The notes under the pieces were generated by a model that searched no databases, was not told the DNA's origin, and worked only from the letters and a program-made list of their open reading frames with translations. A stretch of DNA of 64,000 nt, from assembly GCA_963848295.1 (NCBI GenBank), contig CAWKDB010000010.1:3072001-3136000 (forward strand), in the 5' to 3' direction. Shown piece by piece: positions 1 to 64,000 of the stretch (positions are counted from its first letter, which is position 1; every line of letters starts with the position of its first letter). This DNA is from an uncultured delta proteobacterium. GTDB taxonomy: Bacteria > Myxococcota_A > Polyangia > Haliangiales > Haliangiaceae. The position numbers were made by a program, and so were the translations under genes.

Positions 1-81
1 TGACCCCGATTGCTTGACGATCCGGATGGCGTCTCGTAGACTGCCCCGGCTCTCGATCCGCCCGCTCTACAAGGTTTACAG

Positions 82-891
82 GTGCTTAGGTACAAAGAGA
101 CCGAGGATATCGACGCTCGTTTCACCGAGGTCGAGCGGATCGTCACGGCGTGGCGCGCGCGGATCGTCACCGCGAATCCGGTCGCACGCGCCGAGTTCAA
201 CAATCGGCTGCGCATCTCGTTGATCCATCACGACGCCGCGCTCGAAGGCGAAGTGCTGAGCTACAGCGAGATCAAGGCGGCGGTCGATCCGAGCATCATC
301 AGCGATCCGTCCCTGATCCCTTCGTACGAAGAGATCCGCCGGTTCGATGACGCGTGTAACTACGCGGCCGAGCACGCGGCGAACAAGAAGAAGCCGTTCA
401 AGCTCGAAACGATCCGCGAGATCTATTCGATCCTGTCGCCCGACGAGAAGGCCAAGGGCCTACCGTTCCGCAAAGAGAACCCGCTGCACCGGCTCTACTA
501 TCACGACATCTCGCCGCCCGAGAAGATCCTCCCGGCGATGCGCAAGCTCGGCGAGTGGCTCGACGATCCCGATGCGAAGCAATCGCACGTGATCGAGAAG
601 GTCGCGACGCTGCATTCGAAGTTCATGGCGATCTTCCCGTGGGCCAAAGAGAGCGGCCGGACGATCCGGATCGCTTCGAACTTGCTGCTGCAAGAGGGTG
701 GCTACCCGATCGCGATCGTCCACTCGATCGATCGCCAGCGCTATTACGAGGCGCTGCGCGGTGATCACCTCGGCCTGACCTCGCTGTATCTCGAAGCGGT
801 GCAGACCACCGCGGAGACCGAGATGCGCGTCTACGACGAAGCGGGCAAAGCCCCGCCGAAGCGCCGCTCGAAGAAGTCCGTCACGGGGTAA
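82..891 (+). CDS. Fic/DOC-fold protein with degenerate catalytic motif (probable pseudo-Fic)
   Basis: FMAIFPWAKESGRTIR aligns to Fic HPFxDGNGRxxR; N-terminal HDAALEG resembles the (S/T)xxxE(G/N) inhibitory motif; GYP..I..DRQRYYEAL C-terminal Fic pattern. Confidence 0.85.
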   Translation: MLRYKETEDIDARFTEVERIVTAWRARIVTANPVARAEFNNRLRISLIHHDAALEGEVLSYSEIKAAVDPSIISDPSLIPSYEEIRRFDDACNYAAEHAANKKKPFKLETIREIYSILSPDEKAKGLPFRKENPLHRLYYHDISPPEKILPAMRKLGEWLDDPDAKQSHVIEKVATLHSKFMAIFPWAKESGRTIRIASNLLLQEGGYPIAIVHSIDRQRYYEALRGDHLGLTSLYLEAVQTTAETEMRVYDEAGKAPPKRRSKKSVTG

Positions 892-902
892 CCGGTGGCG
901 TC

Positions 903-1322
903 GTGCGCGATCTCGTCGTTTCGCCTCGCCTGACCATCCCAGGTTCCGAGCTCGCGATCGCCTTCTCGCGGTCCGGCGGACCCGGCGGTCAGAACGTCAA
1001 CAAGGTGTCGAGCAAGGTCGACTTGCGCTGGAACCCGACGACGTCCGCCGCGGTGTCCGAGCATGATCGCGGCTGGCTGATCGAGCGCCTGCGCAGCCGG
1101 CTGACCGGCGACGGCACGCTGATCGTGACCTCGACGCTCACGCGCGACCAGATCCAGAACCGCGACGACGCCGAGTCGAAGCTCGTGCTGATCGTACGCA
1201 GCGCGCTCGAGCGACCGAAGCATCGCCGCGAGACCAAGCCGAGCCGCGGCGCGAAACGCCGGCGGGTCGCCGACAAGCGCCATCGCAGCGAGATCAAGCG
1301 CAACCGCCGCGGCGACGACTGA
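903..1322 (+). CDS. arfB: Alternative ribosome rescue peptidyl-tRNA hydrolase ArfB (YaeJ)
   Basis: SRSGGPGGQNVNKVSSKV GGQ motif, R.Q..N motif, basic C-terminal tail. Confidence 0.95.
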   Translation: MRDLVVSPRLTIPGSELAIAFSRSGGPGGQNVNKVSSKVDLRWNPTTSAAVSEHDRGWLIERLRSRLTGDGTLIVTSTLTRDQIQNRDDAESKLVLIVRSALERPKHRRETKPSRGAKRRRVADKRHRSEIKRNRRGDD

Positions 1323-2946
1323 TCACGGGCAGCTCTGGACCTTGAGCGTGGTCGGCGAGCTCATCGAGATGCCATCGAACACGTGGATCGTGTGCTTGCC
1401 GCAGTTGAGGGCTTTGCTCGTGTTGTGATCGGTCCAGTCCCTGGCGTCGATCGAGAACATGATCTGCGTCGCGCCGTTCGTGCTGTCGACGATGTAGTGC
1501 GGTTGGCCGCCATCGAACATCACGATGTTCTGGGTGCCGAAGAACGCGTTGCCGAAACCGGTCCCGGTGATCGTGATCGGCCCGGTGAAGCCGCTGTCGA
1601 CCGTGGCGGGCGAGATCGACGTGATCATCGGGTTGTCGGTCGTGGTCGTCGCGAAGATCGGCGCGAGCATGTTCGCGGTCTTTGCCATGTCGATCCACGG
1701 TTGCGGCGAGTCGCCGTTGACTGGATCGGTCGCGGGCGCGATGCCCGAGCACGGTCCGCAAGCGTCTTCGACCCAGTCGCCGTCGCTGGTCGGTGGCGGC
1801 GCGAGGGTCAGCGGATTGCACTTTCCCGACGCGACGAGCTGATCGTGCTGCTTGTTGTAGGCGTCTTGCGTCTGCTGGTCGGCGTCGGCGATGTTCTGCC
1901 ACGCCTCGAAGCGGATCCGGCCGATCTCTCGCGTCTGATAGTCGAACTCGATGTGATGCGCGCTGTCGCTGCCATCGTCGTAGTCCACCAGCGTCTCGAG
2001 CGGCGCCGACATCGTGCCGTCGTTCAGCGGGTACGAGTAGTAGGCGAACATCCACGGGTTCGGCGTCTCGTTCGTGAAGTCATCAGGATCCGGACACGTC
2101 GGGCTCGGGTTGTAGACCTTCCAGAACCGCAGGCCGTAGGTCTCGGTGTTGCCGGCATTCTTCGTGAGCGCATCGGTGTCGACGCGAACCTGCGTGTCGA
2201 ACAGGCTGTCGAGCACCGGCACGCCGCCCGAGCAGTTCGAGCCGACGTGATACGTTGGACCGTTCGCGTCGATCGTCGAGTAGCTCGTGATCGTGTCCGC
2301 CGATCGCAGGTAGACGTTCGCCGGCCCATCGCCGATGTCGAGCTCGCCGAGCGTGCCCTTGATCTTCATCGGGAACACACCGACCGCGGAATTGCCGCTG
2401 TCGACCGGGAACTCGTCGAGTAGCTTGTCATCGCCGACCTCGGTCTTGTGATACGGCAGGAATTCGCCGGGGGCGCAGATCGCGATGCGAGACGCACGCG
2501 GCGTTGTTATCGATCGGCGAGACACCGGTGACGACCGCGCCCGACGCGTCGAGACACACGTCCTGCATGAATAAATCGACCACGTCGTCCCAGCTCGATA
2601 GGCACGGATCGGTGCCACCGGTCGCGGGCACCTGGGCGGTGTAGTTGCCGTCGGCATCGAACGCATCGACCGCATAGCTGAACGGCGCGGCGCAGTTGAA
2701 GCCGGTGCTGGTGAAGCCGACGTCGGTCGAGGTCGTGACGAGGGCGCCGTCTTGATAGACATCGTAGCCGGCGGCGCCGGCGACGGCGTCCCAGGCGAGC
2801 GTGACCGTCGTGCGCGTCGTCGTCGCGGAGACGACCGGCGGGGCGAGCGTGCTCGTTCCACCGCCGTCACCGGAGGACATCGCGTCATGCCTCGCGGCGC
2901 ATGCGGCGAGAGACAGGACCGGCCACCACGTACTTCGGTGCTGCAT
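1323..2946 (-). pseudogene. Lipoprotein with N-terminal Fn3-like domain and C-terminal IPT/TIG-like domain, split by a one-base insertion at 2469-2473 (pseudogene or sequencing error)
   Basis: Lipobox LAAC and Fn3-like VTLAWDAVAGAAGYDVY in one frame; removing one C from the C5 run joins SHRDLRP to GEFLPYHK in the 1323-ending frame; C-terminal PMITSISP..ITITGTGF. Confidence 0.7.
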
Positions 2947-3858
2947 GTGGGTCGAGAACCGCATCGGCCTGGCGACGGCTCACACCTTTGGGAGATGAGA
3001 CGAAAGCCGCAACCTGCCGGCGACGGTGATAAGTAGAGTAATGTTTCTTGGCTGCTTCGCTAGGAAACGAGGTCTCGCTGGTGATCGGAACCACTGCCAG
3101 CTCTCGAAGCGAAGTGGGCGGCTCCGATGCCTGTGCAGAACACGGCTTGCGCGGCTCGAAGTTACCGGGGCAGATGGTGCCCGCGCTCGATGAGTACAAC
3201 GTGGTCAAGACCATCGCGACTCGACCATCAGTAACTCGCCGACGATTACGCTAGAATCCAGTCATGCGTACCGCGGCGTGTAGTGCGATCGTTTTCCTGG
3301 AAGTTGCTTGTGGCGGGCACAGCGCCGGAAGCCCAGATGCGCTGCTGCACCCTGACGGCGCGATGGACGCAAGCGGCTCAGGAACGCAGGCCGTTGCGTT
3401 CGCTGCTGCGGAATACTATTCGTGCGCGATCGATGACGCCGGGACGTTGAGCTGCTGGGGCGATAATCAGCTCGGCGAACTGGGCATCGCCACCACCACA
3501 GGCGTGGATATGCCGACGGTCGTAGGACCAACCGGTGTCTGGGCGACCGTCGCCGCCAACGCGGGAGTGACGTGCGCCATCAGAGTTGATGGAACGCTCT
3601 GGTGTTGGGGCGCCAACTACATCGCCCCCCCGTCTCGAGAGTCGTCGCCCGTGCAGATCGGCAGCGACATCGATTGGGCTGCGGTGTCTGTCGGTGGGGA
3701 TCACGCGTGCGCACTTAAGAGCAATCGGAGCGTCTGGTGTTGGGGATACAACTACGACGGTCAGCTCGGTGATGGGACGATGCTGGATTCTCCGACACCT
3801 GTAGTAGTCGAGTCGTCGACCGCACCTAGCGAATGGCAGACGGTAAGCGCGGGAGCTA

Positions 3859-5033
3859 AACAGGATCGCACAGGCTGAGATCCTCGCCTATTGACGAAGG
3901 ATCCCGAGAGGATCATCGTGCGGCGATCGTGGCTCGATCTCAACCAGGCAAGGCAATTCGTCGCTCGCGTCGCCGTGGCACGCAGCTCAAACAGCTCGAC
4001 GATTTTATCGTCGAAGCGCAACTCAAGAACGACCTCGGCGAATGGCGTCGGGGCCGTGCTGTTCGTGCATACATCGATGGACGAAAAGTCACGCACATCG
4101 CGGTCGACTTCGGCATCACACGCGGCTCCGTCAATCGCTGGCTCCAGTGGTACGACGTCGATCACGTTGAGGGGCTTCGGACTTCGATTGCCGAAGGCCC
4201 TGCGCCGAAGCTCACCGACGAGCAACGCGAGGCTCTGGGGATCATCATTGAACTGGGCCCGATGCAGGCAGGCTATCAGTCCGGTGTCTGGACCGGTCCG
4301 ATGATCGGCGACCTGATCGAGGAGCGGTTCGGCGTTCGCTATCACAATCATCACGTGCCGAGGCTCCTGCACCAACTCAAGTTCTCGGTCCAGCGGCCGC
4401 GTAAACGGCTGGCCCGAGCCGATCTTGCGCGGCAGGCCACGTGGCTGCGAGAGACCTTGCCGAAGATTAAAAAAAAGCGCGCCAGTGCCGCGGCGTCGTT
4501 GCCTTCGGCGACGAGGCCAGCTTCTGGCTCGACGGGACGCTCCACCAAACGTGGTCCCGAGTTGGCTGCCAGCCCCGCGTAGACACGTTCGGCATGCGCA
4601 AGACGGCGCACGTCTTCGGCGTCGTTACGCTCGAGCAACGACCACGGTTCCACTACAAGTTTGCGCCCGTCTTCAACGGACTCACGTTCTTCGACTTCCT
4701 CAAGCAGGTCGTTGCTCGAACCCGGCGCAAGATCTTCCTGATCATCGACAACGGTCCCTGCCACAATCTCAAGGAAGACGGAAAGCTGTGGCTAAAGGAG
4801 AACCGCCATCGCATCGAGCTGTTCCGACTGCCGCCCTATTCGCCCGAGTTCAATGCGATTGAAGGTGTCTGGAAAGTGACCAAGAAACGAACCACCCACA
4901 ATCGCTTTTACAAGACCGTCGAAGAGCGCGACACGGCCCTCTGCGCAACCTTCGCGATGTTTCAGGAGGACCCGAAGCTGATCGCGAATCACGTGGCCAG
5001 GTTCCTGTGATCCACAAGCCGTGCGATTCTGTT
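3859..5033 (+). mobile_element. IS630-family insertion sequence
   Basis: Imperfect terminal inverted repeats AACAGGATCGCACAGGCT (from 3859) and reverse complement AACAGAATCGCACGGCT (ending 5033); TA at 3857-3858; HTH plus DDE transposase inside. Confidence 0.92.
3929..5010 (+). CDS. IS630 transposase, expressed through a -1 frameshift at 4471-4477
   Basis: OrfA HTH (VNRWL..Y, WT...I..LIEERFGVRY, FSVQRPR); in-frame A AAA AAG heptamer; the -1 frame gives FGDEASF...IIDNGPCH...LPPYSPEFNAIE. Confidence 0.92.
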
Positions 5034-5940
5034 CGATCGGAGTTGGCGTGGCCGGGTACCTCGACGAGTCATTCCGTCGACCAGCAGGTGCCGGTACAGG
5101 TCGACACCGCCAACGGACTGGAGCTCGATCATCGAGTCGAGCGGATTCCACGCGTGGCTGGACATCCATGATAACGGAACGCTCTGGTGTTGGGGCGCCA
5201 ATGATGGAGGGCAACTCGGCGACGGAACGATGACTCCTCAGCCATCGCCCGAGCAGATCGGTGTCCGGACCGATTGGACGAGTATAGCGACAGGGGATGA
5301 GAAGACCTGTGCGGTTCGCACCGATCACACGCTGTGGTGTTGGGGAGTTTCTCTGACGCCGTTGCAAATTGGCACCGCGACCGACTGGGCGAGCGTTGTA
5401 ATGAGCGAATCGACGTGTGCGTTGACGACCGCGGGAGCTCTGTTCTGTTGGAGCGAACCACCGGCTACCGCAGCCCCTGTTCGCGTCGGTACTGCGACAT
5501 GGAAGGCGTTCGCGCTTGGTACATTCCATCAATGCGGCGTCGAGTCCGACGGCTCTCTGTGGTGCTGGGGCAACGACGCGGCCGGTGAGCTGGGGGATGG
5601 ATCGACCGTGGCGCAGGCCGATCCCGAGCAGATCGGTGCGGCCACCGATTGGTCTTCCATCGCGGTGGCTACGGAGTATTCATGCGCGACACGAAGTGAT
5701 GGAACCCTCTGGTGTTGGGGCGGCAACGAGTTCGGAGAGGTCGGCGACGGAACGACGACGAACCGGGCGGTCCCCACGCAGGTCGGCATAAACACGAATT
5801 GGGCGACGGTGTCGGGCGGCGCGGCACCCTGCGCGATGCGTACCGATGGAACGGCATGGTGTTGGGGAGACAACCTGACCGGCACTGTGGGCGACGGCGA
5901 GGCATGGAATGACGTCCCGACGGCGATCGCGCATTAGGGG

Positions 5941-6945
5941 CTACAGCGCCGCGTGCAACACCGTGCCGGCGTCGCCGACGATCCACAGCGCTTGCCCGGG
6001 AATTCCCCACGCGCCGTAGAAGCTGGTGAGCGCGTATTGCGAGTCGAGCGCGATCGCGTGCCACGCGGTGCCGTCCCAGTGCAGCACCGTTCCGGCGGCG
6101 CCGACTGCATAGATGTCATCGGACGCGACGACCCACAGCGCGTCGAGCGCGTAGCTCGTGCCGGTGTCGACCTTCGTCCAGCTCGCGCCGGTGAAGTGCA
6201 TCGCGAGGCCGCCGTCACCGACCGCCCACAGGTCGTTCGCGCTCGCGCCTGCGATCGCGCGCAGCGTGTGGCCATCGCCGATCTCGGTGTCGTTCGCGCC
6301 GTTCAGGTTCTGCACCGCGCCGTTGTCGCCGACGAACGTGTAGTCGGTCGGCGATGCCCCCCATGCCGAGGTGAGGTGAGTCGTCTGCGTCCCGGTCGAA
6401 GTGAACGTCGCGCCGTTCCAGTGGGTGAGCGCTTGCTCGCCGAAGAACCACACGTCGTTCGACGCGGTGCCGAACACGCCCGCGTAGTACAGGCCATCGA
6501 CGCCGGTCGCGTGATCGTTCGGCGTCCAGCTCGCGCCATCCCAGTGGAGCAGCGACCGCTCGTCGCTCTCGGCGAACGCGTCGCCGCCGACGATCCACAC
6601 GTCGTCACTCGCGGTGCCCCACACGCCATAGAGTCCGGTGAACGCGCCCGAGCTGCCGGCATCGGTGAAGGTCGCGCCGTCGGACGAATGCATGATTCGC
6701 CCGTAGCCGCCGCCGTCGTTGTTCGTCGTCACCCAGAGGTCGGTCGAGGATGCGCCCCACACCGCGGTCAACGTCTCCTTGTCGGTCGTCGACAGTGCGG
6801 TGAAGGCGAGCGGCGCCGCAGCATCGCTGCCACTGTCGACTCCTGGCCCGTCGCTTCCCGGCTGCGCGGCATCCGGCGACGCCGAGCGATCGGATGCGTT
6901 GCACGCGACCAGTAATGCGCAGGTAACAAGTGCGAGACGCGACAT
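5941..6945 (-). CDS. Lipoprotein with WG(A/T)S..D(L/V)W beta-propeller repeats
   Basis: LLVAC lipobox; about six WGxxxxDxWxVG..LHWxG repeats. Confidence 0.8.
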   Translation of the reverse strand: MSRLALVTCALLVACNASDRSASPDAAQPGSDGPGVDSGSDAAAPLAFTALSTTDKETLTAVWGASSTDLWVTTNNDGGGYGRIMHSSDGATFTDAGSSGAFTGLYGVWGTASDDVWIVGGDAFAESDERSLLHWDGASWTPNDHATGVDGLYYAGVFGTASNDVWFFGEQALTHWNGATFTSTGTQTTHLTSAWGASPTDYTFVGDNGAVQNLNGANDTEIGDGHTLRAIAGASANDLWAVGDGGLAMHFTGASWTKVDTGTSYALDALWVVASDDIYAVGAAGTVLHWDGTAWHAIALDSQYALTSFYGAWGIPGQALWIVGDAGTVLHAAL

Positions 6946-7004
6946 GCGCGTTCACTTCAGCAACGCGCATGCCGCGGATCGGTTCGCACACTTACGTCAC
7001 CGAC

Positions 7005-7051
7005 GGGGAGTCACGTGACCCCGCGTTCACGCAGCGGCGTGAATGACGCGG
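7005..7051. terminator. Paired hairpins just downstream of the ahcY stop; possible terminator or stabiliser
   Basis: GGGG-A-GTCACGTGAC-CCC palindrome at 7005-7022; TTCACGC/GCGTGAA stem extended by CCGCGT/ACGCGG (7021-7051); no U-tract. Confidence 0.35.
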
Positions 7052-7059
7052 ACTCGCGC

Positions 7060-8517
7060 CTAGTAGCGGTAGTGATCGGGCTTGAATGGGCCGTCGACCG
7101 GCACGCCGAGGTATTCGGACTGGACCTTCGACAGGGTCGTCAGCTTGACGCCGACCTTCGCGAGGTGGAGGCGCGCGACCTTCTCGTCGAGCTTCTTAGG
7201 CAGGACGTAGACGTGGCCGGCCTCGAACTTCATGCCGGTCATCTCGTCCTTGCCCTTGGTCGCGTTCGTCCACAGCGCGATCTGCGCGATCGTCTGGTTC
7301 GTGAACGAGTTCGACATCACGAACGACGGATGGCCGGTCGCGCAGCCGAGGTTGACGAGGCGACCGCGCGCGAGCAGCGTCAGCCGCTTGCCGTTCGGGA
7401 AGATGAACTGATCGACCTGCGGCTTGATGTTCTCTTCCTTGATCTCTTTGTTGTTCTCGAGCCACGCGACCTGAATCTCGCTGTCGAAGTGGCCGATGTT
7501 CGCGAGGATCGCTTCATCCTTCATGACGCGCATGTGCTCTTCGCGGATGACGTCCATGCAGCCGGTCGCGGTGACGAAGATGTCGGCTTCCTTCGCGGCG
7601 TCTTCCATCGTGACGACCTGGTAGCCTTCCATCGCCGCCTGTAGCGCGCAGATCGGATCGATCTCGGTGATCAGCACGCGAGCTCCGAGGCCGCGAGCCG
7701 ACGCCGCGCAACCCTTGCCGACATCGCCGTAGCCGGCGACGACCACGACCTTGCCCGCGACCATCACGTCGGTCGCGCGCTTGATGCCGTCGAACAGCGA
7801 CTCGCGGCAGCCGTAGAGGTTGTCGAACTTCGACTTCGTGACCGAGTCGTTGACGTTGATGCAAGGGAACAGCAGCGAGCCGGTCTTCGCCATGTCGTAC
7901 AGGCGATGGACGCCGGTCGTGGTCTCTTCCGACACGCCTTTGATCTCGCCCGCGATCGCGGTGAATCGGGTCTTGCTCTTCTTCAGGCTCTCGGTGAGCA
8001 CCGAGTAGATCACGCGCATCTCGTCGTTCGTCGCGGTCTTCGGATCGGGAGCGCTACCCTTCTTCTCGACCTCGGCACCCTTGTGGACGAGCAGCGTCAG
8101 ATCGCCACCGTCGTCGAGGATCAAGTTCGGGCCCTTGCCGCCCTGGAACGCGGTGAGCTGGAGCTCGATGTTCTGCCAGTACTCTTCGAGCGACTCGCCC
8201 TTCCACGCGAACACCGGCACGCCGGCCTTCGCGATCGCGGCGGCAGCTTCATCTTGCGTCGAGTAGATGTTGCACGATGTCCAGGTCACTTCCGCGCCGA
8301 GCGAGACCAGGGTCTCGATCAGCACGGCGGTCTCGATCGTCATGTGGAGGCAGCCGGCGATGCGCGCGCCCTTGAGCGGCGCCTTGCCCTTGAACTCCTC
8401 GCGCAGCGACATCAGGCCGGGCATCTCCTTCTCGGCCATGCGCATCTTCTTGCGGCCGAGCTCGGCGAGGGTGAGATCTTTGATCTTGAAGGCGGGGAAT
8501 TCAGTCCGGTTGTCCAT
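7060..8517 (-). CDS. ahcY: Adenosylhomocysteinase
   Basis: [59 protein letters not shown]-terminal YRY; GGAG RBS before the ATG at 8517. Confidence 0.98.
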
Positions 8518-8551
8518 CGTGCTCTCCAGGTGTTGATCGTTACTTGCGAAC

Positions 8552-9520
8552 TCAGGCCGACGCGCGCGCCGGCTTGCGACCGACGGCGAGTTGTAAAGCA
8601 GGGGTGCCCGCGGACGCATTGCCGCCGGCGAACGGTTGTACGACGAGCGGGCGCAGCTGCGCGGCTTCGATCCAGCCGACCAGCTTCTGCGGCTCGAAGC
8701 CGAGCCAGACGTGGCCATGCTCGCGCAGCGATTCGTCGTCGTGCGGCACGTAGTCGATGATCGCGAGGTGACCGCCGTCGCGGAGCAGCCGGGTCGCGGA
8801 GCGGATCGCGTCCTGCGGCCGGCCGACGTGGTGGAGCACGCGCGCCATCACGACGAGATCCGCGCCGCCGCGCTGGCCGATCTCCTCGGCGAGGCCGGGG
8901 TCGTCGTCGCTGCTCTCGCGCAGCCGCACGTTCGGCAAGCCCCACGCGGCGATCCGTTCGGCGCAGCGCGCGAGTCGAGCTGCGCTGCGATCGACGGCGA
9001 CGACTCGGTCGTACAGCGGAGACAACACCGGCAGCAACGAGCCGTCGCCGGTACCGAGATCGATCGCGAGCGCGCGGCCGGGCAACAGCGGCGCGAGCAA
9101 CGGCAACCACGCGAGCAGCGCGGCATCGGCCGGCATCGGCACCGGCTCGCTCGCGGCGGCATGCTCGAACAGGTGGCGCGATAGATCTTCGCGCTGCGCG
9201 ATGACGCGCGGGATCTTCGCGAAGCTGCCGTCCTTGTGGCACAGCGCGCGGCCCTCGGCGATCGCGGCGCCGACGATAGGATCGACGACCGCGTCGGACG
9301 GAGCGTCCACTTTGAGCAGCGTGCGCGTGCCGTCGCGACGCGCAGCGAGCAAGCCGAGCTCGCGCAACGGCTGGGTCTTCTTCGTGATCTGCGGCTGGCT
9401 CTCGCCGAGCAACGTCGCGAGCTCGCCGACCGTGAGCTCTTCCTCTGCGCACAACGCGAGCAAGCGCAAACGATCCTCGTCGCCGAGGACCCGGAACAAA
9501 TCTGCGCGAGCCGACTGCAC
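8552..9520 (-). CDS. sahR: ArsR HTH plus SAM-methyltransferase-fold regulator (SahR-like)
   Basis: N-terminal [24 protein letters not shown] Ars[15 protein letters not shown] motif; VLHH..P and WLGF; directly upstream of ahcY. Confidence 0.85.
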
Positions 9521-9526
9521 GAGTCA

Positions 9527-9555
9527 TTGATATTCCATCATGCGCATATTGGCAA
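9527..9555 (-). promoter_or_regulatory. Sigma70-like promoter overlapped by a 20-bp imperfect palindromic operator
   Basis: TTGCCA (9550-9555), 17-nt spacer, TATCAA (9527-9532); ATATTCCATCATGCGCATAT at 9530-9549. Confidence 0.55.
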
Positions 9556-9751
9556 GTGAGCGAAGTAAAACATTTGAATCATAGACATAACTCGGAATCG
9601 ATGCAGGCGGTGCGCGGGCTCCGGATGAGTCGAACAACGATCGCCGGGTATCTAAGGCCAAAGATCGCCTACGCCTATGCTTTCGCTTACGCCTACGATC
9701 TCGGCGGTTTGACTTGATCCATGCAGGCTCCTATCCTCGACGAGAAGGGCG

Positions 9752-11440
9752 ATGTCCACGGGTAACGGCGACAAGCCGCCTACGCCGCCGGGGCGGCCGG
9801 CAGCCGATACCCCGCAGCGCGTCGTCGTGGGGATGGAGACCGGGCACGAAGCCCTCGGTGCGAGCGACACCGCGGTCGCGATGGCGAGCAAGCCCGGCGA
9901 TCGAACGTCGCTGACGGATCTCGGCCACTCGCAGACCGATGCGATCCGGCCGCTCGACAAGAGCATGCTCGAGGGCGACTTGATCGGTACGACGCTGTCG
10001 GGCCGCTACCACATCACGCGCAAGCTCGGCCAGGGCGGGATGGGCGCGGTCTACGAAGCGACCCACACGCTGATCAACAAGAAGGTCGCGGTCAAGGTCC
10101 TGCTCGAGAAGTACGCGAAGCGGCAGGCGATCGTGCAGCGCCTCGAGCAAGAGGCCAAGCTCGCCTCGTCGCTCGACAACGACCACATCATCGACATCAC
10201 CGACTTCGGCACGACCGAAGACGGCCGCACGTTCGTCGTGATGGAGTTCCTCGAAGGCGAATCGCTCGCGGAGTGCCTCGCGCGCGAGACCAGGCTGCCC
10301 GAGCAGCGCATCCTTCGCATCGCGTCGCAGTGCGCGCTGGCGCTGGTCGATGCCCACGCGAAGGGCATCGTTCACCGCGACATCAAGCCCGAGAACCTCT
10401 TCCTCGAGAAGCGCAAGGAGCTCGACTTCGTCAAGGTCGTGGACTTCGGGATCTCGAAGTCGTTGCGCGCGACCGGCGAGGATGAGGAGCAGCCGCGGTT
10501 GACCCAGACCGGCATGGTGCTCGGCACGCCGCTGTACATGTCGCCCGAGCAAGCGCGCGGTGATGAAGAGCTCGATGCGCGCGTCGATCTCTACGCGCTC
10601 GGCGTGATCATGTACGAATGCGCGACCGGGCGCGTGCCGTTCTCGGGCACGAACTACCTGAGCGTGATCTCGCAGGTGCTCAACGAGGATCCGACGCCGG
10701 TGCGCGAGCTGCGGGCCGATCTCAGCGAAGAGTTCGAGGCGATCGTGCTGAAGCTGATGGCGAAGCAGCGCACCGCCCGCTACGCGAACGCGAGCGACGT
10801 CTTGTCCGATCTCACGGCGCTGCTCGACGATCCGACGCACTCGACCGAGCGCGCGAAGATCACCGGACCGCGGCGCAAACCAGTCGCGGCGAAGAGCGCG
10901 TCGAAGATCCTCGCGTGGGTCGCCGGCGTCGCGGTGCTCGTCGCGGTGATCGTCGTCACCGTGATGTTGACGATGGGCCGCTCGAACAAGCCCGGCCCGA
11001 CGGTGACGCCGGCGACGGTGCCGGTCGTCGAGCACGCGATCCCGGCCGATGCCGCGATCCCGACGCTCGCGCCCGATGCCGGGCCGCCGCCGTCGGAGAC
11101 CGTCGTGTACACGATCGAGACCGTGCCGAGCGGCGCGCAGATCTTCAAGGAAGGCATCGAGTACGGCCTGTCACCGCAGAAGGTCGAGCTCGTCAAGAAG
11201 GACAAGGACACCGAGTTCCTCGCGCGCGCGCCCGCCTATAACGATCATCCGTTCAAGCTCAACCCGGCCGAGGACAAGGACCACGCGATTCGGATCCTGC
11301 TCGAGAAGCCAAAGCAAGGCGCTCCGCTGATCCGCACCGACTTGAAGAAGCGAGGTGCCGGTGCGGGCTCGGGCTCCGACCGCGGCGCGACCATCGAGGG
11401 CTCGCCGGGCGATCCATACAAGCGCAAGTCGGGTCCGTGA
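9752..11440 (+). CDS. Membrane Ser/Thr protein kinase (Hanks type)
   Basis: LGQGGMGAV, VAVK, HRDIKPEN, DFG, GTPLYMSPE; one TM helix; PEGA-like TVPSGAQIF. Confidence 0.95.
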   Translation: MSTGNGDKPPTPPGRPAADTPQRVVVGMETGHEALGASDTAVAMASKPGDRTSLTDLGHSQTDAIRPLDKSMLEGDLIGTTLSGRYHITRKLGQGGMGAVYEATHTLINKKVAVKVLLEKYAKRQAIVQRLEQEAKLASSLDNDHIIDITDFGTTEDGRTFVVMEFLEGESLAECLARETRLPEQRILRIASQCALALVDAHAKGIVHRDIKPENLFLEKRKELDFVKVVDFGISKSLRATGEDEEQPRLTQTGMVLGTPLYMSPEQARGDEELDARVDLYALGVIMYECATGRVPFSGTNYLSVISQVLNEDPTPVRELRADLSEEFEAIVLKLMAKQRTARYANASDVLSDLTALLDDPTHSTERAKITGPRRKPVAAKSASKILAWVAGVAVLVAVIVVTVMLTMGRSNKPGPTVTPATVPVVEHAIPADAAIPTLAPDAGPPPSETVVYTIETVPSGAQIFKEGIEYGLSPQKVELVKKDKDTEFLARAPAYNDHPFKLNPAEDKDHAIRILLEKPKQGAPLIRTDLKKRGAGAGSGSDRGATIEGSPGDPYKRKSGP

Positions 11441-11447
11441 TCGCGCC

Positions 11448-11541
11448 GCCGGTTGTCAAAGTGAACACCGTCCCCACGTATCATCGCGAAAGTGCTCCCC
11501 CGTGAGGCACCGGCCGGTTGTCAAAGTGAACACCGTCCCCA
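11448..11541 (+). repeat. Repeat-spacer-repeat unit 1: two identical 29-bp direct repeats with a 36-bp spacer
   Basis: GCCGGTTGTCAAAGTGAACACCGTCCCCA at 11448-11476 and 11513-11541. Confidence 0.95.
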
Positions 11542-13217
11542 TCGTCCTGTTGCTCGTCGCGAGCACCGCGATCGGGCATGCGCAGCCGGCTGCCGACCCG
11601 AAGCCCGATGACGCTGGCTACATCGGCCGCGACGTGACACCGCTCGAGATCGACGACTGCCCGGCGCCGCCCGATCTGTCGAAGGATCGGATCCGCCAGG
11701 TCGCGTCGGAGCACTACCAGCGCGGCGAGGTGCTCTACGCGCAGGGCGACTACCCCGGCGCGGTCGAGGAGCTGGTCTCGGCGTACTGCCTGTCGCCGTA
11801 CTACACCGTGTTGAAAGACATCGGCCAGGCGTACGAGCGCCAGCTCGAGTACGAAAAAGCGATCGGCTACCTGTCGCGCTACGTGTTCGCGATCCCGAAG
11901 ACCGCGCAGCGCGCCTCGGCATGCGAGGTCGATCCGCAGGTCGACGCGCAGAACGTCAAGGCGCGGATCACGCAGCTCGAGCGCTTGACTGCGAAGATCC
12001 TGGTCGATACGTCGCCGCCCCACGCGAAGCTGACGTTGTCAAACGACGCCGGCGTCCATGCGCGCGGCGAGTCGGGCTCGCTGCTCCAGGTTCCTGGCGG
12101 ACGCTACACGCTGACGATCGAGCTCGACGGCTACGTTACCCAGCATCGCGAGATCACCGCGAACATCGGCAAGCCGTACACCTACTTCGAGCGGCTCGAG
12201 CCGCAGACCGGCGAGCTCCGTGTCCAGGTCACGCCGAACGACGCGCGCCTGTTTCTCGACAAGCGCTCGGTCGGCACCGGCCGGATGGACGAGCAATTGC
12301 CGGCCGGGAAGTACTCGCTCGTCGTCGAGCTCGCCGACCACGTGTCCCAGCATCGCGACGTCGTCGTCGTGCCGAACCACACGACCGCGATCGCGGTCGA
12401 GCTCGAGGGCGAGCCGCAGTTCGGCCACCGCCAGTTGTTGGTCTACGGCGGCGTTGCCGGCGCGGTCGCCGGCGGTGCGCTGCTCGGCACGACGAGCGAC
12501 CCCGGCATCATCGCGATCGGGGTCGGCGCTGGCGCCGCCGCGGGCTTGCTCGGCACGTTGTACGGCACGCCGCACGATCTCGCGCTCGGCACCAGCGATC
12601 TCACGATCACGTCGTCGCTGATCGGCGGCGTCGTCGGTGTCGCGGCCGGCGCCCTGTTCACGGACCACACGAACGTGCTCGCTCCGCTCGGCGGCGGCGG
12701 GCTCGTGCTCGGCGCCGGCGTCGGCTACTACATCGCGGATCGGCTGCACACGCGACCCGGTGAAGCCGCGGTCGTCAACAGCGGCGCGTTGTGGGGCACC
12801 GCCGCCGGTGCATTGTTCGTCGCGAGCTTTCAGCCCGACACGCGGATCAGCGCGGGCATCGTGCTCAGCGGCCTCGGCATGGGCACGGTCGGCGGCGTCC
12901 TGCTCGCCCGCTACTTCCGGGTGAGTCGCGCGCACGCGGCGCTGATCGACGTCGGCGGTCTGGTCGGCACGCTCGGCGGCGTCGCGGCCGAGAACCTGAT
13001 CTTTCGCCAGCAGAACCAGACGTCGAGTCAGCAGGTCCAGAACGAGCACACCGCCGACTTCGCGCTCGGCGGCCTCGCGGTCGGCTTGATCCTCGCCGGT
13101 GTGCTGACCCGCGAGCTAGACCTACCCAAGATCGCGGTCACGCCCGCGATCGGCAGCACACCGTCTCCGGATGGCAAGACATCGTCCACGACGTTCGGCG
13201 TGCGTGGCGTGTTCTGA
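11502..13217 (+). CDS. Secreted/membrane TPR plus PEGA protein with Gly-rich hydrophobic C-terminus
   Basis: Signal peptide (IVLLLVASTAIGHA), TPR (YQRGEVLYAQGDYPGA), two PEGA-like repeats, C-terminal Phe; start 11502 or 11526 uncertain. Confidence 0.8.
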   Translation: MRHRPVVKVNTVPIVLLLVASTAIGHAQPAADPKPDDAGYIGRDVTPLEIDDCPAPPDLSKDRIRQVASEHYQRGEVLYAQGDYPGAVEELVSAYCLSPYYTVLKDIGQAYERQLEYEKAIGYLSRYVFAIPKTAQRASACEVDPQVDAQNVKARITQLERLTAKILVDTSPPHAKLTLSNDAGVHARGESGSLLQVPGGRYTLTIELDGYVTQHREITANIGKPYTYFERLEPQTGELRVQVTPNDARLFLDKRSVGTGRMDEQLPAGKYSLVVELADHVSQHRDVVVVPNHTTAIAVELEGEPQFGHRQLLVYGGVAGAVAGGALLGTTSDPGIIAIGVGAGAAAGLLGTLYGTPHDLALGTSDLTITSSLIGGVVGVAAGALFTDHTNVLAPLGGGGLVLGAGVGYYIADRLHTRPGEAAVVNSGALWGTAAGALFVASFQPDTRISAGIVLSGLGMGTVGGVLLARYFRVSRAHAALIDVGGLVGTLGGVAAENLIFRQQNQTSSQQVQNEHTADFALGGLAVGLILAGVLTRELDLPKIAVTPAIGSTPSPDGKTSSTTFGVRGVF

Positions 13218-13246
13218 GCCACCAGCACTGCCGCATGGAAGTACGG

Positions 13247-13290
13247 TTGTGATCGATCACAAACTTTACCTCGGTGCGTTCTGCTAGCAT
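13247..13290 (+). promoter_or_regulatory. Perfect 16-bp palindrome with a downstream extended -10-like element
   Basis: TTGTGATCGATCACAA at 13247-13262; TGcTAGCAT ending at 13290, 9 nt before the ATG at 13300. Confidence 0.5.
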
Positions 13291-13299
13291 GGTCGCACT

Positions 13300-14484
13300 A
13301 TGCGGATAGGGATCGCAGTTGTGTTTGTCGCCGCGCTCGCGAGCGCGTGCGGAAAAGTTAGCCCGGCGACCTGCATCCAGGGCTCCACCGAGTGCGCGAT
13401 GGAGTGCGTCGACCTGATGTCGGACGAGCTCAATTGCGGCGCCTGCGGCAATGCGTGCCCGGATCAGACGATGTGCAGCGCCGGCACCTGTGCGCCGGTC
13501 GCGGCGCAATGTCCGATCGGCTTCAAGACCTGCGCGTCGGGCTGCGCCGATCTCGACAACGACGCCACCAACTGCGGCGCGTGTGACAACACGTGCGACG
13601 GCGACTCGCGCTGCCTCGGCGGAACGTGCGCGGTGAGCAACTGGGAAACGATCCTCATGCAGCCGTCGCAGGGCATCATCGGGTTCTCGAATGCGGTGCC
13701 GGCCGGGTCCGTGCTCGTCTACGCGACGCTCTCGACGACCGACACGTTCGTCGCCTACACGTTCCCGTCGACCGGCCTGCCGAACGGCGCGTTCGCGACG
13801 CTCGCTGCGCCACCGACCGGATTCGGAACCTACGGCACTCCGATCACGACCCCGACCGGCGCGATCTATCTATTCACGGGCAACGCGGTCAACACGTTCG
13901 ATCCGGTCGGCAATTCGTGGTCCGCGCTCCCCGGTGTCACGCTGACCGACACGGTCAACGACTCGCAGGGCGCCTCGGATGACGACGGCAAGCTCTACGA
14001 GTTCGCGACCGACTCGATGGGCGGGAACTTCGTCGCACAGTTCGATCCCGCGACCGGCACGCAGAACTACTTCCCGTGGCCGGGCGATTCCCCGGACGAG
14101 CCGCGCGTCGCGTGGGACTCCAAGTCGAAGCGGGTGTACCTCGGGAGCTACTACGACGACCAGCTGTACTCGCTCGATCCCGCGACCGGCACGTTCACGT
14201 TGCTCGCCCCGCTGCCGGAGGTGACCGGCGGCATGTCGGATGCGTTCTGCACCGACAACCACGGCTTCCTTTACACCGTCGGCGATGCGTGCACCGGCGC
14301 GAACGAGTCTTGGGTCTACAACACCACCACCAATACGTGGAAGGCGTTCACTCCACTGCCGTTCGACCACGGTTGTGACGCGTCGTGCACGGTTACCGGC
14401 GACGGCTACCTTTACTTCTCCGCGTCGGAGACGAACAACAACATCGCGCGCTATCGGCTATTCGCGACGGAAGGGTCGAACTAA
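13300..14484 (+). CDS. Lipoprotein with myxobacterial Cys-rich repeats and a Kelch-like propeller
   Basis: LASAC lipobox; two CxDLxxDxxNCGACxxxC repeats; FDP..xW/F propeller blades. Confidence 0.8.
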   Translation: MRIGIAVVFVAALASACGKVSPATCIQGSTECAMECVDLMSDELNCGACGNACPDQTMCSAGTCAPVAAQCPIGFKTCASGCADLDNDATNCGACDNTCDGDSRCLGGTCAVSNWETILMQPSQGIIGFSNAVPAGSVLVYATLSTTDTFVAYTFPSTGLPNGAFATLAAPPTGFGTYGTPITTPTGAIYLFTGNAVNTFDPVGNSWSALPGVTLTDTVNDSQGASDDDGKLYEFATDSMGGNFVAQFDPATGTQNYFPWPGDSPDEPRVAWDSKSKRVYLGSYYDDQLYSLDPATGTFTLLAPLPEVTGGMSDAFCTDNHGFLYTVGDACTGANESWVYNTTTNTWKAFTPLPFDHGCDASCTVTGDGYLYFSASETNNNIARYRLFATEGSN

Positions 14485-15683
14485 TGAAGGCCGCGATTCA
14501 AGTCTCGATCCTGGCGCTCGCGCTCGCGGCGTGCGGCACCACGGCGACTCCGCCGAGTTGTCTCGGCGGCGCAACGGAGTGTGACAACACCTGCGTCGAC
14601 CTGATGGCGGATCAGGCGAACTGCGGGGCGTGCGGTATGGCGTGCGGAGCAGACACCGTATGCACCGCGGGCGCTTGCGCTCCGGTCGCACAGCTGTGCA
14701 ACCAGGGCGCGATGATGTGCGGCACCGACTGCGTCGATCCGATGGTCGATGTCGCGAACTGCGGCGCGTGTGGCATGGCGTGTACCGCCGACCAGCGTTG
14801 CCTCAGCGGCACGTGCTCCGACGACATCTGGACCGTAACCGAGAGCCACCCCCACGACAGCTACGCCGCGTTCGCCAATACGATCGACGCGAATGCACTT
14901 CTGGTCTATGTGCTCGACCCCGGAGCCGCGGCTGGCACGGGCCTCGAGACGTACACGTTGCCGACGACCGCGACGCCGACCGGGACCTATGCGCAGCTGA
15001 CCGCTCCTCCCCCTGCCGACAACCTCTCGTACTTCGACAATCCGTCGCTGGTCGGCACGACGCTGTACGCCGGGGCCGGCACGACGCTCTACGCGTACGA
15101 CACGACCACGGACACCTGGTCGACCGCCGGGACGCTGCCCGACTCGGTCAGTTCCGCCGAAACCGCGACCGATGGTACCTACGTTTATCTCTGGGCGGGC
15201 GACGGCTACCTCTTGCAGTTCGACCCTGCGACGACGACGACCGCACACTTTCTCGCGCCGCTTGCCACGCCGAGCGAGCCCCGGGTCGCCTGGGACAGTT
15301 CTACCAAGCAGCTCTACCTCGGCAGCTACGGGGGCCTCGCGTTGTGGTCGTTCGATCCCACCACGTCGACATTCAAGACACTCGGGTCGTTGCCGGCGGG
15401 AGCCAGCACGAGCGACGCGTTCTGCAGTGACAACCACGGTCACATCTTCACGACGAACACGTCATGCAGCGCCGACATGGTGGTGTGGATGTACAGCGCC
15501 GGCGCGGACGCGTGGTCGTCGTTCCCCGCGCTGCCCAACGATCACGGCTGTCAGGTGTCATGCACGACAACCGCCGACGGCTGGCTGTTCCTCGAGTCGA
15601 ATCAAGTGACCGTCGCTGCGGTATCCAGCGACGTGCTCGATCAGTATCGCCTCTTCGTTCCCGACGCCGGCGGCTCGAACTAA
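14484..15683 (+). CDS. Tandem paralog of 13300-14484 (Cys-rich repeats plus propeller lipoprotein)
   Basis: TAATG overlap; LAAC lipobox; shared EPRVAWDS, SDAFC.DNHG, DHGC and YRLF..GSN motifs. Confidence 0.8.
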   Translation: MKAAIQVSILALALAACGTTATPPSCLGGATECDNTCVDLMADQANCGACGMACGADTVCTAGACAPVAQLCNQGAMMCGTDCVDPMVDVANCGACGMACTADQRCLSGTCSDDIWTVTESHPHDSYAAFANTIDANALLVYVLDPGAAAGTGLETYTLPTTATPTGTYAQLTAPPPADNLSYFDNPSLVGTTLYAGAGTTLYAYDTTTDTWSTAGTLPDSVSSAETATDGTYVYLWAGDGYLLQFDPATTTTAHFLAPLATPSEPRVAWDSSTKQLYLGSYGGLALWSFDPTTSTFKTLGSLPAGASTSDAFCSDNHGHIFTTNTSCSADMVVWMYSAGADAWSSFPALPNDHGCQVSCTTTADGWLFLESNQVTVAAVSSDVLDQYRLFVPDAGGSN

Positions 15684-15712
15684 CTCCTCGCCCGGAGCGC
15701 GAGCGCGAGGCC

Positions 15713-16246
15713 CTACGGGGTCGGCGCCGGCGTGGCCATCGCCTTCTTCATGCACTCGCTCAGCCTTTGCGAGCTGTCCGCAGCCTGTTTGGTCTCCGCT
15801 TCCGAGAGCTTCGGCTGCTCTTCGTACATCATGTCTTTCGACCACGCGGTCATCGCGTCGCTGACCTTCGTCGCGCACGCGGCGTCTTTGCACGCGCACA
15901 TCTGATTCGCAAAGTCGCCGAGCTTCGCGAGCGCCGCGTCCTTGTCCAAGCCGCCGGCGTCGGCCTTCTGCTTCTTGTCGCGGTCACCGAAGTCCATGCA
16001 GGCCGACGTCTTGTCCTCGGTGAGCTCGCCGTCGATCGCGAGCAGGCAATCCACCATCTTGGCCATCTTCGGATCTTTGAGGTCCTCGTGGCACGAGGCG
16101 ATCGACTTGTCCCGCTTTGCCGGATCGGCCTCGTGGTCCTGATCCTTCGAGACCTTCGCCAGCATCTTGTCGTAGAGGCGTTCGCACTTGTCGCCGGCTT
16201 TACAACCGACCGCGAGGACGACTGCCACGAGGAGCTTGACCATCAC
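15713..16246 (-). CDS. Cys-rich helical lipoprotein, function unknown
   Basis: LAVGC lipobox; MCACKDAACATKV motif. Confidence 0.75.
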   Translation of the reverse strand: MMVKLLVAVVLAVGCKAGDKCERLYDKMLAKVSKDQDHEADPAKRDKSIASCHEDLKDPKMAKMVDCLLAIDGELTEDKTSACMDFGDRDKKQKADAGGLDKDAALAKLGDFANQMCACKDAACATKVSDAMTAWSKDMMYEEQPKLSEAETKQAADSSQRLSECMKKAMATPAPTP

Positions 16247-16251
16247 CCAGC

Positions 16252-17736
<1,485 letters not shown>

Positions 17737-17755
17737 GAGCGTGATTATCGCAGCG

Positions 17756-19141
17756 TCAACGAAACAGCGCGAGTGCGCCGACGACACCGATCGCGACCGC
17801 GATCAGGGCTGCTACCGCCAACCACAGCCCGCGCGGCGCCGCCTTCGCCTTCGGCCGGACGACTGGGTGGGCGGCGGATGGGTTCGGGGTCGCGAGCGGG
17901 TAGAGCGTCGGGGGTGGCGGGACCCCAATCGTCGTCTCGGCGTGCCCGACCGCGTTGCCGCGCAGCGCGGGCGACGAGATCGCCGGAGGCTGCGATGGTC
18001 GGTTCGATGGTGCTCGCTCCCGGGCGTCAGCGCTGCCGGATGCGGTCGGGTCCGGCGCCGGGATCGAGACCGGCATCGGCAACGGTACGGGCGGTGCGGT
18101 CGGCATGACCACCGGCGCCGGCCTCGGGGCCAGCATCATCGGCTCGGCGCCGAACCGCGAGGGCGTGATCACCCCGGAAGCTCCCGCACCTTGCGCCGGC
18201 ATCTCGACCGCGGAGATCGCGGGCAACGACGGCCGGGCGCGCCGGATCACGGCGCGGACCGCGGTCAGGGTCGGCCGCTCCGCCGGGTCGCTCGCCATCA
18301 TCGCGACGACGAGCTGGACGAGCTCGGCGGGAACGCCGCCGAGCGCACCGAGCACGCTGTCCGGCGTGCCGCGCTCGTCGGTGTCGAACGAGCCGTCGCT
18401 GTAGCGCCGCGGCCGTTCGCCGGTGAGCAGCTCGTACGACATCACGCCGAGCGCGTAGATATCGGTGTGGTGATCGACCTTCGCGCCGCGCAGCTGCTCG
18501 GGCGACATGTAATCCGGCGTGCCGAGCCGGGTGCCGGTCGCGGTGCGAAACGCGGCAGGTCCGGCCGCAGGCATCAACTTCGCGAGCCCGAAGTCGAGCA
18601 GCCGGACATCGAACCGGCCGGTGTGCGCCACGAGGAACACGTTGTCCGGCTTGAGATCGCGATGGACGAAGCCCTTGTCGTGCGCCGCCGACAACGCCGA
18701 GGCGATCTCGTCGATCACGATCGCCGCCTCGCGCACGTGCAGGGGGCCGCGCTTGACCCGCGTGCGCAGCGACTCGCCATCGAGCAGATCCATGACGAGG
18801 AACTGCCGGCCGTCGGGCAACGTGCCGAACGCGAAGATGTCGACGATGTTCGGGTGGCCGATCTGATTGACCGAGCGCGCCTCGGTGATGAAGCGCTCCA
18901 CCATCGTCGGATCCTTCGACCGCGAAGGGTGCAGCACCTTGATCGCGGCGCGCTTGCCGATCAGCGGGTGCTGGGCGGCGTAGACGACGCCCATGCCGCC
19001 GCGGCCGAGCTCGCCGGTGACCGAGTAACCGCCGACGTCGGTGCCCGGCGCGATCTCCACCGTCTGGATCTCGTCGCTGTCGTCGAAGGTCGGCGGTATC
19101 GCCATCGCCTCGGTCGGTCGCGATTCGTCCCCACTGTCCAC
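17756..19141 (-). CDS. Membrane Ser/Thr kinase, tandem paralog of 16252-17736
   Basis: HRDLKPDN, DFG, GTPDYMSPE; near-identical EARSVN.IGHPNIVDIFAFGTLPDGR segment. Confidence 0.92.
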   Translation of the reverse strand: MDSGDESRPTEAMAIPPTFDDSDEIQTVEIAPGTDVGGYSVTGELGRGGMGVVYAAQHPLIGKRAAIKVLHPSRSKDPTMVERFITEARSVNQIGHPNIVDIFAFGTLPDGRQFLVMDLLDGESLRTRVKRGPLHVREAAIVIDEIASALSAAHDKGFVHRDLKPDNVFLVAHTGRFDVRLLDFGLAKLMPAAGPAAFRTATGTRLGTPDYMSPEQLRGAKVDHHTDIYALGVMSYELLTGERPRRYSDGSFDTDERGTPDSVLGALGGVPAELVQLVVAMMASDPAERPTLTAVRAVIRRARPSLPAISAVEMPAQGAGASGVITPSRFGAEPMMLAPRPAPVVMPTAPPVPLPMPVSIPAPDPTASGSADARERAPSNRPSQPPAISSPALRGNAVGHAETTIGVPPPPTLYPLATPNPSAAHPVVRPKAKAAPRGLWLAVAALIAVAIGVVGALALFR

Positions 19142-19156
19142 TGCCTACATTGTAGG

Positions 19157-20473
19157 TCAAAGCGTATCGAGGAACGCGATCAATGCGTCCCGATCCGCCT
19201 CGGCGGCGTTGCGGAACGCGTCGCTCGCCGGCTGCGCTTCGCCGCCGTGCCAGAGGATCGCTTCTTCGAGCGTGCGAGCGCGCCCGTCGTGCAAGAACGA
19301 ACCGTTCTCGAGCACGACGTTCGTGAGGCCGATGCCCCACAGCGGCAGCGTACGCCACTCGCTGCCGGTCGCCGCGAAGTCCGGGCGGTTGTCGGCCAGG
19401 CCGTCGCCCATGTCGTGAAGTAACAAATCCGTGTAGGGATGGATCGTCTGATGCGCGAGCTCGGCGATCGGCGAATCGCCGGTCACGAGCGTCGGCACGT
19501 GGCAACTCGAGCAGCCGAAGTCGTCGAACCGCTGGCGACCGAGCGTGGCTTGCGCGTCGCGAGGCGCCGCCGCCGGCACGCCGATCGTCGAGACGAAGAA
19601 CGCCATCTGCTCGAGCTGCATGTCGCTGACGTCCGGATCGCTGCCGTCGGTCGGTGGGAACACGCGGTTCGTCAGGCCGATGTCGTTGAGCGCGGCGGCG
19701 GCGGCCTGCAGGTGCAACGTCGACGTGTTCGCTTTCATGCCGAACCGGCCGACGACCGTCGCTTGCTGCTCGTCGTCCCACACCATGTTGACCCGGCCCG
19801 AGATGCCATCGCCATCGGCGTCGTCCGGATCTGCCATCGCCATCAGCGTGTCGTCGTCGACCGCTGCGAGCAGACCCAGGCCGAAGATCGGCGGCGCCTG
19901 GCGATACGACGTCAAGGTGCCGTCGGGCAGCATCGCGCCCATCGGCGTCAGGATCGTCAGCGCCGGCGCGCGCAGCGAGACCGGCGTGCCGTCGCCATAC
20001 GTCGTCGGCATCTCGGTCCACGCTTGCGTCACGACGACCTCGGACAACATGCCGTCGACCGCGTGATCTTGCAGCTGCAAGCCGTAGCCCGGCACCGGCA
20101 CGTCGCCGCCCGGCACCGAGGGCGTTCCGGTCGCGAAGCTGCAGCGCACGAGCGCGTCGGAGACGTACGCGCCTTCCGGCGAGATCAGCGACGGGCCGAT
20201 CTCGGACAAGCCGCGACCGAACGACGAGTGACAGCCGGCGCACGAGTCGTTGTTGTAGAGCGGCCCGAGCTGCATCACCCAGTGAAACGCGAACGGCCCT
20301 TCGCCGGCTTGCCAGGTCGCCGCGTCATCGGACGTCAGGTTCGCGGCGGGATGGGTGAACGCGGTCGCGGTGCGATCGTCGACGGTGGTGTCGCCGCCTT
20401 GGCGCTGCTCGCTCGGAGTGTCGTCGCCGCAGCCGACGAGCGCGATCAAGCCGAACGCGAGCGTGAACCTCAC
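19157..20473 (-). CDS. Di-heme oxidoreductase family (DUF1111-like) lipoprotein
   Basis: LGPLYNNDSCAGCH, FGLGLL, DPDDADGDGISGR, GRFGMKA, GCSSCH, PYTDLLLHDMG, WRTLPLWG, FLHDGRARTLEEAILWHGGEA. Confidence 0.9.
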   Translation of the reverse strand: MRFTLAFGLIALVGCGDDTPSEQRQGGDTTVDDRTATAFTHPAANLTSDDAATWQAGEGPFAFHWVMQLGPLYNNDSCAGCHSSFGRGLSEIGPSLISPEGAYVSDALVRCSFATGTPSVPGGDVPVPGYGLQLQDHAVDGMLSEVVVTQAWTEMPTTYGDGTPVSLRAPALTILTPMGAMLPDGTLTSYRQAPPIFGLGLLAAVDDDTLMAMADPDDADGDGISGRVNMVWDDEQQATVVGRFGMKANTSTLHLQAAAAALNDIGLTNRVFPPTDGSDPDVSDMQLEQMAFFVSTIGVPAAAPRDAQATLGRQRFDDFGCSSCHVPTLVTGDSPIAELAHQTIHPYTDLLLHDMGDGLADNRPDFAATGSEWRTLPLWGIGLTNVVLENGSFLHDGRARTLEEAILWHGGEAQPASDAFRNAAEADRDALIAFLDTL

Positions 20474-20570
20474 GATCCGAGAGTATCAGGGCGCACGACG
20501 GCGAGATCGAACTAACCGCACGGCCATCGCCGGGGCCGGTGCGCCTTTGGGCGAAACGCCACAGCGGCGA

Positions 20571-21833
<1,263 letters not shown>

Positions 21834-21902
21834 CGTGGGGCGTTTGTACCGCGATTGTTCTCCGCGCTTGATCTCCGGCTGGGAGCGGTGGTACATGTGT
21901 CT

Positions 21903-21923
21903 TGAATATGAAAGTTGTTTTCA
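21903..21923. promoter_or_regulatory. Fur-box-like site
   Basis: AT-rich island; 7-1-7 TGAAAGT-T-GTTTTCA (21909-21923) with a 6-bp-offset TGAATAT half-site. Confidence 0.5.
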
Positions 21924-22029
21924 AATCCATTCGCCGGGCAGACACGACGACCGCGGCCCACCTCGCGACATCGTTCCGCGAGCCGTGGAGCTCGGCCCAC
22001 CTCGCCCTCGCGGACCGCGTCGAGTAGCC

Positions 22030-22548
22030 ATGCGCACCCTGGCATTGTTCGCGGTCGCCTGTGCGCTCGTTGCTTGTGGTCACCACGGCGACGGAGGTAG
22101 CGACAGCGCGGATGTGTTCATCGCGTTCAACACGTCATTCGCGCCGTTCCGCACGTGGACGTCGTTCCACGACGACTACGAAGAGAGCGCGTCGCCCGAC
22201 GTCAACGGCCCGCGCACGCAGTACATCAACCAGCTCCCGCCGAGCGGATCGACCGAGTTTCCGATCGGGACGATCATCGTCGAGGCGCGCGAGAACGCGA
22301 TGATGAAGATCTTCGCCGGCGTGAAGCGCGGCGGCGGGTTCAATCCCGGCGCGTTGAACTGGGAATGGTTCGAGCTGAGCGAGGCCTCCGGCGCGGGAAG
22401 CGAGGTCACGATCACGTGGCGCGGCTACGGTCCGCCGAACGGCGACACCTACGGTGGCGATCCGAACACGTGCAACACCTGCCACACCGATTGCGGCGGA
22501 TCGAACGACTTCGTGTGCTCGCCCGATCTGCAGTTGGCGAGCTTCTGA
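22030..22548 (+). CDS. Monoheme cytochrome c lipoprotein, P460/c'-beta-like
   Basis: LVAC lipobox; FPIGTIIV, KR..GF.P...NWEW and C-terminal CNTCH. Confidence 0.7.
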   Translation: MRTLALFAVACALVACGHHGDGGSDSADVFIAFNTSFAPFRTWTSFHDDYEESASPDVNGPRTQYINQLPPSGSTEFPIGTIIVEARENAMMKIFAGVKRGGGFNPGALNWEWFELSEASGAGSEVTITWRGYGPPNGDTYGGDPNTCNTCHTDCGGSNDFVCSPDLQLASF

Positions 22549-22550
22549 CC

Positions 22551-23354
22551 GTGCGCGCAGTAGTGCTTGGCGTCGCGGCGGTCGCGGTCACCGGCGGCAC
22601 CGCATGGGCGAACCCGATGGCGTTGCCGTTCACCTATACGACCGAGACCCTCGCGCCCGGCGCGGTCGAGATCGAGCAGTTCGTCGACATGACGCCGCTG
22701 CGCGCGGTGGGCCCGTTCAACCTGCGCACGCCGTATCTGGCATCGCAGTTCCAGACCGAGATCGAGATCGGCATCGCGCCTCGGCTCGAGCTCGGCCTCT
22801 ACTTCACCTACGTGCCCGCGCCGTCGGGCGACCTGATGGACACCGCGGTGATGCCCGAGGGCAATGGCATCAAGCAACGCGTTCGCTACACGTTCGCGGA
22901 TCCCGGCTGCTGGCCGATCGACGTCGGCGTCTACGGCGAGCTGACCGAGAACGAGCGCGAGCTCGAGCTCGAGGGCAAGATCTTGCTGCAGCGCCGATTC
23001 GGCAAGCTGCGCGTCGCCGCGAACCTATGGACCGAGTACGAGTTCTACTTCTCCGGCCAACGCGACATCGTGCTGAACCCGACCCTCGGCGCGACCTACG
23101 AGATCACGCCGAGCTTCCACGTCGGCATCGATTCATTCCTCCGCGGCGAATATCCGCGCAACCCACCGCCGCCATCGCGCATCTTCGCGCTCGGCCCCGA
23201 GGCCTACGTCGGCCCGGCCGTCATGTACAACTTCGGCAAGCTGTGGTGGTCCGTCGGCTTCTACGGCCGAGTCACCGACACCGACCACCTCCTCGAGCCC
23301 GGCGAAGTCTACGGCAAGTGGTGGCTGCGCTCGATGATCGGCTACAACCTCTGA
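22551..23354 (+). CDS. Putative outer-membrane beta-barrel protein
   Basis: Signal peptide; PFTY...TL.PG..EIEQF, EIEIGI..RLELGLY; alternating beta strands; ends in IGYNL. Confidence 0.7.
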   Translation: MRAVVLGVAAVAVTGGTAWANPMALPFTYTTETLAPGAVEIEQFVDMTPLRAVGPFNLRTPYLASQFQTEIEIGIAPRLELGLYFTYVPAPSGDLMDTAVMPEGNGIKQRVRYTFADPGCWPIDVGVYGELTENERELELEGKILLQRRFGKLRVAANLWTEYEFYFSGQRDIVLNPTLGATYEITPSFHVGIDSFLRGEYPRNPPPPSRIFALGPEAYVGPAVMYNFGKLWWSVGFYGRVTDTDHLLEPGEVYGKWWLRSMIGYNL

Positions 23355-23463
23355 GGGGACGCTGTCTCTTTTGTCAACCAGACCCTCTCGGCCAACCCTC
23401 GATGATCATTGTGAATGAGTTGGTGACGCTGTCTCTATTGTCACTTTACAAGTGAGCGTCACC
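23355..23463 (+). repeat. Repeat-spacer-repeat unit 2 (subtype B), with a hairpin formed by the second copy
   Basis: GGGACGCTGTCTCTTTTGTCAAC (23356-23378) and GTGACGCTGTCTCTATTGTCACT (23423-23445); GGTGACGCT pairs with AGCGTCACC (23455-23463). Confidence 0.9.
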
Positions 23464-24855
23464 CTAGCCGAGCTCTCCCTCCAGTCGCGCAAGCTCGGCG
23501 AGCACGCGGCCGCGCGCGGGGCCGCCGATGACGTCGCGGCGATCGATCGCGCGCACCGGGTCGAGCCAGCTCGCGACGTCGGCATCGAACGCGGCGTGCG
23601 CCGCGCGTAGCGTCGCGAGATCCAGCGCCGCGAGCTCGACCCCGCGCTCGGTCGCGAGTCTCACGAGATGGCCAGCGACATCGTGCGCCTCCCGAAACGC
23701 GACGCCTCTGGTGACGAGATAGTCGGCGAGCTCGGTCGCAACGAGGTGGCCGCGGTCGATCGCCGCGCGCATGCGCGCCTGATCGAACTCGACGCTCGCG
23801 ACCATGCCGCGCGCGATCGCTAGACACGCCTCGAGGGTCTCGACCGCGTCGTACAGTGGCTCCTGGGTCTCTTGCAGATCTTTGTTGTAGGCGAGCGGCA
23901 AGCCTTTGATCGTCGTCACGAGCGCGACCCAGGCACCGATGACGCGACCGGCTTTGCCGCGCACGAGCTCGGCGAGGTCGGGGTTGATCTTCTGCGGCAT
24001 CAAGCTCGAGCCCGAGCAATACGCTTCGCCGATGCGCGCGAACCCGAACTCCTGAGACGTCCACAGCACGAGCTCTTCGCCGAGCCGCGACAGGTGCACT
24101 TGGCATAGCGCGCACGCCGCCACGAGCTCGATCGCGAAGTCGCGGTCGCCGACTGCATCGAGCGAGTTGCGGGTGACCCCGGCGAACCCGAGCGCGCGTG
24201 CGGTCGCTTCGCGATCGATCGGCAGCGTCGTCGCGGCGAGCGCACCGGATCCGAGCGGCGATTCGTCGGCGCGGCGCGCGGCATCGCCGATTCTCCCGCG
24301 ATCGCGCGAGAGCATCGCCTCGTACGCGAGCAGGTGATGCGCGAGCCGCACCGGCTGCGCGCGTTGCAAGTGCGTGTAGCCCGGCAGCAAGGTGTCGACG
24401 TGCGCGCGTGCCTGTGCGACCAGCGCGCGGCGCAGCTCGTCGATCCGCGCGCGCAGCGTGCTCGCGGCGGCGCGTGCGTACAAGCGCAGGTCGGTCGCGA
24501 CCTGATCGTTGCGACTACGCCCGGTGTGCAATCTGCGGCCGGCCTCGCCGATCTCGTCGATCAACCGCGCTTCGACATTCATGTGGACGTCTTCGAGCGC
24601 GTCGTCCCACGCGAGCTCGCCGGAGGCCAACCGCGCCTCGACCGAACGCAAGCCGCGCACGATCGCTTGCGCATCCGCGGTCGCGATGATGCCGCGCGCC
24701 GCGAGCATCTCGGCGTGCGCGATCGAGCCGGCGACATCGTGCGGCAAGAGCCGGCGATCGAAACCGACCGACGCGTTGACCTTCGCTGCGATCGGGTCGA
24801 GCTCGCCGGCGAATCGCCGACCCCGCGCCCCGGCGGGGCCTTTGCCGTCTGTCAT
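23464..24855 (-). CDS. argH: Argininosuccinate lyase
   Basis: [52 protein letters not shown]. Confidence 0.97.
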
Positions 24856-24941
24856 CGCGGCGAGTATAGAGATTTCCGGTGAACCGCGCCCACCGATGAT
24901 GATGCGCCGCGTTGCCCGGTTCCCGAGGTAGGATGGAGGGC

Positions 24942-26186
24942 ATGTCTCCCGGATGGATCGCCGCGTGGCTGGGCTTGGTGCTGAGTAGCGCCTGCTCCCC
25001 GTTTGGCGGCGGCTCGTTCGTGTGCGATCAGAGCTCGCAGTGCAGCCAGGGCTCGGTGGCGGGGACGTGTCAGTCGAACGGGTTTTGTTCATTCGATGAT
25101 TCGTCGTGCGCGAGCGGCCAACGCTACGGCGAGCTCTCGGGCTCGGTCGCGAACAACTGCGTCGGCGGTGGTCCGGGCAGCGACAGTGGCGGGCCAGATG
25201 TGGTCGTCCCGATCGACGCCAGCGTGTGCTTCGACGGTCCACTCGCGTTCTGCTTGACGACGGTCCCGACCTCGCCGCGCACGTTGACCGGCACGATCGC
25301 GACCGATTCGCAGTGCGATCAGATCGTCACGCAGACCGACAACTCGAGCGTCTGCGTCGTGGCCGCGACCAACCTGACGGTGCAAGACCTGCGCGCTACC
25401 GGCACGCAACCGCTCGTGCTCGCCGCCACCGGCACGCTCGAGGTCAGCGGCACGCTCGACGTCTCGAGCCAGCAAGGCCTGCCGCCGGGCGCGGGCGCGC
25501 CAGCGGCCGAATGTTCGATGACCATGGACGGCACCGCGAACACCGGCGGCGGCGGTGGTGGCGCGGGCGGCGGATTCGGCGGCACCGGCGGCAACGGCGG
25601 CAAGGGCAACACCAACGTCGCCGCCGGCACCGGCGGCGCCGTCGTCGTGCCGGTGGTAGTACGCGGCGGCTGCCCGGGCGGCGTAGGCGGGGATGGTTCC
25701 GCGGCAATGAACGGCGGCGTTTCTGGCGCGGCCGGCGGCGCGGTGTACCTCACGGCACTCACGCAGATCACGGTCGACTCCAGCGGCTCGGTGTTCGCGT
25801 CGGGCGCCGGTGGTGGCACCCCGGGCAAGGAGGGCGGTGCCGGCGGTGGTGGCACCGGCGGCATGATCGGCTTCTCGGCGCCGACGATCTCCGTGATGGG
25901 CATCGTCGCGGCGAACGGTGGCGCGGGCGGCGGCGGTGGATCGGCGACCCAGAACGGCAACCCCGGCAGCGACGGGACTACGACGATGTACAACAAGCAA
26001 GCGACGCATGGCTCTGGGAACGGCGGTGGCGATGGCGGTGACGGGACCGACGACGCGAACCCGGGCGGCGCCGCCGGCAAGAACTCGACCGGCGGTGGTG
26101 GCGGCGGCGGTGGCGGCATCGGCGTCGTGTGGGCGCACGGCACGATCACTGGCACAAAGATCTCGCCTGCTCCGACGACGAAGTAG
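24942..26186 (+). CDS. Gly-rich secreted lipoprotein
   Basis: SSAC lipobox; Cys-rich N-terminus; repeated GGGGGAGG and GGAVYL / GGMI motifs. Confidence 0.75.
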
Positions 26187-26301
26187 CTCGTGCTTACATA
26201 AAGCTGAGCTTATCGCGCCCGCGCTCGTCGAGGAACCTGCTGCACGGCGATGGCTTTTCGGCTATCGTAGTAACTCAGAGGGTTTGCATCCTCGAAGTAT
26301 C

Positions 26302-28572
26302 GTGGGGCAGCCGGCGCAACAGCGTTCGCGTGATCTCGCGCCGGGCGACAAGCTCGGCCGCTACGACCTGATCCGTCAGATCGCGGTCGGCGGCATGGGC
26401 GAGCTCTACCTGGCGCGGACGCTCGGCGTCGAGGGCTTCGAGAAGCTCGTCGTGTTGAAGCGGATCCTGCCGATTCACGTTTCGACTCCGAGCCTGGTCG
26501 AGATGTTCCTCGGTGAAGCGCGCCTGTCCGCCACGCTCCGTCACGCGAACATCGCGCAGGTCTACGACATCGGCGTCGAGGGCAGCGAGTACTTCTTCAC
26601 GATGGAGTACGTCCACGGCGAGGACCTCGGCCGGATCGCGGCGACCGCCGCCGACAACGGTGTGCCGTTGTCACTCGATGCCTCGCTGACGTTGATCGCC
26701 GGTATGTGCGCGGGGCTGCATTACGCCCACGAAAAAGCGGGCCCGGATCGCAAGCCGCTCGGGATCGTGCACCGCGATGTGTCGCCACCCAACGTACTCG
26801 TGAGCTACGACGGAGGCGTCAAGCTCGTCGACTTCGGCATCGCGCGCGCGGTGACCAAGCCGACGTCCGCGGCCGGCGGGCTCAAAGGCAAGCTCGCGTA
26901 TATGTCGCCGGAGCGCTGCACGAACGATCCGACGATCGATCGCCGCAGCGACGTCTACTCGCTCGGCACGCTGCTATTCGAGCTCGCGACCGGCAGGTTG
27001 CCGTTCGTCGCCGATAGCGAGGATGCGCTCGTCGCGAAGATCATCGGAGAGGACGCTCCATCTGCGCGCGACATCGTGCCGGATTTCCCCGAGACGCTCG
27101 CGAAGATCATCGCGCGGGCGCTCGCGCGCGATCGAGCGGACCGCTACGCGACCGCGCTCGAGATGCAGACCGCGGTCGAGGATTTCGCGCGCGAGAGTCG
27201 CTTGCGGATCTCCGGGCTCGTGCTCGCGCGGCTGATGTCGACGCTGTTCCCGGCGCGACTCGAAGAATGGGATCACGCGCGCAAGCAGGGGGCGTTCTTC
27301 GTCGAACAGCACATCGTCCAGACGATGATCGAGGGCGACGATCGCTCGGGCCCGATCGATGCGTCCGGTCAAGCGCGACCGCCGACGGTCACCGAGATGA
27401 ACGCGATCCCCGACACCAGGCCCACCGCGGCGAGCGGTCCGGCGCTAGCGCCACCGCCGGTCATAGCCCGCGCGGCGACGCCTCCGAGTGGAACCTCTCG
27501 ACCGTCGGCGCCGGGCGCGGCGACGCCTCCGAGCGGAACCTCTCGACCGTCGGCGCCGGTTGCGGCGACGCCTCCGAGCGGAACGTCTCGACCGTCGGCG
27601 CCGGGCGTGACGCCCCCGGCAGTCGCTCGCGCGCCGACGCCAGCGCCCGTCGTTGTAGCGCGCGCATCGACGCCTGCATCGGCAGCGGCAACACACCCGT
27701 CAACGCCGGCGCCCGTGGTCGCTCGCGCGCCGACGCCCGTGGCCACGCCGGTGATCACTCGCGCCCCCACGCCGCCACCGACATCCACTCGCGAACCGAC
27801 GCCGATTCCAGCGCCTGCGCGCGTCGTGTCCCCTGCGGCGGACGCGCCCGCGGTCACGCGGTCGAGACCGATCTCGCGCGCGTTGCCGCGAGTCGCGCCA
27901 GCGCCGAACGGCGATGCGATGCAAGGGTTGCCGGTCGCGGCGGCGGGAACGCTGATCAGCTCGCCCGCGCCCGACGCCGCCGTTCAACCGGTGAGCTCCG
28001 TTGGCGATGTCACGGCGCAGGTCCGTCGGCCGACGAAGCCGGTGAGGCGCGCGCCGTGGATCGCGGGCGGCTTGTTGGTCGCGGCTGGCGCGACCGCGGC
28101 ATGGGCGTTCTCGTTCGGACCGCTCGCGGGCCAAACGACGATCACCTCGACCTCAGCGCCGGCCGTCGTCGAGGAATCGCCGAAGGCGGTCGTGACTCCG
28201 CCGGTCGTGACCCCGCCGGCGGTCGTGACCCCGCCCGCAGTCGTGACCCCGCCGGTCGCCGAGGCAACAACAGCAACGGTCGTGCCTGCGCCGCCGCCGG
28301 TGGTGACGCCCCCGCCGGCCGTGCCAACGCGGGCGGTCGCGCCCCCGAAGGCAGTCGCTCAGCCGCCGGTCGCGAAGAAGATCGTCAAGCGTCCGAAGCG
28401 CGCGCTGGCGCCTCGTCACCCAAAACCGAGCGCGCTCGAACCGAAGCCGGATAAGCTGCCGGAGGCGCAACCCGCGCCGTCGCCACCAGTGCCCGCGCGA
28501 GACCCGAAGCCCGAGACCAAAGACCAGCCTTGGAACGCAGACTCTCCCTTCATGCCGGTTCGCGCGCACTAG
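26302..28572 (+). CDS. Membrane Ser/Thr kinase with long Pro/Ala linker
   Basis: IAVGGMGEL, LKR, HRDVSPPN, DFG, GKLAYMSPE; TM helix; start approximate. Confidence 0.92.
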   Translation: MGQPAQQRSRDLAPGDKLGRYDLIRQIAVGGMGELYLARTLGVEGFEKLVVLKRILPIHVSTPSLVEMFLGEARLSATLRHANIAQVYDIGVEGSEYFFTMEYVHGEDLGRIAATAADNGVPLSLDASLTLIAGMCAGLHYAHEKAGPDRKPLGIVHRDVSPPNVLVSYDGGVKLVDFGIARAVTKPTSAAGGLKGKLAYMSPERCTNDPTIDRRSDVYSLGTLLFELATGRLPFVADSEDALVAKIIGEDAPSARDIVPDFPETLAKIIARALARDRADRYATALEMQTAVEDFARESRLRISGLVLARLMSTLFPARLEEWDHARKQGAFFVEQHIVQTMIEGDDRSGPIDASGQARPPTVTEMNAIPDTRPTAASGPALAPPPVIARAATPPSGTSRPSAPGAATPPSGTSRPSAPVAATPPSGTSRPSAPGVTPPAVARAPTPAPVVVARASTPASAAATHPSTPAPVVARAPTPVATPVITRAPTPPPTSTREPTPIPAPARVVSPAADAPAVTRSRPISRALPRVAPAPNGDAMQGLPVAAAGTLISSPAPDAAVQPVSSVGDVTAQVRRPTKPVRRAPWIAGGLLVAAGATAAWAFSFGPLAGQTTITSTSAPAVVEESPKAVVTPPVVTPPAVVTPPAVVTPPVAEATTATVVPAPPPVVTPPPAVPTRAVAPPKAVAQPPVAKKIVKRPKRALAPRHPKPSALEPKPDKLPEAQPAPSPPVPARDPKPETKDQPWNADSPFMPVRAH
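27472..27606 (+). repeat. Intragenic tandem repeat, 3 x 45 bp (AATPPSGTSRPSAP[G/V])
   Basis: Three near-identical units start at 27472, 27517 and 27562. Confidence 0.9.
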
Positions 28573-29297
28573 CGCTCGCGCTCGTGCTCGCCGGCGCGAC
28601 GTCCGCACACGCGGCGCCGCATGGCGTCGACGCGAAGGCGCAGTTCGATCGCGGTGCTGGCGCGTACAATAACAACGACTACGCCGGGGCCTCCGATGCG
28701 TTCGCAAAGTCGTTCGCGCTCGAACCCGATCCGGAGACGCTGTTCGCGTGGGCACAGGCGGAGCGCAAGCTCGGGCACTGCGGTAAAGCGATCGAGCTCT
28801 ACGACAAGCTCCTCGCGATGCAGCTACCTGCCGAAAATCGCGACGCCGTGACGAAGCTGCGCGCCGAGTGTCAGCAGCTCGCCGATCAGGTAGCGACGGC
28901 ACACCCGCCACCGATCGAGCCCGAGCACCATGCGCCGCCGATCGCGCCGCGGTTGGTCGATCAACCCGAGCATTGGTGGCATGACGGCTTCGGCGACACC
29001 TTGCTCGTGATCGGGGTCGCCGGGCTCGCGGTCGGAGCCGTGTGCCTCGTGCAGGCGCACACCGCCGATCAAGACAAGGCGACGGCGACGAACTACTTCG
29101 ACTACAAAGCCGACGTCGATCGAGCCAGCTCCCGCGGCCAGCTCGGCGTGATCTTCAGCGCCGCCGGCGGGGTCGTGCTCGCCGCGAGCATCGTGCACTA
29201 CATCGCGCACGGCCATTCGTCACACGCACCAGCGTCGTCGGCCTCGGCATGGGTCACGCCGAACGGCGGCGGCCTCGTGTGGTCCCGGCGATTTTAG
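28530..29297 (+). CDS. Secreted TPR protein with C-terminal hydrophobic segments
   Basis: ALALALVLAGATSAHA signal; TPR (LFAWAQAERKLGHC..AI.LY); overlaps the kinase stop; start uncertain. Confidence 0.75.
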   Translation: MERRLSLHAGSRALALALVLAGATSAHAAPHGVDAKAQFDRGAGAYNNNDYAGASDAFAKSFALEPDPETLFAWAQAERKLGHCGKAIELYDKLLAMQLPAENRDAVTKLRAECQQLADQVATAHPPPIEPEHHAPPIAPRLVDQPEHWWHDGFGDTLLVIGVAGLAVGAVCLVQAHTADQDKATATNYFDYKADVDRASSRGQLGVIFSAAGGVVLAASIVHYIAHGHSSHAPASSASAWVTPNGGGLVWSRRF

Positions 29298-29372
29298 TGA
29301 TCCGCGAGGCCGGCGGCGAGCTGAATGTACTCCTCGATGTACTGGTCGGCGCGGGTCGTCGACCTCGTCGCG

Positions 29373-31736
29373 TCACCAGTCCTTGATGCGAAGCTGGCTC
29401 CAGCAATCCTTCTTGCCATCGCCGAACACCGACGGCCGGGTCGCGGTCTTCACGTTGATGTCCGTACCTGCGTTCGAGCGACACAGCTTGGTGCCCTCGG
29501 GGCGCGGCTTCTTCCCGATGTACACGAGCACGGGTCGTTGCTCGTAAAGGGTCACGCCGTGACGCTTCAGCCCGTCGACGAGCAACGGGAACTCGGCCGC
29601 GTGATGGTCCGTGTACGCATAGTCGTACAGGTTGTTGTAGGCCATGATGCAGTGCAGATCGCCCGAGGCCTCCGACGGTGATCGGGCGAGATCCATGTTC
29701 GGATCATTCGTCGGCCAGGCTCTCGGCTTGCCGTCGAGGTCGACGAGGTACGCCGTGCCAGCCGCGACGAAGCTCTTGTACACCCCGACGTCCTCGGAGC
29801 GATCGCCGTGATGATGTATGCCGACGGCGTGTCCGAGCTCGTGCGCGGCCGCGTACGCCTGGTTCGCGGCGACCGATCGGGCACTTTGCGTCTTGGCGGC
29901 CTCCGCTGCGGCCTTGTAGTCGATGTCGAGCTCGATGACGTGGCCCGGCGAGGCCGCGGTGTGATCGCGAGCGGCGGCTCTCGACGCCATATCACTGCCA
30001 CCCGGCGGCTTGTCGGGCACGGTCTCGGCGATTCCGCCGGGCGTGGGCGTGGGCTTGTTGTACGCGACGACGCCGTGCTGTCCGCCGCCCCTGGCGAACG
30101 ACGAGTTCGCGTTGACGAGGTGGGTGTCCTTCGGAAGCTCGCCATCGATGCAGACGTGCACGTCGACGGCCGGGGCGGCGGCGGCCTCGAAGATCGCCGC
30201 GGCGGCCCCGAGATCGTTCCCGGTCTTGTTGAGCAGGAACAGGTCCTTCTTCTTTGGATCGAGGCGCACGTGGGTGCCGTTGACGACCGCGCCGCGATAT
30301 TCTTCGTACAGGGTCAGGCCGTCACCATCGAAGTTGTTGCCGTCGAAGTGCTCCTTGTCGCTCGTGGCGTCGATGTCGGTGAGCTGCTCGGCGTGCTCCC
30401 ACGCGTCGGCGATGTGGTTGTCGTTATCGTCGAGGGGGATCTTCGCGTCGGGCACGTTCGCACCTGCGAGGTGCGCGTCCAGGCCTTCGCCGGTCTTGAG
30501 CTGCACGTGCGCGCGCAGCTTGCCGTACGCGCCGAAGTCCTTGCTTTGCACCATCGCCATCACGAACGCACCCTGATCCGGCGTTGTCGTCAGCGTCGTG
30601 TCGGTCAGTTGCTGCACGCCGCTCAGCTTGGCGACGAGCGGATGCCACACGAGATCGTTATCCGCCTTGCCGTTTTCCGGCATGTTGATCGAGTACCCCG
30701 GCTCGTGTGACGACTCGAGCGCGTATCTGACCTGGAACGGGACGTTCGTGACCCTCTCGCCGGGGTTGGCTTTCTTCACGAGGTAGACCCGGAATGCGAC
30801 CGTGTCGAGCTTGCCGTCCTTGGCGCCGGGGTGGGGGCCGATCGGCACGAACTTCGAATAGGTTGCGAGCTGGGCGCCGGGGACGCTCGCGATCGGCTCG
30901 AGGATCGCCTCGTAGGTCTCGGGCTGGCCGCCGATCGACACGACGAGGTCGGTCGTGATCGTCCGCGAGCCGACCTTCTTTTCGGTCGCGGTCGGAGGAT
31001 TGAGCTTGTCGATCGGAAACTCCCGCGACTCGTGAAAACCGATCTGGAAGCCCGTGCTGGTCTTGGCGACGGTCAGGTCGTTGTCTTGCGCGAGACGCCC
31101 CATCGCTTGTTTCAAGGCGACCGCACTCGGTCCGAGGACCGCCCACTGTGCGGCGGTCGACAGGTTCGCGTTGGCCATCGATGCCGCGAACGAGTCTGCG
31201 CTCGAGCCGGCGACCTGACCGCCGTCGACCGTCTGGTCGGCGTTGGGCGGAGCATGCACCTTGATCGTCCCAGCGCCCTTGGACGGGCCGAACCCGGGTG
31301 ACAGCGACAACTCGCCCTGCGTGCTCTGCCGGGAGTAACGCAAGGAAAAATACAGCTTCGCGATGTCGAGGTCGGAGTGCGCGCGGAGATGGGACGAGCT
31401 CGTCGTGTCACAGAACTTCGAGTCGGTCTGGATCTGATAATCGAACGAGCCTTGCCCGGTCAGCGGCTTGGCGCCCGCGGGCATCGGATCGGTCGGGACG
31501 TCGAGCGAGATCTCGTCGGTATCGTCGGACATCGGGAATGCCTCGGAGCCGATCGAGACGGATTCGGTGAATGTCATCTGGCTTCGCTTCATGCTCCCGC
31601 ACGCATTGGCTTCGGTCACCGTGCCCGTCTCGGTGACCGTACGCTTGAACGTCACCTGGACGCGAACCATGCGATCCGGCGACGCGGACGCTGCGGTGGC
31701 GAGAAAGATCAGAAGGAACGCCCCCCGGTTGAGCAT
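29373..31736 (-). CDS. Large secreted zinc metallopeptidase-like protein
   Basis: Signal peptide; AHELGHAVGIHH zinc motif; downstream CIM Met-turn-like; acidic DDNDNHIADAWE and DGDGLTLYEEY loops. Confidence 0.7.
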   Translation of the reverse strand: MLNRGAFLLIFLATAASASPDRMVRVQVTFKRTVTETGTVTEANACGSMKRSQMTFTESVSIGSEAFPMSDDTDEISLDVPTDPMPAGAKPLTGQGSFDYQIQTDSKFCDTTSSSHLRAHSDLDIAKLYFSLRYSRQSTQGELSLSPGFGPSKGAGTIKVHAPPNADQTVDGGQVAGSSADSFAASMANANLSTAAQWAVLGPSAVALKQAMGRLAQDNDLTVAKTSTGFQIGFHESREFPIDKLNPPTATEKKVGSRTITTDLVVSIGGQPETYEAILEPIASVPGAQLATYSKFVPIGPHPGAKDGKLDTVAFRVYLVKKANPGERVTNVPFQVRYALESSHEPGYSINMPENGKADNDLVWHPLVAKLSGVQQLTDTTLTTTPDQGAFVMAMVQSKDFGAYGKLRAHVQLKTGEGLDAHLAGANVPDAKIPLDDNDNHIADAWEHAEQLTDIDATSDKEHFDGNNFDGDGLTLYEEYRGAVVNGTHVRLDPKKKDLFLLNKTGNDLGAAAAIFEAAAAPAVDVHVCIDGELPKDTHLVNANSSFARGGGQHGVVAYNKPTPTPGGIAETVPDKPPGGSDMASRAAARDHTAASPGHVIELDIDYKAAAEAAKTQSARSVAANQAYAAAHELGHAVGIHHHGDRSEDVGVYKSFVAAGTAYLVDLDGKPRAWPTNDPNMDLARSPSEASGDLHCIMAYNNLYDYAYTDHHAAEFPLLVDGLKRHGVTLYEQRPVLVYIGKKPRPEGTKLCRSNAGTDINVKTATRPSVFGDGKKDCWSQLRIKDW

Positions 31737-31824
31737 CCCGCCACTATATACGAGACGATCGCAGCGGTGACACGATGGTAGTGTCGTTCATCGTCGGTGA
31801 GGCTCGTGTGCGCCCCGTTCTTGG

Positions 31825-32475
31825 TCAGCCGATTTCTTCGGCGTAGGTCATCACGAGATACATCACCGCATCGCTGCGTCCCGGGTTGCGGTACGCGTGC
31901 GGCGTATCGGCCTCGAACAAGATCGAGTCGCCCGCTTCGAGGCGATGCGTGTCGCCCGCGACATCGATCTCGATCGTGCCGGCGGTAACGACGAGGTTCT
32001 CGCTCGTGCCCGGCGGGTGCGCATCGGCTTCTTCGCTGCTGCCTGCCGCGAGTCGGAGCTCGTAGAACTCGATCCGGCGCGGCTCGTCGAACGGGAACAA
32101 CGCTCGCGAGCTAAAGCTCCGATCCTTGCTCGTGAGAATCTTCGACTCGGAGCTGCGCAACACGAGCGCTCCCGATTGCGTGCGGGCGCTGATCAACGCC
32201 GAGAACGTGACCTCGAGTGCACGGGCGATCTTCCACAGCACGTTGATCGTCGGCGCGCTTTGACCGAGCTCGATCTGGCCAAGCATCGCGCGCGATACCC
32301 CCGAGATCTGAGCCAGTCGCTCGAGGGACAAACCGCGCCGCGTCCGCAACCGTCGCAAGTTCGAGCCGACGACGGGGGCGAGATCGGTCGCTTCGCTCGG
32401 CGCTACCGGTGCCGCAGCAGCCTTGGGAGCGACCGCGTCCGCTGTTTTCGCCGACTTCTTCTTGACCAGGCCCAC
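31825..32475 (-). CDS. XRE HTH plus cupin transcriptional regulator (SutR/PuuR-like)
   Basis: NLRRLR..RGLSLERLA..SGVSRAMLGQIE.GQSAPT; cupin HPPGT.E, GDSI.F.AD.PH.Y.N. Confidence 0.92.
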   Translation of the reverse strand: MGLVKKKSAKTADAVAPKAAAAPVAPSEATDLAPVVGSNLRRLRTRRGLSLERLAQISGVSRAMLGQIELGQSAPTINVLWKIARALEVTFSALISARTQSGALVLRSSESKILTSKDRSFSSRALFPFDEPRRIEFYELRLAAGSSEEADAHPPGTSENLVVTAGTIEIDVAGDTHRLEAGDSILFEADTPHAYRNPGRSDAVMYLVMTYAEEIG

Positions 32476-32520
32476 TGTCGAACCAGATCTGTATCCGTCT
32501 TAACGGACAAGAGCAAGCCA

Positions 32521-32608
32521 GGGACGGTGTTCACTTTGTCAACCGACGAGCACGCGGTGGCCCAACGATCACCGGCCCTTACCTGGGGACGGTGTTCACT
32601 TTGTCAAC
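32521..32608 (+). repeat. Repeat-spacer-repeat unit 3: two identical 23-bp cores with a 42-bp spacer
   Basis: GGGACGGTGTTCACTTTGTCAAC at 32521-32543 and 32586-32608; one mismatch to the reverse complement of unit 1. Confidence 0.95.
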
Positions 32609-33825
32609 TATGGGTGAGCAGTCGCCCCGGGACTCGCATAGGCCGATTCGCCATGCAGCGAGCCATCGAGCCCGTCGTGCTCGGTCTCCGCATCGACGCG
32701 CAGGCCGATCGTCAAATCGATCGCCTTCAGCAGCGCGAACGTGACCATCGCAGCCCAAGCGCCGGCGGCTCCGACCGCGATCGCCTGCTTGCCGAGCAGC
32801 GACAACCCTCCGCCGTGACCATCGTTGAGCGTCGCCCGCGCGAACACGCCGGTAAGCAGCGCACCGGTCGCGCCGCCGACACCGTGCACGCCGAACGCGT
32901 CGAGCGCGTCGTCGTAGCCGAGCCTGGTCTTCGCGACGACGGCCCCGTAACAGATCGCGCCGGCCGCGACGCCGATCACGAGCGCGACGACCGGCGAGAC
33001 GAAGCCCGCCGCCGGCGTGATCGCGACCAGCCCCGCGACTAAGCCCGACGCGACCCCGAGCATCGTCGCTTTGCGGATCCGTGCGCCTTCGACGAGCGTC
33101 CACGTCAGCGCGCCAGCGGCCGCCGCGAGGTGCGTGTTGATCAACGCTAGCGCGGCGCTGCTGTTCGCGCCGGTCGCCGAACCGGCGTTGAACCCGAACC
33201 AGCCAAACCACAATAAGCCGGCGCCGAGCACCGTCATCGTCAGGTCGTGCGGCGGATGGCGCGTCGCCGGATAACCTCGGCGCTTGCCGATCACGAGCGC
33301 GCATACGAGCGCGGACACGCCCGACGAGAGATGCACGACCGTACCGCCTGCGAAGTCGATCGCCCCGAGCCGGGCGAGCCAGCCGCCGTCGCCCCAAGTC
33401 CAATGCGCGATCGGATCGTAGACCAGCGTCGTCCACGCGAGCGTGAACACGACGAACGCCGAGAACTTGATCCGCTCCGCGAATGCGCCCGAGATCAGCG
33501 CCGGCGTGATGACCGCGAACATGCATTGGTACGCGACGAACGCGAGGTGCGGCACCGTGCCGTGTACCGACTCCGGTCCGATGCCGTCGAGCGCCGCGAA
33601 GTCCAGGCCGCCGATCACGCCGTGCCAGCTCGGGCCAAACGCGAGCGTGTAGCCGATCAGCACGAACTGCACGCTGACCAGGCCCAGCGCGAAGAAGCTG
33701 TGCATGAACGTCGACAGCACGTTCTTGCCTTGGACCATGCCGCCGTAGAACAGCGCGAGCCCGGGCGTCATCAGCATCACGAGCGCGGTGGAGATGAGCA
33801 GCCAGGCGGTGTCGCCGGAGTTCAT
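32608..33825 (-). CDS. amtB: Ammonium transporter
   Basis: MTPGLALFYGG, AERIKF, DFAGGTVVH, LWFGWFGFNAGS, DDALDAFGVHG. Confidence 0.97.
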   Translation of the reverse strand: MNSGDTAWLLISTALVMLMTPGLALFYGGMVQGKNVLSTFMHSFFALGLVSVQFVLIGYTLAFGPSWHGVIGGLDFAALDGIGPESVHGTVPHLAFVAYQCMFAVITPALISGAFAERIKFSAFVVFTLAWTTLVYDPIAHWTWGDGGWLARLGAIDFAGGTVVHLSSGVSALVCALVIGKRRGYPATRHPPHDLTMTVLGAGLLWFGWFGFNAGSATGANSSAALALINTHLAAAAGALTWTLVEGARIRKATMLGVASGLVAGLVAITPAAGFVSPVVALVIGVAAGAICYGAVVAKTRLGYDDALDAFGVHGVGGATGALLTGVFARATLNDGHGGGLSLLGKQAIAVGAAGAWAAMVTFALLKAIDLTIGLRVDAETEHDGLDGSLHGESAYASPGATAHP

Positions 33826-33897
33826 CTAGCGACTGTGCTGTGCACCGTGTTTCCGGCGCGTAACCGGCGGGAAAAACCTATCGAGGGCGCACTGGGC

Positions 33898-33999
33898 AAA
33901 GTGACAAAAGAGACAGCGTCACCATGACTTTATGTGTGATTGCAATCGCTTGCGCGATCGGGCTTGTCGCGCAAGGTGACAAAAGAGACAGCGTCCCTA
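33898..33999 (-). repeat. Repeat-spacer-repeat unit 4 (subtype B)
   Basis: Identical GTGACAAAAGAGACAGCGTC at 33901-33920 and 33976-33995; reverse complement matches unit 2. Confidence 0.9.
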
Positions 34000-34629
34000 T
34001 TTCGTGCCGAACAGGCGGTCGCCGGCGTCGCCGAGGCCCGGGACGATGTAGCTCTTGGCGTTGAGGCGCTCGTCGACCGAGGCGGTGTAGATCGGGACGT
34101 CGGGGTGCGCCGCGTGGAAGACTTTGATGCCCTCGGGGCAGGTCAACAGGCACACGAACTTGATCGAGCGCGGGCCGCTTTGCTTCAGCCGCGTGATCGC
34201 GGCGACTGCCGAGTTCCCGGTCGCGAGCATCGGGTCGACGACGATCGCATCGCGGTCGCCCATGTTGTCGGGGACTTTGTAGAAGTACTCGACCGCCTCG
34301 AGCGTCTTCGGATCGCGGTAGAGGCCGATGTGGCCGACGCGTGCCGACGGCAAGATCTCGAGCATGCCGTCGAGGATGCCGTTGCCCGCGCGCAAGATCG
34401 AGATCAGCGCGATCTTCTTGCCGTCGAGCGCGGTGCCCATCATCGGCGCGATCGGGGTCTCGATCGCGATCTTCGTCGTCGGAAAATCGCGACACACCTC
34501 GTAGCCGAGCAGCATGCTGATCTCTTTGAGCAGCGCGCGGAACTTGCTGGTGCTGGTCTCTTTCGAGCGCATCAGCGTGAGCTTGTGTTGAACGAGCGGG
34601 TGATCGATGACGTGGACAGAGCCGGCCAT
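33997..34629 (-). CDS. upp: Uracil phosphoribosyltransferase
   Basis: [40 protein letters not shown]. Confidence 0.98.
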
Positions 34630-34644
34630 GGCGGCCGGACCCTA

Positions 34645-34833
34645 TCACTTCACTACGTGAACCGAAGGGGTCGCGGCGTGGCACGCGGTCGCTAGGGTGC
34701 TCATCGTTAGCACCGCGGCGATCGCGATGCAGCCGGCGAACACGAAGTCGCGAACGCGGCTCGAGCGCTGGCGGTTGGCGATGGTGGTGAGGCGATTAAT
34801 CGTGAGCTCCTTGAAAGTGCGGGGCGTCCGCAC
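34645..34833 (-). CDS. Small hypothetical protein with one TM helix
   Basis: Basic N-terminus, hydrophobic FVFAGCIAIAAVLTM; fills the gap; candidate sigma54 promoter upstream. Confidence 0.5.
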   Translation of the reverse strand: MRTPRTFKELTINRLTTIANRQRSSRVRDFVFAGCIAIAAVLTMSTLATACHAATPSVHVVK

Positions 34834-34847
34834 GCGAGCGACGTATT

Positions 34848-34864
34848 AGCGAGACGCAGGCCAG
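34848..34864 (-). promoter_or_regulatory. Candidate sigma54 (-24/-12) promoter
   Basis: Minus strand CTGGCCTGCGTCTCGCT fits GG-N10-GC, ending 14 nt before the 34833 start. Confidence 0.35.
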
Positions 34865-34969
34865 CCTTTAGCCACGGACTTTCGGGTACTTGAACACCGA
34901 AATGCGGTCGCACCCACTGTCTCAGCCCAGACGCTGTCGCACCCCAGCCGCCGCCGCTATGCTCGGCGA

Positions 34970-37042
34970 GTGCGCGCGCTGGTGATCCTCGCGATCGCGT
35001 CGTGCAGCGTGCCCGACGGCGACTACTTCGGGCGAATCCCGGACCGGCTCGAGCCGCGCCACCTGCGCTGGTGCAATCAGGGCGAGCCCGATCATCTCGA
35101 TCCCGCGCTCGCGTCGAGCACCGCCTCGTCGCCGGTGGTGAGCCCGCTGTTCGCCGGCCTGACCGAGTACGGCATGGATGGCGCGCCGGTGCCGAGCCTC
35201 GCGACCTCGTGGGACGTGTCACCGGATCAGCGCACGTTCACGTTTCACCTCCGGCGCGATGCGCTGTGGTCGAACGGTCGCGCCGTCACCGCGTATGACC
35301 TCGCGTTCACCGCGCTGCGCATCGCGCATCCGCTGACCGCGTCGCCGAACCTGATCGACCTCGGGTCGGTGCGCAACGCGAACGCGTACTTCGCCAAGCG
35401 CGTGTTCGTGCTCGCGGTCGATGCCGCGCCCTATCGCGCCGGCGACCTCGTCGAGCCGATCGGCGAGCCCCCGAGTGACATCGATCAGCGCACTGCACCC
35501 GGCGAGCTCGCGCTGCGCGATCTCGGCGCGCCGGCCGCGGAGAGCTACGCGCGCGTGCCCGCGGGCACGGTCGTCACGCTCGTGTGGACCAGCGGCGGCC
35601 ACGCGACCTTGCCTTCACCCGACGGCGAGAGCTGGGCCTACGTGTTCTGGCCGCGCGACGAGTCCGGCGTCTACGGCTGGGTGCCGGCGAGCGAGCTCGG
35701 TGACGGCCCGGCGAAGCCGATCGCGGTGCGCGGCTTCGGCGATGCCAACGGCAAGCGAGTGATCGTGCCCGAGCGCGCGCTCGTCTATACGCCGGCTGTC
35801 CTCGGCGTTCGCGTGATCGATGCCGCGACGATCGCCTTCGAGACCGATGGCCCATCGCCGTCATTCGTCGCGCTGACCGACGGCCGTGCATTTCGCGCGA
35901 CGCCGATCGAGCAGGTGTCGCGCTGGCCGCTGCGCTGGACGCGCCCCGAGCACATCGTGACGTCTGGGCCGATGCGGCTCGTCGAGTGGGCCGAGCGAGA
36001 CAAGCTCGAGCTCGTCCGTTCGGCGAGCTACTGGAACCCGTCGGAGGTCAAGCTCGACCGGCTCACGATCCTGTCGATCGACGATCAGGCCGCCGCGACG
36101 AACCTGTACTACACCGCCGAATGCGACGCGACCGCCGCTAACGACATCCCATCGACGTACCTGCCCGCGATCGACGGCGAGCGCGGCACGCGGTTCAAAG
36201 ACTTCGTGGTCGCGCCGTATCTCGGCGTCTACTTCGTGTGGGTCAACACCGAGAAGCTCACGAATCGCCATCTGCGCCGTGCGTTGTCACTCGCGATCGA
36301 CCGCACGCAGATCCCACGGTTCACGCACGGCGGCGAGATCCCGAGCGCGCGGTTGACGCCGGGCACGCCGATCGCTCAGCTCTCGCCCGCGGACCTCGCG
36401 CTGTGCGGAGTCAGCCATGACACGCCCGGCGTCGCGATGATCATGGAGACCGGCGCGCTGTGTTACGTGCCGCCGCCCGGGCTCGACTATGATCTCACGC
36501 GTGCGCGCCAAGAGATCGCCGCCGCGCGCGCCGAGCTCGGCACGATCGGGACGCTGCACTATCGCTATAACTCGGGCAGCGAAGGTCACAAGCAGATCGC
36601 GGAATATCTGCAAGCGCAGTGGGCGAAGCTCGGGCTCGACGTCACGGTCGACGCGCAGGAGTTCAACTCGATGCTCGCCGATAGCAAGGCCGGCAAGTTC
36701 GAGCTCCTGCGGCTCGGCCAGATCGGCAACGCGCAGGATCCAGAGAGCGAGTTCCTCGACCTGTTCCGGTGCGGCGCGTCCGACAATCGCGGGCGCTATT
36801 GCAGCCCAGCGTTCGAGAAGTTGATGCAAGAGGCGAGCACGATGGCGGATCGCACGGCGCGCAACGCGAAGCTGCGCGAAGCGGAGAGCGTGATGCTCGA
36901 GGATGCGCCGGTGATCCCGCTCTATGCATACACCCAGAAGCTGCTGATCAAACCGTACGTGCGCGATCTCGCGGTCAACGTGCTCGCAGAGCCGCCGCTG
37001 TGGCGCGCGTGGATCGATCCCGACTGGCGGACCGCGAAATGA
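34970..37042 (+). CDS. oppA: Oligopeptide ABC transporter substrate-binding lipoprotein with an inserted domain
   Basis: EPDHLDPA, LATSWDVSPD..TFTFHLR..A.WSNG..VTA.D, SGP..L.EW, LRRALSLAIDR, D.PVIPLY. Confidence 0.9.
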   Translation: MRALVILAIASCSVPDGDYFGRIPDRLEPRHLRWCNQGEPDHLDPALASSTASSPVVSPLFAGLTEYGMDGAPVPSLATSWDVSPDQRTFTFHLRRDALWSNGRAVTAYDLAFTALRIAHPLTASPNLIDLGSVRNANAYFAKRVFVLAVDAAPYRAGDLVEPIGEPPSDIDQRTAPGELALRDLGAPAAESYARVPAGTVVTLVWTSGGHATLPSPDGESWAYVFWPRDESGVYGWVPASELGDGPAKPIAVRGFGDANGKRVIVPERALVYTPAVLGVRVIDAATIAFETDGPSPSFVALTDGRAFRATPIEQVSRWPLRWTRPEHIVTSGPMRLVEWAERDKLELVRSASYWNPSEVKLDRLTILSIDDQAAATNLYYTAECDATAANDIPSTYLPAIDGERGTRFKDFVVAPYLGVYFVWVNTEKLTNRHLRRALSLAIDRTQIPRFTHGGEIPSARLTPGTPIAQLSPADLALCGVSHDTPGVAMIMETGALCYVPPPGLDYDLTRARQEIAAARAELGTIGTLHYRYNSGSEGHKQIAEYLQAQWAKLGLDVTVDAQEFNSMLADSKAGKFELLRLGQIGNAQDPESEFLDLFRCGASDNRGRYCSPAFEKLMQEASTMADRTARNAKLREAESVMLEDAPVIPLYAYTQKLLIKPYVRDLAVNVLAEPPLWRAWIDPDWRTAK

Positions 37043-37959
37043 TGCGGTTCGTCGCAGGTCGGATCGTCGCCAGCGTCGCGATCGTGCTCGTCGTCGCGAC
37101 CGCGAGCTTCTTGTTGTTGCACGCCGCGCCCGGTGGGCCGTTCGACACCGACCAGCGCCGATCGGCCGAGGTCCAACGCGCGATGGAGCAGCGCTACGGC
37201 CTGCGCGATCCATTGTGGCAGCAGTACGTGCGCGAGATGACGGCGCTCGCCCACGGTGATCTCGGCTGGTCGACGAAGCACGACGAGCCGGTCAGCACGT
37301 TGATCGCCGAGCACGGGCCGGTCAGCGCCGCGATCGGCTTGCTCGGACTGATCGGAGCGGTAGGGATCGGGTTGGCGATCGGCGTGTTCGCTGCGTGGCG
37401 GCGCAGCACGTGGGTCGACTACGCGTTGATGTCGGTCGCGCTCGTCGGGATCTCGATCCCGTCGTTCGTGATCGGGCCGCTGTTGATCGCCGCGCTCGCG
37501 ATCCATCTCGGCTGGTTGCCACCGGCGCGGATCGACGGCGCCGCGTCGTACATCTTGCCGGCGCTGACCTTGGGCCTCGTCTACCTCGGTACGATCGCGC
37601 GGCTCGCTCGCGGCAGCATGCTCGACGTGCTCGGCCAAGACTTCGTGCGCACCGCGCGCGCGAAGGGCCTGAGCGAACGCCGCGTCGTGTGGAAGCACGC
37701 GCTGCGCGTCGGCTGCGTGCCGGTCGTGACCTATCTCGGGCCGGCGACCGCGGCGATGATCTCGGGCTCGTTCGCGGTCGAGAAGATCTTTCAGATCCCG
37801 GGGCTCGGCACGTACTTCATCGACAGCATCACCGATCGCGACTACGCGGTCGTGACCGGGGTGTTCGTGTTCTACGCCGCGTTCCTCGTGCTGTTGAACC
37901 TCGTCGTCGACATCGCGTACGGCGTGATCGACCCGCGGATCCGCAGGGAGGCCGCGTGA
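37039..37959 (+). CDS. oppB: Oligopeptide ABC permease
   Basis: APGGPF, GDLG.S, DFVRTARAKGLS..RV..KHALR, VEKIFQIPGLG; ATGA overlap with oppA. Confidence 0.93.
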   Translation: MMRFVAGRIVASVAIVLVVATASFLLLHAAPGGPFDTDQRRSAEVQRAMEQRYGLRDPLWQQYVREMTALAHGDLGWSTKHDEPVSTLIAEHGPVSAAIGLLGLIGAVGIGLAIGVFAAWRRSTWVDYALMSVALVGISIPSFVIGPLLIAALAIHLGWLPPARIDGAASYILPALTLGLVYLGTIARLARGSMLDVLGQDFVRTARAKGLSERRVVWKHALRVGCVPVVTYLGPATAAMISGSFAVEKIFQIPGLGTYFIDSITDRDYAVVTGVFVFYAAFLVLLNLVVDIAYGVIDPRIRREAA

Positions 37960-38804
37960 TGCGCGACGCGTGGCGGCGGCTGCGCGGTCATCGCGTCGCG
38001 GCGGTCTGCGTGATCGCGTTCGCCGCGATCGTGATCGCGTGCGCGATCGGACCTGTCGTCGCCGGTGCCCTCGGGGTCGACGGCACCACGATCGATACGC
38101 GGCTCGGGGCGAGCCCGCCGTCGTGGTCGCATTGGTTCGGCACCGACACGCTCGGCCGCGACATGCTCGTCCGCGTGCTGATCGGCGGGCGGCTCGCGCT
38201 CGTCGTCGCGCTCGTCACGACGTCGATCGCGCTCGTGATCGGCGTGAGCTACGGCGCGATCGCCGGTTTCGCGGGCGGCACGGTCGACAACGTGATGATG
38301 CGGTTCGTCGACGTGCTCTACGGCTTTCCGACGATCGTGTTCATCATCGTCGTGATGGCGGTGACCGACAGCCGCTCGTTGCTGCTGTTGTTCGCGCTGA
38401 TCGGTGGCATCTCGTGGCTGACGATGGCGCGCATCGTGCGCGGCCAAGTGCTGGGCTTGCGCACGCGCGAGTTCGTCGAAGCCGCGCGCGCGCTAGGTGC
38501 GCCGCCGAGTCGCGTGTTGTTTCGCCACGTGCTGCCGAACACGACCGGGCCGGTGATCGTCTATGCCACGCTCGCGCTACCGCAGGTCATGTTGACCGAA
38601 GCGTTCCTGAGCTTCCTCGGGCTCGGCGTGCAAGCGCCGCTCGCGTCGTGGGGCACGCTCGTCACCGAGGGCAGCTCGCAGATCGTCGTGTATCCCTGGC
38701 TGCTCGTGTTCCCGGCGCTCGCGATGGGCGTCACCGTGGTCGCGCTGAACTTCATCGGCGACGGCCTGCGCGACGCGCTCGACCCGCAGACGCGGCTTCG
38801 CTGA
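37959..38804 (+). CDS. oppC: Oligopeptide ABC permease
   Basis: HWFGTDTLGRD, EFVEAARALGA, RHVLPN, EAFLSFLGLG, GDGLRDALDP. Confidence 0.93.
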   Translation: MRDAWRRLRGHRVAAVCVIAFAAIVIACAIGPVVAGALGVDGTTIDTRLGASPPSWSHWFGTDTLGRDMLVRVLIGGRLALVVALVTTSIALVIGVSYGAIAGFAGGTVDNVMMRFVDVLYGFPTIVFIIVVMAVTDSRSLLLLFALIGGISWLTMARIVRGQVLGLRTREFVEAARALGAPPSRVLFRHVLPNTTGPVIVYATLALPQVMLTEAFLSFLGLGVQAPLASWGTLVTEGSSQIVVYPWLLVFPALAMGVTVVALNFIGDGLRDALDPQTRLR

Positions 38805-38822
38805 ATGCTACGCTGGAGGAGC

Positions 38823-39668
38823 ATGATCGCTCGCGTTGGCTTGGTCGTCGTGGTCACCGCTGCGAGTGCGCACGCCGGTCCGGTGGCCAAGTTGTCGTCG
38901 GTCGCGATGGCCGGTCCGTTCAAGACGATCGGCGACGCTTGCTCCCACGCTACGCCATGCGGCGGCACCGAGATCGATCCGAAGGATCCGTTCAACGTCG
39001 TCAAGCCCCCGAGCCGTGCCACGTGCGACCTCGACCACGACCTCAACGCGCTCGACAGCGACGGCAACCCCGCGAAGCTCGATCACGCGGTCGGCGATCT
39101 CCACATCCAGATCGCGAGCCAGACGTGCGGCATGCCTTCAGGCCTGCGCTGGCAACACGACGTGTACTACGCGTTCGTCAAGCGCGGCGACGGCTGGTGG
39201 CGCAGCGCGCCGCTGTGGCAGTGGAACTATAACGACAAGTACGAGAACGGCACGATGGTGATCAAGTGGAACGATCAACCGGGGCGCACGTTCGCCGGCA
39301 TCGCGGCCGGCTTGTGGTCGCTCGCGTGCGAGAAGAACGGCCACGAGATCGACACGATCGAGATGATGCTGCGGATCGAGCCCGGGTCGACCACGCCGAT
39401 CGTGTACGCGCCGCTCGTCGTCGGGGAGAGGTTCTCGCGCGAGGCTGGCGCCGATGCTTCGCCCGCCGAATGCAAACCGATGAAGCAGCGCTTCGAGCTG
39501 ACCGAGGCGTGGTCGTCCGCCGATGACCTCGAGCTCGCCGGGTCTGCGACCTGGTTCGCGTTGCGACCGATCGCTGGGACCGCAGCGCCATCCGGCTTGC
39601 TCGACATCATCCTCGATCCGAACACTCGTGTGCCGTCGTCGGCCGGTCGTTATCGGTTCACCCGATAG
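38823..39668 (+). CDS. Secreted hypothetical protein
   Basis: GGAGG RBS; signal peptide ending ASAHA; several Cys. Confidence 0.7.
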   Translation: MIARVGLVVVVTAASAHAGPVAKLSSVAMAGPFKTIGDACSHATPCGGTEIDPKDPFNVVKPPSRATCDLDHDLNALDSDGNPAKLDHAVGDLHIQIASQTCGMPSGLRWQHDVYYAFVKRGDGWWRSAPLWQWNYNDKYENGTMVIKWNDQPGRTFAGIAAGLWSLACEKNGHEIDTIEMMLRIEPGSTTPIVYAPLVVGERFSREAGADASPAECKPMKQRFELTEAWSSADDLELAGSATWFALRPIAGTAAPSGLLDIILDPNTRVPSSAGRYRFTR

Positions 39669-39671
39669 CGA

Positions 39672-39932
39672 CTACTGACACGCGACGACGTTGGCGCACG
39701 CCGCTTGCTTCATCACGCACTCGGCATGGCGCTCGACTTGCGCGAGGTTCGCCTGGTCTTGCTCCAGCATCGAGCACGACGCGACGCACTCTTTCTCGTC
39801 GAAAGGCACCGAGCTGTTGGTCGCGCTCAGACACTCCGCCTCGCGCGCGCACACGGTCTTGCAGCGCGCGCTCCGCGGTTGAGTGCACGCGGCGACCGTA
39901 ATGGCGAGCGCGACGGCGAGCAGCAGCTTCAC
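39672..39932 (-). CDS. Small Cys-rich lipoprotein
   Basis: VAAC lipobox; eight further Cys including two CxxxC. Confidence 0.75.
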   Translation of the reverse strand: MKLLLAVALAITVAACTQPRSARCKTVCAREAECLSATNSSVPFDEKECVASCSMLEQDQANLAQVERHAECVMKQAACANVVACQ

Positions 39933-39945
39933 GCCCGCAGTATAC

Positions 39946-40224
39946 TCAGAGATCTTCGGCGGTCCGGATGATCTCGACGATGAACTCGCGCCGGATCCGG
40001 ATCAGGCTCCCCATGTCCGCGAACTTGCGAAACGTCAACGGCGTTTCGGTCGTGACCGGGCGGTCGGCGGTGATGTCCTCGCCGGTGATGTCGAGCGCGC
40101 ACGGCCTGTGCGCCCTCGTCGCCTTCGCGCAATCGTCGGTGTGCATCGCTTCGGCTGACGTCGGCGGATCGGCCGCGGCGAGGGCGGGTGCGAGGATCAG
40201 TGCGAGCGCGATGAGCTTGGCCAT
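39946..40224 (-). CDS. Small secreted hypothetical protein
   Basis: MAKLIALALILAPALAAA signal; C-terminal SLIRIRREF..EI...AEDL. Confidence 0.65.
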   Translation of the reverse strand: MAKLIALALILAPALAAADPPTSAEAMHTDDCAKATRAHRPCALDITGEDITADRPVTTETPLTFRKFADMGSLIRIRREFIVEIIRTAEDL

Positions 40225-40270
40225 GCGACGTGGACACCGCCGGCAGCCCCCGGTTGCGCGGCTACCGCGG

Positions 40271-40705
40271 TCAGTCTTCGCGCCGCTCCGCGATCCTGCG
40301 CTGGGTCTCGCGCCACCGTGCGAAGTGGCGCTCGATGATCTCGCGATCGGCGCGGGCGCGCGCGAGGGCACCGCGAGCGGTATCCGCGACGCCGGTGCGG
40401 TCGGCGAGCACGGCCTCGGCGCGATCGAGCTCACCCGCAATCGCAGCTAGCTCGCCGCGCAGCCGGGAGCGATAACGCTCCGCGATCGCGAGCTCGCGGG
40501 CCGCGACCTGCGCCCGGCCGGAGGGCAGTGCGGTTCGACCGAGCGCGGTCCGCACCACAGCGGCCCTGGCTTGGATCACCGCGACCTGCCCCGCCGCATC
40601 GCGCGTACCATCGACCGCCGATGCGAGCTCGCCTCGCTTGACACGCTCGCTGCGTTCGCGGGTATCGCGAACCGGAGCGAGCCGATAGCGGTCTTCGCCG
40701 GCCAC
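40271..40705 (-). CDS. FliJ/SctO(YscO)-like coiled-coil protein
   Basis: 144 aa, N-terminal YRL..V...RE, all-helical, C-terminal RE.IE.H..RW...E..ED. Confidence 0.5.
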   Translation of the reverse strand: MAGEDRYRLAPVRDTRERSERVKRGELASAVDGTRDAAGQVAVIQARAAVVRTALGRTALPSGRAQVAARELAIAERYRSRLRGELAAIAGELDRAEAVLADRTGVADTARGALARARADREIIERHFARWRETQRRIAERRED

Positions 40706-40729
40706 GTTGGAATGTTACACTGCCCCCGG

Positions 40730-42292
40730 ATGCCCAGCGCCGGGGAAGCGCCGATCGATCGCTACGTCGTGCTCGAGCACCTGTCCGAGGGCGGCATGGG
40801 CGCGATCTATGTCGGCAAGAAGATGGGCGCCGGCGGCTTCGAGATGGAAGTCGTGTTGAAGCAGCTGCTGCCGGAGTTCACGCAGCAGGAAGAGTTCATC
40901 GACCTGTTCCTGCGCGAAGCGAAGCTGTCCGCGACGCTCGATCACGCGAACATCATCCATACGATCGATCTCGTCACCGCGGGCAGCGAGTACTTCATCG
41001 TGATGGAGTACCTGCCGGGCGGCGACCTGCGCACGCTGCTCAAGAAGGCGAAGCGCCGCGGCAAGCGATTCTCGCCCCAGGCCGCGATCTACATCTCGCG
41101 CGAGCTGCTGTCGGCGCTCGCGTACGCACACGCGAAGCGCGACTTCGACGGCAAGCCCTTGCGGCTCATCCATCGCGACGTGTCGCCGTCGAACGTGTTG
41201 CTGTCGAATGCCGGCGAGGTCAAGCTCACCGACTTCGGCATCGCGAAGGCGTCGACCCACACGTCGCTGTTCTACAAGGTCAAAGGCAAGATCGGCTACA
41301 TGTCGCCGGAGCAGGCGAAGAGCGAGCCGCTCGATCACCGCAGCGATCTCTACTCGCTCGCCGTGTGCATGTACGAGATCCTGACCGGTGAGCGGCTGTT
41401 CGTGCATGTCGGCCTCACGACCTCTGCCGACGAGATCTATTCGCAGCCGGTGCCGCTGGTGTCGCGCAAGGTGCCGGGGCTGACCACCGATCTCGACGCG
41501 GTGATGCAGAAGGCGCTCGCGCTGTCACCCGATGCGCGCTATCAGACCGCCGGCGAGTTTCAGGAAGCGCTGATGCGCGTCGCTCATCGCAACGGCTTGC
41601 TCGTGGCGGCGCGCGAGCTCGCTGACGAGCTGCGCGAAGCGTGTGGTCCGAGCGATCAATGGCGCGGCGAAGAAGACGACGAGCTCGACTCCGAGGTCAT
41701 CCCGCGCGCCGGAACCGAGGTCTACGATCCGAACGAAGACGACGACGTCCAAGAGATCAGCATGCTCGAGATCGCGCCGTCGGGCCCGCTATCGATCCAT
41801 AGCCTCGCGGCACGCGCGAGCGCATCGGGTCCGAAGCAGCGACCGAAGACCGAGATCGGTCGGTTCGCCGGCAAAGAGCTAACGTCGATCATCAACATGA
41901 TCGATGGCGAGCACGAAGGCGCGAAGCCGCTCGTCGATCTCGACTCCGGCGTCGCGATGATCGCGAGCAATCCGAGCACGCCGATCTCGATCGCCGCGAC
42001 CGCGACGGGTACGCGCATGCCCGAGACCGACCCCGGGCTCGACCTCGCGACGCCGAGCGATCCGGTCGCGAAGGTCGAGCATCGTCCGGATACGCCGGCG
42101 CCGCTCGAAGGCGATGACCGCGTGCAAGCCAAGCGGCGCCGGAGCACGGGCGCGCGCGCGCCGTCGCTCACCGACAAAGCGCGGCCATCGCGACCTTTTC
42201 CGTGGATGCTGATCGCGATCTTGGTGCTCGCCGGGCTCGTGGTCGCGGTCGTCGTGGCGGTGTCCGGGCCGGGCGTTCCCGCGGTGAAGTAG
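40730..42292 (+). CDS. Membrane Ser/Thr kinase
   Basis: LSEGGMGAI, HRDVSPSN, DFG, GKIGYMSPE; C-terminal TM. Confidence 0.93.
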   Translation: MPSAGEAPIDRYVVLEHLSEGGMGAIYVGKKMGAGGFEMEVVLKQLLPEFTQQEEFIDLFLREAKLSATLDHANIIHTIDLVTAGSEYFIVMEYLPGGDLRTLLKKAKRRGKRFSPQAAIYISRELLSALAYAHAKRDFDGKPLRLIHRDVSPSNVLLSNAGEVKLTDFGIAKASTHTSLFYKVKGKIGYMSPEQAKSEPLDHRSDLYSLAVCMYEILTGERLFVHVGLTTSADEIYSQPVPLVSRKVPGLTTDLDAVMQKALALSPDARYQTAGEFQEALMRVAHRNGLLVAARELADELREACGPSDQWRGEEDDELDSEVIPRAGTEVYDPNEDDDVQEISMLEIAPSGPLSIHSLAARASASGPKQRPKTEIGRFAGKELTSIINMIDGEHEGAKPLVDLDSGVAMIASNPSTPISIAATATGTRMPETDPGLDLATPSDPVAKVEHRPDTPAPLEGDDRVQAKRRRSTGARAPSLTDKARPSRPFPWMLIAILVLAGLVVAVVVAVSGPGVPAVK

Positions 42293-42375
42293 GTCAGCGG
42301 AATCTCGGGCGAAACGCCCAACCTAGCCGGTGGACAGCGCGACGGACCCTCCGCTACCATCTCCAAGCCGGGGAG

Positions 42376-43744
<1,369 letters not shown>

Positions 43745-44336
43745 CGCCGCACCGTGAGCGTCAGGCCCTCCGCTTAGCGCGGTAGCGGCGCGAGCGTCAC
43801 CGCGCTAGCCCACTCGGCGCACCGCATGACGCCGTCCTTGGGCGTGTCGCAGCGCGCGGCGCGAAAATTCACCGGCGGTCCGCCGATCGCGAGCGCGGTC
43901 TCGGAGAGGGGAAGCGACAGCTCGACGAGCCACTCTTCGTCTTCGTCGCGCGGGTCGTCGAGCGTGCCGTCGAGGTCGTGTGCGGCGCGAACGCCGAACA
44001 GCGGCGGCGTGACGACCCCGTTCGGATTCACCGCGAGCTGCAAGGCGCCGATCGCGACCTCGAAGTGATCGGTCGAGCGCACGTCTTGATCCGCGGCGTA
44101 GAGGCCGATGTACAGCGTGGTCGCGTCGTGGAGCAGGCGCACTTGCGAGTACGGCCGCGCGAGCTCGCCGGCCGAGACGAACGATCGCGGATGGCCGCGG
44201 CGATTCCAGTCCGGCTCGTCGAGCTCGCCGTCGATCGCGATGCGCTCGCGGGTCGCGGCGATCTCGTTATCGGCGCCGCGTACGACGACGACCCGGCCCT
44301 CGCCGCGCTGACACCCGCACAGCGCGAGCGCGAGCG

Positions 44337-47057
<2,721 letters not shown>

Positions 47058-47194
47058 GCGGACTCCGACTGTATACGATGATCCCCGGTTGACGCGATGC
47101 GTTGGCGGCGAGGCCGTACTTTCTTGCTCTCGCCCGCGAAGGCTGGCACCACGGATGGATGACGAGGAGCAAGCCAACTCCGGAACGATCGAGG

Positions 47195-47881
47195 ATGTTG
47201 CGCGGCCTCGTCACCGCGTTCGCTCGCCGCGTCCGCACCAGCGGCGACCCGCCGCCGTCCGATGACGGCTCCGACGAGCCGAGCGGCAAGCCGGCCGAGG
47301 ACCCGGCCAAGCCTGCGGATCCGGGTCCGAGCGACGCGCCGAAGGAACTGCCAAACGAGCTGCCGGCGATCGAGCCGCCAGACCCGAAAGCCGAGCCCTG
47401 GCCGGATGCGACGCCCCAGCCGATGCGCCCGGTCACGGTCGATCCAGCCGCTCCAACGGGTACGCCAGCTACGGGGCGCGCCAAAACCGAAACCGCGCGC
47501 GTTCCAGCGACAGGCGATTTCGGTGCGCCGCCCGCGATGCCGGCTCAAAGTGCGCCGCCGCAGGTCGCCACCGGAGACGTCTCGCTCGCCGAAGATCCCA
47601 CGAACATGCCGGATGCGCGGCAAGTTCCCGCCGGCAACCCGAGCGATCCGGCGCGGCCACCCGGTCTCGTGCCACGCGGCGACTCGCGCTCGCTGCGCCG
47701 CGATGGCGAATTCGCGCTGATCTATCGCAAGGGCTCGTTCGTGATCTCGCGCTTCGGCAAGCTCGGCACCCGAGGCCAATGGCGGGTGGTCGAGTACCCT
47801 ACCCCGAGCGCAGCGGCGACGTCCTACGCGAAGGAGAGCTCGCGATTCGTCTCGGAGGGGTTCTCGGACTATCGTGGGTGA
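47195..47881 (+). CDS. Pro-rich protein with C-terminal WGR-like domain
   Basis: VISRFGKLGTRGQ..A...Y...EGF resembles WGR; start uncertain. Confidence 0.6.
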   Translation: MLRGLVTAFARRVRTSGDPPPSDDGSDEPSGKPAEDPAKPADPGPSDAPKELPNELPAIEPPDPKAEPWPDATPQPMRPVTVDPAAPTGTPATGRAKTETARVPATGDFGAPPAMPAQSAPPQVATGDVSLAEDPTNMPDARQVPAGNPSDPARPPGLVPRGDSRSLRRDGEFALIYRKGSFVISRFGKLGTRGQWRVVEYPTPSAAATSYAKESSRFVSEGFSDYRG

Positions 47882-48728
47882 GGTGGCGTCCGACGATCCG
47901 AAAACCGCGCGCAAGGCGATCGCGAAGCGCTCGTCGTGGCTGTTGCGGTGGGCACTAGAAGCGCCCGGCCGCTGGCTCGGCAAGCGCAGCGGCATCGGTC
48001 AAGACGTAGGCGGCGCCGCCGATGGCCTGTCGTATCTGCGCCACCTCGTGCGCGGCAATCGCCTGCCGCGCCGCGATGCATTTCGCGATTCGACGCCGGC
48101 CTCGCCGCCCGTGCTGCTGATCCACGGGTTCCTCGGCACGCGCGGCTCGATGTACATGCTCGAGCGCCGGCTCGTCGACGACGGGTTCGTCGTGGTGTCG
48201 TTCAACATCGGCACGCTCAACGTCCGCGACATCCGCGCGTCGGCGTTCATGATCCATCGCAAGATCGAGCGGATCTTGGCGCAGACGCCGTCGCAGAAGA
48301 TCGACATCATCGGCCACTCGATGGGCGGCCTCATCGGCCTCTATTACGTCAAGAAGCTCGGTGGTCACGCGCGGGTTCGCAAGCTGATCATGATGGGCAC
48401 GCCGGTGCGCGGCACGTGGATGGCGCTCGCCGGGGTCGTCACGCTCGGCCTGTGGTCGACCTCGTCATGGCAGCTGTTGCCGCGCAGTCGCTTCCTGGAC
48501 GAGCTAGCGCAAGGGCCGCTGCCGCCCGGGGTCGAGATCCACACCATCGCGGCGGCGCGGGACTGGACCGTACCGCTGGCGACCACACGGCTCGCGGGGG
48601 CCAACGCCGTGACCGTACCGCTCGGTCACTCCAGCTTGGTCGTCTCGGAGGAGGTCTACCGGCGCGTCGTCCAGACGCTCAGGCCGCCCTACGAGCAGTT
48701 CACCGACGAACCGATGGCGACGGACTGA
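47874..48728 (+). CDS. Alpha/beta hydrolase (lipase/esterase)
   Basis: LIHGF oxyanion motif, GHSMGG nucleophile, D and GH triad residues. Confidence 0.88.
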   Translation: MGEVASDDPKTARKAIAKRSSWLLRWALEAPGRWLGKRSGIGQDVGGAADGLSYLRHLVRGNRLPRRDAFRDSTPASPPVLLIHGFLGTRGSMYMLERRLVDDGFVVVSFNIGTLNVRDIRASAFMIHRKIERILAQTPSQKIDIIGHSMGGLIGLYYVKKLGGHARVRKLIMMGTPVRGTWMALAGVVTLGLWSTSSWQLLPRSRFLDELAQGPLPPGVEIHTIAAARDWTVPLATTRLAGANAVTVPLGHSSLVVSEEVYRRVVQTLRPPYEQFTDEPMATD

Positions 48729-48832
48729 CGGCCACGTAGTTGGCTGCCGTTTGCTTGCGCACCGCGTCGGTTGGGAACTAGAATTTTCCAAGTCTTGGAG
48801 CGGCTGACCGCTCCGGGACGGCCACGCCCTCC

Positions 48833-49765
48833 ATGAACGACCGTCCTCGCTTCGCGCTGCGCTTCATCTCGGGCAAGTACCAGGGTGGCGAGTTCCCGCT
48901 TCGCATGAACCGGGAGATCATCATCGGTCGGTCCAGCGACCTCGACATGGTGCTGGTCGAGGACATGGTGTCGCGCCGCCACGCGAAGATCAGCTCGAAC
49001 GAGCAAGAGGTCTACATCCAGGACATGGGATCGACCAACGGCACGTTCGTCAACGGCGAGAAGATCGCCGGCCGCGCGCTGTTGCACGAAGGCGACCGCA
49101 TCCTGGTCGGCACCTCGATCATCAAGGTCGTCGGGGTCGAGGGCTCGGTCGCGCAACAGACCGAGGCCGAGGCACGGCGCCGGCTCGAAGCGAGCGCGCA
49201 GCAACGCCAGGCGACCCAGGGCCGGCCGATGTCCGGCGTGATCGAAGAGATCCCGCTCCCCGACTTGCTCCAGCTCCTGTCGACGAGCCGCAAGTCCGGC
49301 GTGCTCACCGTCAACAACGGCGTCAGCCTCGGCAAGATCTACCTGCGCAAAGGCTCGATCTACTTCGCGACGATCAACGACGACTTCGCGGTCAGCCCGC
49401 AGAAGGCGATCTACCGGATGCTGACCTGGCTCACCGGCACGTTCGAGCTCGAGCCGAGCGTCGAGCTCCAGGTGATGGAAGAGATCCAAGAATCGACGGA
49501 GGGTTTGCTCATGGAAGGCGTCCGCCAGCTCGACGAGTTCCGTAATCTCCAGAAACAGCTGCCCCCGCTCGGGTCGCCGCTCGCCGTGCCGACGCCGCTC
49601 GCCGGCAAGCTGCGCGAGCTCACGCCGTCCGAGCTCGATACCTTCCAGCTCGTCCTCGATCACGGCCAGCTGCAAAAAGTTCTCGATAATTTCCCGGGCA
49701 CTGACCTCGACGCGGCGCAGAACATCATCAGCCTGATGAAGCGCGAATTCGTCGTCGTCCCCTAA
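48833..49765 (+). CDS. FHA plus DUF4388-like protein
   Basis: IGRS..VSRRHA..DMGSTNGTFVNG; MSG.IEEIPLPDLLQLL...KSGVL, W..GTF, LLMEG.RQLDE. Confidence 0.88.
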   Translation: MNDRPRFALRFISGKYQGGEFPLRMNREIIIGRSSDLDMVLVEDMVSRRHAKISSNEQEVYIQDMGSTNGTFVNGEKIAGRALLHEGDRILVGTSIIKVVGVEGSVAQQTEAEARRRLEASAQQRQATQGRPMSGVIEEIPLPDLLQLLSTSRKSGVLTVNNGVSLGKIYLRKGSIYFATINDDFAVSPQKAIYRMLTWLTGTFELEPSVELQVMEEIQESTEGLLMEGVRQLDEFRNLQKQLPPLGSPLAVPTPLAGKLRELTPSELDTFQLVLDHGQLQKVLDNFPGTDLDAAQNIISLMKREFVVVP

Positions 49766-49790
49766 CCAGCGGCGCTGCTACACTAGAGGC

Positions 49791-50207
49791 GTGCCCCCGG
49801 CGCAGATCAGAGTCGAGACGGTCGACATCGACGAGCGGCTGCGATCGCCGTATCGCGGGGTGGTCACCGGCCGCGCGACGCTGCGCCTGACGGTCTCGAT
49901 CGCACCGCGCGGCATGATGCCGTGCGAGGTCACGCTCGAAGTCGATGACACCTCGGTCGAGGTCTGCGATCACCGCGGCTGCTTCGCCATCACCGAGATC
50001 GATCAACTGTTCGTCGTCGAGCGGCAGCCACCGGCCTGGCGATTCTTGACGTGGTTCGGCGTGTTCGTGCGCCGTCGCGGTCGCGCCGACCGGCTGCTGA
50101 TCGAGACGCCTGATGGTCGAGTCGCGCGGTTCGTCGAGCGCACGGTCGAGCAGCGCCTCGGGTTGCGCGACGAGGCGGTCGAAGGCGAATTGCGCGTCGA
50201 GCCCTGA
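49791..50207 (+). CDS. Hypothetical protein
   Basis: Fills an operon gap; TACACT box 6 nt upstream. Confidence 0.55.
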   Translation: MPPAQIRVETVDIDERLRSPYRGVVTGRATLRLTVSIAPRGMMPCEVTLEVDDTSVEVCDHRGCFAITEIDQLFVVERQPPAWRFLTWFGVFVRRRGRADRLLIETPDGRVARFVERTVEQRLGLRDEAVEGELRVEP

Positions 50208-50231
50208 GCTCATTCGTGTTACGAAGGCTTC

Positions 50232-51005
50232 GTGATTCGCGAGGCTGCCACGGTCATCTTGCTGCGCAGGGCCAAGCCCGGCTTCGAGGTGTTCTTCGTG
50301 CGGCGACATCGCGGAGCCTCGTTCATGGCGTCGTCGTACGTGTTCCCCGGAGGCGTGGCCGAGGCCGGCGAAGACGCACGCACGGCCGCGGCGCGCGAGC
50401 TGTTCGAAGAGGCTGGCGTGCTGCTCGCGGTCGGCGCGCCGAACGCCGAGTCCGAGACTCTCGAGATGGCGAGCCAAGAGAAGCTGCGCCAGCGCGTGCT
50501 CGCCGGCGCCGAGGCGACCGCGGTGCTGCGGCTCGCCGGCTTGACCTGGGCGACCGATGCACTCGCGCCGTGGTCGCACTGGATCACGCCATCGATCGAG
50601 AAGAAGCGGTTCTCCGCGCGCTTCTTCGTTGCCGAGCTCCCGTCGGGTCAAGAGCCGAGCTTCGACAAGTCGGAGACGGTCGATCAGCTATGGATTCACG
50701 CCGACGAGGCGATCTCGCGCGGGGCCGAGCTCAAGCTGCCGCCGCCGCAGATCCGCACGTGCTGGGAATTGTCGCAGTATGCGCTGCTCGGCGACGTGCT
50801 CGCTGCGTCGAAGGAGCGCGCCGCGGAACCGCACCCGATCATGCCGCGGCTCGCTCCCGGCGAGCAGCCGCGCTTGCTGCTGCCGTGGGATCCCGACTAC
50901 ATGACCGCGGGTACCGGCGAGGCCACGCCGTTGACCTACCAGCCGTCGTGGGCGGTCGGCCCGAGCCGGTTCGAGCTCGACGGCGATCGCTGGAAGCACG
51001 TCTAG
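50232..51005 (+). CDS. NUDIX hydrolase
   Basis: VFPGG..E.GE...AAARELFEEAG Nudix box; HWITP..RF..RFF. Confidence 0.9.
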   Translation: MIREAATVILLRRAKPGFEVFFVRRHRGASFMASSYVFPGGVAEAGEDARTAAARELFEEAGVLLAVGAPNAESETLEMASQEKLRQRVLAGAEATAVLRLAGLTWATDALAPWSHWITPSIEKKRFSARFFVAELPSGQEPSFDKSETVDQLWIHADEAISRGAELKLPPPQIRTCWELSQYALLGDVLAASKERAAEPHPIMPRLAPGEQPRLLLPWDPDYMTAGTGEATPLTYQPSWAVGPSRFELDGDRWKHV

Positions 51006-51017
51006 CACCTCGTCGTC

Positions 51018-51905
51018 GTGCGCGAACCTCAACTTCACGTCGGCTACCGCTCGTTCACGGCGATCGATCCGGTGCAGGGCGCCGACATCCCGGTGCGCGT
51101 GCTGTACCCGACGCGCGCCGCCGCGCAGCCGAGCGCGTTCGGCTCGTACCTGCTCGACGTCGCGATCGATGCGCCGGTCGCGGGCGAGCGCTTGCCGGTG
51201 ATCGCGGTGTCGCACGGCACCGGCGGCTCGTGCTGGGGCTATCGCGGGCTCGCGGCCGTGCTCGCGCGCGCCGGCTTCGCGGTCGCGTTGCTCGAGCATC
51301 CCGGCAATCGCCGCACCGACAACGCGCTCGCCGATACGCCGGCGAACCTCGCCAATCGCCCGCGTCACGTCCGGCTCGCGATCGATGCCGCGCTCGGCGA
51401 TGCGTTGATCGGGCCGCACCTCGCCTCCGATCGCGCGATCGTGATCGGTCACTCGCTCGGCGGCTACACCGCGGTTGCGGTCGCGGGCGGCCACCCGCTG
51501 GCGCTGCCGAACCAGACGCCGGACCGGGTCGCGCATCCGGTCGCGGTCGACCCCGATCCTCGGGTGCGCGCCGTCGTCCTGCTCGCGCCCGCGCTACCGT
51601 GGTTCATGGCGCCGGGTGCGCTCGCCGATGTCCGCGTGCCGTTGCTCGTCCGCGCCGGCGAACGCGACGACATCATGCCGCCGTTCTACATCGAGACGAT
51701 CTTGCGCGGCCTTCCCGCGGACGCGCGGCTCGACTATCGCGTCGTCCCGAACGCCGGCCACTTCGCGTTCCTCGCGCCGTTTCCACCGGCGCTGGCGAGC
51801 CCGCGATTTCCGCCGTCGCAAGATCCGCCGGGCTTCGATCGCGTCGCGTATCACGACGAGCTCGCGCGCGAGGTGCTCGCGTTCGTCAGCGCGGCGCGAG
51901 GTTGA
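51018..51905 (+). CDS. Alpha/beta hydrolase (dienelactone-hydrolase/PAF-AH-like)
   Basis: SHGTGG, GHSLGG, GERD, NAGHFAF. Confidence 0.88.
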   Translation: MREPQLHVGYRSFTAIDPVQGADIPVRVLYPTRAAAQPSAFGSYLLDVAIDAPVAGERLPVIAVSHGTGGSCWGYRGLAAVLARAGFAVALLEHPGNRRTDNALADTPANLANRPRHVRLAIDAALGDALIGPHLASDRAIVIGHSLGGYTAVAVAGGHPLALPNQTPDRVAHPVAVDPDPRVRAVVLLAPALPWFMAPGALADVRVPLLVRAGERDDIMPPFYIETILRGLPADARLDYRVVPNAGHFAFLAPFPPALASPRFPPSQDPPGFDRVAYHDELAREVLAFVSAARG

Positions 51906-52299
51906 GCTCGAGCCAATACAAGCCGAGCGTCTTGACCGCGTCGCTGAACGTCAGGAAGTCGACCGGCTTGCGCACGTAGCTGTTCGCGCCGAGGCGATAG
52001 CCTTCGGTCACGTCGCGATCTTCGTTCGACGACGTCAAGATCACGATCGGCAGCGATCGAGTCGTCGGCTGAGCGCGGACCTTGCGCAACAAGCCGATGC
52101 CGTCGAGCCGAGGCATGTTGAGATCGATCAACACGAGATCGGGACGCAGCGGCGGCGCGCCGTGGAGCAGCTCGAGCGCTTCGATGCCGTCGCGCGCGCG
52201 GACGATCCGGGTCGCGAGCTTGTGCTTGTTGAGCGCACGCAGCGTCAGCTCGGCGTCATCGTCGTTGTCCTCGACGAGCAGGATCGTCTTGTCGTTCAT
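51886..52299 (-). CDS. Single-domain response regulator
   Basis: LLVEDNDDD, LIDLNMP, LTSS, GANSYVRKP. Confidence 0.95.
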   Translation of the reverse strand: MNDKTILLVEDNDDDAELTLRALNKHKLATRIVRARDGIEALELLHGAPPLRPDLVLIDLNMPRLDGIGLLRKVRAQPTTRSLPIVILTSSNEDRDVTEGYRLGANSYVRKPVDFLTFSDAVKTLGLYWLELNLAPR

Positions 52300-53684
52300 G
52301 ACTGTTCTGCCGCGTCGGATCCAGACAACGTGAATAGGAATGTAGCCCCTTTGTCGGGCTCGCTGGTCGCCCAGATCCGGCCACCGTGGCGGTGGACGAT
52401 GCGTTGCACCGTCGCGAGGCCGATCCCGGTACCAGAAAATTCCCTAGCCTCGTGCAACCGCTGGAAAGCACCGAACAGCTTGTCGGCGTAGCGCGGATCG
52501 AAGCCGACCCCATCGTCGCGCACGAACAGCGCTCGCTCGCCGTCGTCGGTGACGGCGCCGACCTCGATGTGGGCATGCGCGCGCTTCGCCGTGAACTTGA
52601 AGGCATTACCGAGCAGGTTGTCGAGCACGATGCGTACGAGGCGCGGGTCGGCGTGGACGATCAGCTCGGGTGCGATCGTGACCTCGAGCTCGCGCCCGGG
52701 GTTGGTCTCGCGCAGCTCGGCGATCGCTTCGAGCGCGACCGCGCTGAGGTCGAAGCGTTGGACCTCCATCTTCGAACGCGTGACTCGCGACAGCGCGAGG
52801 ATGTCGTCGATCAGCACGCCCATGCGCTGGGTGCCGGCGCGCACGCGATCGAGGTGGCGCTTGGCCGGTTCGTCGAGCTTATCCCCGCTGTCCTCGAGGA
52901 GCGCCTGCGAGAAGCCGTCGATCGCGCGCAGCGGCGTGCGCAAGTCGTGGCTCACCGAATAGCTGAACGACTCGAGCTCGGCGTTGAGCGTGATGCTCGC
53001 GGCGAGCGCACCGGCGGTCTTGGTCTCGGCGCGTTCGCGCTCGCGGATCTCGTAGCGATTGATCACGAAGGCCGACAGCAACAACCCGAACGCGAACGCC
53101 GCCGAGCCCGCGAAGAACAGCATCGCTCGTCCGGACTGGTCGCTCGAGTCGGCTTCGCGCTGGTCGAGTAACTCGTGCTCGCGTGCGATCAGGTCGCTGG
53201 CGTGACGGCGGATCGCTTCGTCGAGCTGACCGTTCGCGAGCGAGTGTGCGTCGTCGAGTGGGAGGTCCTTGCCGAGCGAGTCGCGAGTCGCGAGTTGTGC
53301 TCGCATGCGAGCGATCCGATCGGCGACCAGCGGCTCGAGCTCGGCGATCCGACGTAATTGCTCGGGATCGTCTGCGGTCAAGGCGCGAACGCTCGTGATC
53401 CCTCTGGGCACCGCCGCTACTTCTTGCTCGAATGTAGTGCGGTAGCTGACGTCGCCGGTCAAGCCGTACGCGCGGCGGACCGATCGCGCTTCGCCGAGTC
53501 GCGCCATGATCTCGACCAGCGCTTCGATCGCCGAATGCGACCGCTCGACCGAGGTCACCGCCGTCGACGCGTCGTGCGCGACGATGACGCCGTTCACTCC
53601 CAAGCCCGCGATCAGCACGAGCCCGACTGCAAACCCGATCGTCGCCGCGCGCCGCCGCTTCCCGCCGGGTACAGACAAGTCCAA
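52296..53684 (-). CDS. CHASE3-type sensor histidine kinase
   Basis: Two TM helices around RAYGLTGD..Y; FSYSVSHDLRTPL H-box; NAFKF, DDGVG, FQRL, GTGIGL. Confidence 0.93.
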   Translation of the reverse strand: MDLSVPGGKRRRAATIGFAVGLVLIAGLGVNGVIVAHDASTAVTSVERSHSAIEALVEIMARLGEARSVRRAYGLTGDVSYRTTFEQEVAAVPRGITSVRALTADDPEQLRRIAELEPLVADRIARMRAQLATRDSLGKDLPLDDAHSLANGQLDEAIRRHASDLIAREHELLDQREADSSDQSGRAMLFFAGSAAFAFGLLLSAFVINRYEIRERERAETKTAGALAASITLNAELESFSYSVSHDLRTPLRAIDGFSQALLEDSGDKLDEPAKRHLDRVRAGTQRMGVLIDDILALSRVTRSKMEVQRFDLSAVALEAIAELRETNPGRELEVTIAPELIVHADPRLVRIVLDNLLGNAFKFTAKRAHAHIEVGAVTDDGERALFVRDDGVGFDPRYADKLFGAFQRLHEAREFSGTGIGLATVQRIVHRHGGRIWATSEPDKGATFLFTLSGSDAAEQS

Positions 53685-53733
53685 ACCAGCCTATCAGTGG
53701 ATTTGTCCGCGCGCATGGGTGTACGAACGTTGG

Positions 53734-55710
53734 GTGACGGCGCCCGGGCGTTCGAGGTTCGACGACCGCGGTCTGGTCGTCGGCGATCGCCGACTGCCGC
53801 TGTGGTCCGGTGCGATGCACTACTGGCGGGTCGAGCCCACGCGATGGGCCGCATGCTTGCGCGCGATCCATGCGCTCGGGTTGACCTGCGTCGAGACCTA
53901 CGTGCCGTGGCGGGTGCACCAACCCGAGGCCGGGCACGAGGTGTGGACCGGCGAGCGCGATCTCGGGAGATTTCTTAGCGCCGCGCGCGCGGCCGGGCTC
54001 GCCGTCGTGCTTCGTCCCGGCCCGCACATCAACGCCGAGCTCACGGGCTTCGGCATCCCGGACTGGGTGCTCGCGGACCCCGCGTGTCAGGCCCGGACAT
54101 CGCGCGGCACACCCGCGTGGTTGCCCGCACCGCCGCGCGCGTTTCCGATCCCGTCGTACGCGAGCGCGGCGTTTCACGCGAAAGTGCGCGCTTGGTACGC
54201 GGCGGTCGCGCGGATCGTCACGCCGTTTCTCGGCGATCCGGTCGTCGCGATCGGCGTGGATAACGAAGCACAGTTGTTCTTCCGCGCCGGCGCGTACGAC
54301 CTCGACTATCACCCCGATGCGCTGACGTGGTGGGCGGAGGCGAGTGGGCTCCCGCGCGATGCCGCGCCGCGCGCATGGCGACCGCAAGACCCCGCACGCT
54401 GTGTCCGCTGGCTGAAGTTCAAGGACGAGTACCTCGCGCGTGCGCTCGGCGAGCTGTCGCGCGCGCTCGACGATGTCGGGCTCGGTTCGGTCGCCCGGTT
54501 TCACAACCTGCCGCCGGGGCATCACGGCCTCTACGATCTGCGCCGGCTCCAGTCCGCGATCGGCGGCCCGGTCGGCATCGACGCGTACACGCCGCGCGGC
54601 GAGCTCCGCGCGTTGCGCCGCAGGGCGGCCGCGCTCGTCGGCAATGCGCAGCCGGTGCCGCTCGCGCTCGAGGTCGGGATCGGCTTCATGCCGTGGCTCC
54701 CGCCGTTGGATCGCGGCGACGATCCGACCCGCGAACGCGATCAGCTGCTGACGTTGTTCGCCGCCGGCGTGCGCGGGTTCAATCTATTCATGGCGGTCGA
54801 GCGCGATCGGTTCTACGGCGCCGCGATCGATGCGCGCGGTCAGCTCGAGCCGCACGCGACGTGGATCCAGCCGCTCGTCGCGGCGCTCGCCGAAGTCGAG
54901 TGGACGACGCTGCGTCGCGCCGCTCCGGTCGCGGTCGTCGATGTCCGCGCCGACACCCGCATCGCGCTCGCGAGCTCGGTGATCGATCCGGTGACGCCGG
55001 TGCTCGCGGAGTTGCTCGACATGGGACCGGGTGGCGCGGCCGAGCTCGCCGCCGATCCGGCCGGTGCGGTCGCGCGCAGGTGGCAGGACGCGATCGCGAC
55101 CGGGCTCGAGCTCGCGCAAGTGCCGTACGTCATCGTCGACGAGGCTGCGACCGAGGACGAGCTCGCGCGCTATCGCGTCGTGATCGCGCCGACCGCCGAC
55201 CGCATCGATCGCGGGCTGTGGCACCGGCTGCACGCGCTTGCCGAGCAGCGCCGCGCGGTCGATCACACCGCACCGGCCTTCGGCGGCGCTGACGCCCGGC
55301 GGCGAGCCCCGACCGTCGTGGTCATCGGTCCCGGCACGCCGACGAAGGACGAGCTCGACCAACCGCTCGACGAGCCAGCGCCGAAGCGGGTCGGCAAGCT
55401 CAGAGCCGGCTCGCTCGATGACCTCGCCGGGCTCGCCGATGATCTCGCCGGGCTCGTGGGCGTCGCAGGTGACGCGTGGCAGATCGAGCGGCCCGACGAG
55501 GTACGCGCGGCGGCGTTCGCGGCGCCCGACGGGACCGTGCGCGCGGTGTTCGTGACGAGCGACGCGCCGAAGCCGGTGACCGCGGTGATGTTCGCCGACG
55601 GCTCCGCGCTGCGCGATGCGATCAGCGGCGAGCACCTCGCGGTCGCCAACGGCAAGGCGTCGATCGCGATGCCGGCACGGGGCGTGCGGATGTTCGTCGT
55701 TACGGGATGA
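53734..55710 (+). CDS. GH35-like beta-galactosidase family glycoside hydrolase
   Basis: SGAMHYWR, VETYVPW..H, LRPGPHINAE..G.PDW, VDNE; start approximate. Confidence 0.8.
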   Translation: MTAPGRSRFDDRGLVVGDRRLPLWSGAMHYWRVEPTRWAACLRAIHALGLTCVETYVPWRVHQPEAGHEVWTGERDLGRFLSAARAAGLAVVLRPGPHINAELTGFGIPDWVLADPACQARTSRGTPAWLPAPPRAFPIPSYASAAFHAKVRAWYAAVARIVTPFLGDPVVAIGVDNEAQLFFRAGAYDLDYHPDALTWWAEASGLPRDAAPRAWRPQDPARCVRWLKFKDEYLARALGELSRALDDVGLGSVARFHNLPPGHHGLYDLRRLQSAIGGPVGIDAYTPRGELRALRRRAAALVGNAQPVPLALEVGIGFMPWLPPLDRGDDPTRERDQLLTLFAAGVRGFNLFMAVERDRFYGAAIDARGQLEPHATWIQPLVAALAEVEWTTLRRAAPVAVVDVRADTRIALASSVIDPVTPVLAELLDMGPGGAAELAADPAGAVARRWQDAIATGLELAQVPYVIVDEAATEDELARYRVVIAPTADRIDRGLWHRLHALAEQRRAVDHTAPAFGGADARRRAPTVVVIGPGTPTKDELDQPLDEPAPKRVGKLRAGSLDDLAGLADDLAGLVGVAGDAWQIERPDEVRAAAFAAPDGTVRAVFVTSDAPKPVTAVMFADGSALRDAISGEHLAVANGKASIAMPARGVRMFVVTG

Positions 55711-57229
55711 CCGGCTGGCAGACGCTCGCGCCGTTGATCTGTGCGTTCGTGCGGAACGTGTTGAGCGCGGTCCACGACGGCACTTCGTTCTGCGGGATCG
55801 TGCCGTCCTCGCGCACGTTCGTGACGTGATAGGTGTGCTCGTTCCAGATCCGGCGCGCCTGGATCCAGCGGTCCTGCACGTCGTGGATCACTTGCACGGT
55901 CGGCGACGCCGCCGCACCGCCGATCGAGTTCGACACGACGACGATGTCGGCCGAGCCGTCGTTGTCGATGTCGGCGACCACCGGATACTCGCTGAGCGTG
56001 CCGCTCGTCCGCGGGATCATCAGCAACACGTGGCCGGTGTTGTCGAACACGAACATCTGCGACTCGTCGGCGTACATCGCCTCGGCCGTGCCACTGCCGA
56101 GGAAGTCGAACGCCGTGCCGGCGGCGATGCCGGATTCGTCCGACACGGGCGCGCTCCACACGACCCCGCCGGTCTGCGAATAGACCGAGTAAAAGCTCGC
56201 CGAGCTCATCGCGTACTCGGCGTGACCGGTGCCGCCGAAGTCGTGGATCGTCGCGGGCCGGAGCCAGTTCGTGCCGCCGACCTCGACGCCCGTCGGTCGG
56301 AGGTCCTGGTACACGACCGTGCCGTCGTGCTTGATCAACGAGATGCCGTTCTCGTTCGTGAGCAGCACTTCGGGCTCGGGATCGTCGTCGAGGTTCGCGA
56401 CTTGCGGATAGCCGGCAGCGAGCGAGGTCTGCCAGTACAGCGTGCCGTCGTAGTGGTACGCGGCGTTGCCGAGGATGACCTCCATGTACCCGTCGCCATC
56501 GAGATCGGCCGCGGTCGTCGAGTTCCAATTCGCCTCCGTGATCGGCGCGGTCCACAGCACGGTACCGTGCTGATCGAACACCGTGTTGCCCCCGATGATC
56601 TCGACGTTGCCGTCGTGATCGAGATCGGCGAGCGCGATCGACCCCGAGTACCACGGGACCGTGCCGGCATCGGTCGTGCCGCCCCATTGTCCGGCCGGTC
56701 CGAAGATCGGCGTCCCGGTGTGATCGAATGCCCACAGCCGGCCGCTGGTATCGACGGTGACGATGTCGGGGATGCCGTCGTGGTTGATGTCGCCGATCGC
56801 CGGTGTGACCGTCGCGTCGACCGCGGTCGGGATCATCAGCTCCTGCGTGCCGGTCTTGCCGTCGAGCAAATAGATGTGACCGGTCGATTGCGGCTCGCCG
56901 GACGAGGTCGAGGCGACGACCACGACGTCGGGGATGTCGCACAGATCGATCGCGCCGTCGCCGTTGTCGTCGGTCAGGTTCGCGACGAGTGGGGTCACGA
57001 TGCTGTACGGCTCGGTCGTGCCGGTCCACGTCCACTTGATCGCCGGCGTGAAGCTGCCGGGCGGTGCGGTCTGCGTGCACGACGGCACCGCATTACCATC
57101 GTCCTGCACCTTGCACTTGTTGACCGGCGGCGCATCGGTCCCGCTGCCGCTATCACCGTTGAGTGGATCGCGTCCGTGAGGACCGCACGCGACGAACGAC
57201 ACGACGATCAGCCAGCTTGCGTTGCGCAC
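55700..57229 (-). CDS. FG-GAP/VCBS repeat lipoprotein
   Basis: FVAC lipobox; repeated (A/G)D(L/I)DxDGxx(D/E)(I/V); ARRIWNEHTYHVTNV. Confidence 0.85.
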   Translation of the reverse strand: MRNASWLIVVSFVACGPHGRDPLNGDSGSGTDAPPVNKCKVQDDGNAVPSCTQTAPPGSFTPAIKWTWTGTTEPYSIVTPLVANLTDDNGDGAIDLCDIPDVVVVASTSSGEPQSTGHIYLLDGKTGTQELMIPTAVDATVTPAIGDINHDGIPDIVTVDTSGRLWAFDHTGTPIFGPAGQWGGTTDAGTVPWYSGSIALADLDHDGNVEIIGGNTVFDQHGTVLWTAPITEANWNSTTAADLDGDGYMEVILGNAAYHYDGTLYWQTSLAAGYPQVANLDDDPEPEVLLTNENGISLIKHDGTVVYQDLRPTGVEVGGTNWLRPATIHDFGGTGHAEYAMSSASFYSVYSQTGGVVWSAPVSDESGIAAGTAFDFLGSGTAEAMYADESQMFVFDNTGHVLLMIPRTSGTLSEYPVVADIDNDGSADIVVVSNSIGGAAASPTVQVIHDVQDRWIQARRIWNEHTYHVTNVREDGTIPQNEVPSWTALNTFRTNAQINGASVCQPVIP

Positions 57230-57445
57230 GCAGCTGTTAGAGGTCAGTTCTGCTCGCCAGTCAATCTCAGTTTTTCGAGGCGAATGTTACGGCGCGATGT
57301 AGGGCGTCGCCGGCCCGACCAGTGCCACACATTGACTGACTCCCGGTGCGCTTCAGCGTGCCGCAAACTGAATCTTAAGGCCGAGCTGCGTGGACGAGCG
57401 ATAACCTCACGCCGTCCCATGATGTGAAGAAGGTTAGATCGACCC

Positions 57446-57700
57446 ATGGCAAGTCTCCGAGTATTCGCGTTGGTGCTCGCGGTCGGGTGCGTGGGACGCA
57501 ATCAGCCGTCGGCGTTCGATGTCTGGAGCCCGCGCGCGAACCCGCGCACGCCGACCGTGGTCTATGTCGACGGTCGCGTCTATATCGAGCGAGGCGTCGT
57601 GCATGGCGCGCCTCCCCCGGGCACCGTGATTCCGGCGATCGATCCCGAGGTCGGCGCGATGGAGGCACCGACGCCGTCGAGCGTCGTCGAGACGAAGTAG
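57446..57700 (+). CDS. Small lipoprotein
   Basis: LAVGC lipobox after a hydrophobic segment. Confidence 0.55.
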   Translation: MASLRVFALVLAVGCVGRNQPSAFDVWSPRANPRTPTVVYVDGRVYIERGVVHGAPPPGTVIPAIDPEVGAMEAPTPSSVVETK

Positions 57701-57777
57701 CGATGGCCGAGGACCACGGTCGATCGTCGCTCCGTTGTTAACCCGTGTGAATCGGGCCGAAGACGAACCCGTGGTGG

Positions 57778-58095
57778 TCACGGCAGGGTGAACGTGCACC
57801 ACTCACCGCCGCGCTCCGGGGCGGAGACACAGCTCGCCAGCACCGTGCCTCCGGAGTCGAGGAGCGCCGCACGTTGTCGGGTCGTGCCTTCCGCGACGTG
57901 GACCTCGACGCCGTAGTCACCCCGAGCGCACGGGAGATCGACCTCGTCGAGGACACTGGCGCCGTTCTCGAACACCCAGCGCACGGTGACGGCGTTGGCG
58001 GCGGCACACCCTGCCGCATCGAGATTCCAGTGCACGATGTCGGAGTCCAGCGCGCAGCCGGACAACACGAGTAGGAGCGTGCAAACCAAGCGCAT
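57778..58095 (-). CDS. Small Cys-containing lipoprotein
   Basis: MRLVCTLLLVLSGC lipobox. Confidence 0.55.
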   Translation of the reverse strand: MRLVCTLLLVLSGCALDSDIVHWNLDAAGCAAANAVTVRWVFENGASVLDEVDLPCARGDYGVEVHVAEGTTRQRAALLDSGGTVLASCVSAPERGGEWCTFTLP

Positions 58096-58159
58096 GCTCG
58101 AGCCGACCACGGCGCGTGGCGCGCATACGTGAAGGTCGGTTTAAATGTCCTAGTACGTC

Positions 58160-58684
58160 CTAGGCCATCGCGCGGGAGCCACCCTCGGGGCCGCGATCCG
58201 GCGCTACGAGCGCGCCGAGGCCGGCCACGATGCCGCACAGCCCGGCGACGAGCAGCAGGTGAAGGCCGATCGCGGGCGTTGCGGTTTCGCCGGGTTCTTG
58301 TGCGATGTGATGGAACAGCGCCCAGATCCCGGCGCTCGCACCGCCGAACAACAGCGCGAACAGCCCGCCGAGTCGGCCGATCTTGCCGCGCACGCTCGTG
58401 AACGCGCCGATGAGCGCGAGCAGTGCGGCGGGTGCGTAGAACGCGAGCAAGACCGTGCGAAAGCCGGTGAGTCCTTCTCTGACCGAGCTCGACACCTTCG
58501 CCTTGTCTTCGGCGGTGCTCGCGGCGTCCTTGACCTCGGCCGCGACTCCAGCTTCGACGACATCGGCGGCGCGCAACAAGCTGAACGCGCTCAGCGACAC
58601 GTTGTCCGCCTTCGCGAACGGCAAGAAGAAGCCGACGAGACCGGCGACGCCGCCGGCGAGCACGATGTATTTCCAGAATTTCAT
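58160..58684 (-). CDS. Integral membrane protein (about 4 TM)
   Basis: Four hydrophobic segments; GFFLPF; ATGA overlap with the upstream gene. Confidence 0.7.
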   Translation of the reverse strand: MKFWKYIVLAGGVAGLVGFFLPFAKADNVSLSAFSLLRAADVVEAGVAAEVKDAASTAEDKAKVSSSVREGLTGFRTVLLAFYAPAALLALIGAFTSVRGKIGRLGGLFALLFGGASAGIWALFHHIAQEPGETATPAIGLHLLLVAGLCGIVAGLGALVAPDRGPEGGSRAMA

Positions 58685-59919
58685 GGTTTGGTCTCGGGTG
58701 GAGGGGCTTTGAGTTTCTGCGCGAGCTCACCGGCGATCGCGCTCGCTTCTTCGACCGGCTGACCGGCGGCCATTCGCTCGTACATCTCTTCGACCTTTTC
58801 GTCACGAGCGAGCTCGATCTCGCTCGGCGGCACGTCGCCGGGGAGCTCGACCCGAAGCTCGCGCACGACCATCCGCATGCCCGCTGCGATCGGCAACGCG
58901 AGCAACGCGCCGAGCACGCCGAGCAGCGTTCCGCCGATGAGTAGCGCGAGGAGCACGACCGCCGGCGACAGCCGGAGCACGCGACCGTACACGCGCGGTA
59001 CGAGGATCCGACTCTCGAATTCTTGGTAGAGGAACATCGCGATCGCGACGATCGCGATCGGCAGTCCGCCCATGCCGGACACCGCGATGATCGCCGGCGC
59101 GCTCGCCAGATAGCCGCCGACGAACGGGATGATATCGGTGAGCCCGGCGAACAACGCGAGGGCGAGCGCATCCGCGACATGGAACGCGGTCAACAGGCCG
59201 AACGTGAACACCGAGATCGCCGCGGACGTGATCAGCTGCCCGCGCATGTACCCGCCGACGATCGTCTTGAGCTCGAGCAGGATCCTCGCGAGCTTGACGT
59301 GATGATGACGCGGCACGACCGCGTAGATCGCGCCCCGCGCGCGCCCCGGATCGGCGAGCAGGTACAGCGCCAGGAAGATCGTCGTCACCGCGTAGCCGAG
59401 GTACGTGAGGATCAGGCTCCACTGGCTCGCGAACGAAACCCCGGCCTGGATCTCCGACTGCTCGAGCGGCACCGCGCGGATCGCCTTGATGAACGGTGCG
59501 GCCCACCGGTATTGGTTGAGGAACACGATGACTTTTTGGCGCTCGGCCGGGAGGTTCTCGACGATGTTCTGGAGCTGGGCGAGCAGCGGGGGCAGCGTGA
59601 TCGCGAGGACGCCCGCGATCAGCAGCGCCACGACGAAGAACACGACGATCAACGCGCGCCCGCGACGAATGCCGCGGCGCTCGAACCAACCGACCAGCGG
59701 ATCGAACGTGCCGACGAGCACGAGCGCGACGAGGACGATGACCCACACCGTCCAGAGCTCGCGGATGAGCCACGCCGCCGCGAACGCGAACGCGACGTAG
59801 AAGATCGTGCGCGGTGCGATCTCGATGCGCAGGTTCTTCGAACGAACCGCGCCGCCGTCCGGTGCACCCGGCCGGGGCCGTACCGGCGCTCGAGCTGCGG
59901 TCGGCTGATCGTCGGCCAC
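58681..59919 (-). CDS. AI-2E family transporter
   Basis: YMRGQL, IPFVG, QEFESRILVPRVYG..L.LSP, GVLGALLALP. Confidence 0.9.
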   Translation of the reverse strand: MADDQPTAARAPVRPRPGAPDGGAVRSKNLRIEIAPRTIFYVAFAFAAAWLIRELWTVWVIVLVALVLVGTFDPLVGWFERRGIRRGRALIVVFFVVALLIAGVLAITLPPLLAQLQNIVENLPAERQKVIVFLNQYRWAAPFIKAIRAVPLEQSEIQAGVSFASQWSLILTYLGYAVTTIFLALYLLADPGRARGAIYAVVPRHHHVKLARILLELKTIVGGYMRGQLITSAAISVFTFGLLTAFHVADALALALFAGLTDIIPFVGGYLASAPAIIAVSGMGGLPIAIVAIAMFLYQEFESRILVPRVYGRVLRLSPAVVLLALLIGGTLLGVLGALLALPIAAGMRMVVRELRVELPGDVPPSEIELARDEKVEEMYERMAAGQPVEEASAIAGELAQKLKAPPPETKP

Positions 59920-59935
59920 GCCGAACAGTAACAGC

Positions 59936-60370
59936 TTACGAGCTGATGCGTTCGGCGCTGGGGCGCTTCGGCCCGGTCGGTTCGTCTTCGATCTCGTCGA
60001 TGACCTTGACGGGGCGAACCTCGCCGAGCAGGCGGGCGACGGCGGTCACGAGCTCGGCCGGCTCGCACGGCTTCGGGACGAATGCGGCGGCGCCGATCCT
60101 GACGGAGATCTCGGGAGCGTGCGGCGATCCGGACACGAGCACGACCGGCGGCGCATCGGGCAACGACTCGATACTGCGCGCGAGCTCGATGACGCCGACC
60201 CGCGGGTCGTACGAATCGATGACGACGGCGTCGATGCCGCCCTCGCGCAGCCGCGCCGAGGCTTCGGTGATCGCGACTGCGACCAGCACCTCGTGGCCGG
60301 CCAGGTTGATCGCCGAGCTCCACCGATCGCGGGTATCCGGATCGGTGTTGACGAGCAGAACGGTACCCAC
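59936..60370 (-). CDS. Atypical single-domain receiver protein
   Basis: VLLVNTD, AVVID, VSG, GAAAFVPKP. Confidence 0.75.
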   Translation of the reverse strand: MGTVLLVNTDPDTRDRWSSAINLAGHEVLVAVAITEASARLREGGIDAVVIDSYDPRVGVIELARSIESLPDAPPVVLVSGSPHAPEISVRIGAAAFVPKPCEPAELVTAVARLLGEVRPVKVIDEIEDEPTGPKRPSAERISS

Positions 60371-60433
60371 GATCCCCAGCGTAGCGCGCGTGGCCGCCGA
60401 GGACGATGCGCGAAGCGGCTTTTCGTCGTCGGG

Positions 60434-63400
60434 CTAGTCCTGCGACGAGCCCGGCGGATTCGACTTGCGTTTGGCGCGCGCGTGACCCTCGGCCCAGCCG
60501 ATTTCCTTGGTCAGGGTCATCGCGTCCTGGAGCCGGTTCGGCACGATGACCGCGGCCCGGGTCGGCGCATCGCTCAGCAACAGCTCGGCGGTCGCGCGCC
60601 GGTCGCCGAGGCTGCGCATTTCGGCGATCGCGGCCTGGCGGTAACGCTCCGCCTTGCCGCCGAGGCCGGCTTTGTCGCAGAGCGTCGCGAGCAGTTGCTG
60701 GACGCGCGCGGCTCCGAGCCGCGATCGGACGCGTTGCGCATGCACGAGCGCGGCTTCGGCGAGGCGCAGCGCGCGATACGAATCGCCACCGGCTTCGACG
60801 AGCTGCGCTTGCGCCCGCAACACGCGCCAGAACGGCTCGGGGCCGGTGACCGCGGTGAACCCCTCGCCGAGGGTCGCGACGTCGATGCACTCGACGAGCT
60901 CGCGATTCGCGCCGTCGGGATCGCCGGCGCGCAGCAGCGCCGCCGACAGGTCCAAGTACAGCTCGCACACGAGGTTCATGTCGCCCGAGCCGATCGCGCG
61001 ACCGGCGCCGCGGCGGAGCGCTGCGATCGCGCCGTCGACGTCGCCTTCGCCGAGCGCGATCGCCGCCGCTGCTCGATCGACGAGCGACACCAGCGAGGGC
61101 GCACTCGACCAATCCCGCGCTTCGGACAGGATCCCGCGGGCCAGCGCGGTCTCGCCGCGAATGCGCAGGACGTCGGCGAGCTTGACCGAGAGCTGGACGA
61201 ACTGCTTCTCCGCCGTGCCGTCGTCGTCGCCGGATTGCACCGCTTGGCGGACCGCGACGAGCGCCCGGTAGAAGAACTGGCCGGCGCCGGTGTCGTCGAG
61301 CTGTTCGGCGGCGTGATCGCCGGCGCGGCGCAGCAGGCCGATCGCTTCTTTCGCATGCCCGGCGAGGTCGTGGTGATGCCCGAGCAGGCCGACGTCGTGC
61401 GACATCGCTTGCACCGCGGCGGCCGCACTCGCGTGCAGCGACCGTCGAACATCGGCCGGCGTCGCGTCGTACACGATGTCGCGCACGAGCCGGCTCGTGA
61501 ACACGAGGCCTTGAGACGGATCGCGACCGAGGATGCCGTGCGTTTCGGCGTCGGTGACCGCCGGCTCGAGCGCCTCGCTCGGCAACATCGCGCGCAGCAG
61601 ATCGAGCTGCGGCTCGCTGCCGAGCACCGCGGCGGCCTGGAGCACGTCGCGCGTCGACTTCGCGAGCATCGACAGGCGCGCCGCCACCAAGTCGGGCAGT
61701 GACGACGTCGTGTCTTCCGCCTTGCCGCCCTCGAGGATGTAGCGCACGACGTGCTCGACGTGGCCGGGGAACGCACGCGTCGTCTCGAACAGCGCCTGCA
61801 CCGTCGGCAGGCCGCGCAGGCCGCTCTTCGTCAGCGCCGCGCTGATCGCTTCGAGATCGTTGGCTTCGAGCGCGCCGACTTCGAGCCGGGCGACCGCCGC
61901 GGGCCATTGCGCGCCGAACTCGCTGTGCGCGGTCATCGCGATCGGGGGCAGCAACAGCTCTCCGACCTCGGTCGCGCGCCGCAGGATCTCGAGCGACGGG
62001 TGATCGAAGCGGTCGACGTCCTCGCACACGATCGCGACCGGGCCATGCGCGGCCGCCCGCTCGATCGCGCGCAGCGCCGACCAGACGATCTCGCGCCGGC
62101 GGACCGGCGGCTCGAGCTCGAGCAACGTCGTCGGGTGGCCGAACAGCTGCGCGAGGCCCGGGAGGTCGCGCTCGTTGAGCCCGAGGCCGAGCACCGCGGT
62201 CCGCAGCTCGGCCTCGCTCGAGGCGGCGGGCAGCTGCAAGATCGCCGCGAGCAGCGAGCGAATCGGATAGAACGGCGCGGCGAGCCCGCTCGGATCGGGG
62301 CCGACTTGATAGATCACGCGCCCGTCGGCGGACAGCTGGTCGTACGCGGTGTGCAGGAGCGAGCTGCGACCGGCGCCTTCCGGTCCGACGACGAGCAGGC
62401 CGGCTTGCACGCCGGGCGCGCGCCGCAGGTGATGCAGCAGCGCGGACAGCTCGTCGACGCGGCCGGTGAACGGCAGCGGCAGCACGTCGGACAGGCTCGC
62501 CTGCGGCATCGGGATCTCGAATGTCTTCGAGACCCGCGCGCGCGGCGCACCGCACTCCGGGCAGAACTTGAACGACGGCGCGCACGCGTGGCCGCACGCT
62601 TGGCAGCGATCGGTCGCCGGCAGGCTGCGCATCCGCGCGCGGATCTGGAGCAGCGCATCGCGCATGTCGGCTGCGGAGCCGTAGCGATCGGTCGGATGCT
62701 TCGCGAGCGCCTTGCCGATGACGTTGTCGAGCGCCTTCGGGACCTCGGAGCGGCGGTGGGTCAAGAGTGCCGGGGTCGCGCGCAGATGGTTCGTCAGGAT
62801 CTCGGTGGTCGAGCCGGCGAAGAACGGCGTCTTCTCGATGATCAGCTCGTACAAGATGATGCCGACCGCGTAGATGTCGGATGCAAACGACGGTGGCGCG
62901 CCGCCGATCACTTCAGGCGCCATATACTCCGGCGTCCCCGAGATCGAGCGGTCTTGCTCTTCGCGCACTCCGGTGACCAGCCGCGCGATGCCGAAGTCGA
63001 CGATCTTGACGGTGTCGATGCCAGCGCGCCGCTGATCGAGGATGATGTTGTCGGCCTTGAGATCGGCGTGAACGACGCCGGCGAGGTGCGCCTCTTCGAT
63101 CCCGGCGAGCGCCTGACACACGATATCGATGACGCGCTCGACGCCGAGCGGGTTCTCGTTGACGAGCAGCTGGGTGAGCGTCGGGCCCTTGACGTACTCC
63201 ATCGCGAGATAGAGCAAGCCGTCGGGCGCCTGGCCGTAGTCGATGATCGAGACGCAGTTCGGATGGTTGAGCCGGGACGCGCTCGTCGCCTCGTCGCGAA
63301 ACCGCTTGATCATCCGCGGGTCGCTCGACAGCTCCTCGTTGAGGATCTTGATCGCGACCGTGCGACCGAGCGTCATCTGGTCGGCCTTGTAGACCGCACC

Positions 63401-63502
63401 CGATCCGCCGATCCCGATGCAGGCGGTCAGCTTGAACTTGTCGCCGAGGACTCGGCCGACGAGCTTGAGCGACTTTTGAACCTGATCCTGCACGGAAACC
63501 AT
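60434..63502 (-). CDS. Ser/Thr kinase, zinc ribbon, AAA/STAND-like ATPase and TPR multidomain protein
   Basis: IGIGGSGAV, AIK, HADLKADN, DFG; CQACG..FCPECG; FTGRVDEL, GPEGAGRS, IVCED; F...LVRD.VY winged helix; helical repeats. Confidence 0.88.
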   Translation of the reverse strand: MVSVQDQVQKSLKLVGRVLGDKFKLTACIGIGGSGAVYKADQMTLGRTVAIKILNEELSSDPRMIKRFRDEATSASRLNHPNCVSIIDYGQAPDGLLYLAMEYVKGPTLTQLLVNENPLGVERVIDIVCQALAGIEEAHLAGVVHADLKADNIILDQRRAGIDTVKIVDFGIARLVTGVREEQDRSISGTPEYMAPEVIGGAPPSFASDIYAVGIILYELIIEKTPFFAGSTTEILTNHLRATPALLTHRRSEVPKALDNVIGKALAKHPTDRYGSAADMRDALLQIRARMRSLPATDRCQACGHACAPSFKFCPECGAPRARVSKTFEIPMPQASLSDVLPLPFTGRVDELSALLHHLRRAPGVQAGLLVVGPEGAGRSSLLHTAYDQLSADGRVIYQVGPDPSGLAAPFYPIRSLLAAILQLPAASSEAELRTAVLGLGLNERDLPGLAQLFGHPTTLLELEPPVRRREIVWSALRAIERAAAHGPVAIVCEDVDRFDHPSLEILRRATEVGELLLPPIAMTAHSEFGAQWPAAVARLEVGALEANDLEAISAALTKSGLRGLPTVQALFETTRAFPGHVEHVVRYILEGGKAEDTTSSLPDLVAARLSMLAKSTRDVLQAAAVLGSEPQLDLLRAMLPSEALEPAVTDAETHGILGRDPSQGLVFTSRLVRDIVYDATPADVRRSLHASAAAAVQAMSHDVGLLGHHHDLAGHAKEAIGLLRRAGDHAAEQLDDTGAGQFFYRALVAVRQAVQSGDDDGTAEKQFVQLSVKLADVLRIRGETALARGILSEARDWSSAPSLVSLVDRAAAAIALGEGDVDGAIAALRRGAGRAIGSGDMNLVCELYLDLSAALLRAGDPDGANRELVECIDVATLGEGFTAVTGPEPFWRVLRAQAQLVEAGGDSYRALRLAEAALVHAQRVRSRLGAARVQQLLATLCDKAGLGGKAERYRQAAIAEMRSLGDRRATAELLLSDAPTRAAVIVPNRLQDAMTLTKEIGWAEGHARAKRKSNPPGSSQD

Positions 63503-63573
63503 AGCCTACTCGCCCCTTACCCTCGCGGATCAAAGCTGGACTTGGAAAACGTCGCACGGAGTGGGTGGTCGCG

Positions 63574-64000
63574 TCACGCCCGTTCGATGATCATCGCGAT
63601 CCCCTGGCCGACCCCGATGCACATCGCCGCCAACCCGAAACCCAGCTGGCGGCGCTCGAGCTCGAGCATCAGGGTCAGCACGAGCCGTGCTCCAGAAGCG
63701 CCGAGCGGATGGCCCAGGGCGATCGCACCGCCGTTGACGTTCACCCGCTCCGGATCGAGGCCGATCTGCTCGATCGATGGGATGGCCTGGGCCGCGAACG
63801 CTTCGTTGAGCTCAGCAAGATCGATACGTTGCGCGGTCAGGCCGGCTCGCGCGAGCGCCTTCTTGCTGGCCGGGATCGGCCCGAGCCCCATGTAGCTCGG
63901 CTCGACGCCCGCCGCCGCCGCGGTCACGAACCGGGCTTTGGAGGACAGGCCGAGCTCCTTGACCGCCGCCTCGCTCGCGACCAGCACGGCCGCCGCGCCG
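63574..64000 (-). CDS. Thiolase (acetyl-CoA C-acyltransferase), C-terminal part; runs off the window
   Basis: [32 protein letters not shown]. Confidence 0.95.

Follow-up and report, generated by a model that had tools for sequence, protein, structure and literature searches.

TIRtrons and TIRYT were described in 2013 by Di Nocera, De Gregorio and Rocco (PMC3733652); in the parts of that paper dealing with TIRs, the tag consensus GGGGWSAS fits the majority but not all of the published TIRs, and Fig. 9 counts TIR 'dimers', among which tandem dimers may be present. Subgroup 2.1.2 of TnpA-Y1 subclass 2.1, as presented in the relevant passages of Quentin et al. 2018 (PMC6006769), is probably the same as TIRYT. 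Concerning REPINs, the REPORTH preprint (10.1101/2024.10.14.618302) gives, in its section on conserved sites, 13 of 20 fully conserved sites holding different REPIN types between strains, with overwriting by the resident RAYT as a possible cause. REPs of E. coli affect translation when located at most 12 nt from the stop codon, according to the corresponding part of PMC12306157. The cellular role of RAYT-type transposases is a long-open question, and no mechanism is described in the literature searched for TIRYT/subclass 2.1, a large group.

The window, meaning the whole analysed stretch of 64,000 nucleotides of genome G000, carries four repeat-spacer-repeat units. All of them were re-found at the positions given by an earlier note on this DNA, with the same periods of 65, 67, 65 and 75 bp. 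The features are listed below, using a 24-nt repeat core (R1, outer repeat; R2, inner repeat) and the same-site spacers of the sister species genome, G104, for comparison:
11451..11474, minus strand: unit 1 R2, type A; kinase stop 10 nt away, convergent
11475..11515, minus strand: unit 1 spacer, 41 nt; 83% identity to the G104 spacer (L188)
11516..11539, minus strand: unit 1 R1, type A
23356..23379, plus strand: unit 2 R1, type B; 1 nt past the stop of gene 22563-23354
23380..23422, plus strand: unit 2 spacer, 43 nt (short for type B); the G104 spacer (L132) has 51 nt and only 43% identity
23423..23446, plus strand: unit 2 R2, type B; argininosuccinate lyase stop 17 nt away, convergent
32521..32544, plus strand: unit 3 R1, type A
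32545..32585, plus strand: unit 3 spacer, 41 nt; 76% identity to the G104 spacer (L076 AA)
32586..32609, plus strand: unit 3 R2, type A; overlaps the amt stop codon
32608..33825, minus strand: amt, ammonium transporter gene, in its native place beside upp; bracketed by units 3 and 4, which face inward
33877..33881, plus strand: unit 4 target duplication CCTAT, 5 nt, left copy (right copy 33996-34000)
33882..33898, minus strand: unit 4 variable tail, inside the insertion; of other length and sequence in G104, missing in empty-site relatives
33899..33922, minus strand: unit 4 R2, type B
33923..33973, minus strand: unit 4 spacer, 51 nt; 61% identity to the G104 spacer (L076 BB)
33974..33997, minus strand: unit 4 R1, type B; starts on the final base of the upp stop codon
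33997..34629, minus strand: upp, uracil phosphoribosyltransferase gene; its stop is the unit 4 docking site

The proximity to stop codons has also been confirmed. The kinase TGA ends at 11440, which is 7 nt from the wider boundary used earlier and 10 nt from the 24-nt core; the TGA ending at 23354 is 1 nt off, and the TAG codons of amt (32608-32610) and upp (33997-33999) overlap the cores. The gene 22563-23354, previously called 'OMP', has no Pfam match, and an Rfam search of the window gave no match. A TPR/PEGA gene (11526-13217) probably takes its GTG start and initial codons from the reverse complement of unit 1 R1. Consensus cores of types A and B are identical at 18 of 23 positions, as proposed, and differ at five; the cores of units 3 and 4 agree at 17 of 23. 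Mobilisation of amt as cargo of units 3 and 4 was considered and is rejected, since amt adjoins upp also in relatives without the units. At the unit 4 site, empty-site relatives (L050, L051, L053, L054, L058) contain CCTAT as a single copy. The contigs of four DNA sequencing runs held identical fragments or other organisms, with no strain-level variation at the units.

Genome-wide, G000 carries 243 repeat copies (A 72, B 158 and C 13), G104 carries 188 and a further genome, G053, 149. The repeats are not due to chance, as the pattern has 210 exact matches in G000 and its reversed form none. Most copies are neither single nor randomly spaced: 195 of the 243 lie in direct pairs of fixed period, with peaks in G000 at 65 bp for A and 73-75 bp for B. 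About 120 clusters are present in this genome, 72 of them direct doublets and nine simple inverted pairs. The repeats fit the GGGGWSAS tag at seven of eight positions, the seventh being G instead of A; the A form occurs in homologues at L136, L139, L146, L153, L158, L024 and L026. A GTAG tag is absent from the repeat profile, and the doublets, being direct and non-hairpin, do not have the hairpin, GTAG-type guide and inverted doublets that define REP, REPIN or BIME elements. Repeat decay is absent in the doublets. Leading-strand bias is absent (41 vs 31). Inspection by eye for a promoter found a TTGACA-like hexamer in the reverse complement of the repeat, with no matching -10 hexamer at 16-19 nt. 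Assessed separately for outer and inner repeats, 5'-flank sharing is seen in both genomes among B inner repeats and in G104 alone for type A. Young, near-identical doublets were not found, the best spacer match being at most 0.78 among 91 in G000 and at most 0.85 among 70 in G104, so that recent spreading is at best a possibility.

The earlier note suggested, as one option, a REP/BIME-like element spread in trans by a HUH transposase of the RAYT type. Structurally the units are not REP/BIME-like, but the transposase part is supported: two cognate genes exist, both outside the window and on the same contig, and the search agreed with the note that no HUH transposase lies inside the window. The transposase A gene (G000 C10:1101402-1102322) has inverted A doublets on both sides, and the transposase B gene (G000 C10:2679494-2680393) inverted B doublets on both sides. 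The two proteins are 52% identical and are the only strong members in this 85%-complete assembly, in which type C has no cognate gene. Nine other Y1_Tnp genes recognised by Pfam, tried as drivers, were rejected, no such repeat being present beside any of them.

The enzymes combine (i) H59-x-H61 and Y117, invariant in 37 of 37 homologues; (ii) a structure model (pLDDT 91) that matches TnpA-REP 4er8 (E 2.4e-6) and IS200/IS605 transposases; (iii) a C-terminal part of the model that matches the DnaA DNA-binding domain 3pvp (TM 0.80 on the target, E 0.0096, rmsd 1.9, 94 columns). Sequence profiles give matches that are each under the cut-off: NF047646 (E 5e-11, curated cut-off), PF01797 for transposase A (E 0.001; no match for B), and Bac_DnaA_C (E 0.001) and HTH_23 (E 0.12) for transposase B. 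A five-sequence profile found nothing below E 0.09 in the PDB. Tagged inverted repeats flank the gene on both sides at all 33 other homologous loci, within the genus, and a hand count gives doubled ends, spaced 54-67 bp, on one or both sides at 21 of the 33. Among 49 genomes that have a homologue, 20 contain at least 10 dispersed doublets, vs 3 of 41 without one, counts in which kin are not independent; three genomes hold doublets despite no detected homologue. Each unit is a copy of a short two-repeat element with the same design as the transposase-gene ends, and each doublet is the solo end of a TIRtron with a HUH/Y1 transposase and a DnaA-like C-terminal domain. The suggestion of paired protein-binding sites in the earlier note was probably right in the sense of putative transposase-binding sites.

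The outline of the units, with direct repeats of about 24 nt, a fixed period and every spacer different, recalls CRISPR mini-arrays, in which spacers of foreign DNA would be processed to small guide RNAs. The spacers, earlier regarded as unrelated, are fixed-length relatives with A/T residues fixed by position; their ungapped identity is 0.40 for A and 0.35 for B vs 0.30 for flanks, and graded identity between different loci reaches 0.78. Orthologous sites show them passed down with point changes, and their best genomic matches are other spacers. Matches of at least 34 bits were obtained for 20% of 85 spacers and 5% of 425 shuffles, the excess being partly spacer-to-spacer. Capture from the own genome is rejected, as matches elsewhere of 18-19 nt stay near the shuffle ceiling. 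Searches of phages with unit 4 and of plasmids with unit 3 returned nothing below E 1. The spacers are not captured DNA. No cas1 match is present in the 85%-complete assembly, the control search being positive in 7 of 14 known genomes; the longest same-strand run is three repeats, and the transposase-gene ends are built to the same design. The spacer hairpins pointed out earlier are incidental: that of unit 4 is not conserved in the sister species, and per strand an RNA folding z < -2 is reached by 0-1 of 25 spacers of type A and 1 of 55 of type B. This is no more RNA folding than in shuffled sequence, and a role as RNA hairpin is rejected. Treated as DNA, 8-9 of 55 B spacers have z < -2, a slight excess over the shuffled controls. 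The CRISPR-like reading, including processed mini-array RNAs, is largely refuted and must be regarded as extremely improbable.

Comparison of orthologous loci, which the earlier note recommended, revealed the whole doublet with its variable tail either present or absent, empty sites included. Docking at stops is polar in 18 of 22 roomy gaps (3.6 expected), and of 94 outer ends that face a stop, 75 are no more than 12 nt away from it. These figures also bear on another explanation, in which the doublets would serve the host as domesticated binding sites (control of the 3' end or of translation, or chromosome organisation near the origin), each kept by purifying selection and following a change in protein specificity through point mutation and selection. 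It draws on the stop distances, which fall in the range of the reported E. coli REP effects, on the lack of repeat decay, on the repeat that provides a start codon, on the 49 of 68 placeable G104 clusters also filled in G000, and on the 19 clusters within 100 kb of dnaA in G000 vs 3.7 expected. However, in most relatives the same genes are without this repeat family, an RNA role like that of REPs would lack its hairpin, and origin clustering as a general rule is rejected, being absent among the 28 listed of about 210 doublets of genome G011.

The sister-species comparison covers 42 pairings of 70 G104 doublets with G000 doublets (41 different), in one species pair with no outgroup carrying the repeats. 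Position 11 of the B repeat is G in 112 of 113 copies in G104 and T in 128 of 151 in G000. The two species differ by G/T in 45 of 56 orthologous B copies and in 18 of the 22 whose spacer has its orthologue as best match, whereas the same change affects 1.6% of fourfold-degenerate sites; two truncated relic repeats in G000 retain G. At inherited sites, the A/T flip at position 14 concerns 12 of 22 copies vs 3.1% at neutral sites, and the alleles of positions 1 and 14 are no more concordant than shuffled ones. The spacers are often inherited, yet the B repeats have changed, which implies in-place overwriting of repeats. Two-way flips between tolerated alleles, as at position 14, far exceed the neutral rate and count against per-site selection. 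Host function as the sole explanation is considered unlikely; it can be compatible with rewriting, above all for type A.

The A repeats keep their locus alleles: 19 of 20 inherited copies agree at position 18, and 12 pairs have 17 differences over 576 positions, a number partly fixed by the search pattern. The same position is identical in both doublet copies in 23 of 25 and 20 of 21 cases. A repeats are neither scrambled nor decayed, which rewriting from distant copies fails to explain. Over 10 pairs, A spacers diverge by 0.93 across their first 14 nt, by 0.32 centrally and by 0.69 across the last 13 nt, with fourfold-degenerate divergence at about 0.31 (corrected from 76% identity); for B spacers, the contrast between edge and middle is weak (1.1, 0.8, 1.08, 0.71). 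Local duplications apart, sequence 3' of the repeats shows no excess of copying, either from other loci or from DNA up to 150-200 nt away, which gives the fast-changing edges no such source. Switches of repeat type at individual sites were seen twice between A and C and once between A and B. No outgroup was found for a precise 23-nt single-repeat indel at L111.

Conversion among repeats is possible without a dedicated enzyme. The transposase may have spread the doublets and had no part in rewriting, with ordinary homologous recombination homogenising the repeats. The two copies within one doublet share alleles above chance (G000 positions 11, 14 and 21; p 0.0002, 0.012 and 0.003), as they do at A position 18, which could come from local slippage or conversion. 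Against this, the 72 A copies retain locus alleles while the B repeats lose theirs, the sweep runs in one direction, towards T, although neutral sites strongly prefer G/C, and it coincides with a helix-turn-helix change in B only, the helix-turn-helix core of G000 and G104 being identical for transposase A and different at several residues for B. Moreover, 24-27 bp is at the lower limit for RecA-dependent exchange. This recombination account is considered quite unlikely.

The preferred reading is that the units are solo TIRtron ends and that the cognate transposase spreads such ends behind stops and rewrites resident repeats in place; it is considered probable. The following can be envisaged: (i) the DnaA-like C-terminal helix-turn-helix would bind the variable part of the repeat on double-stranded DNA; (ii) two repeat sites would be bound at constant spacing, and A/T residues of the spacer contacted; (iii) the HUH domain would nick at or near the conserved G-rich tag; (iv) repair or strand exchange would use another repeat copy as template; (v) with such a template, the 24-nt repeat would be overwritten and the spacer middle inherited, the 10-15 nt beside the repeats diverging two to three times faster than neutral. 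Recognition of the repeats by the helix-turn-helix is what the A/B contrast between the two species (two cases) points to. A more speculative extension, possible but doubtful, regards the TIRYT clade as a domesticated genome editor, which would install paired sites behind stops and overwrite about 130 of them in place with the new sequence when its DNA-binding helix changes, mutagenising 10-15 adjacent bases at each, so that the protein and its host-function sites would co-evolve by directed rewriting and not by per-site selection.

If rewriting is true, these enzymes would have a site-specific, short-patch DNA rewriting activity. The genome offers a natural experiment, with two paralogous transposases, each having its own non-hairpin repeat; one repeat has taken on a new base at some 80% of the old sites alongside a helix-turn-helix change, and the other remained unchanged. 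With the spacer as a barcode, the overwriting idea raised for REPINs could be put to a direct test, for which one 316-residue protein and a 100-bp substrate suffice.

Compared with known systems, the units share with CRISPR mini-arrays the repeat-spacer-repeat outline and fixed period, but differ from them in mutually homologous spacers inherited with drift, the lack of cas1 and the link to a Y1 transposase. With TIRtrons, as the TIR passages of PMC3733652 present them, they have in common a RAYT-like tyrosine transposase gene, inverted non-REP flanking repeats, a G-rich tag, and dispersed families of moderate size as singles, dimers and clusters, one family per gene. In contrast to those TIRtrons, each end here consists of two direct repeats at a fixed period around a semi-conserved spacer, dispersed copies are mostly solo doublets (72 of 120 clusters), and G stands where the consensus GGGGWSAS has A. 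For TIRs, the same passages mention neither a comparison of orthologous sites nor target duplication, docking at stops or rewriting. As in subgroup 2.1.2 in the corresponding passages of PMC6006769, the proteins are long Y1 proteins with HUH, a catalytic Tyr motif, a C-terminal domain similar to Bac_DnaA_C/HTH_23 and no REP hairpins. The motifs NHIH/SHIH, YIHNNP and WTSH are near but not identical to the key motifs of subclass 2.1 (NHVH or NH[YF]H; YIELNP or Y[IV]HLNP; SS). Those passages leave open whether a helix-turn-helix recognises the repeats, a question for which the two cases here point to a positive answer. A single-copy transposase and vertically inherited repeats are shared with the REPIN-RAYT system, as treated in the relevant part of 10.1101/2024.10.14.618302; REPINs, however, belong to group 2/3 RAYTs and are hairpin doublets in inverted orientation, and the overwriting evidence there consists of type labels, whereas the doublets here are direct and non-hairpin. 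An inherited spacer between two changed repeats allows repeat overwriting to be told apart from replacement of the whole element. TIRtrons and the suggested overwriting of REPINs were already known, and what is new is the in-step change of B repeats around inherited spacers.

The four units occupy the positions in the window that the earlier note had given, and re-reading of the sequence bore out their direct pairing with periods of 65, 67, 65 and 75 bp, on 24-nt cores. Types A, B and C are variants of one repeat of about 24 nt:

11448-11541, read on the minus strand, unit 1, type A doublet
23355-23447, unit 2, type B doublet
32521-32608, unit 3, type A doublet
33898-33999, read on the minus strand, unit 4, type B doublet

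These units are very probably solo ends of TIRtrons, elements in which a tyrosine (Y1/HUH) transposase gene (TIRYT) lies between inverted non-REP repeats with a G-rich tag. The genes beside them encode a Ser/Thr kinase, a TPR/PEGA protein, a product without assignment, an argininosuccinate lyase, an ammonium transporter and a uracil phosphoribosyltransferase; Rfam gave no matches for the window. In this genome and in the sister species G104 (locus L188), the TPR/PEGA gene (11526-13217, plus strand) probably begins within the outer repeat of unit 1, whose reverse complement makes up its probable GTG start and opening codons. Of 14 relatives that lack the element, most have this start overlapping the kinase stop or a few bases away from it. 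Here the repeat has taken over the presumed start codon. A short DDE_3 transposase fragment (4594-5010, plus strand) shows no visible link to the repeat family.

Scanning the 7.78-Mb assembly (G000) with mismatches allowed revealed 243 repeat copies (A 72, B 158, C 13); the reversed pattern, scanned as a control, had no match. The pairing seen in the window is general, as 195 of the 243 copies have a same-strand partner within 130 nt, and the periods are concentrated (A pairs: 65 in 23, 64 in two; B pairs: 73-75 in 56). With three weak copies dropped, the remaining 240 form 120 clusters, namely 72 direct doublets, 22 singles, nine inverted pairs and 17 larger mixes; only two lie within genes predicted by a codon-usage gene finder, one being a chance match. 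The clusters crowd around dnaA (C10:2945059) and the GC-skew switch, at C10:2,600,000-3,300,000, with 19 within 100 kb of dnaA (3.7 expected) and 43 within 350 kb (13 expected); this clustering is absent from a sample of 28 listed doublets in G011, another genome of the genus. Less regular forms also occur. A MITE-like subfamily has inverted A repeats around a 35-nt loop (C10:157870, 1334430, 1354723 and C11:116761), with the first 14-16 nt of the loop conserved between the four copies and also in G104. Two four-repeat elements, each of two inward-facing doublets (C10:2239510-2239800 and 2736583-2736874), are both present in G104; their inner pieces, each 95 nt long, are unrelated in sequence. 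Slippage-like short duplications begin at repeat edges (C10:2951123, 3006417, 2881261; loci L096 and L106), and in one case the entire spacer is a reiterated 8-10-nt motif. Chimeric doublets, their two repeats apparently from different families, are found at G011:C3:2758930, 4451162 and 4577584.

The nine Pfam Y1_Tnp genes of the assembly (L001-L009) were ruled out as drivers of the repeats, since none of the nine adjoins one; seven are close paralogues, two are apparently frameshifted, and several are preceded by a shared, conserved leader of some 150 nt. The HUH (RAYT-type) transposase suspected in the earlier note was recognized by reading the DNA between inward-facing doublets, as two further genes under the Pfam cut-off, each bracketed by its own doublet type:

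C10:1101402-1102322, transposase A gene, flanked by A doublets
C10:2679494-2680393, transposase B gene, flanked by B doublets

The two proteins are 52% identical and are the sole strong family members in the assembly, and their HUH and Tyr motifs are invariant across 37 homologues. In structure comparison, the model of transposase B resembles TnpA-REP and IS200/IS605 transposases, with a C-terminal match to the DnaA DNA-binding domain. The layout of gene plus doublets is the TIRYT/TIRtron arrangement of PMC3733652, and by PMC6006769 both proteins probably belong to TnpA-Y1 subclass 2.1; PMC5581495 limits REP association to RAYT groups 2 and 3. For type C (13 sites, e.g. C10:689053, 4577125 and 4827376) no cognate transposase was found in the G000 assembly, which is incomplete; two of these sites have type A in G104. 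Elsewhere in the genus, 49 of 90 genomes contain a homologue at E 1e-25. Among the 33 best-scoring loci inspected, nearly all one per genome, tagged inverted repeats flank the gene on both sides in every case, and by hand count the repeat is doubled on one or both sides of 21 of them, at a spacing of 54-67 bp, mostly 60-62. Repeat sequences differ from locus to locus, similar proteins going with similar repeats in the tree. Genomes with a homologue carry at least ten dispersed doublets in 20 of 49 cases, those without one in three of 41; kin are not independent in these tallies, which take in two unpublished genomes (G010 and G057). In design, the doublet is the end of a transposon. Neighbouring clusters less than 3 kb apart in G000 (n=20) face inward in 13 cases, outward in five and in the same direction in two. 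Two of the 13 inward pairs are the transposase genes themselves; such pairs often enclose one or two host genes in a TIRtron-like manner (e.g. window 32521-33997), and amt is at its native place, which gives no sign of a move of cargo.

Docking at stop codons, which had been claimed from the four units, is real and polar. Of the outer (5') ends that face a stop, 75 of 94 are no more than 12 nt away from it, against 21 of 57 inner ends, and gaps with 60-600 nt to spare give 18 of 22 against 3.6 expected. Promoter avoidance may account for part of this excess. By both flanks, 68 of 100 G104 clusters were placeable, 49 at occupied G000 sites and 19 at sites called empty, several of the latter being artefacts or holding a relic or other insert. 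Empty sites are clean at four loci (L092, L106, L126 and L201), where the entire doublet plus a tail was gained 0-4 nt past the host stop codon. Locus L111 shows an exact 23-nt indel of a single repeat with no duplication. Relatives without the element at upp hold a single copy of a 5-nt sequence, which in G000 is duplicated around the doublet and a 17-nt tail, and in G104 around a different tail.

The spacers, described earlier as variable, are not captured DNA: within the genome they match other spacers best. A (n=23) and B (n=55) spacers have position-fixed A/T residues, spaced by about 10-11 nt in B, and a conserved 8-nt motif closes the A spacers; the folding claimed earlier fell away, no RNA folding of spacers being detected. 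Near-identical spacer pairs are lacking (maximum 0.78 among 91 G000 doublets, excluding one duplicated contig, and 0.85 among 70 in G104), and no recent duplication of doublets is visible.

All four units have counterparts at the same sites in G104, which is 89% identical to G000 over the amt-upp region, 76% at fourfold-degenerate sites and 89% in a small intergenic sample. From the DNA around listed G104 repeats, 42 of 70 doublets could be matched to a counterpart in G000 (41 distinct counterparts), in this single species pair without outgroup. Orthologous spacers are 0.38-0.85 identical (non-orthologous mean 0.51, 99th percentile 0.68), and in 10 of 12 cases for A and 11 of 28 for B a spacer matches its orthologue better than any other, so that these spacers are inherited; those of lowest identity may have been replaced. 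At position 11 of B, 112 of 113 G104 copies have G and 128 of 151 G000 copies have T. This G/T difference affects 45 of 56 copies at orthologous sites and 18 of 22 where the spacer is inherited, versus 1.6% of neutral sites, and position 14 shows an A/T flip in 12 of 22 inherited copies versus 3.1%. Copies in one doublet are not independent, and even counted as 11 doublets the change of B repeats far exceeds mutation. Between-species agreement of B alleles at positions 1 and 14 is not above shuffled. Two truncated relic repeats in G000 retain G at position 11, so that T is likely the derived state. A repeats are nearly unchanged (17 of 576 positions differ) and keep the locus allele at position 18 in 19 of 20 copies, a pattern that suggests selection, or else repair templated by the partner repeat, rather than exchange with distant copies. 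Type switches at one site with related flanks were found at c13 and L184 (A/C) and at L171 (A/B). Both transposase genes have orthologues in G104 at unchanged places; their helix-turn-helix core is identical for A and differs for B, including the residue preceding the conserved RQ. No donor could be traced for the fast-changing sequence 3' of the repeats. Where G104 has a lone A repeat beside promoter-like sequence, G000 carries a long palindromic insert (C2:1339320-1339487) in which short motifs are reiterated.

The helix-turn-helix would read the variable part of the repeat, an end would consist of two such sites at a set distance, and the HUH domain would nick close to the tag, the sole repeat part conserved across all homologues. 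An end copied into a site behind a stop would leave the short duplication and tail. Resident ends could be nicked again and repaired from another repeat, by which 24 nt would be overwritten and adjoining bases eroded; it seems fairly likely that the transposase drives this overwriting.

TIRtrons and dispersed TIR families are already known (PMC3733652), and tandem TIR dimers may be listed in Fig. 9 or the supplements of that paper. In the open-licence literature no account was found of TIRtron ends made of direct doublets with a fixed period, of their docking at stops or of base-level overwriting. Diversification of lanthipeptide genes by TnpA-REP was proposed and later qualified, according to 10.1101/2020.03.09.984088. 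The REPs of E. coli are known within 15 nt of stops (PMC12306157). For REPINs, overwriting at orthologous sites has been suggested in 10.1101/2024.10.14.618302.
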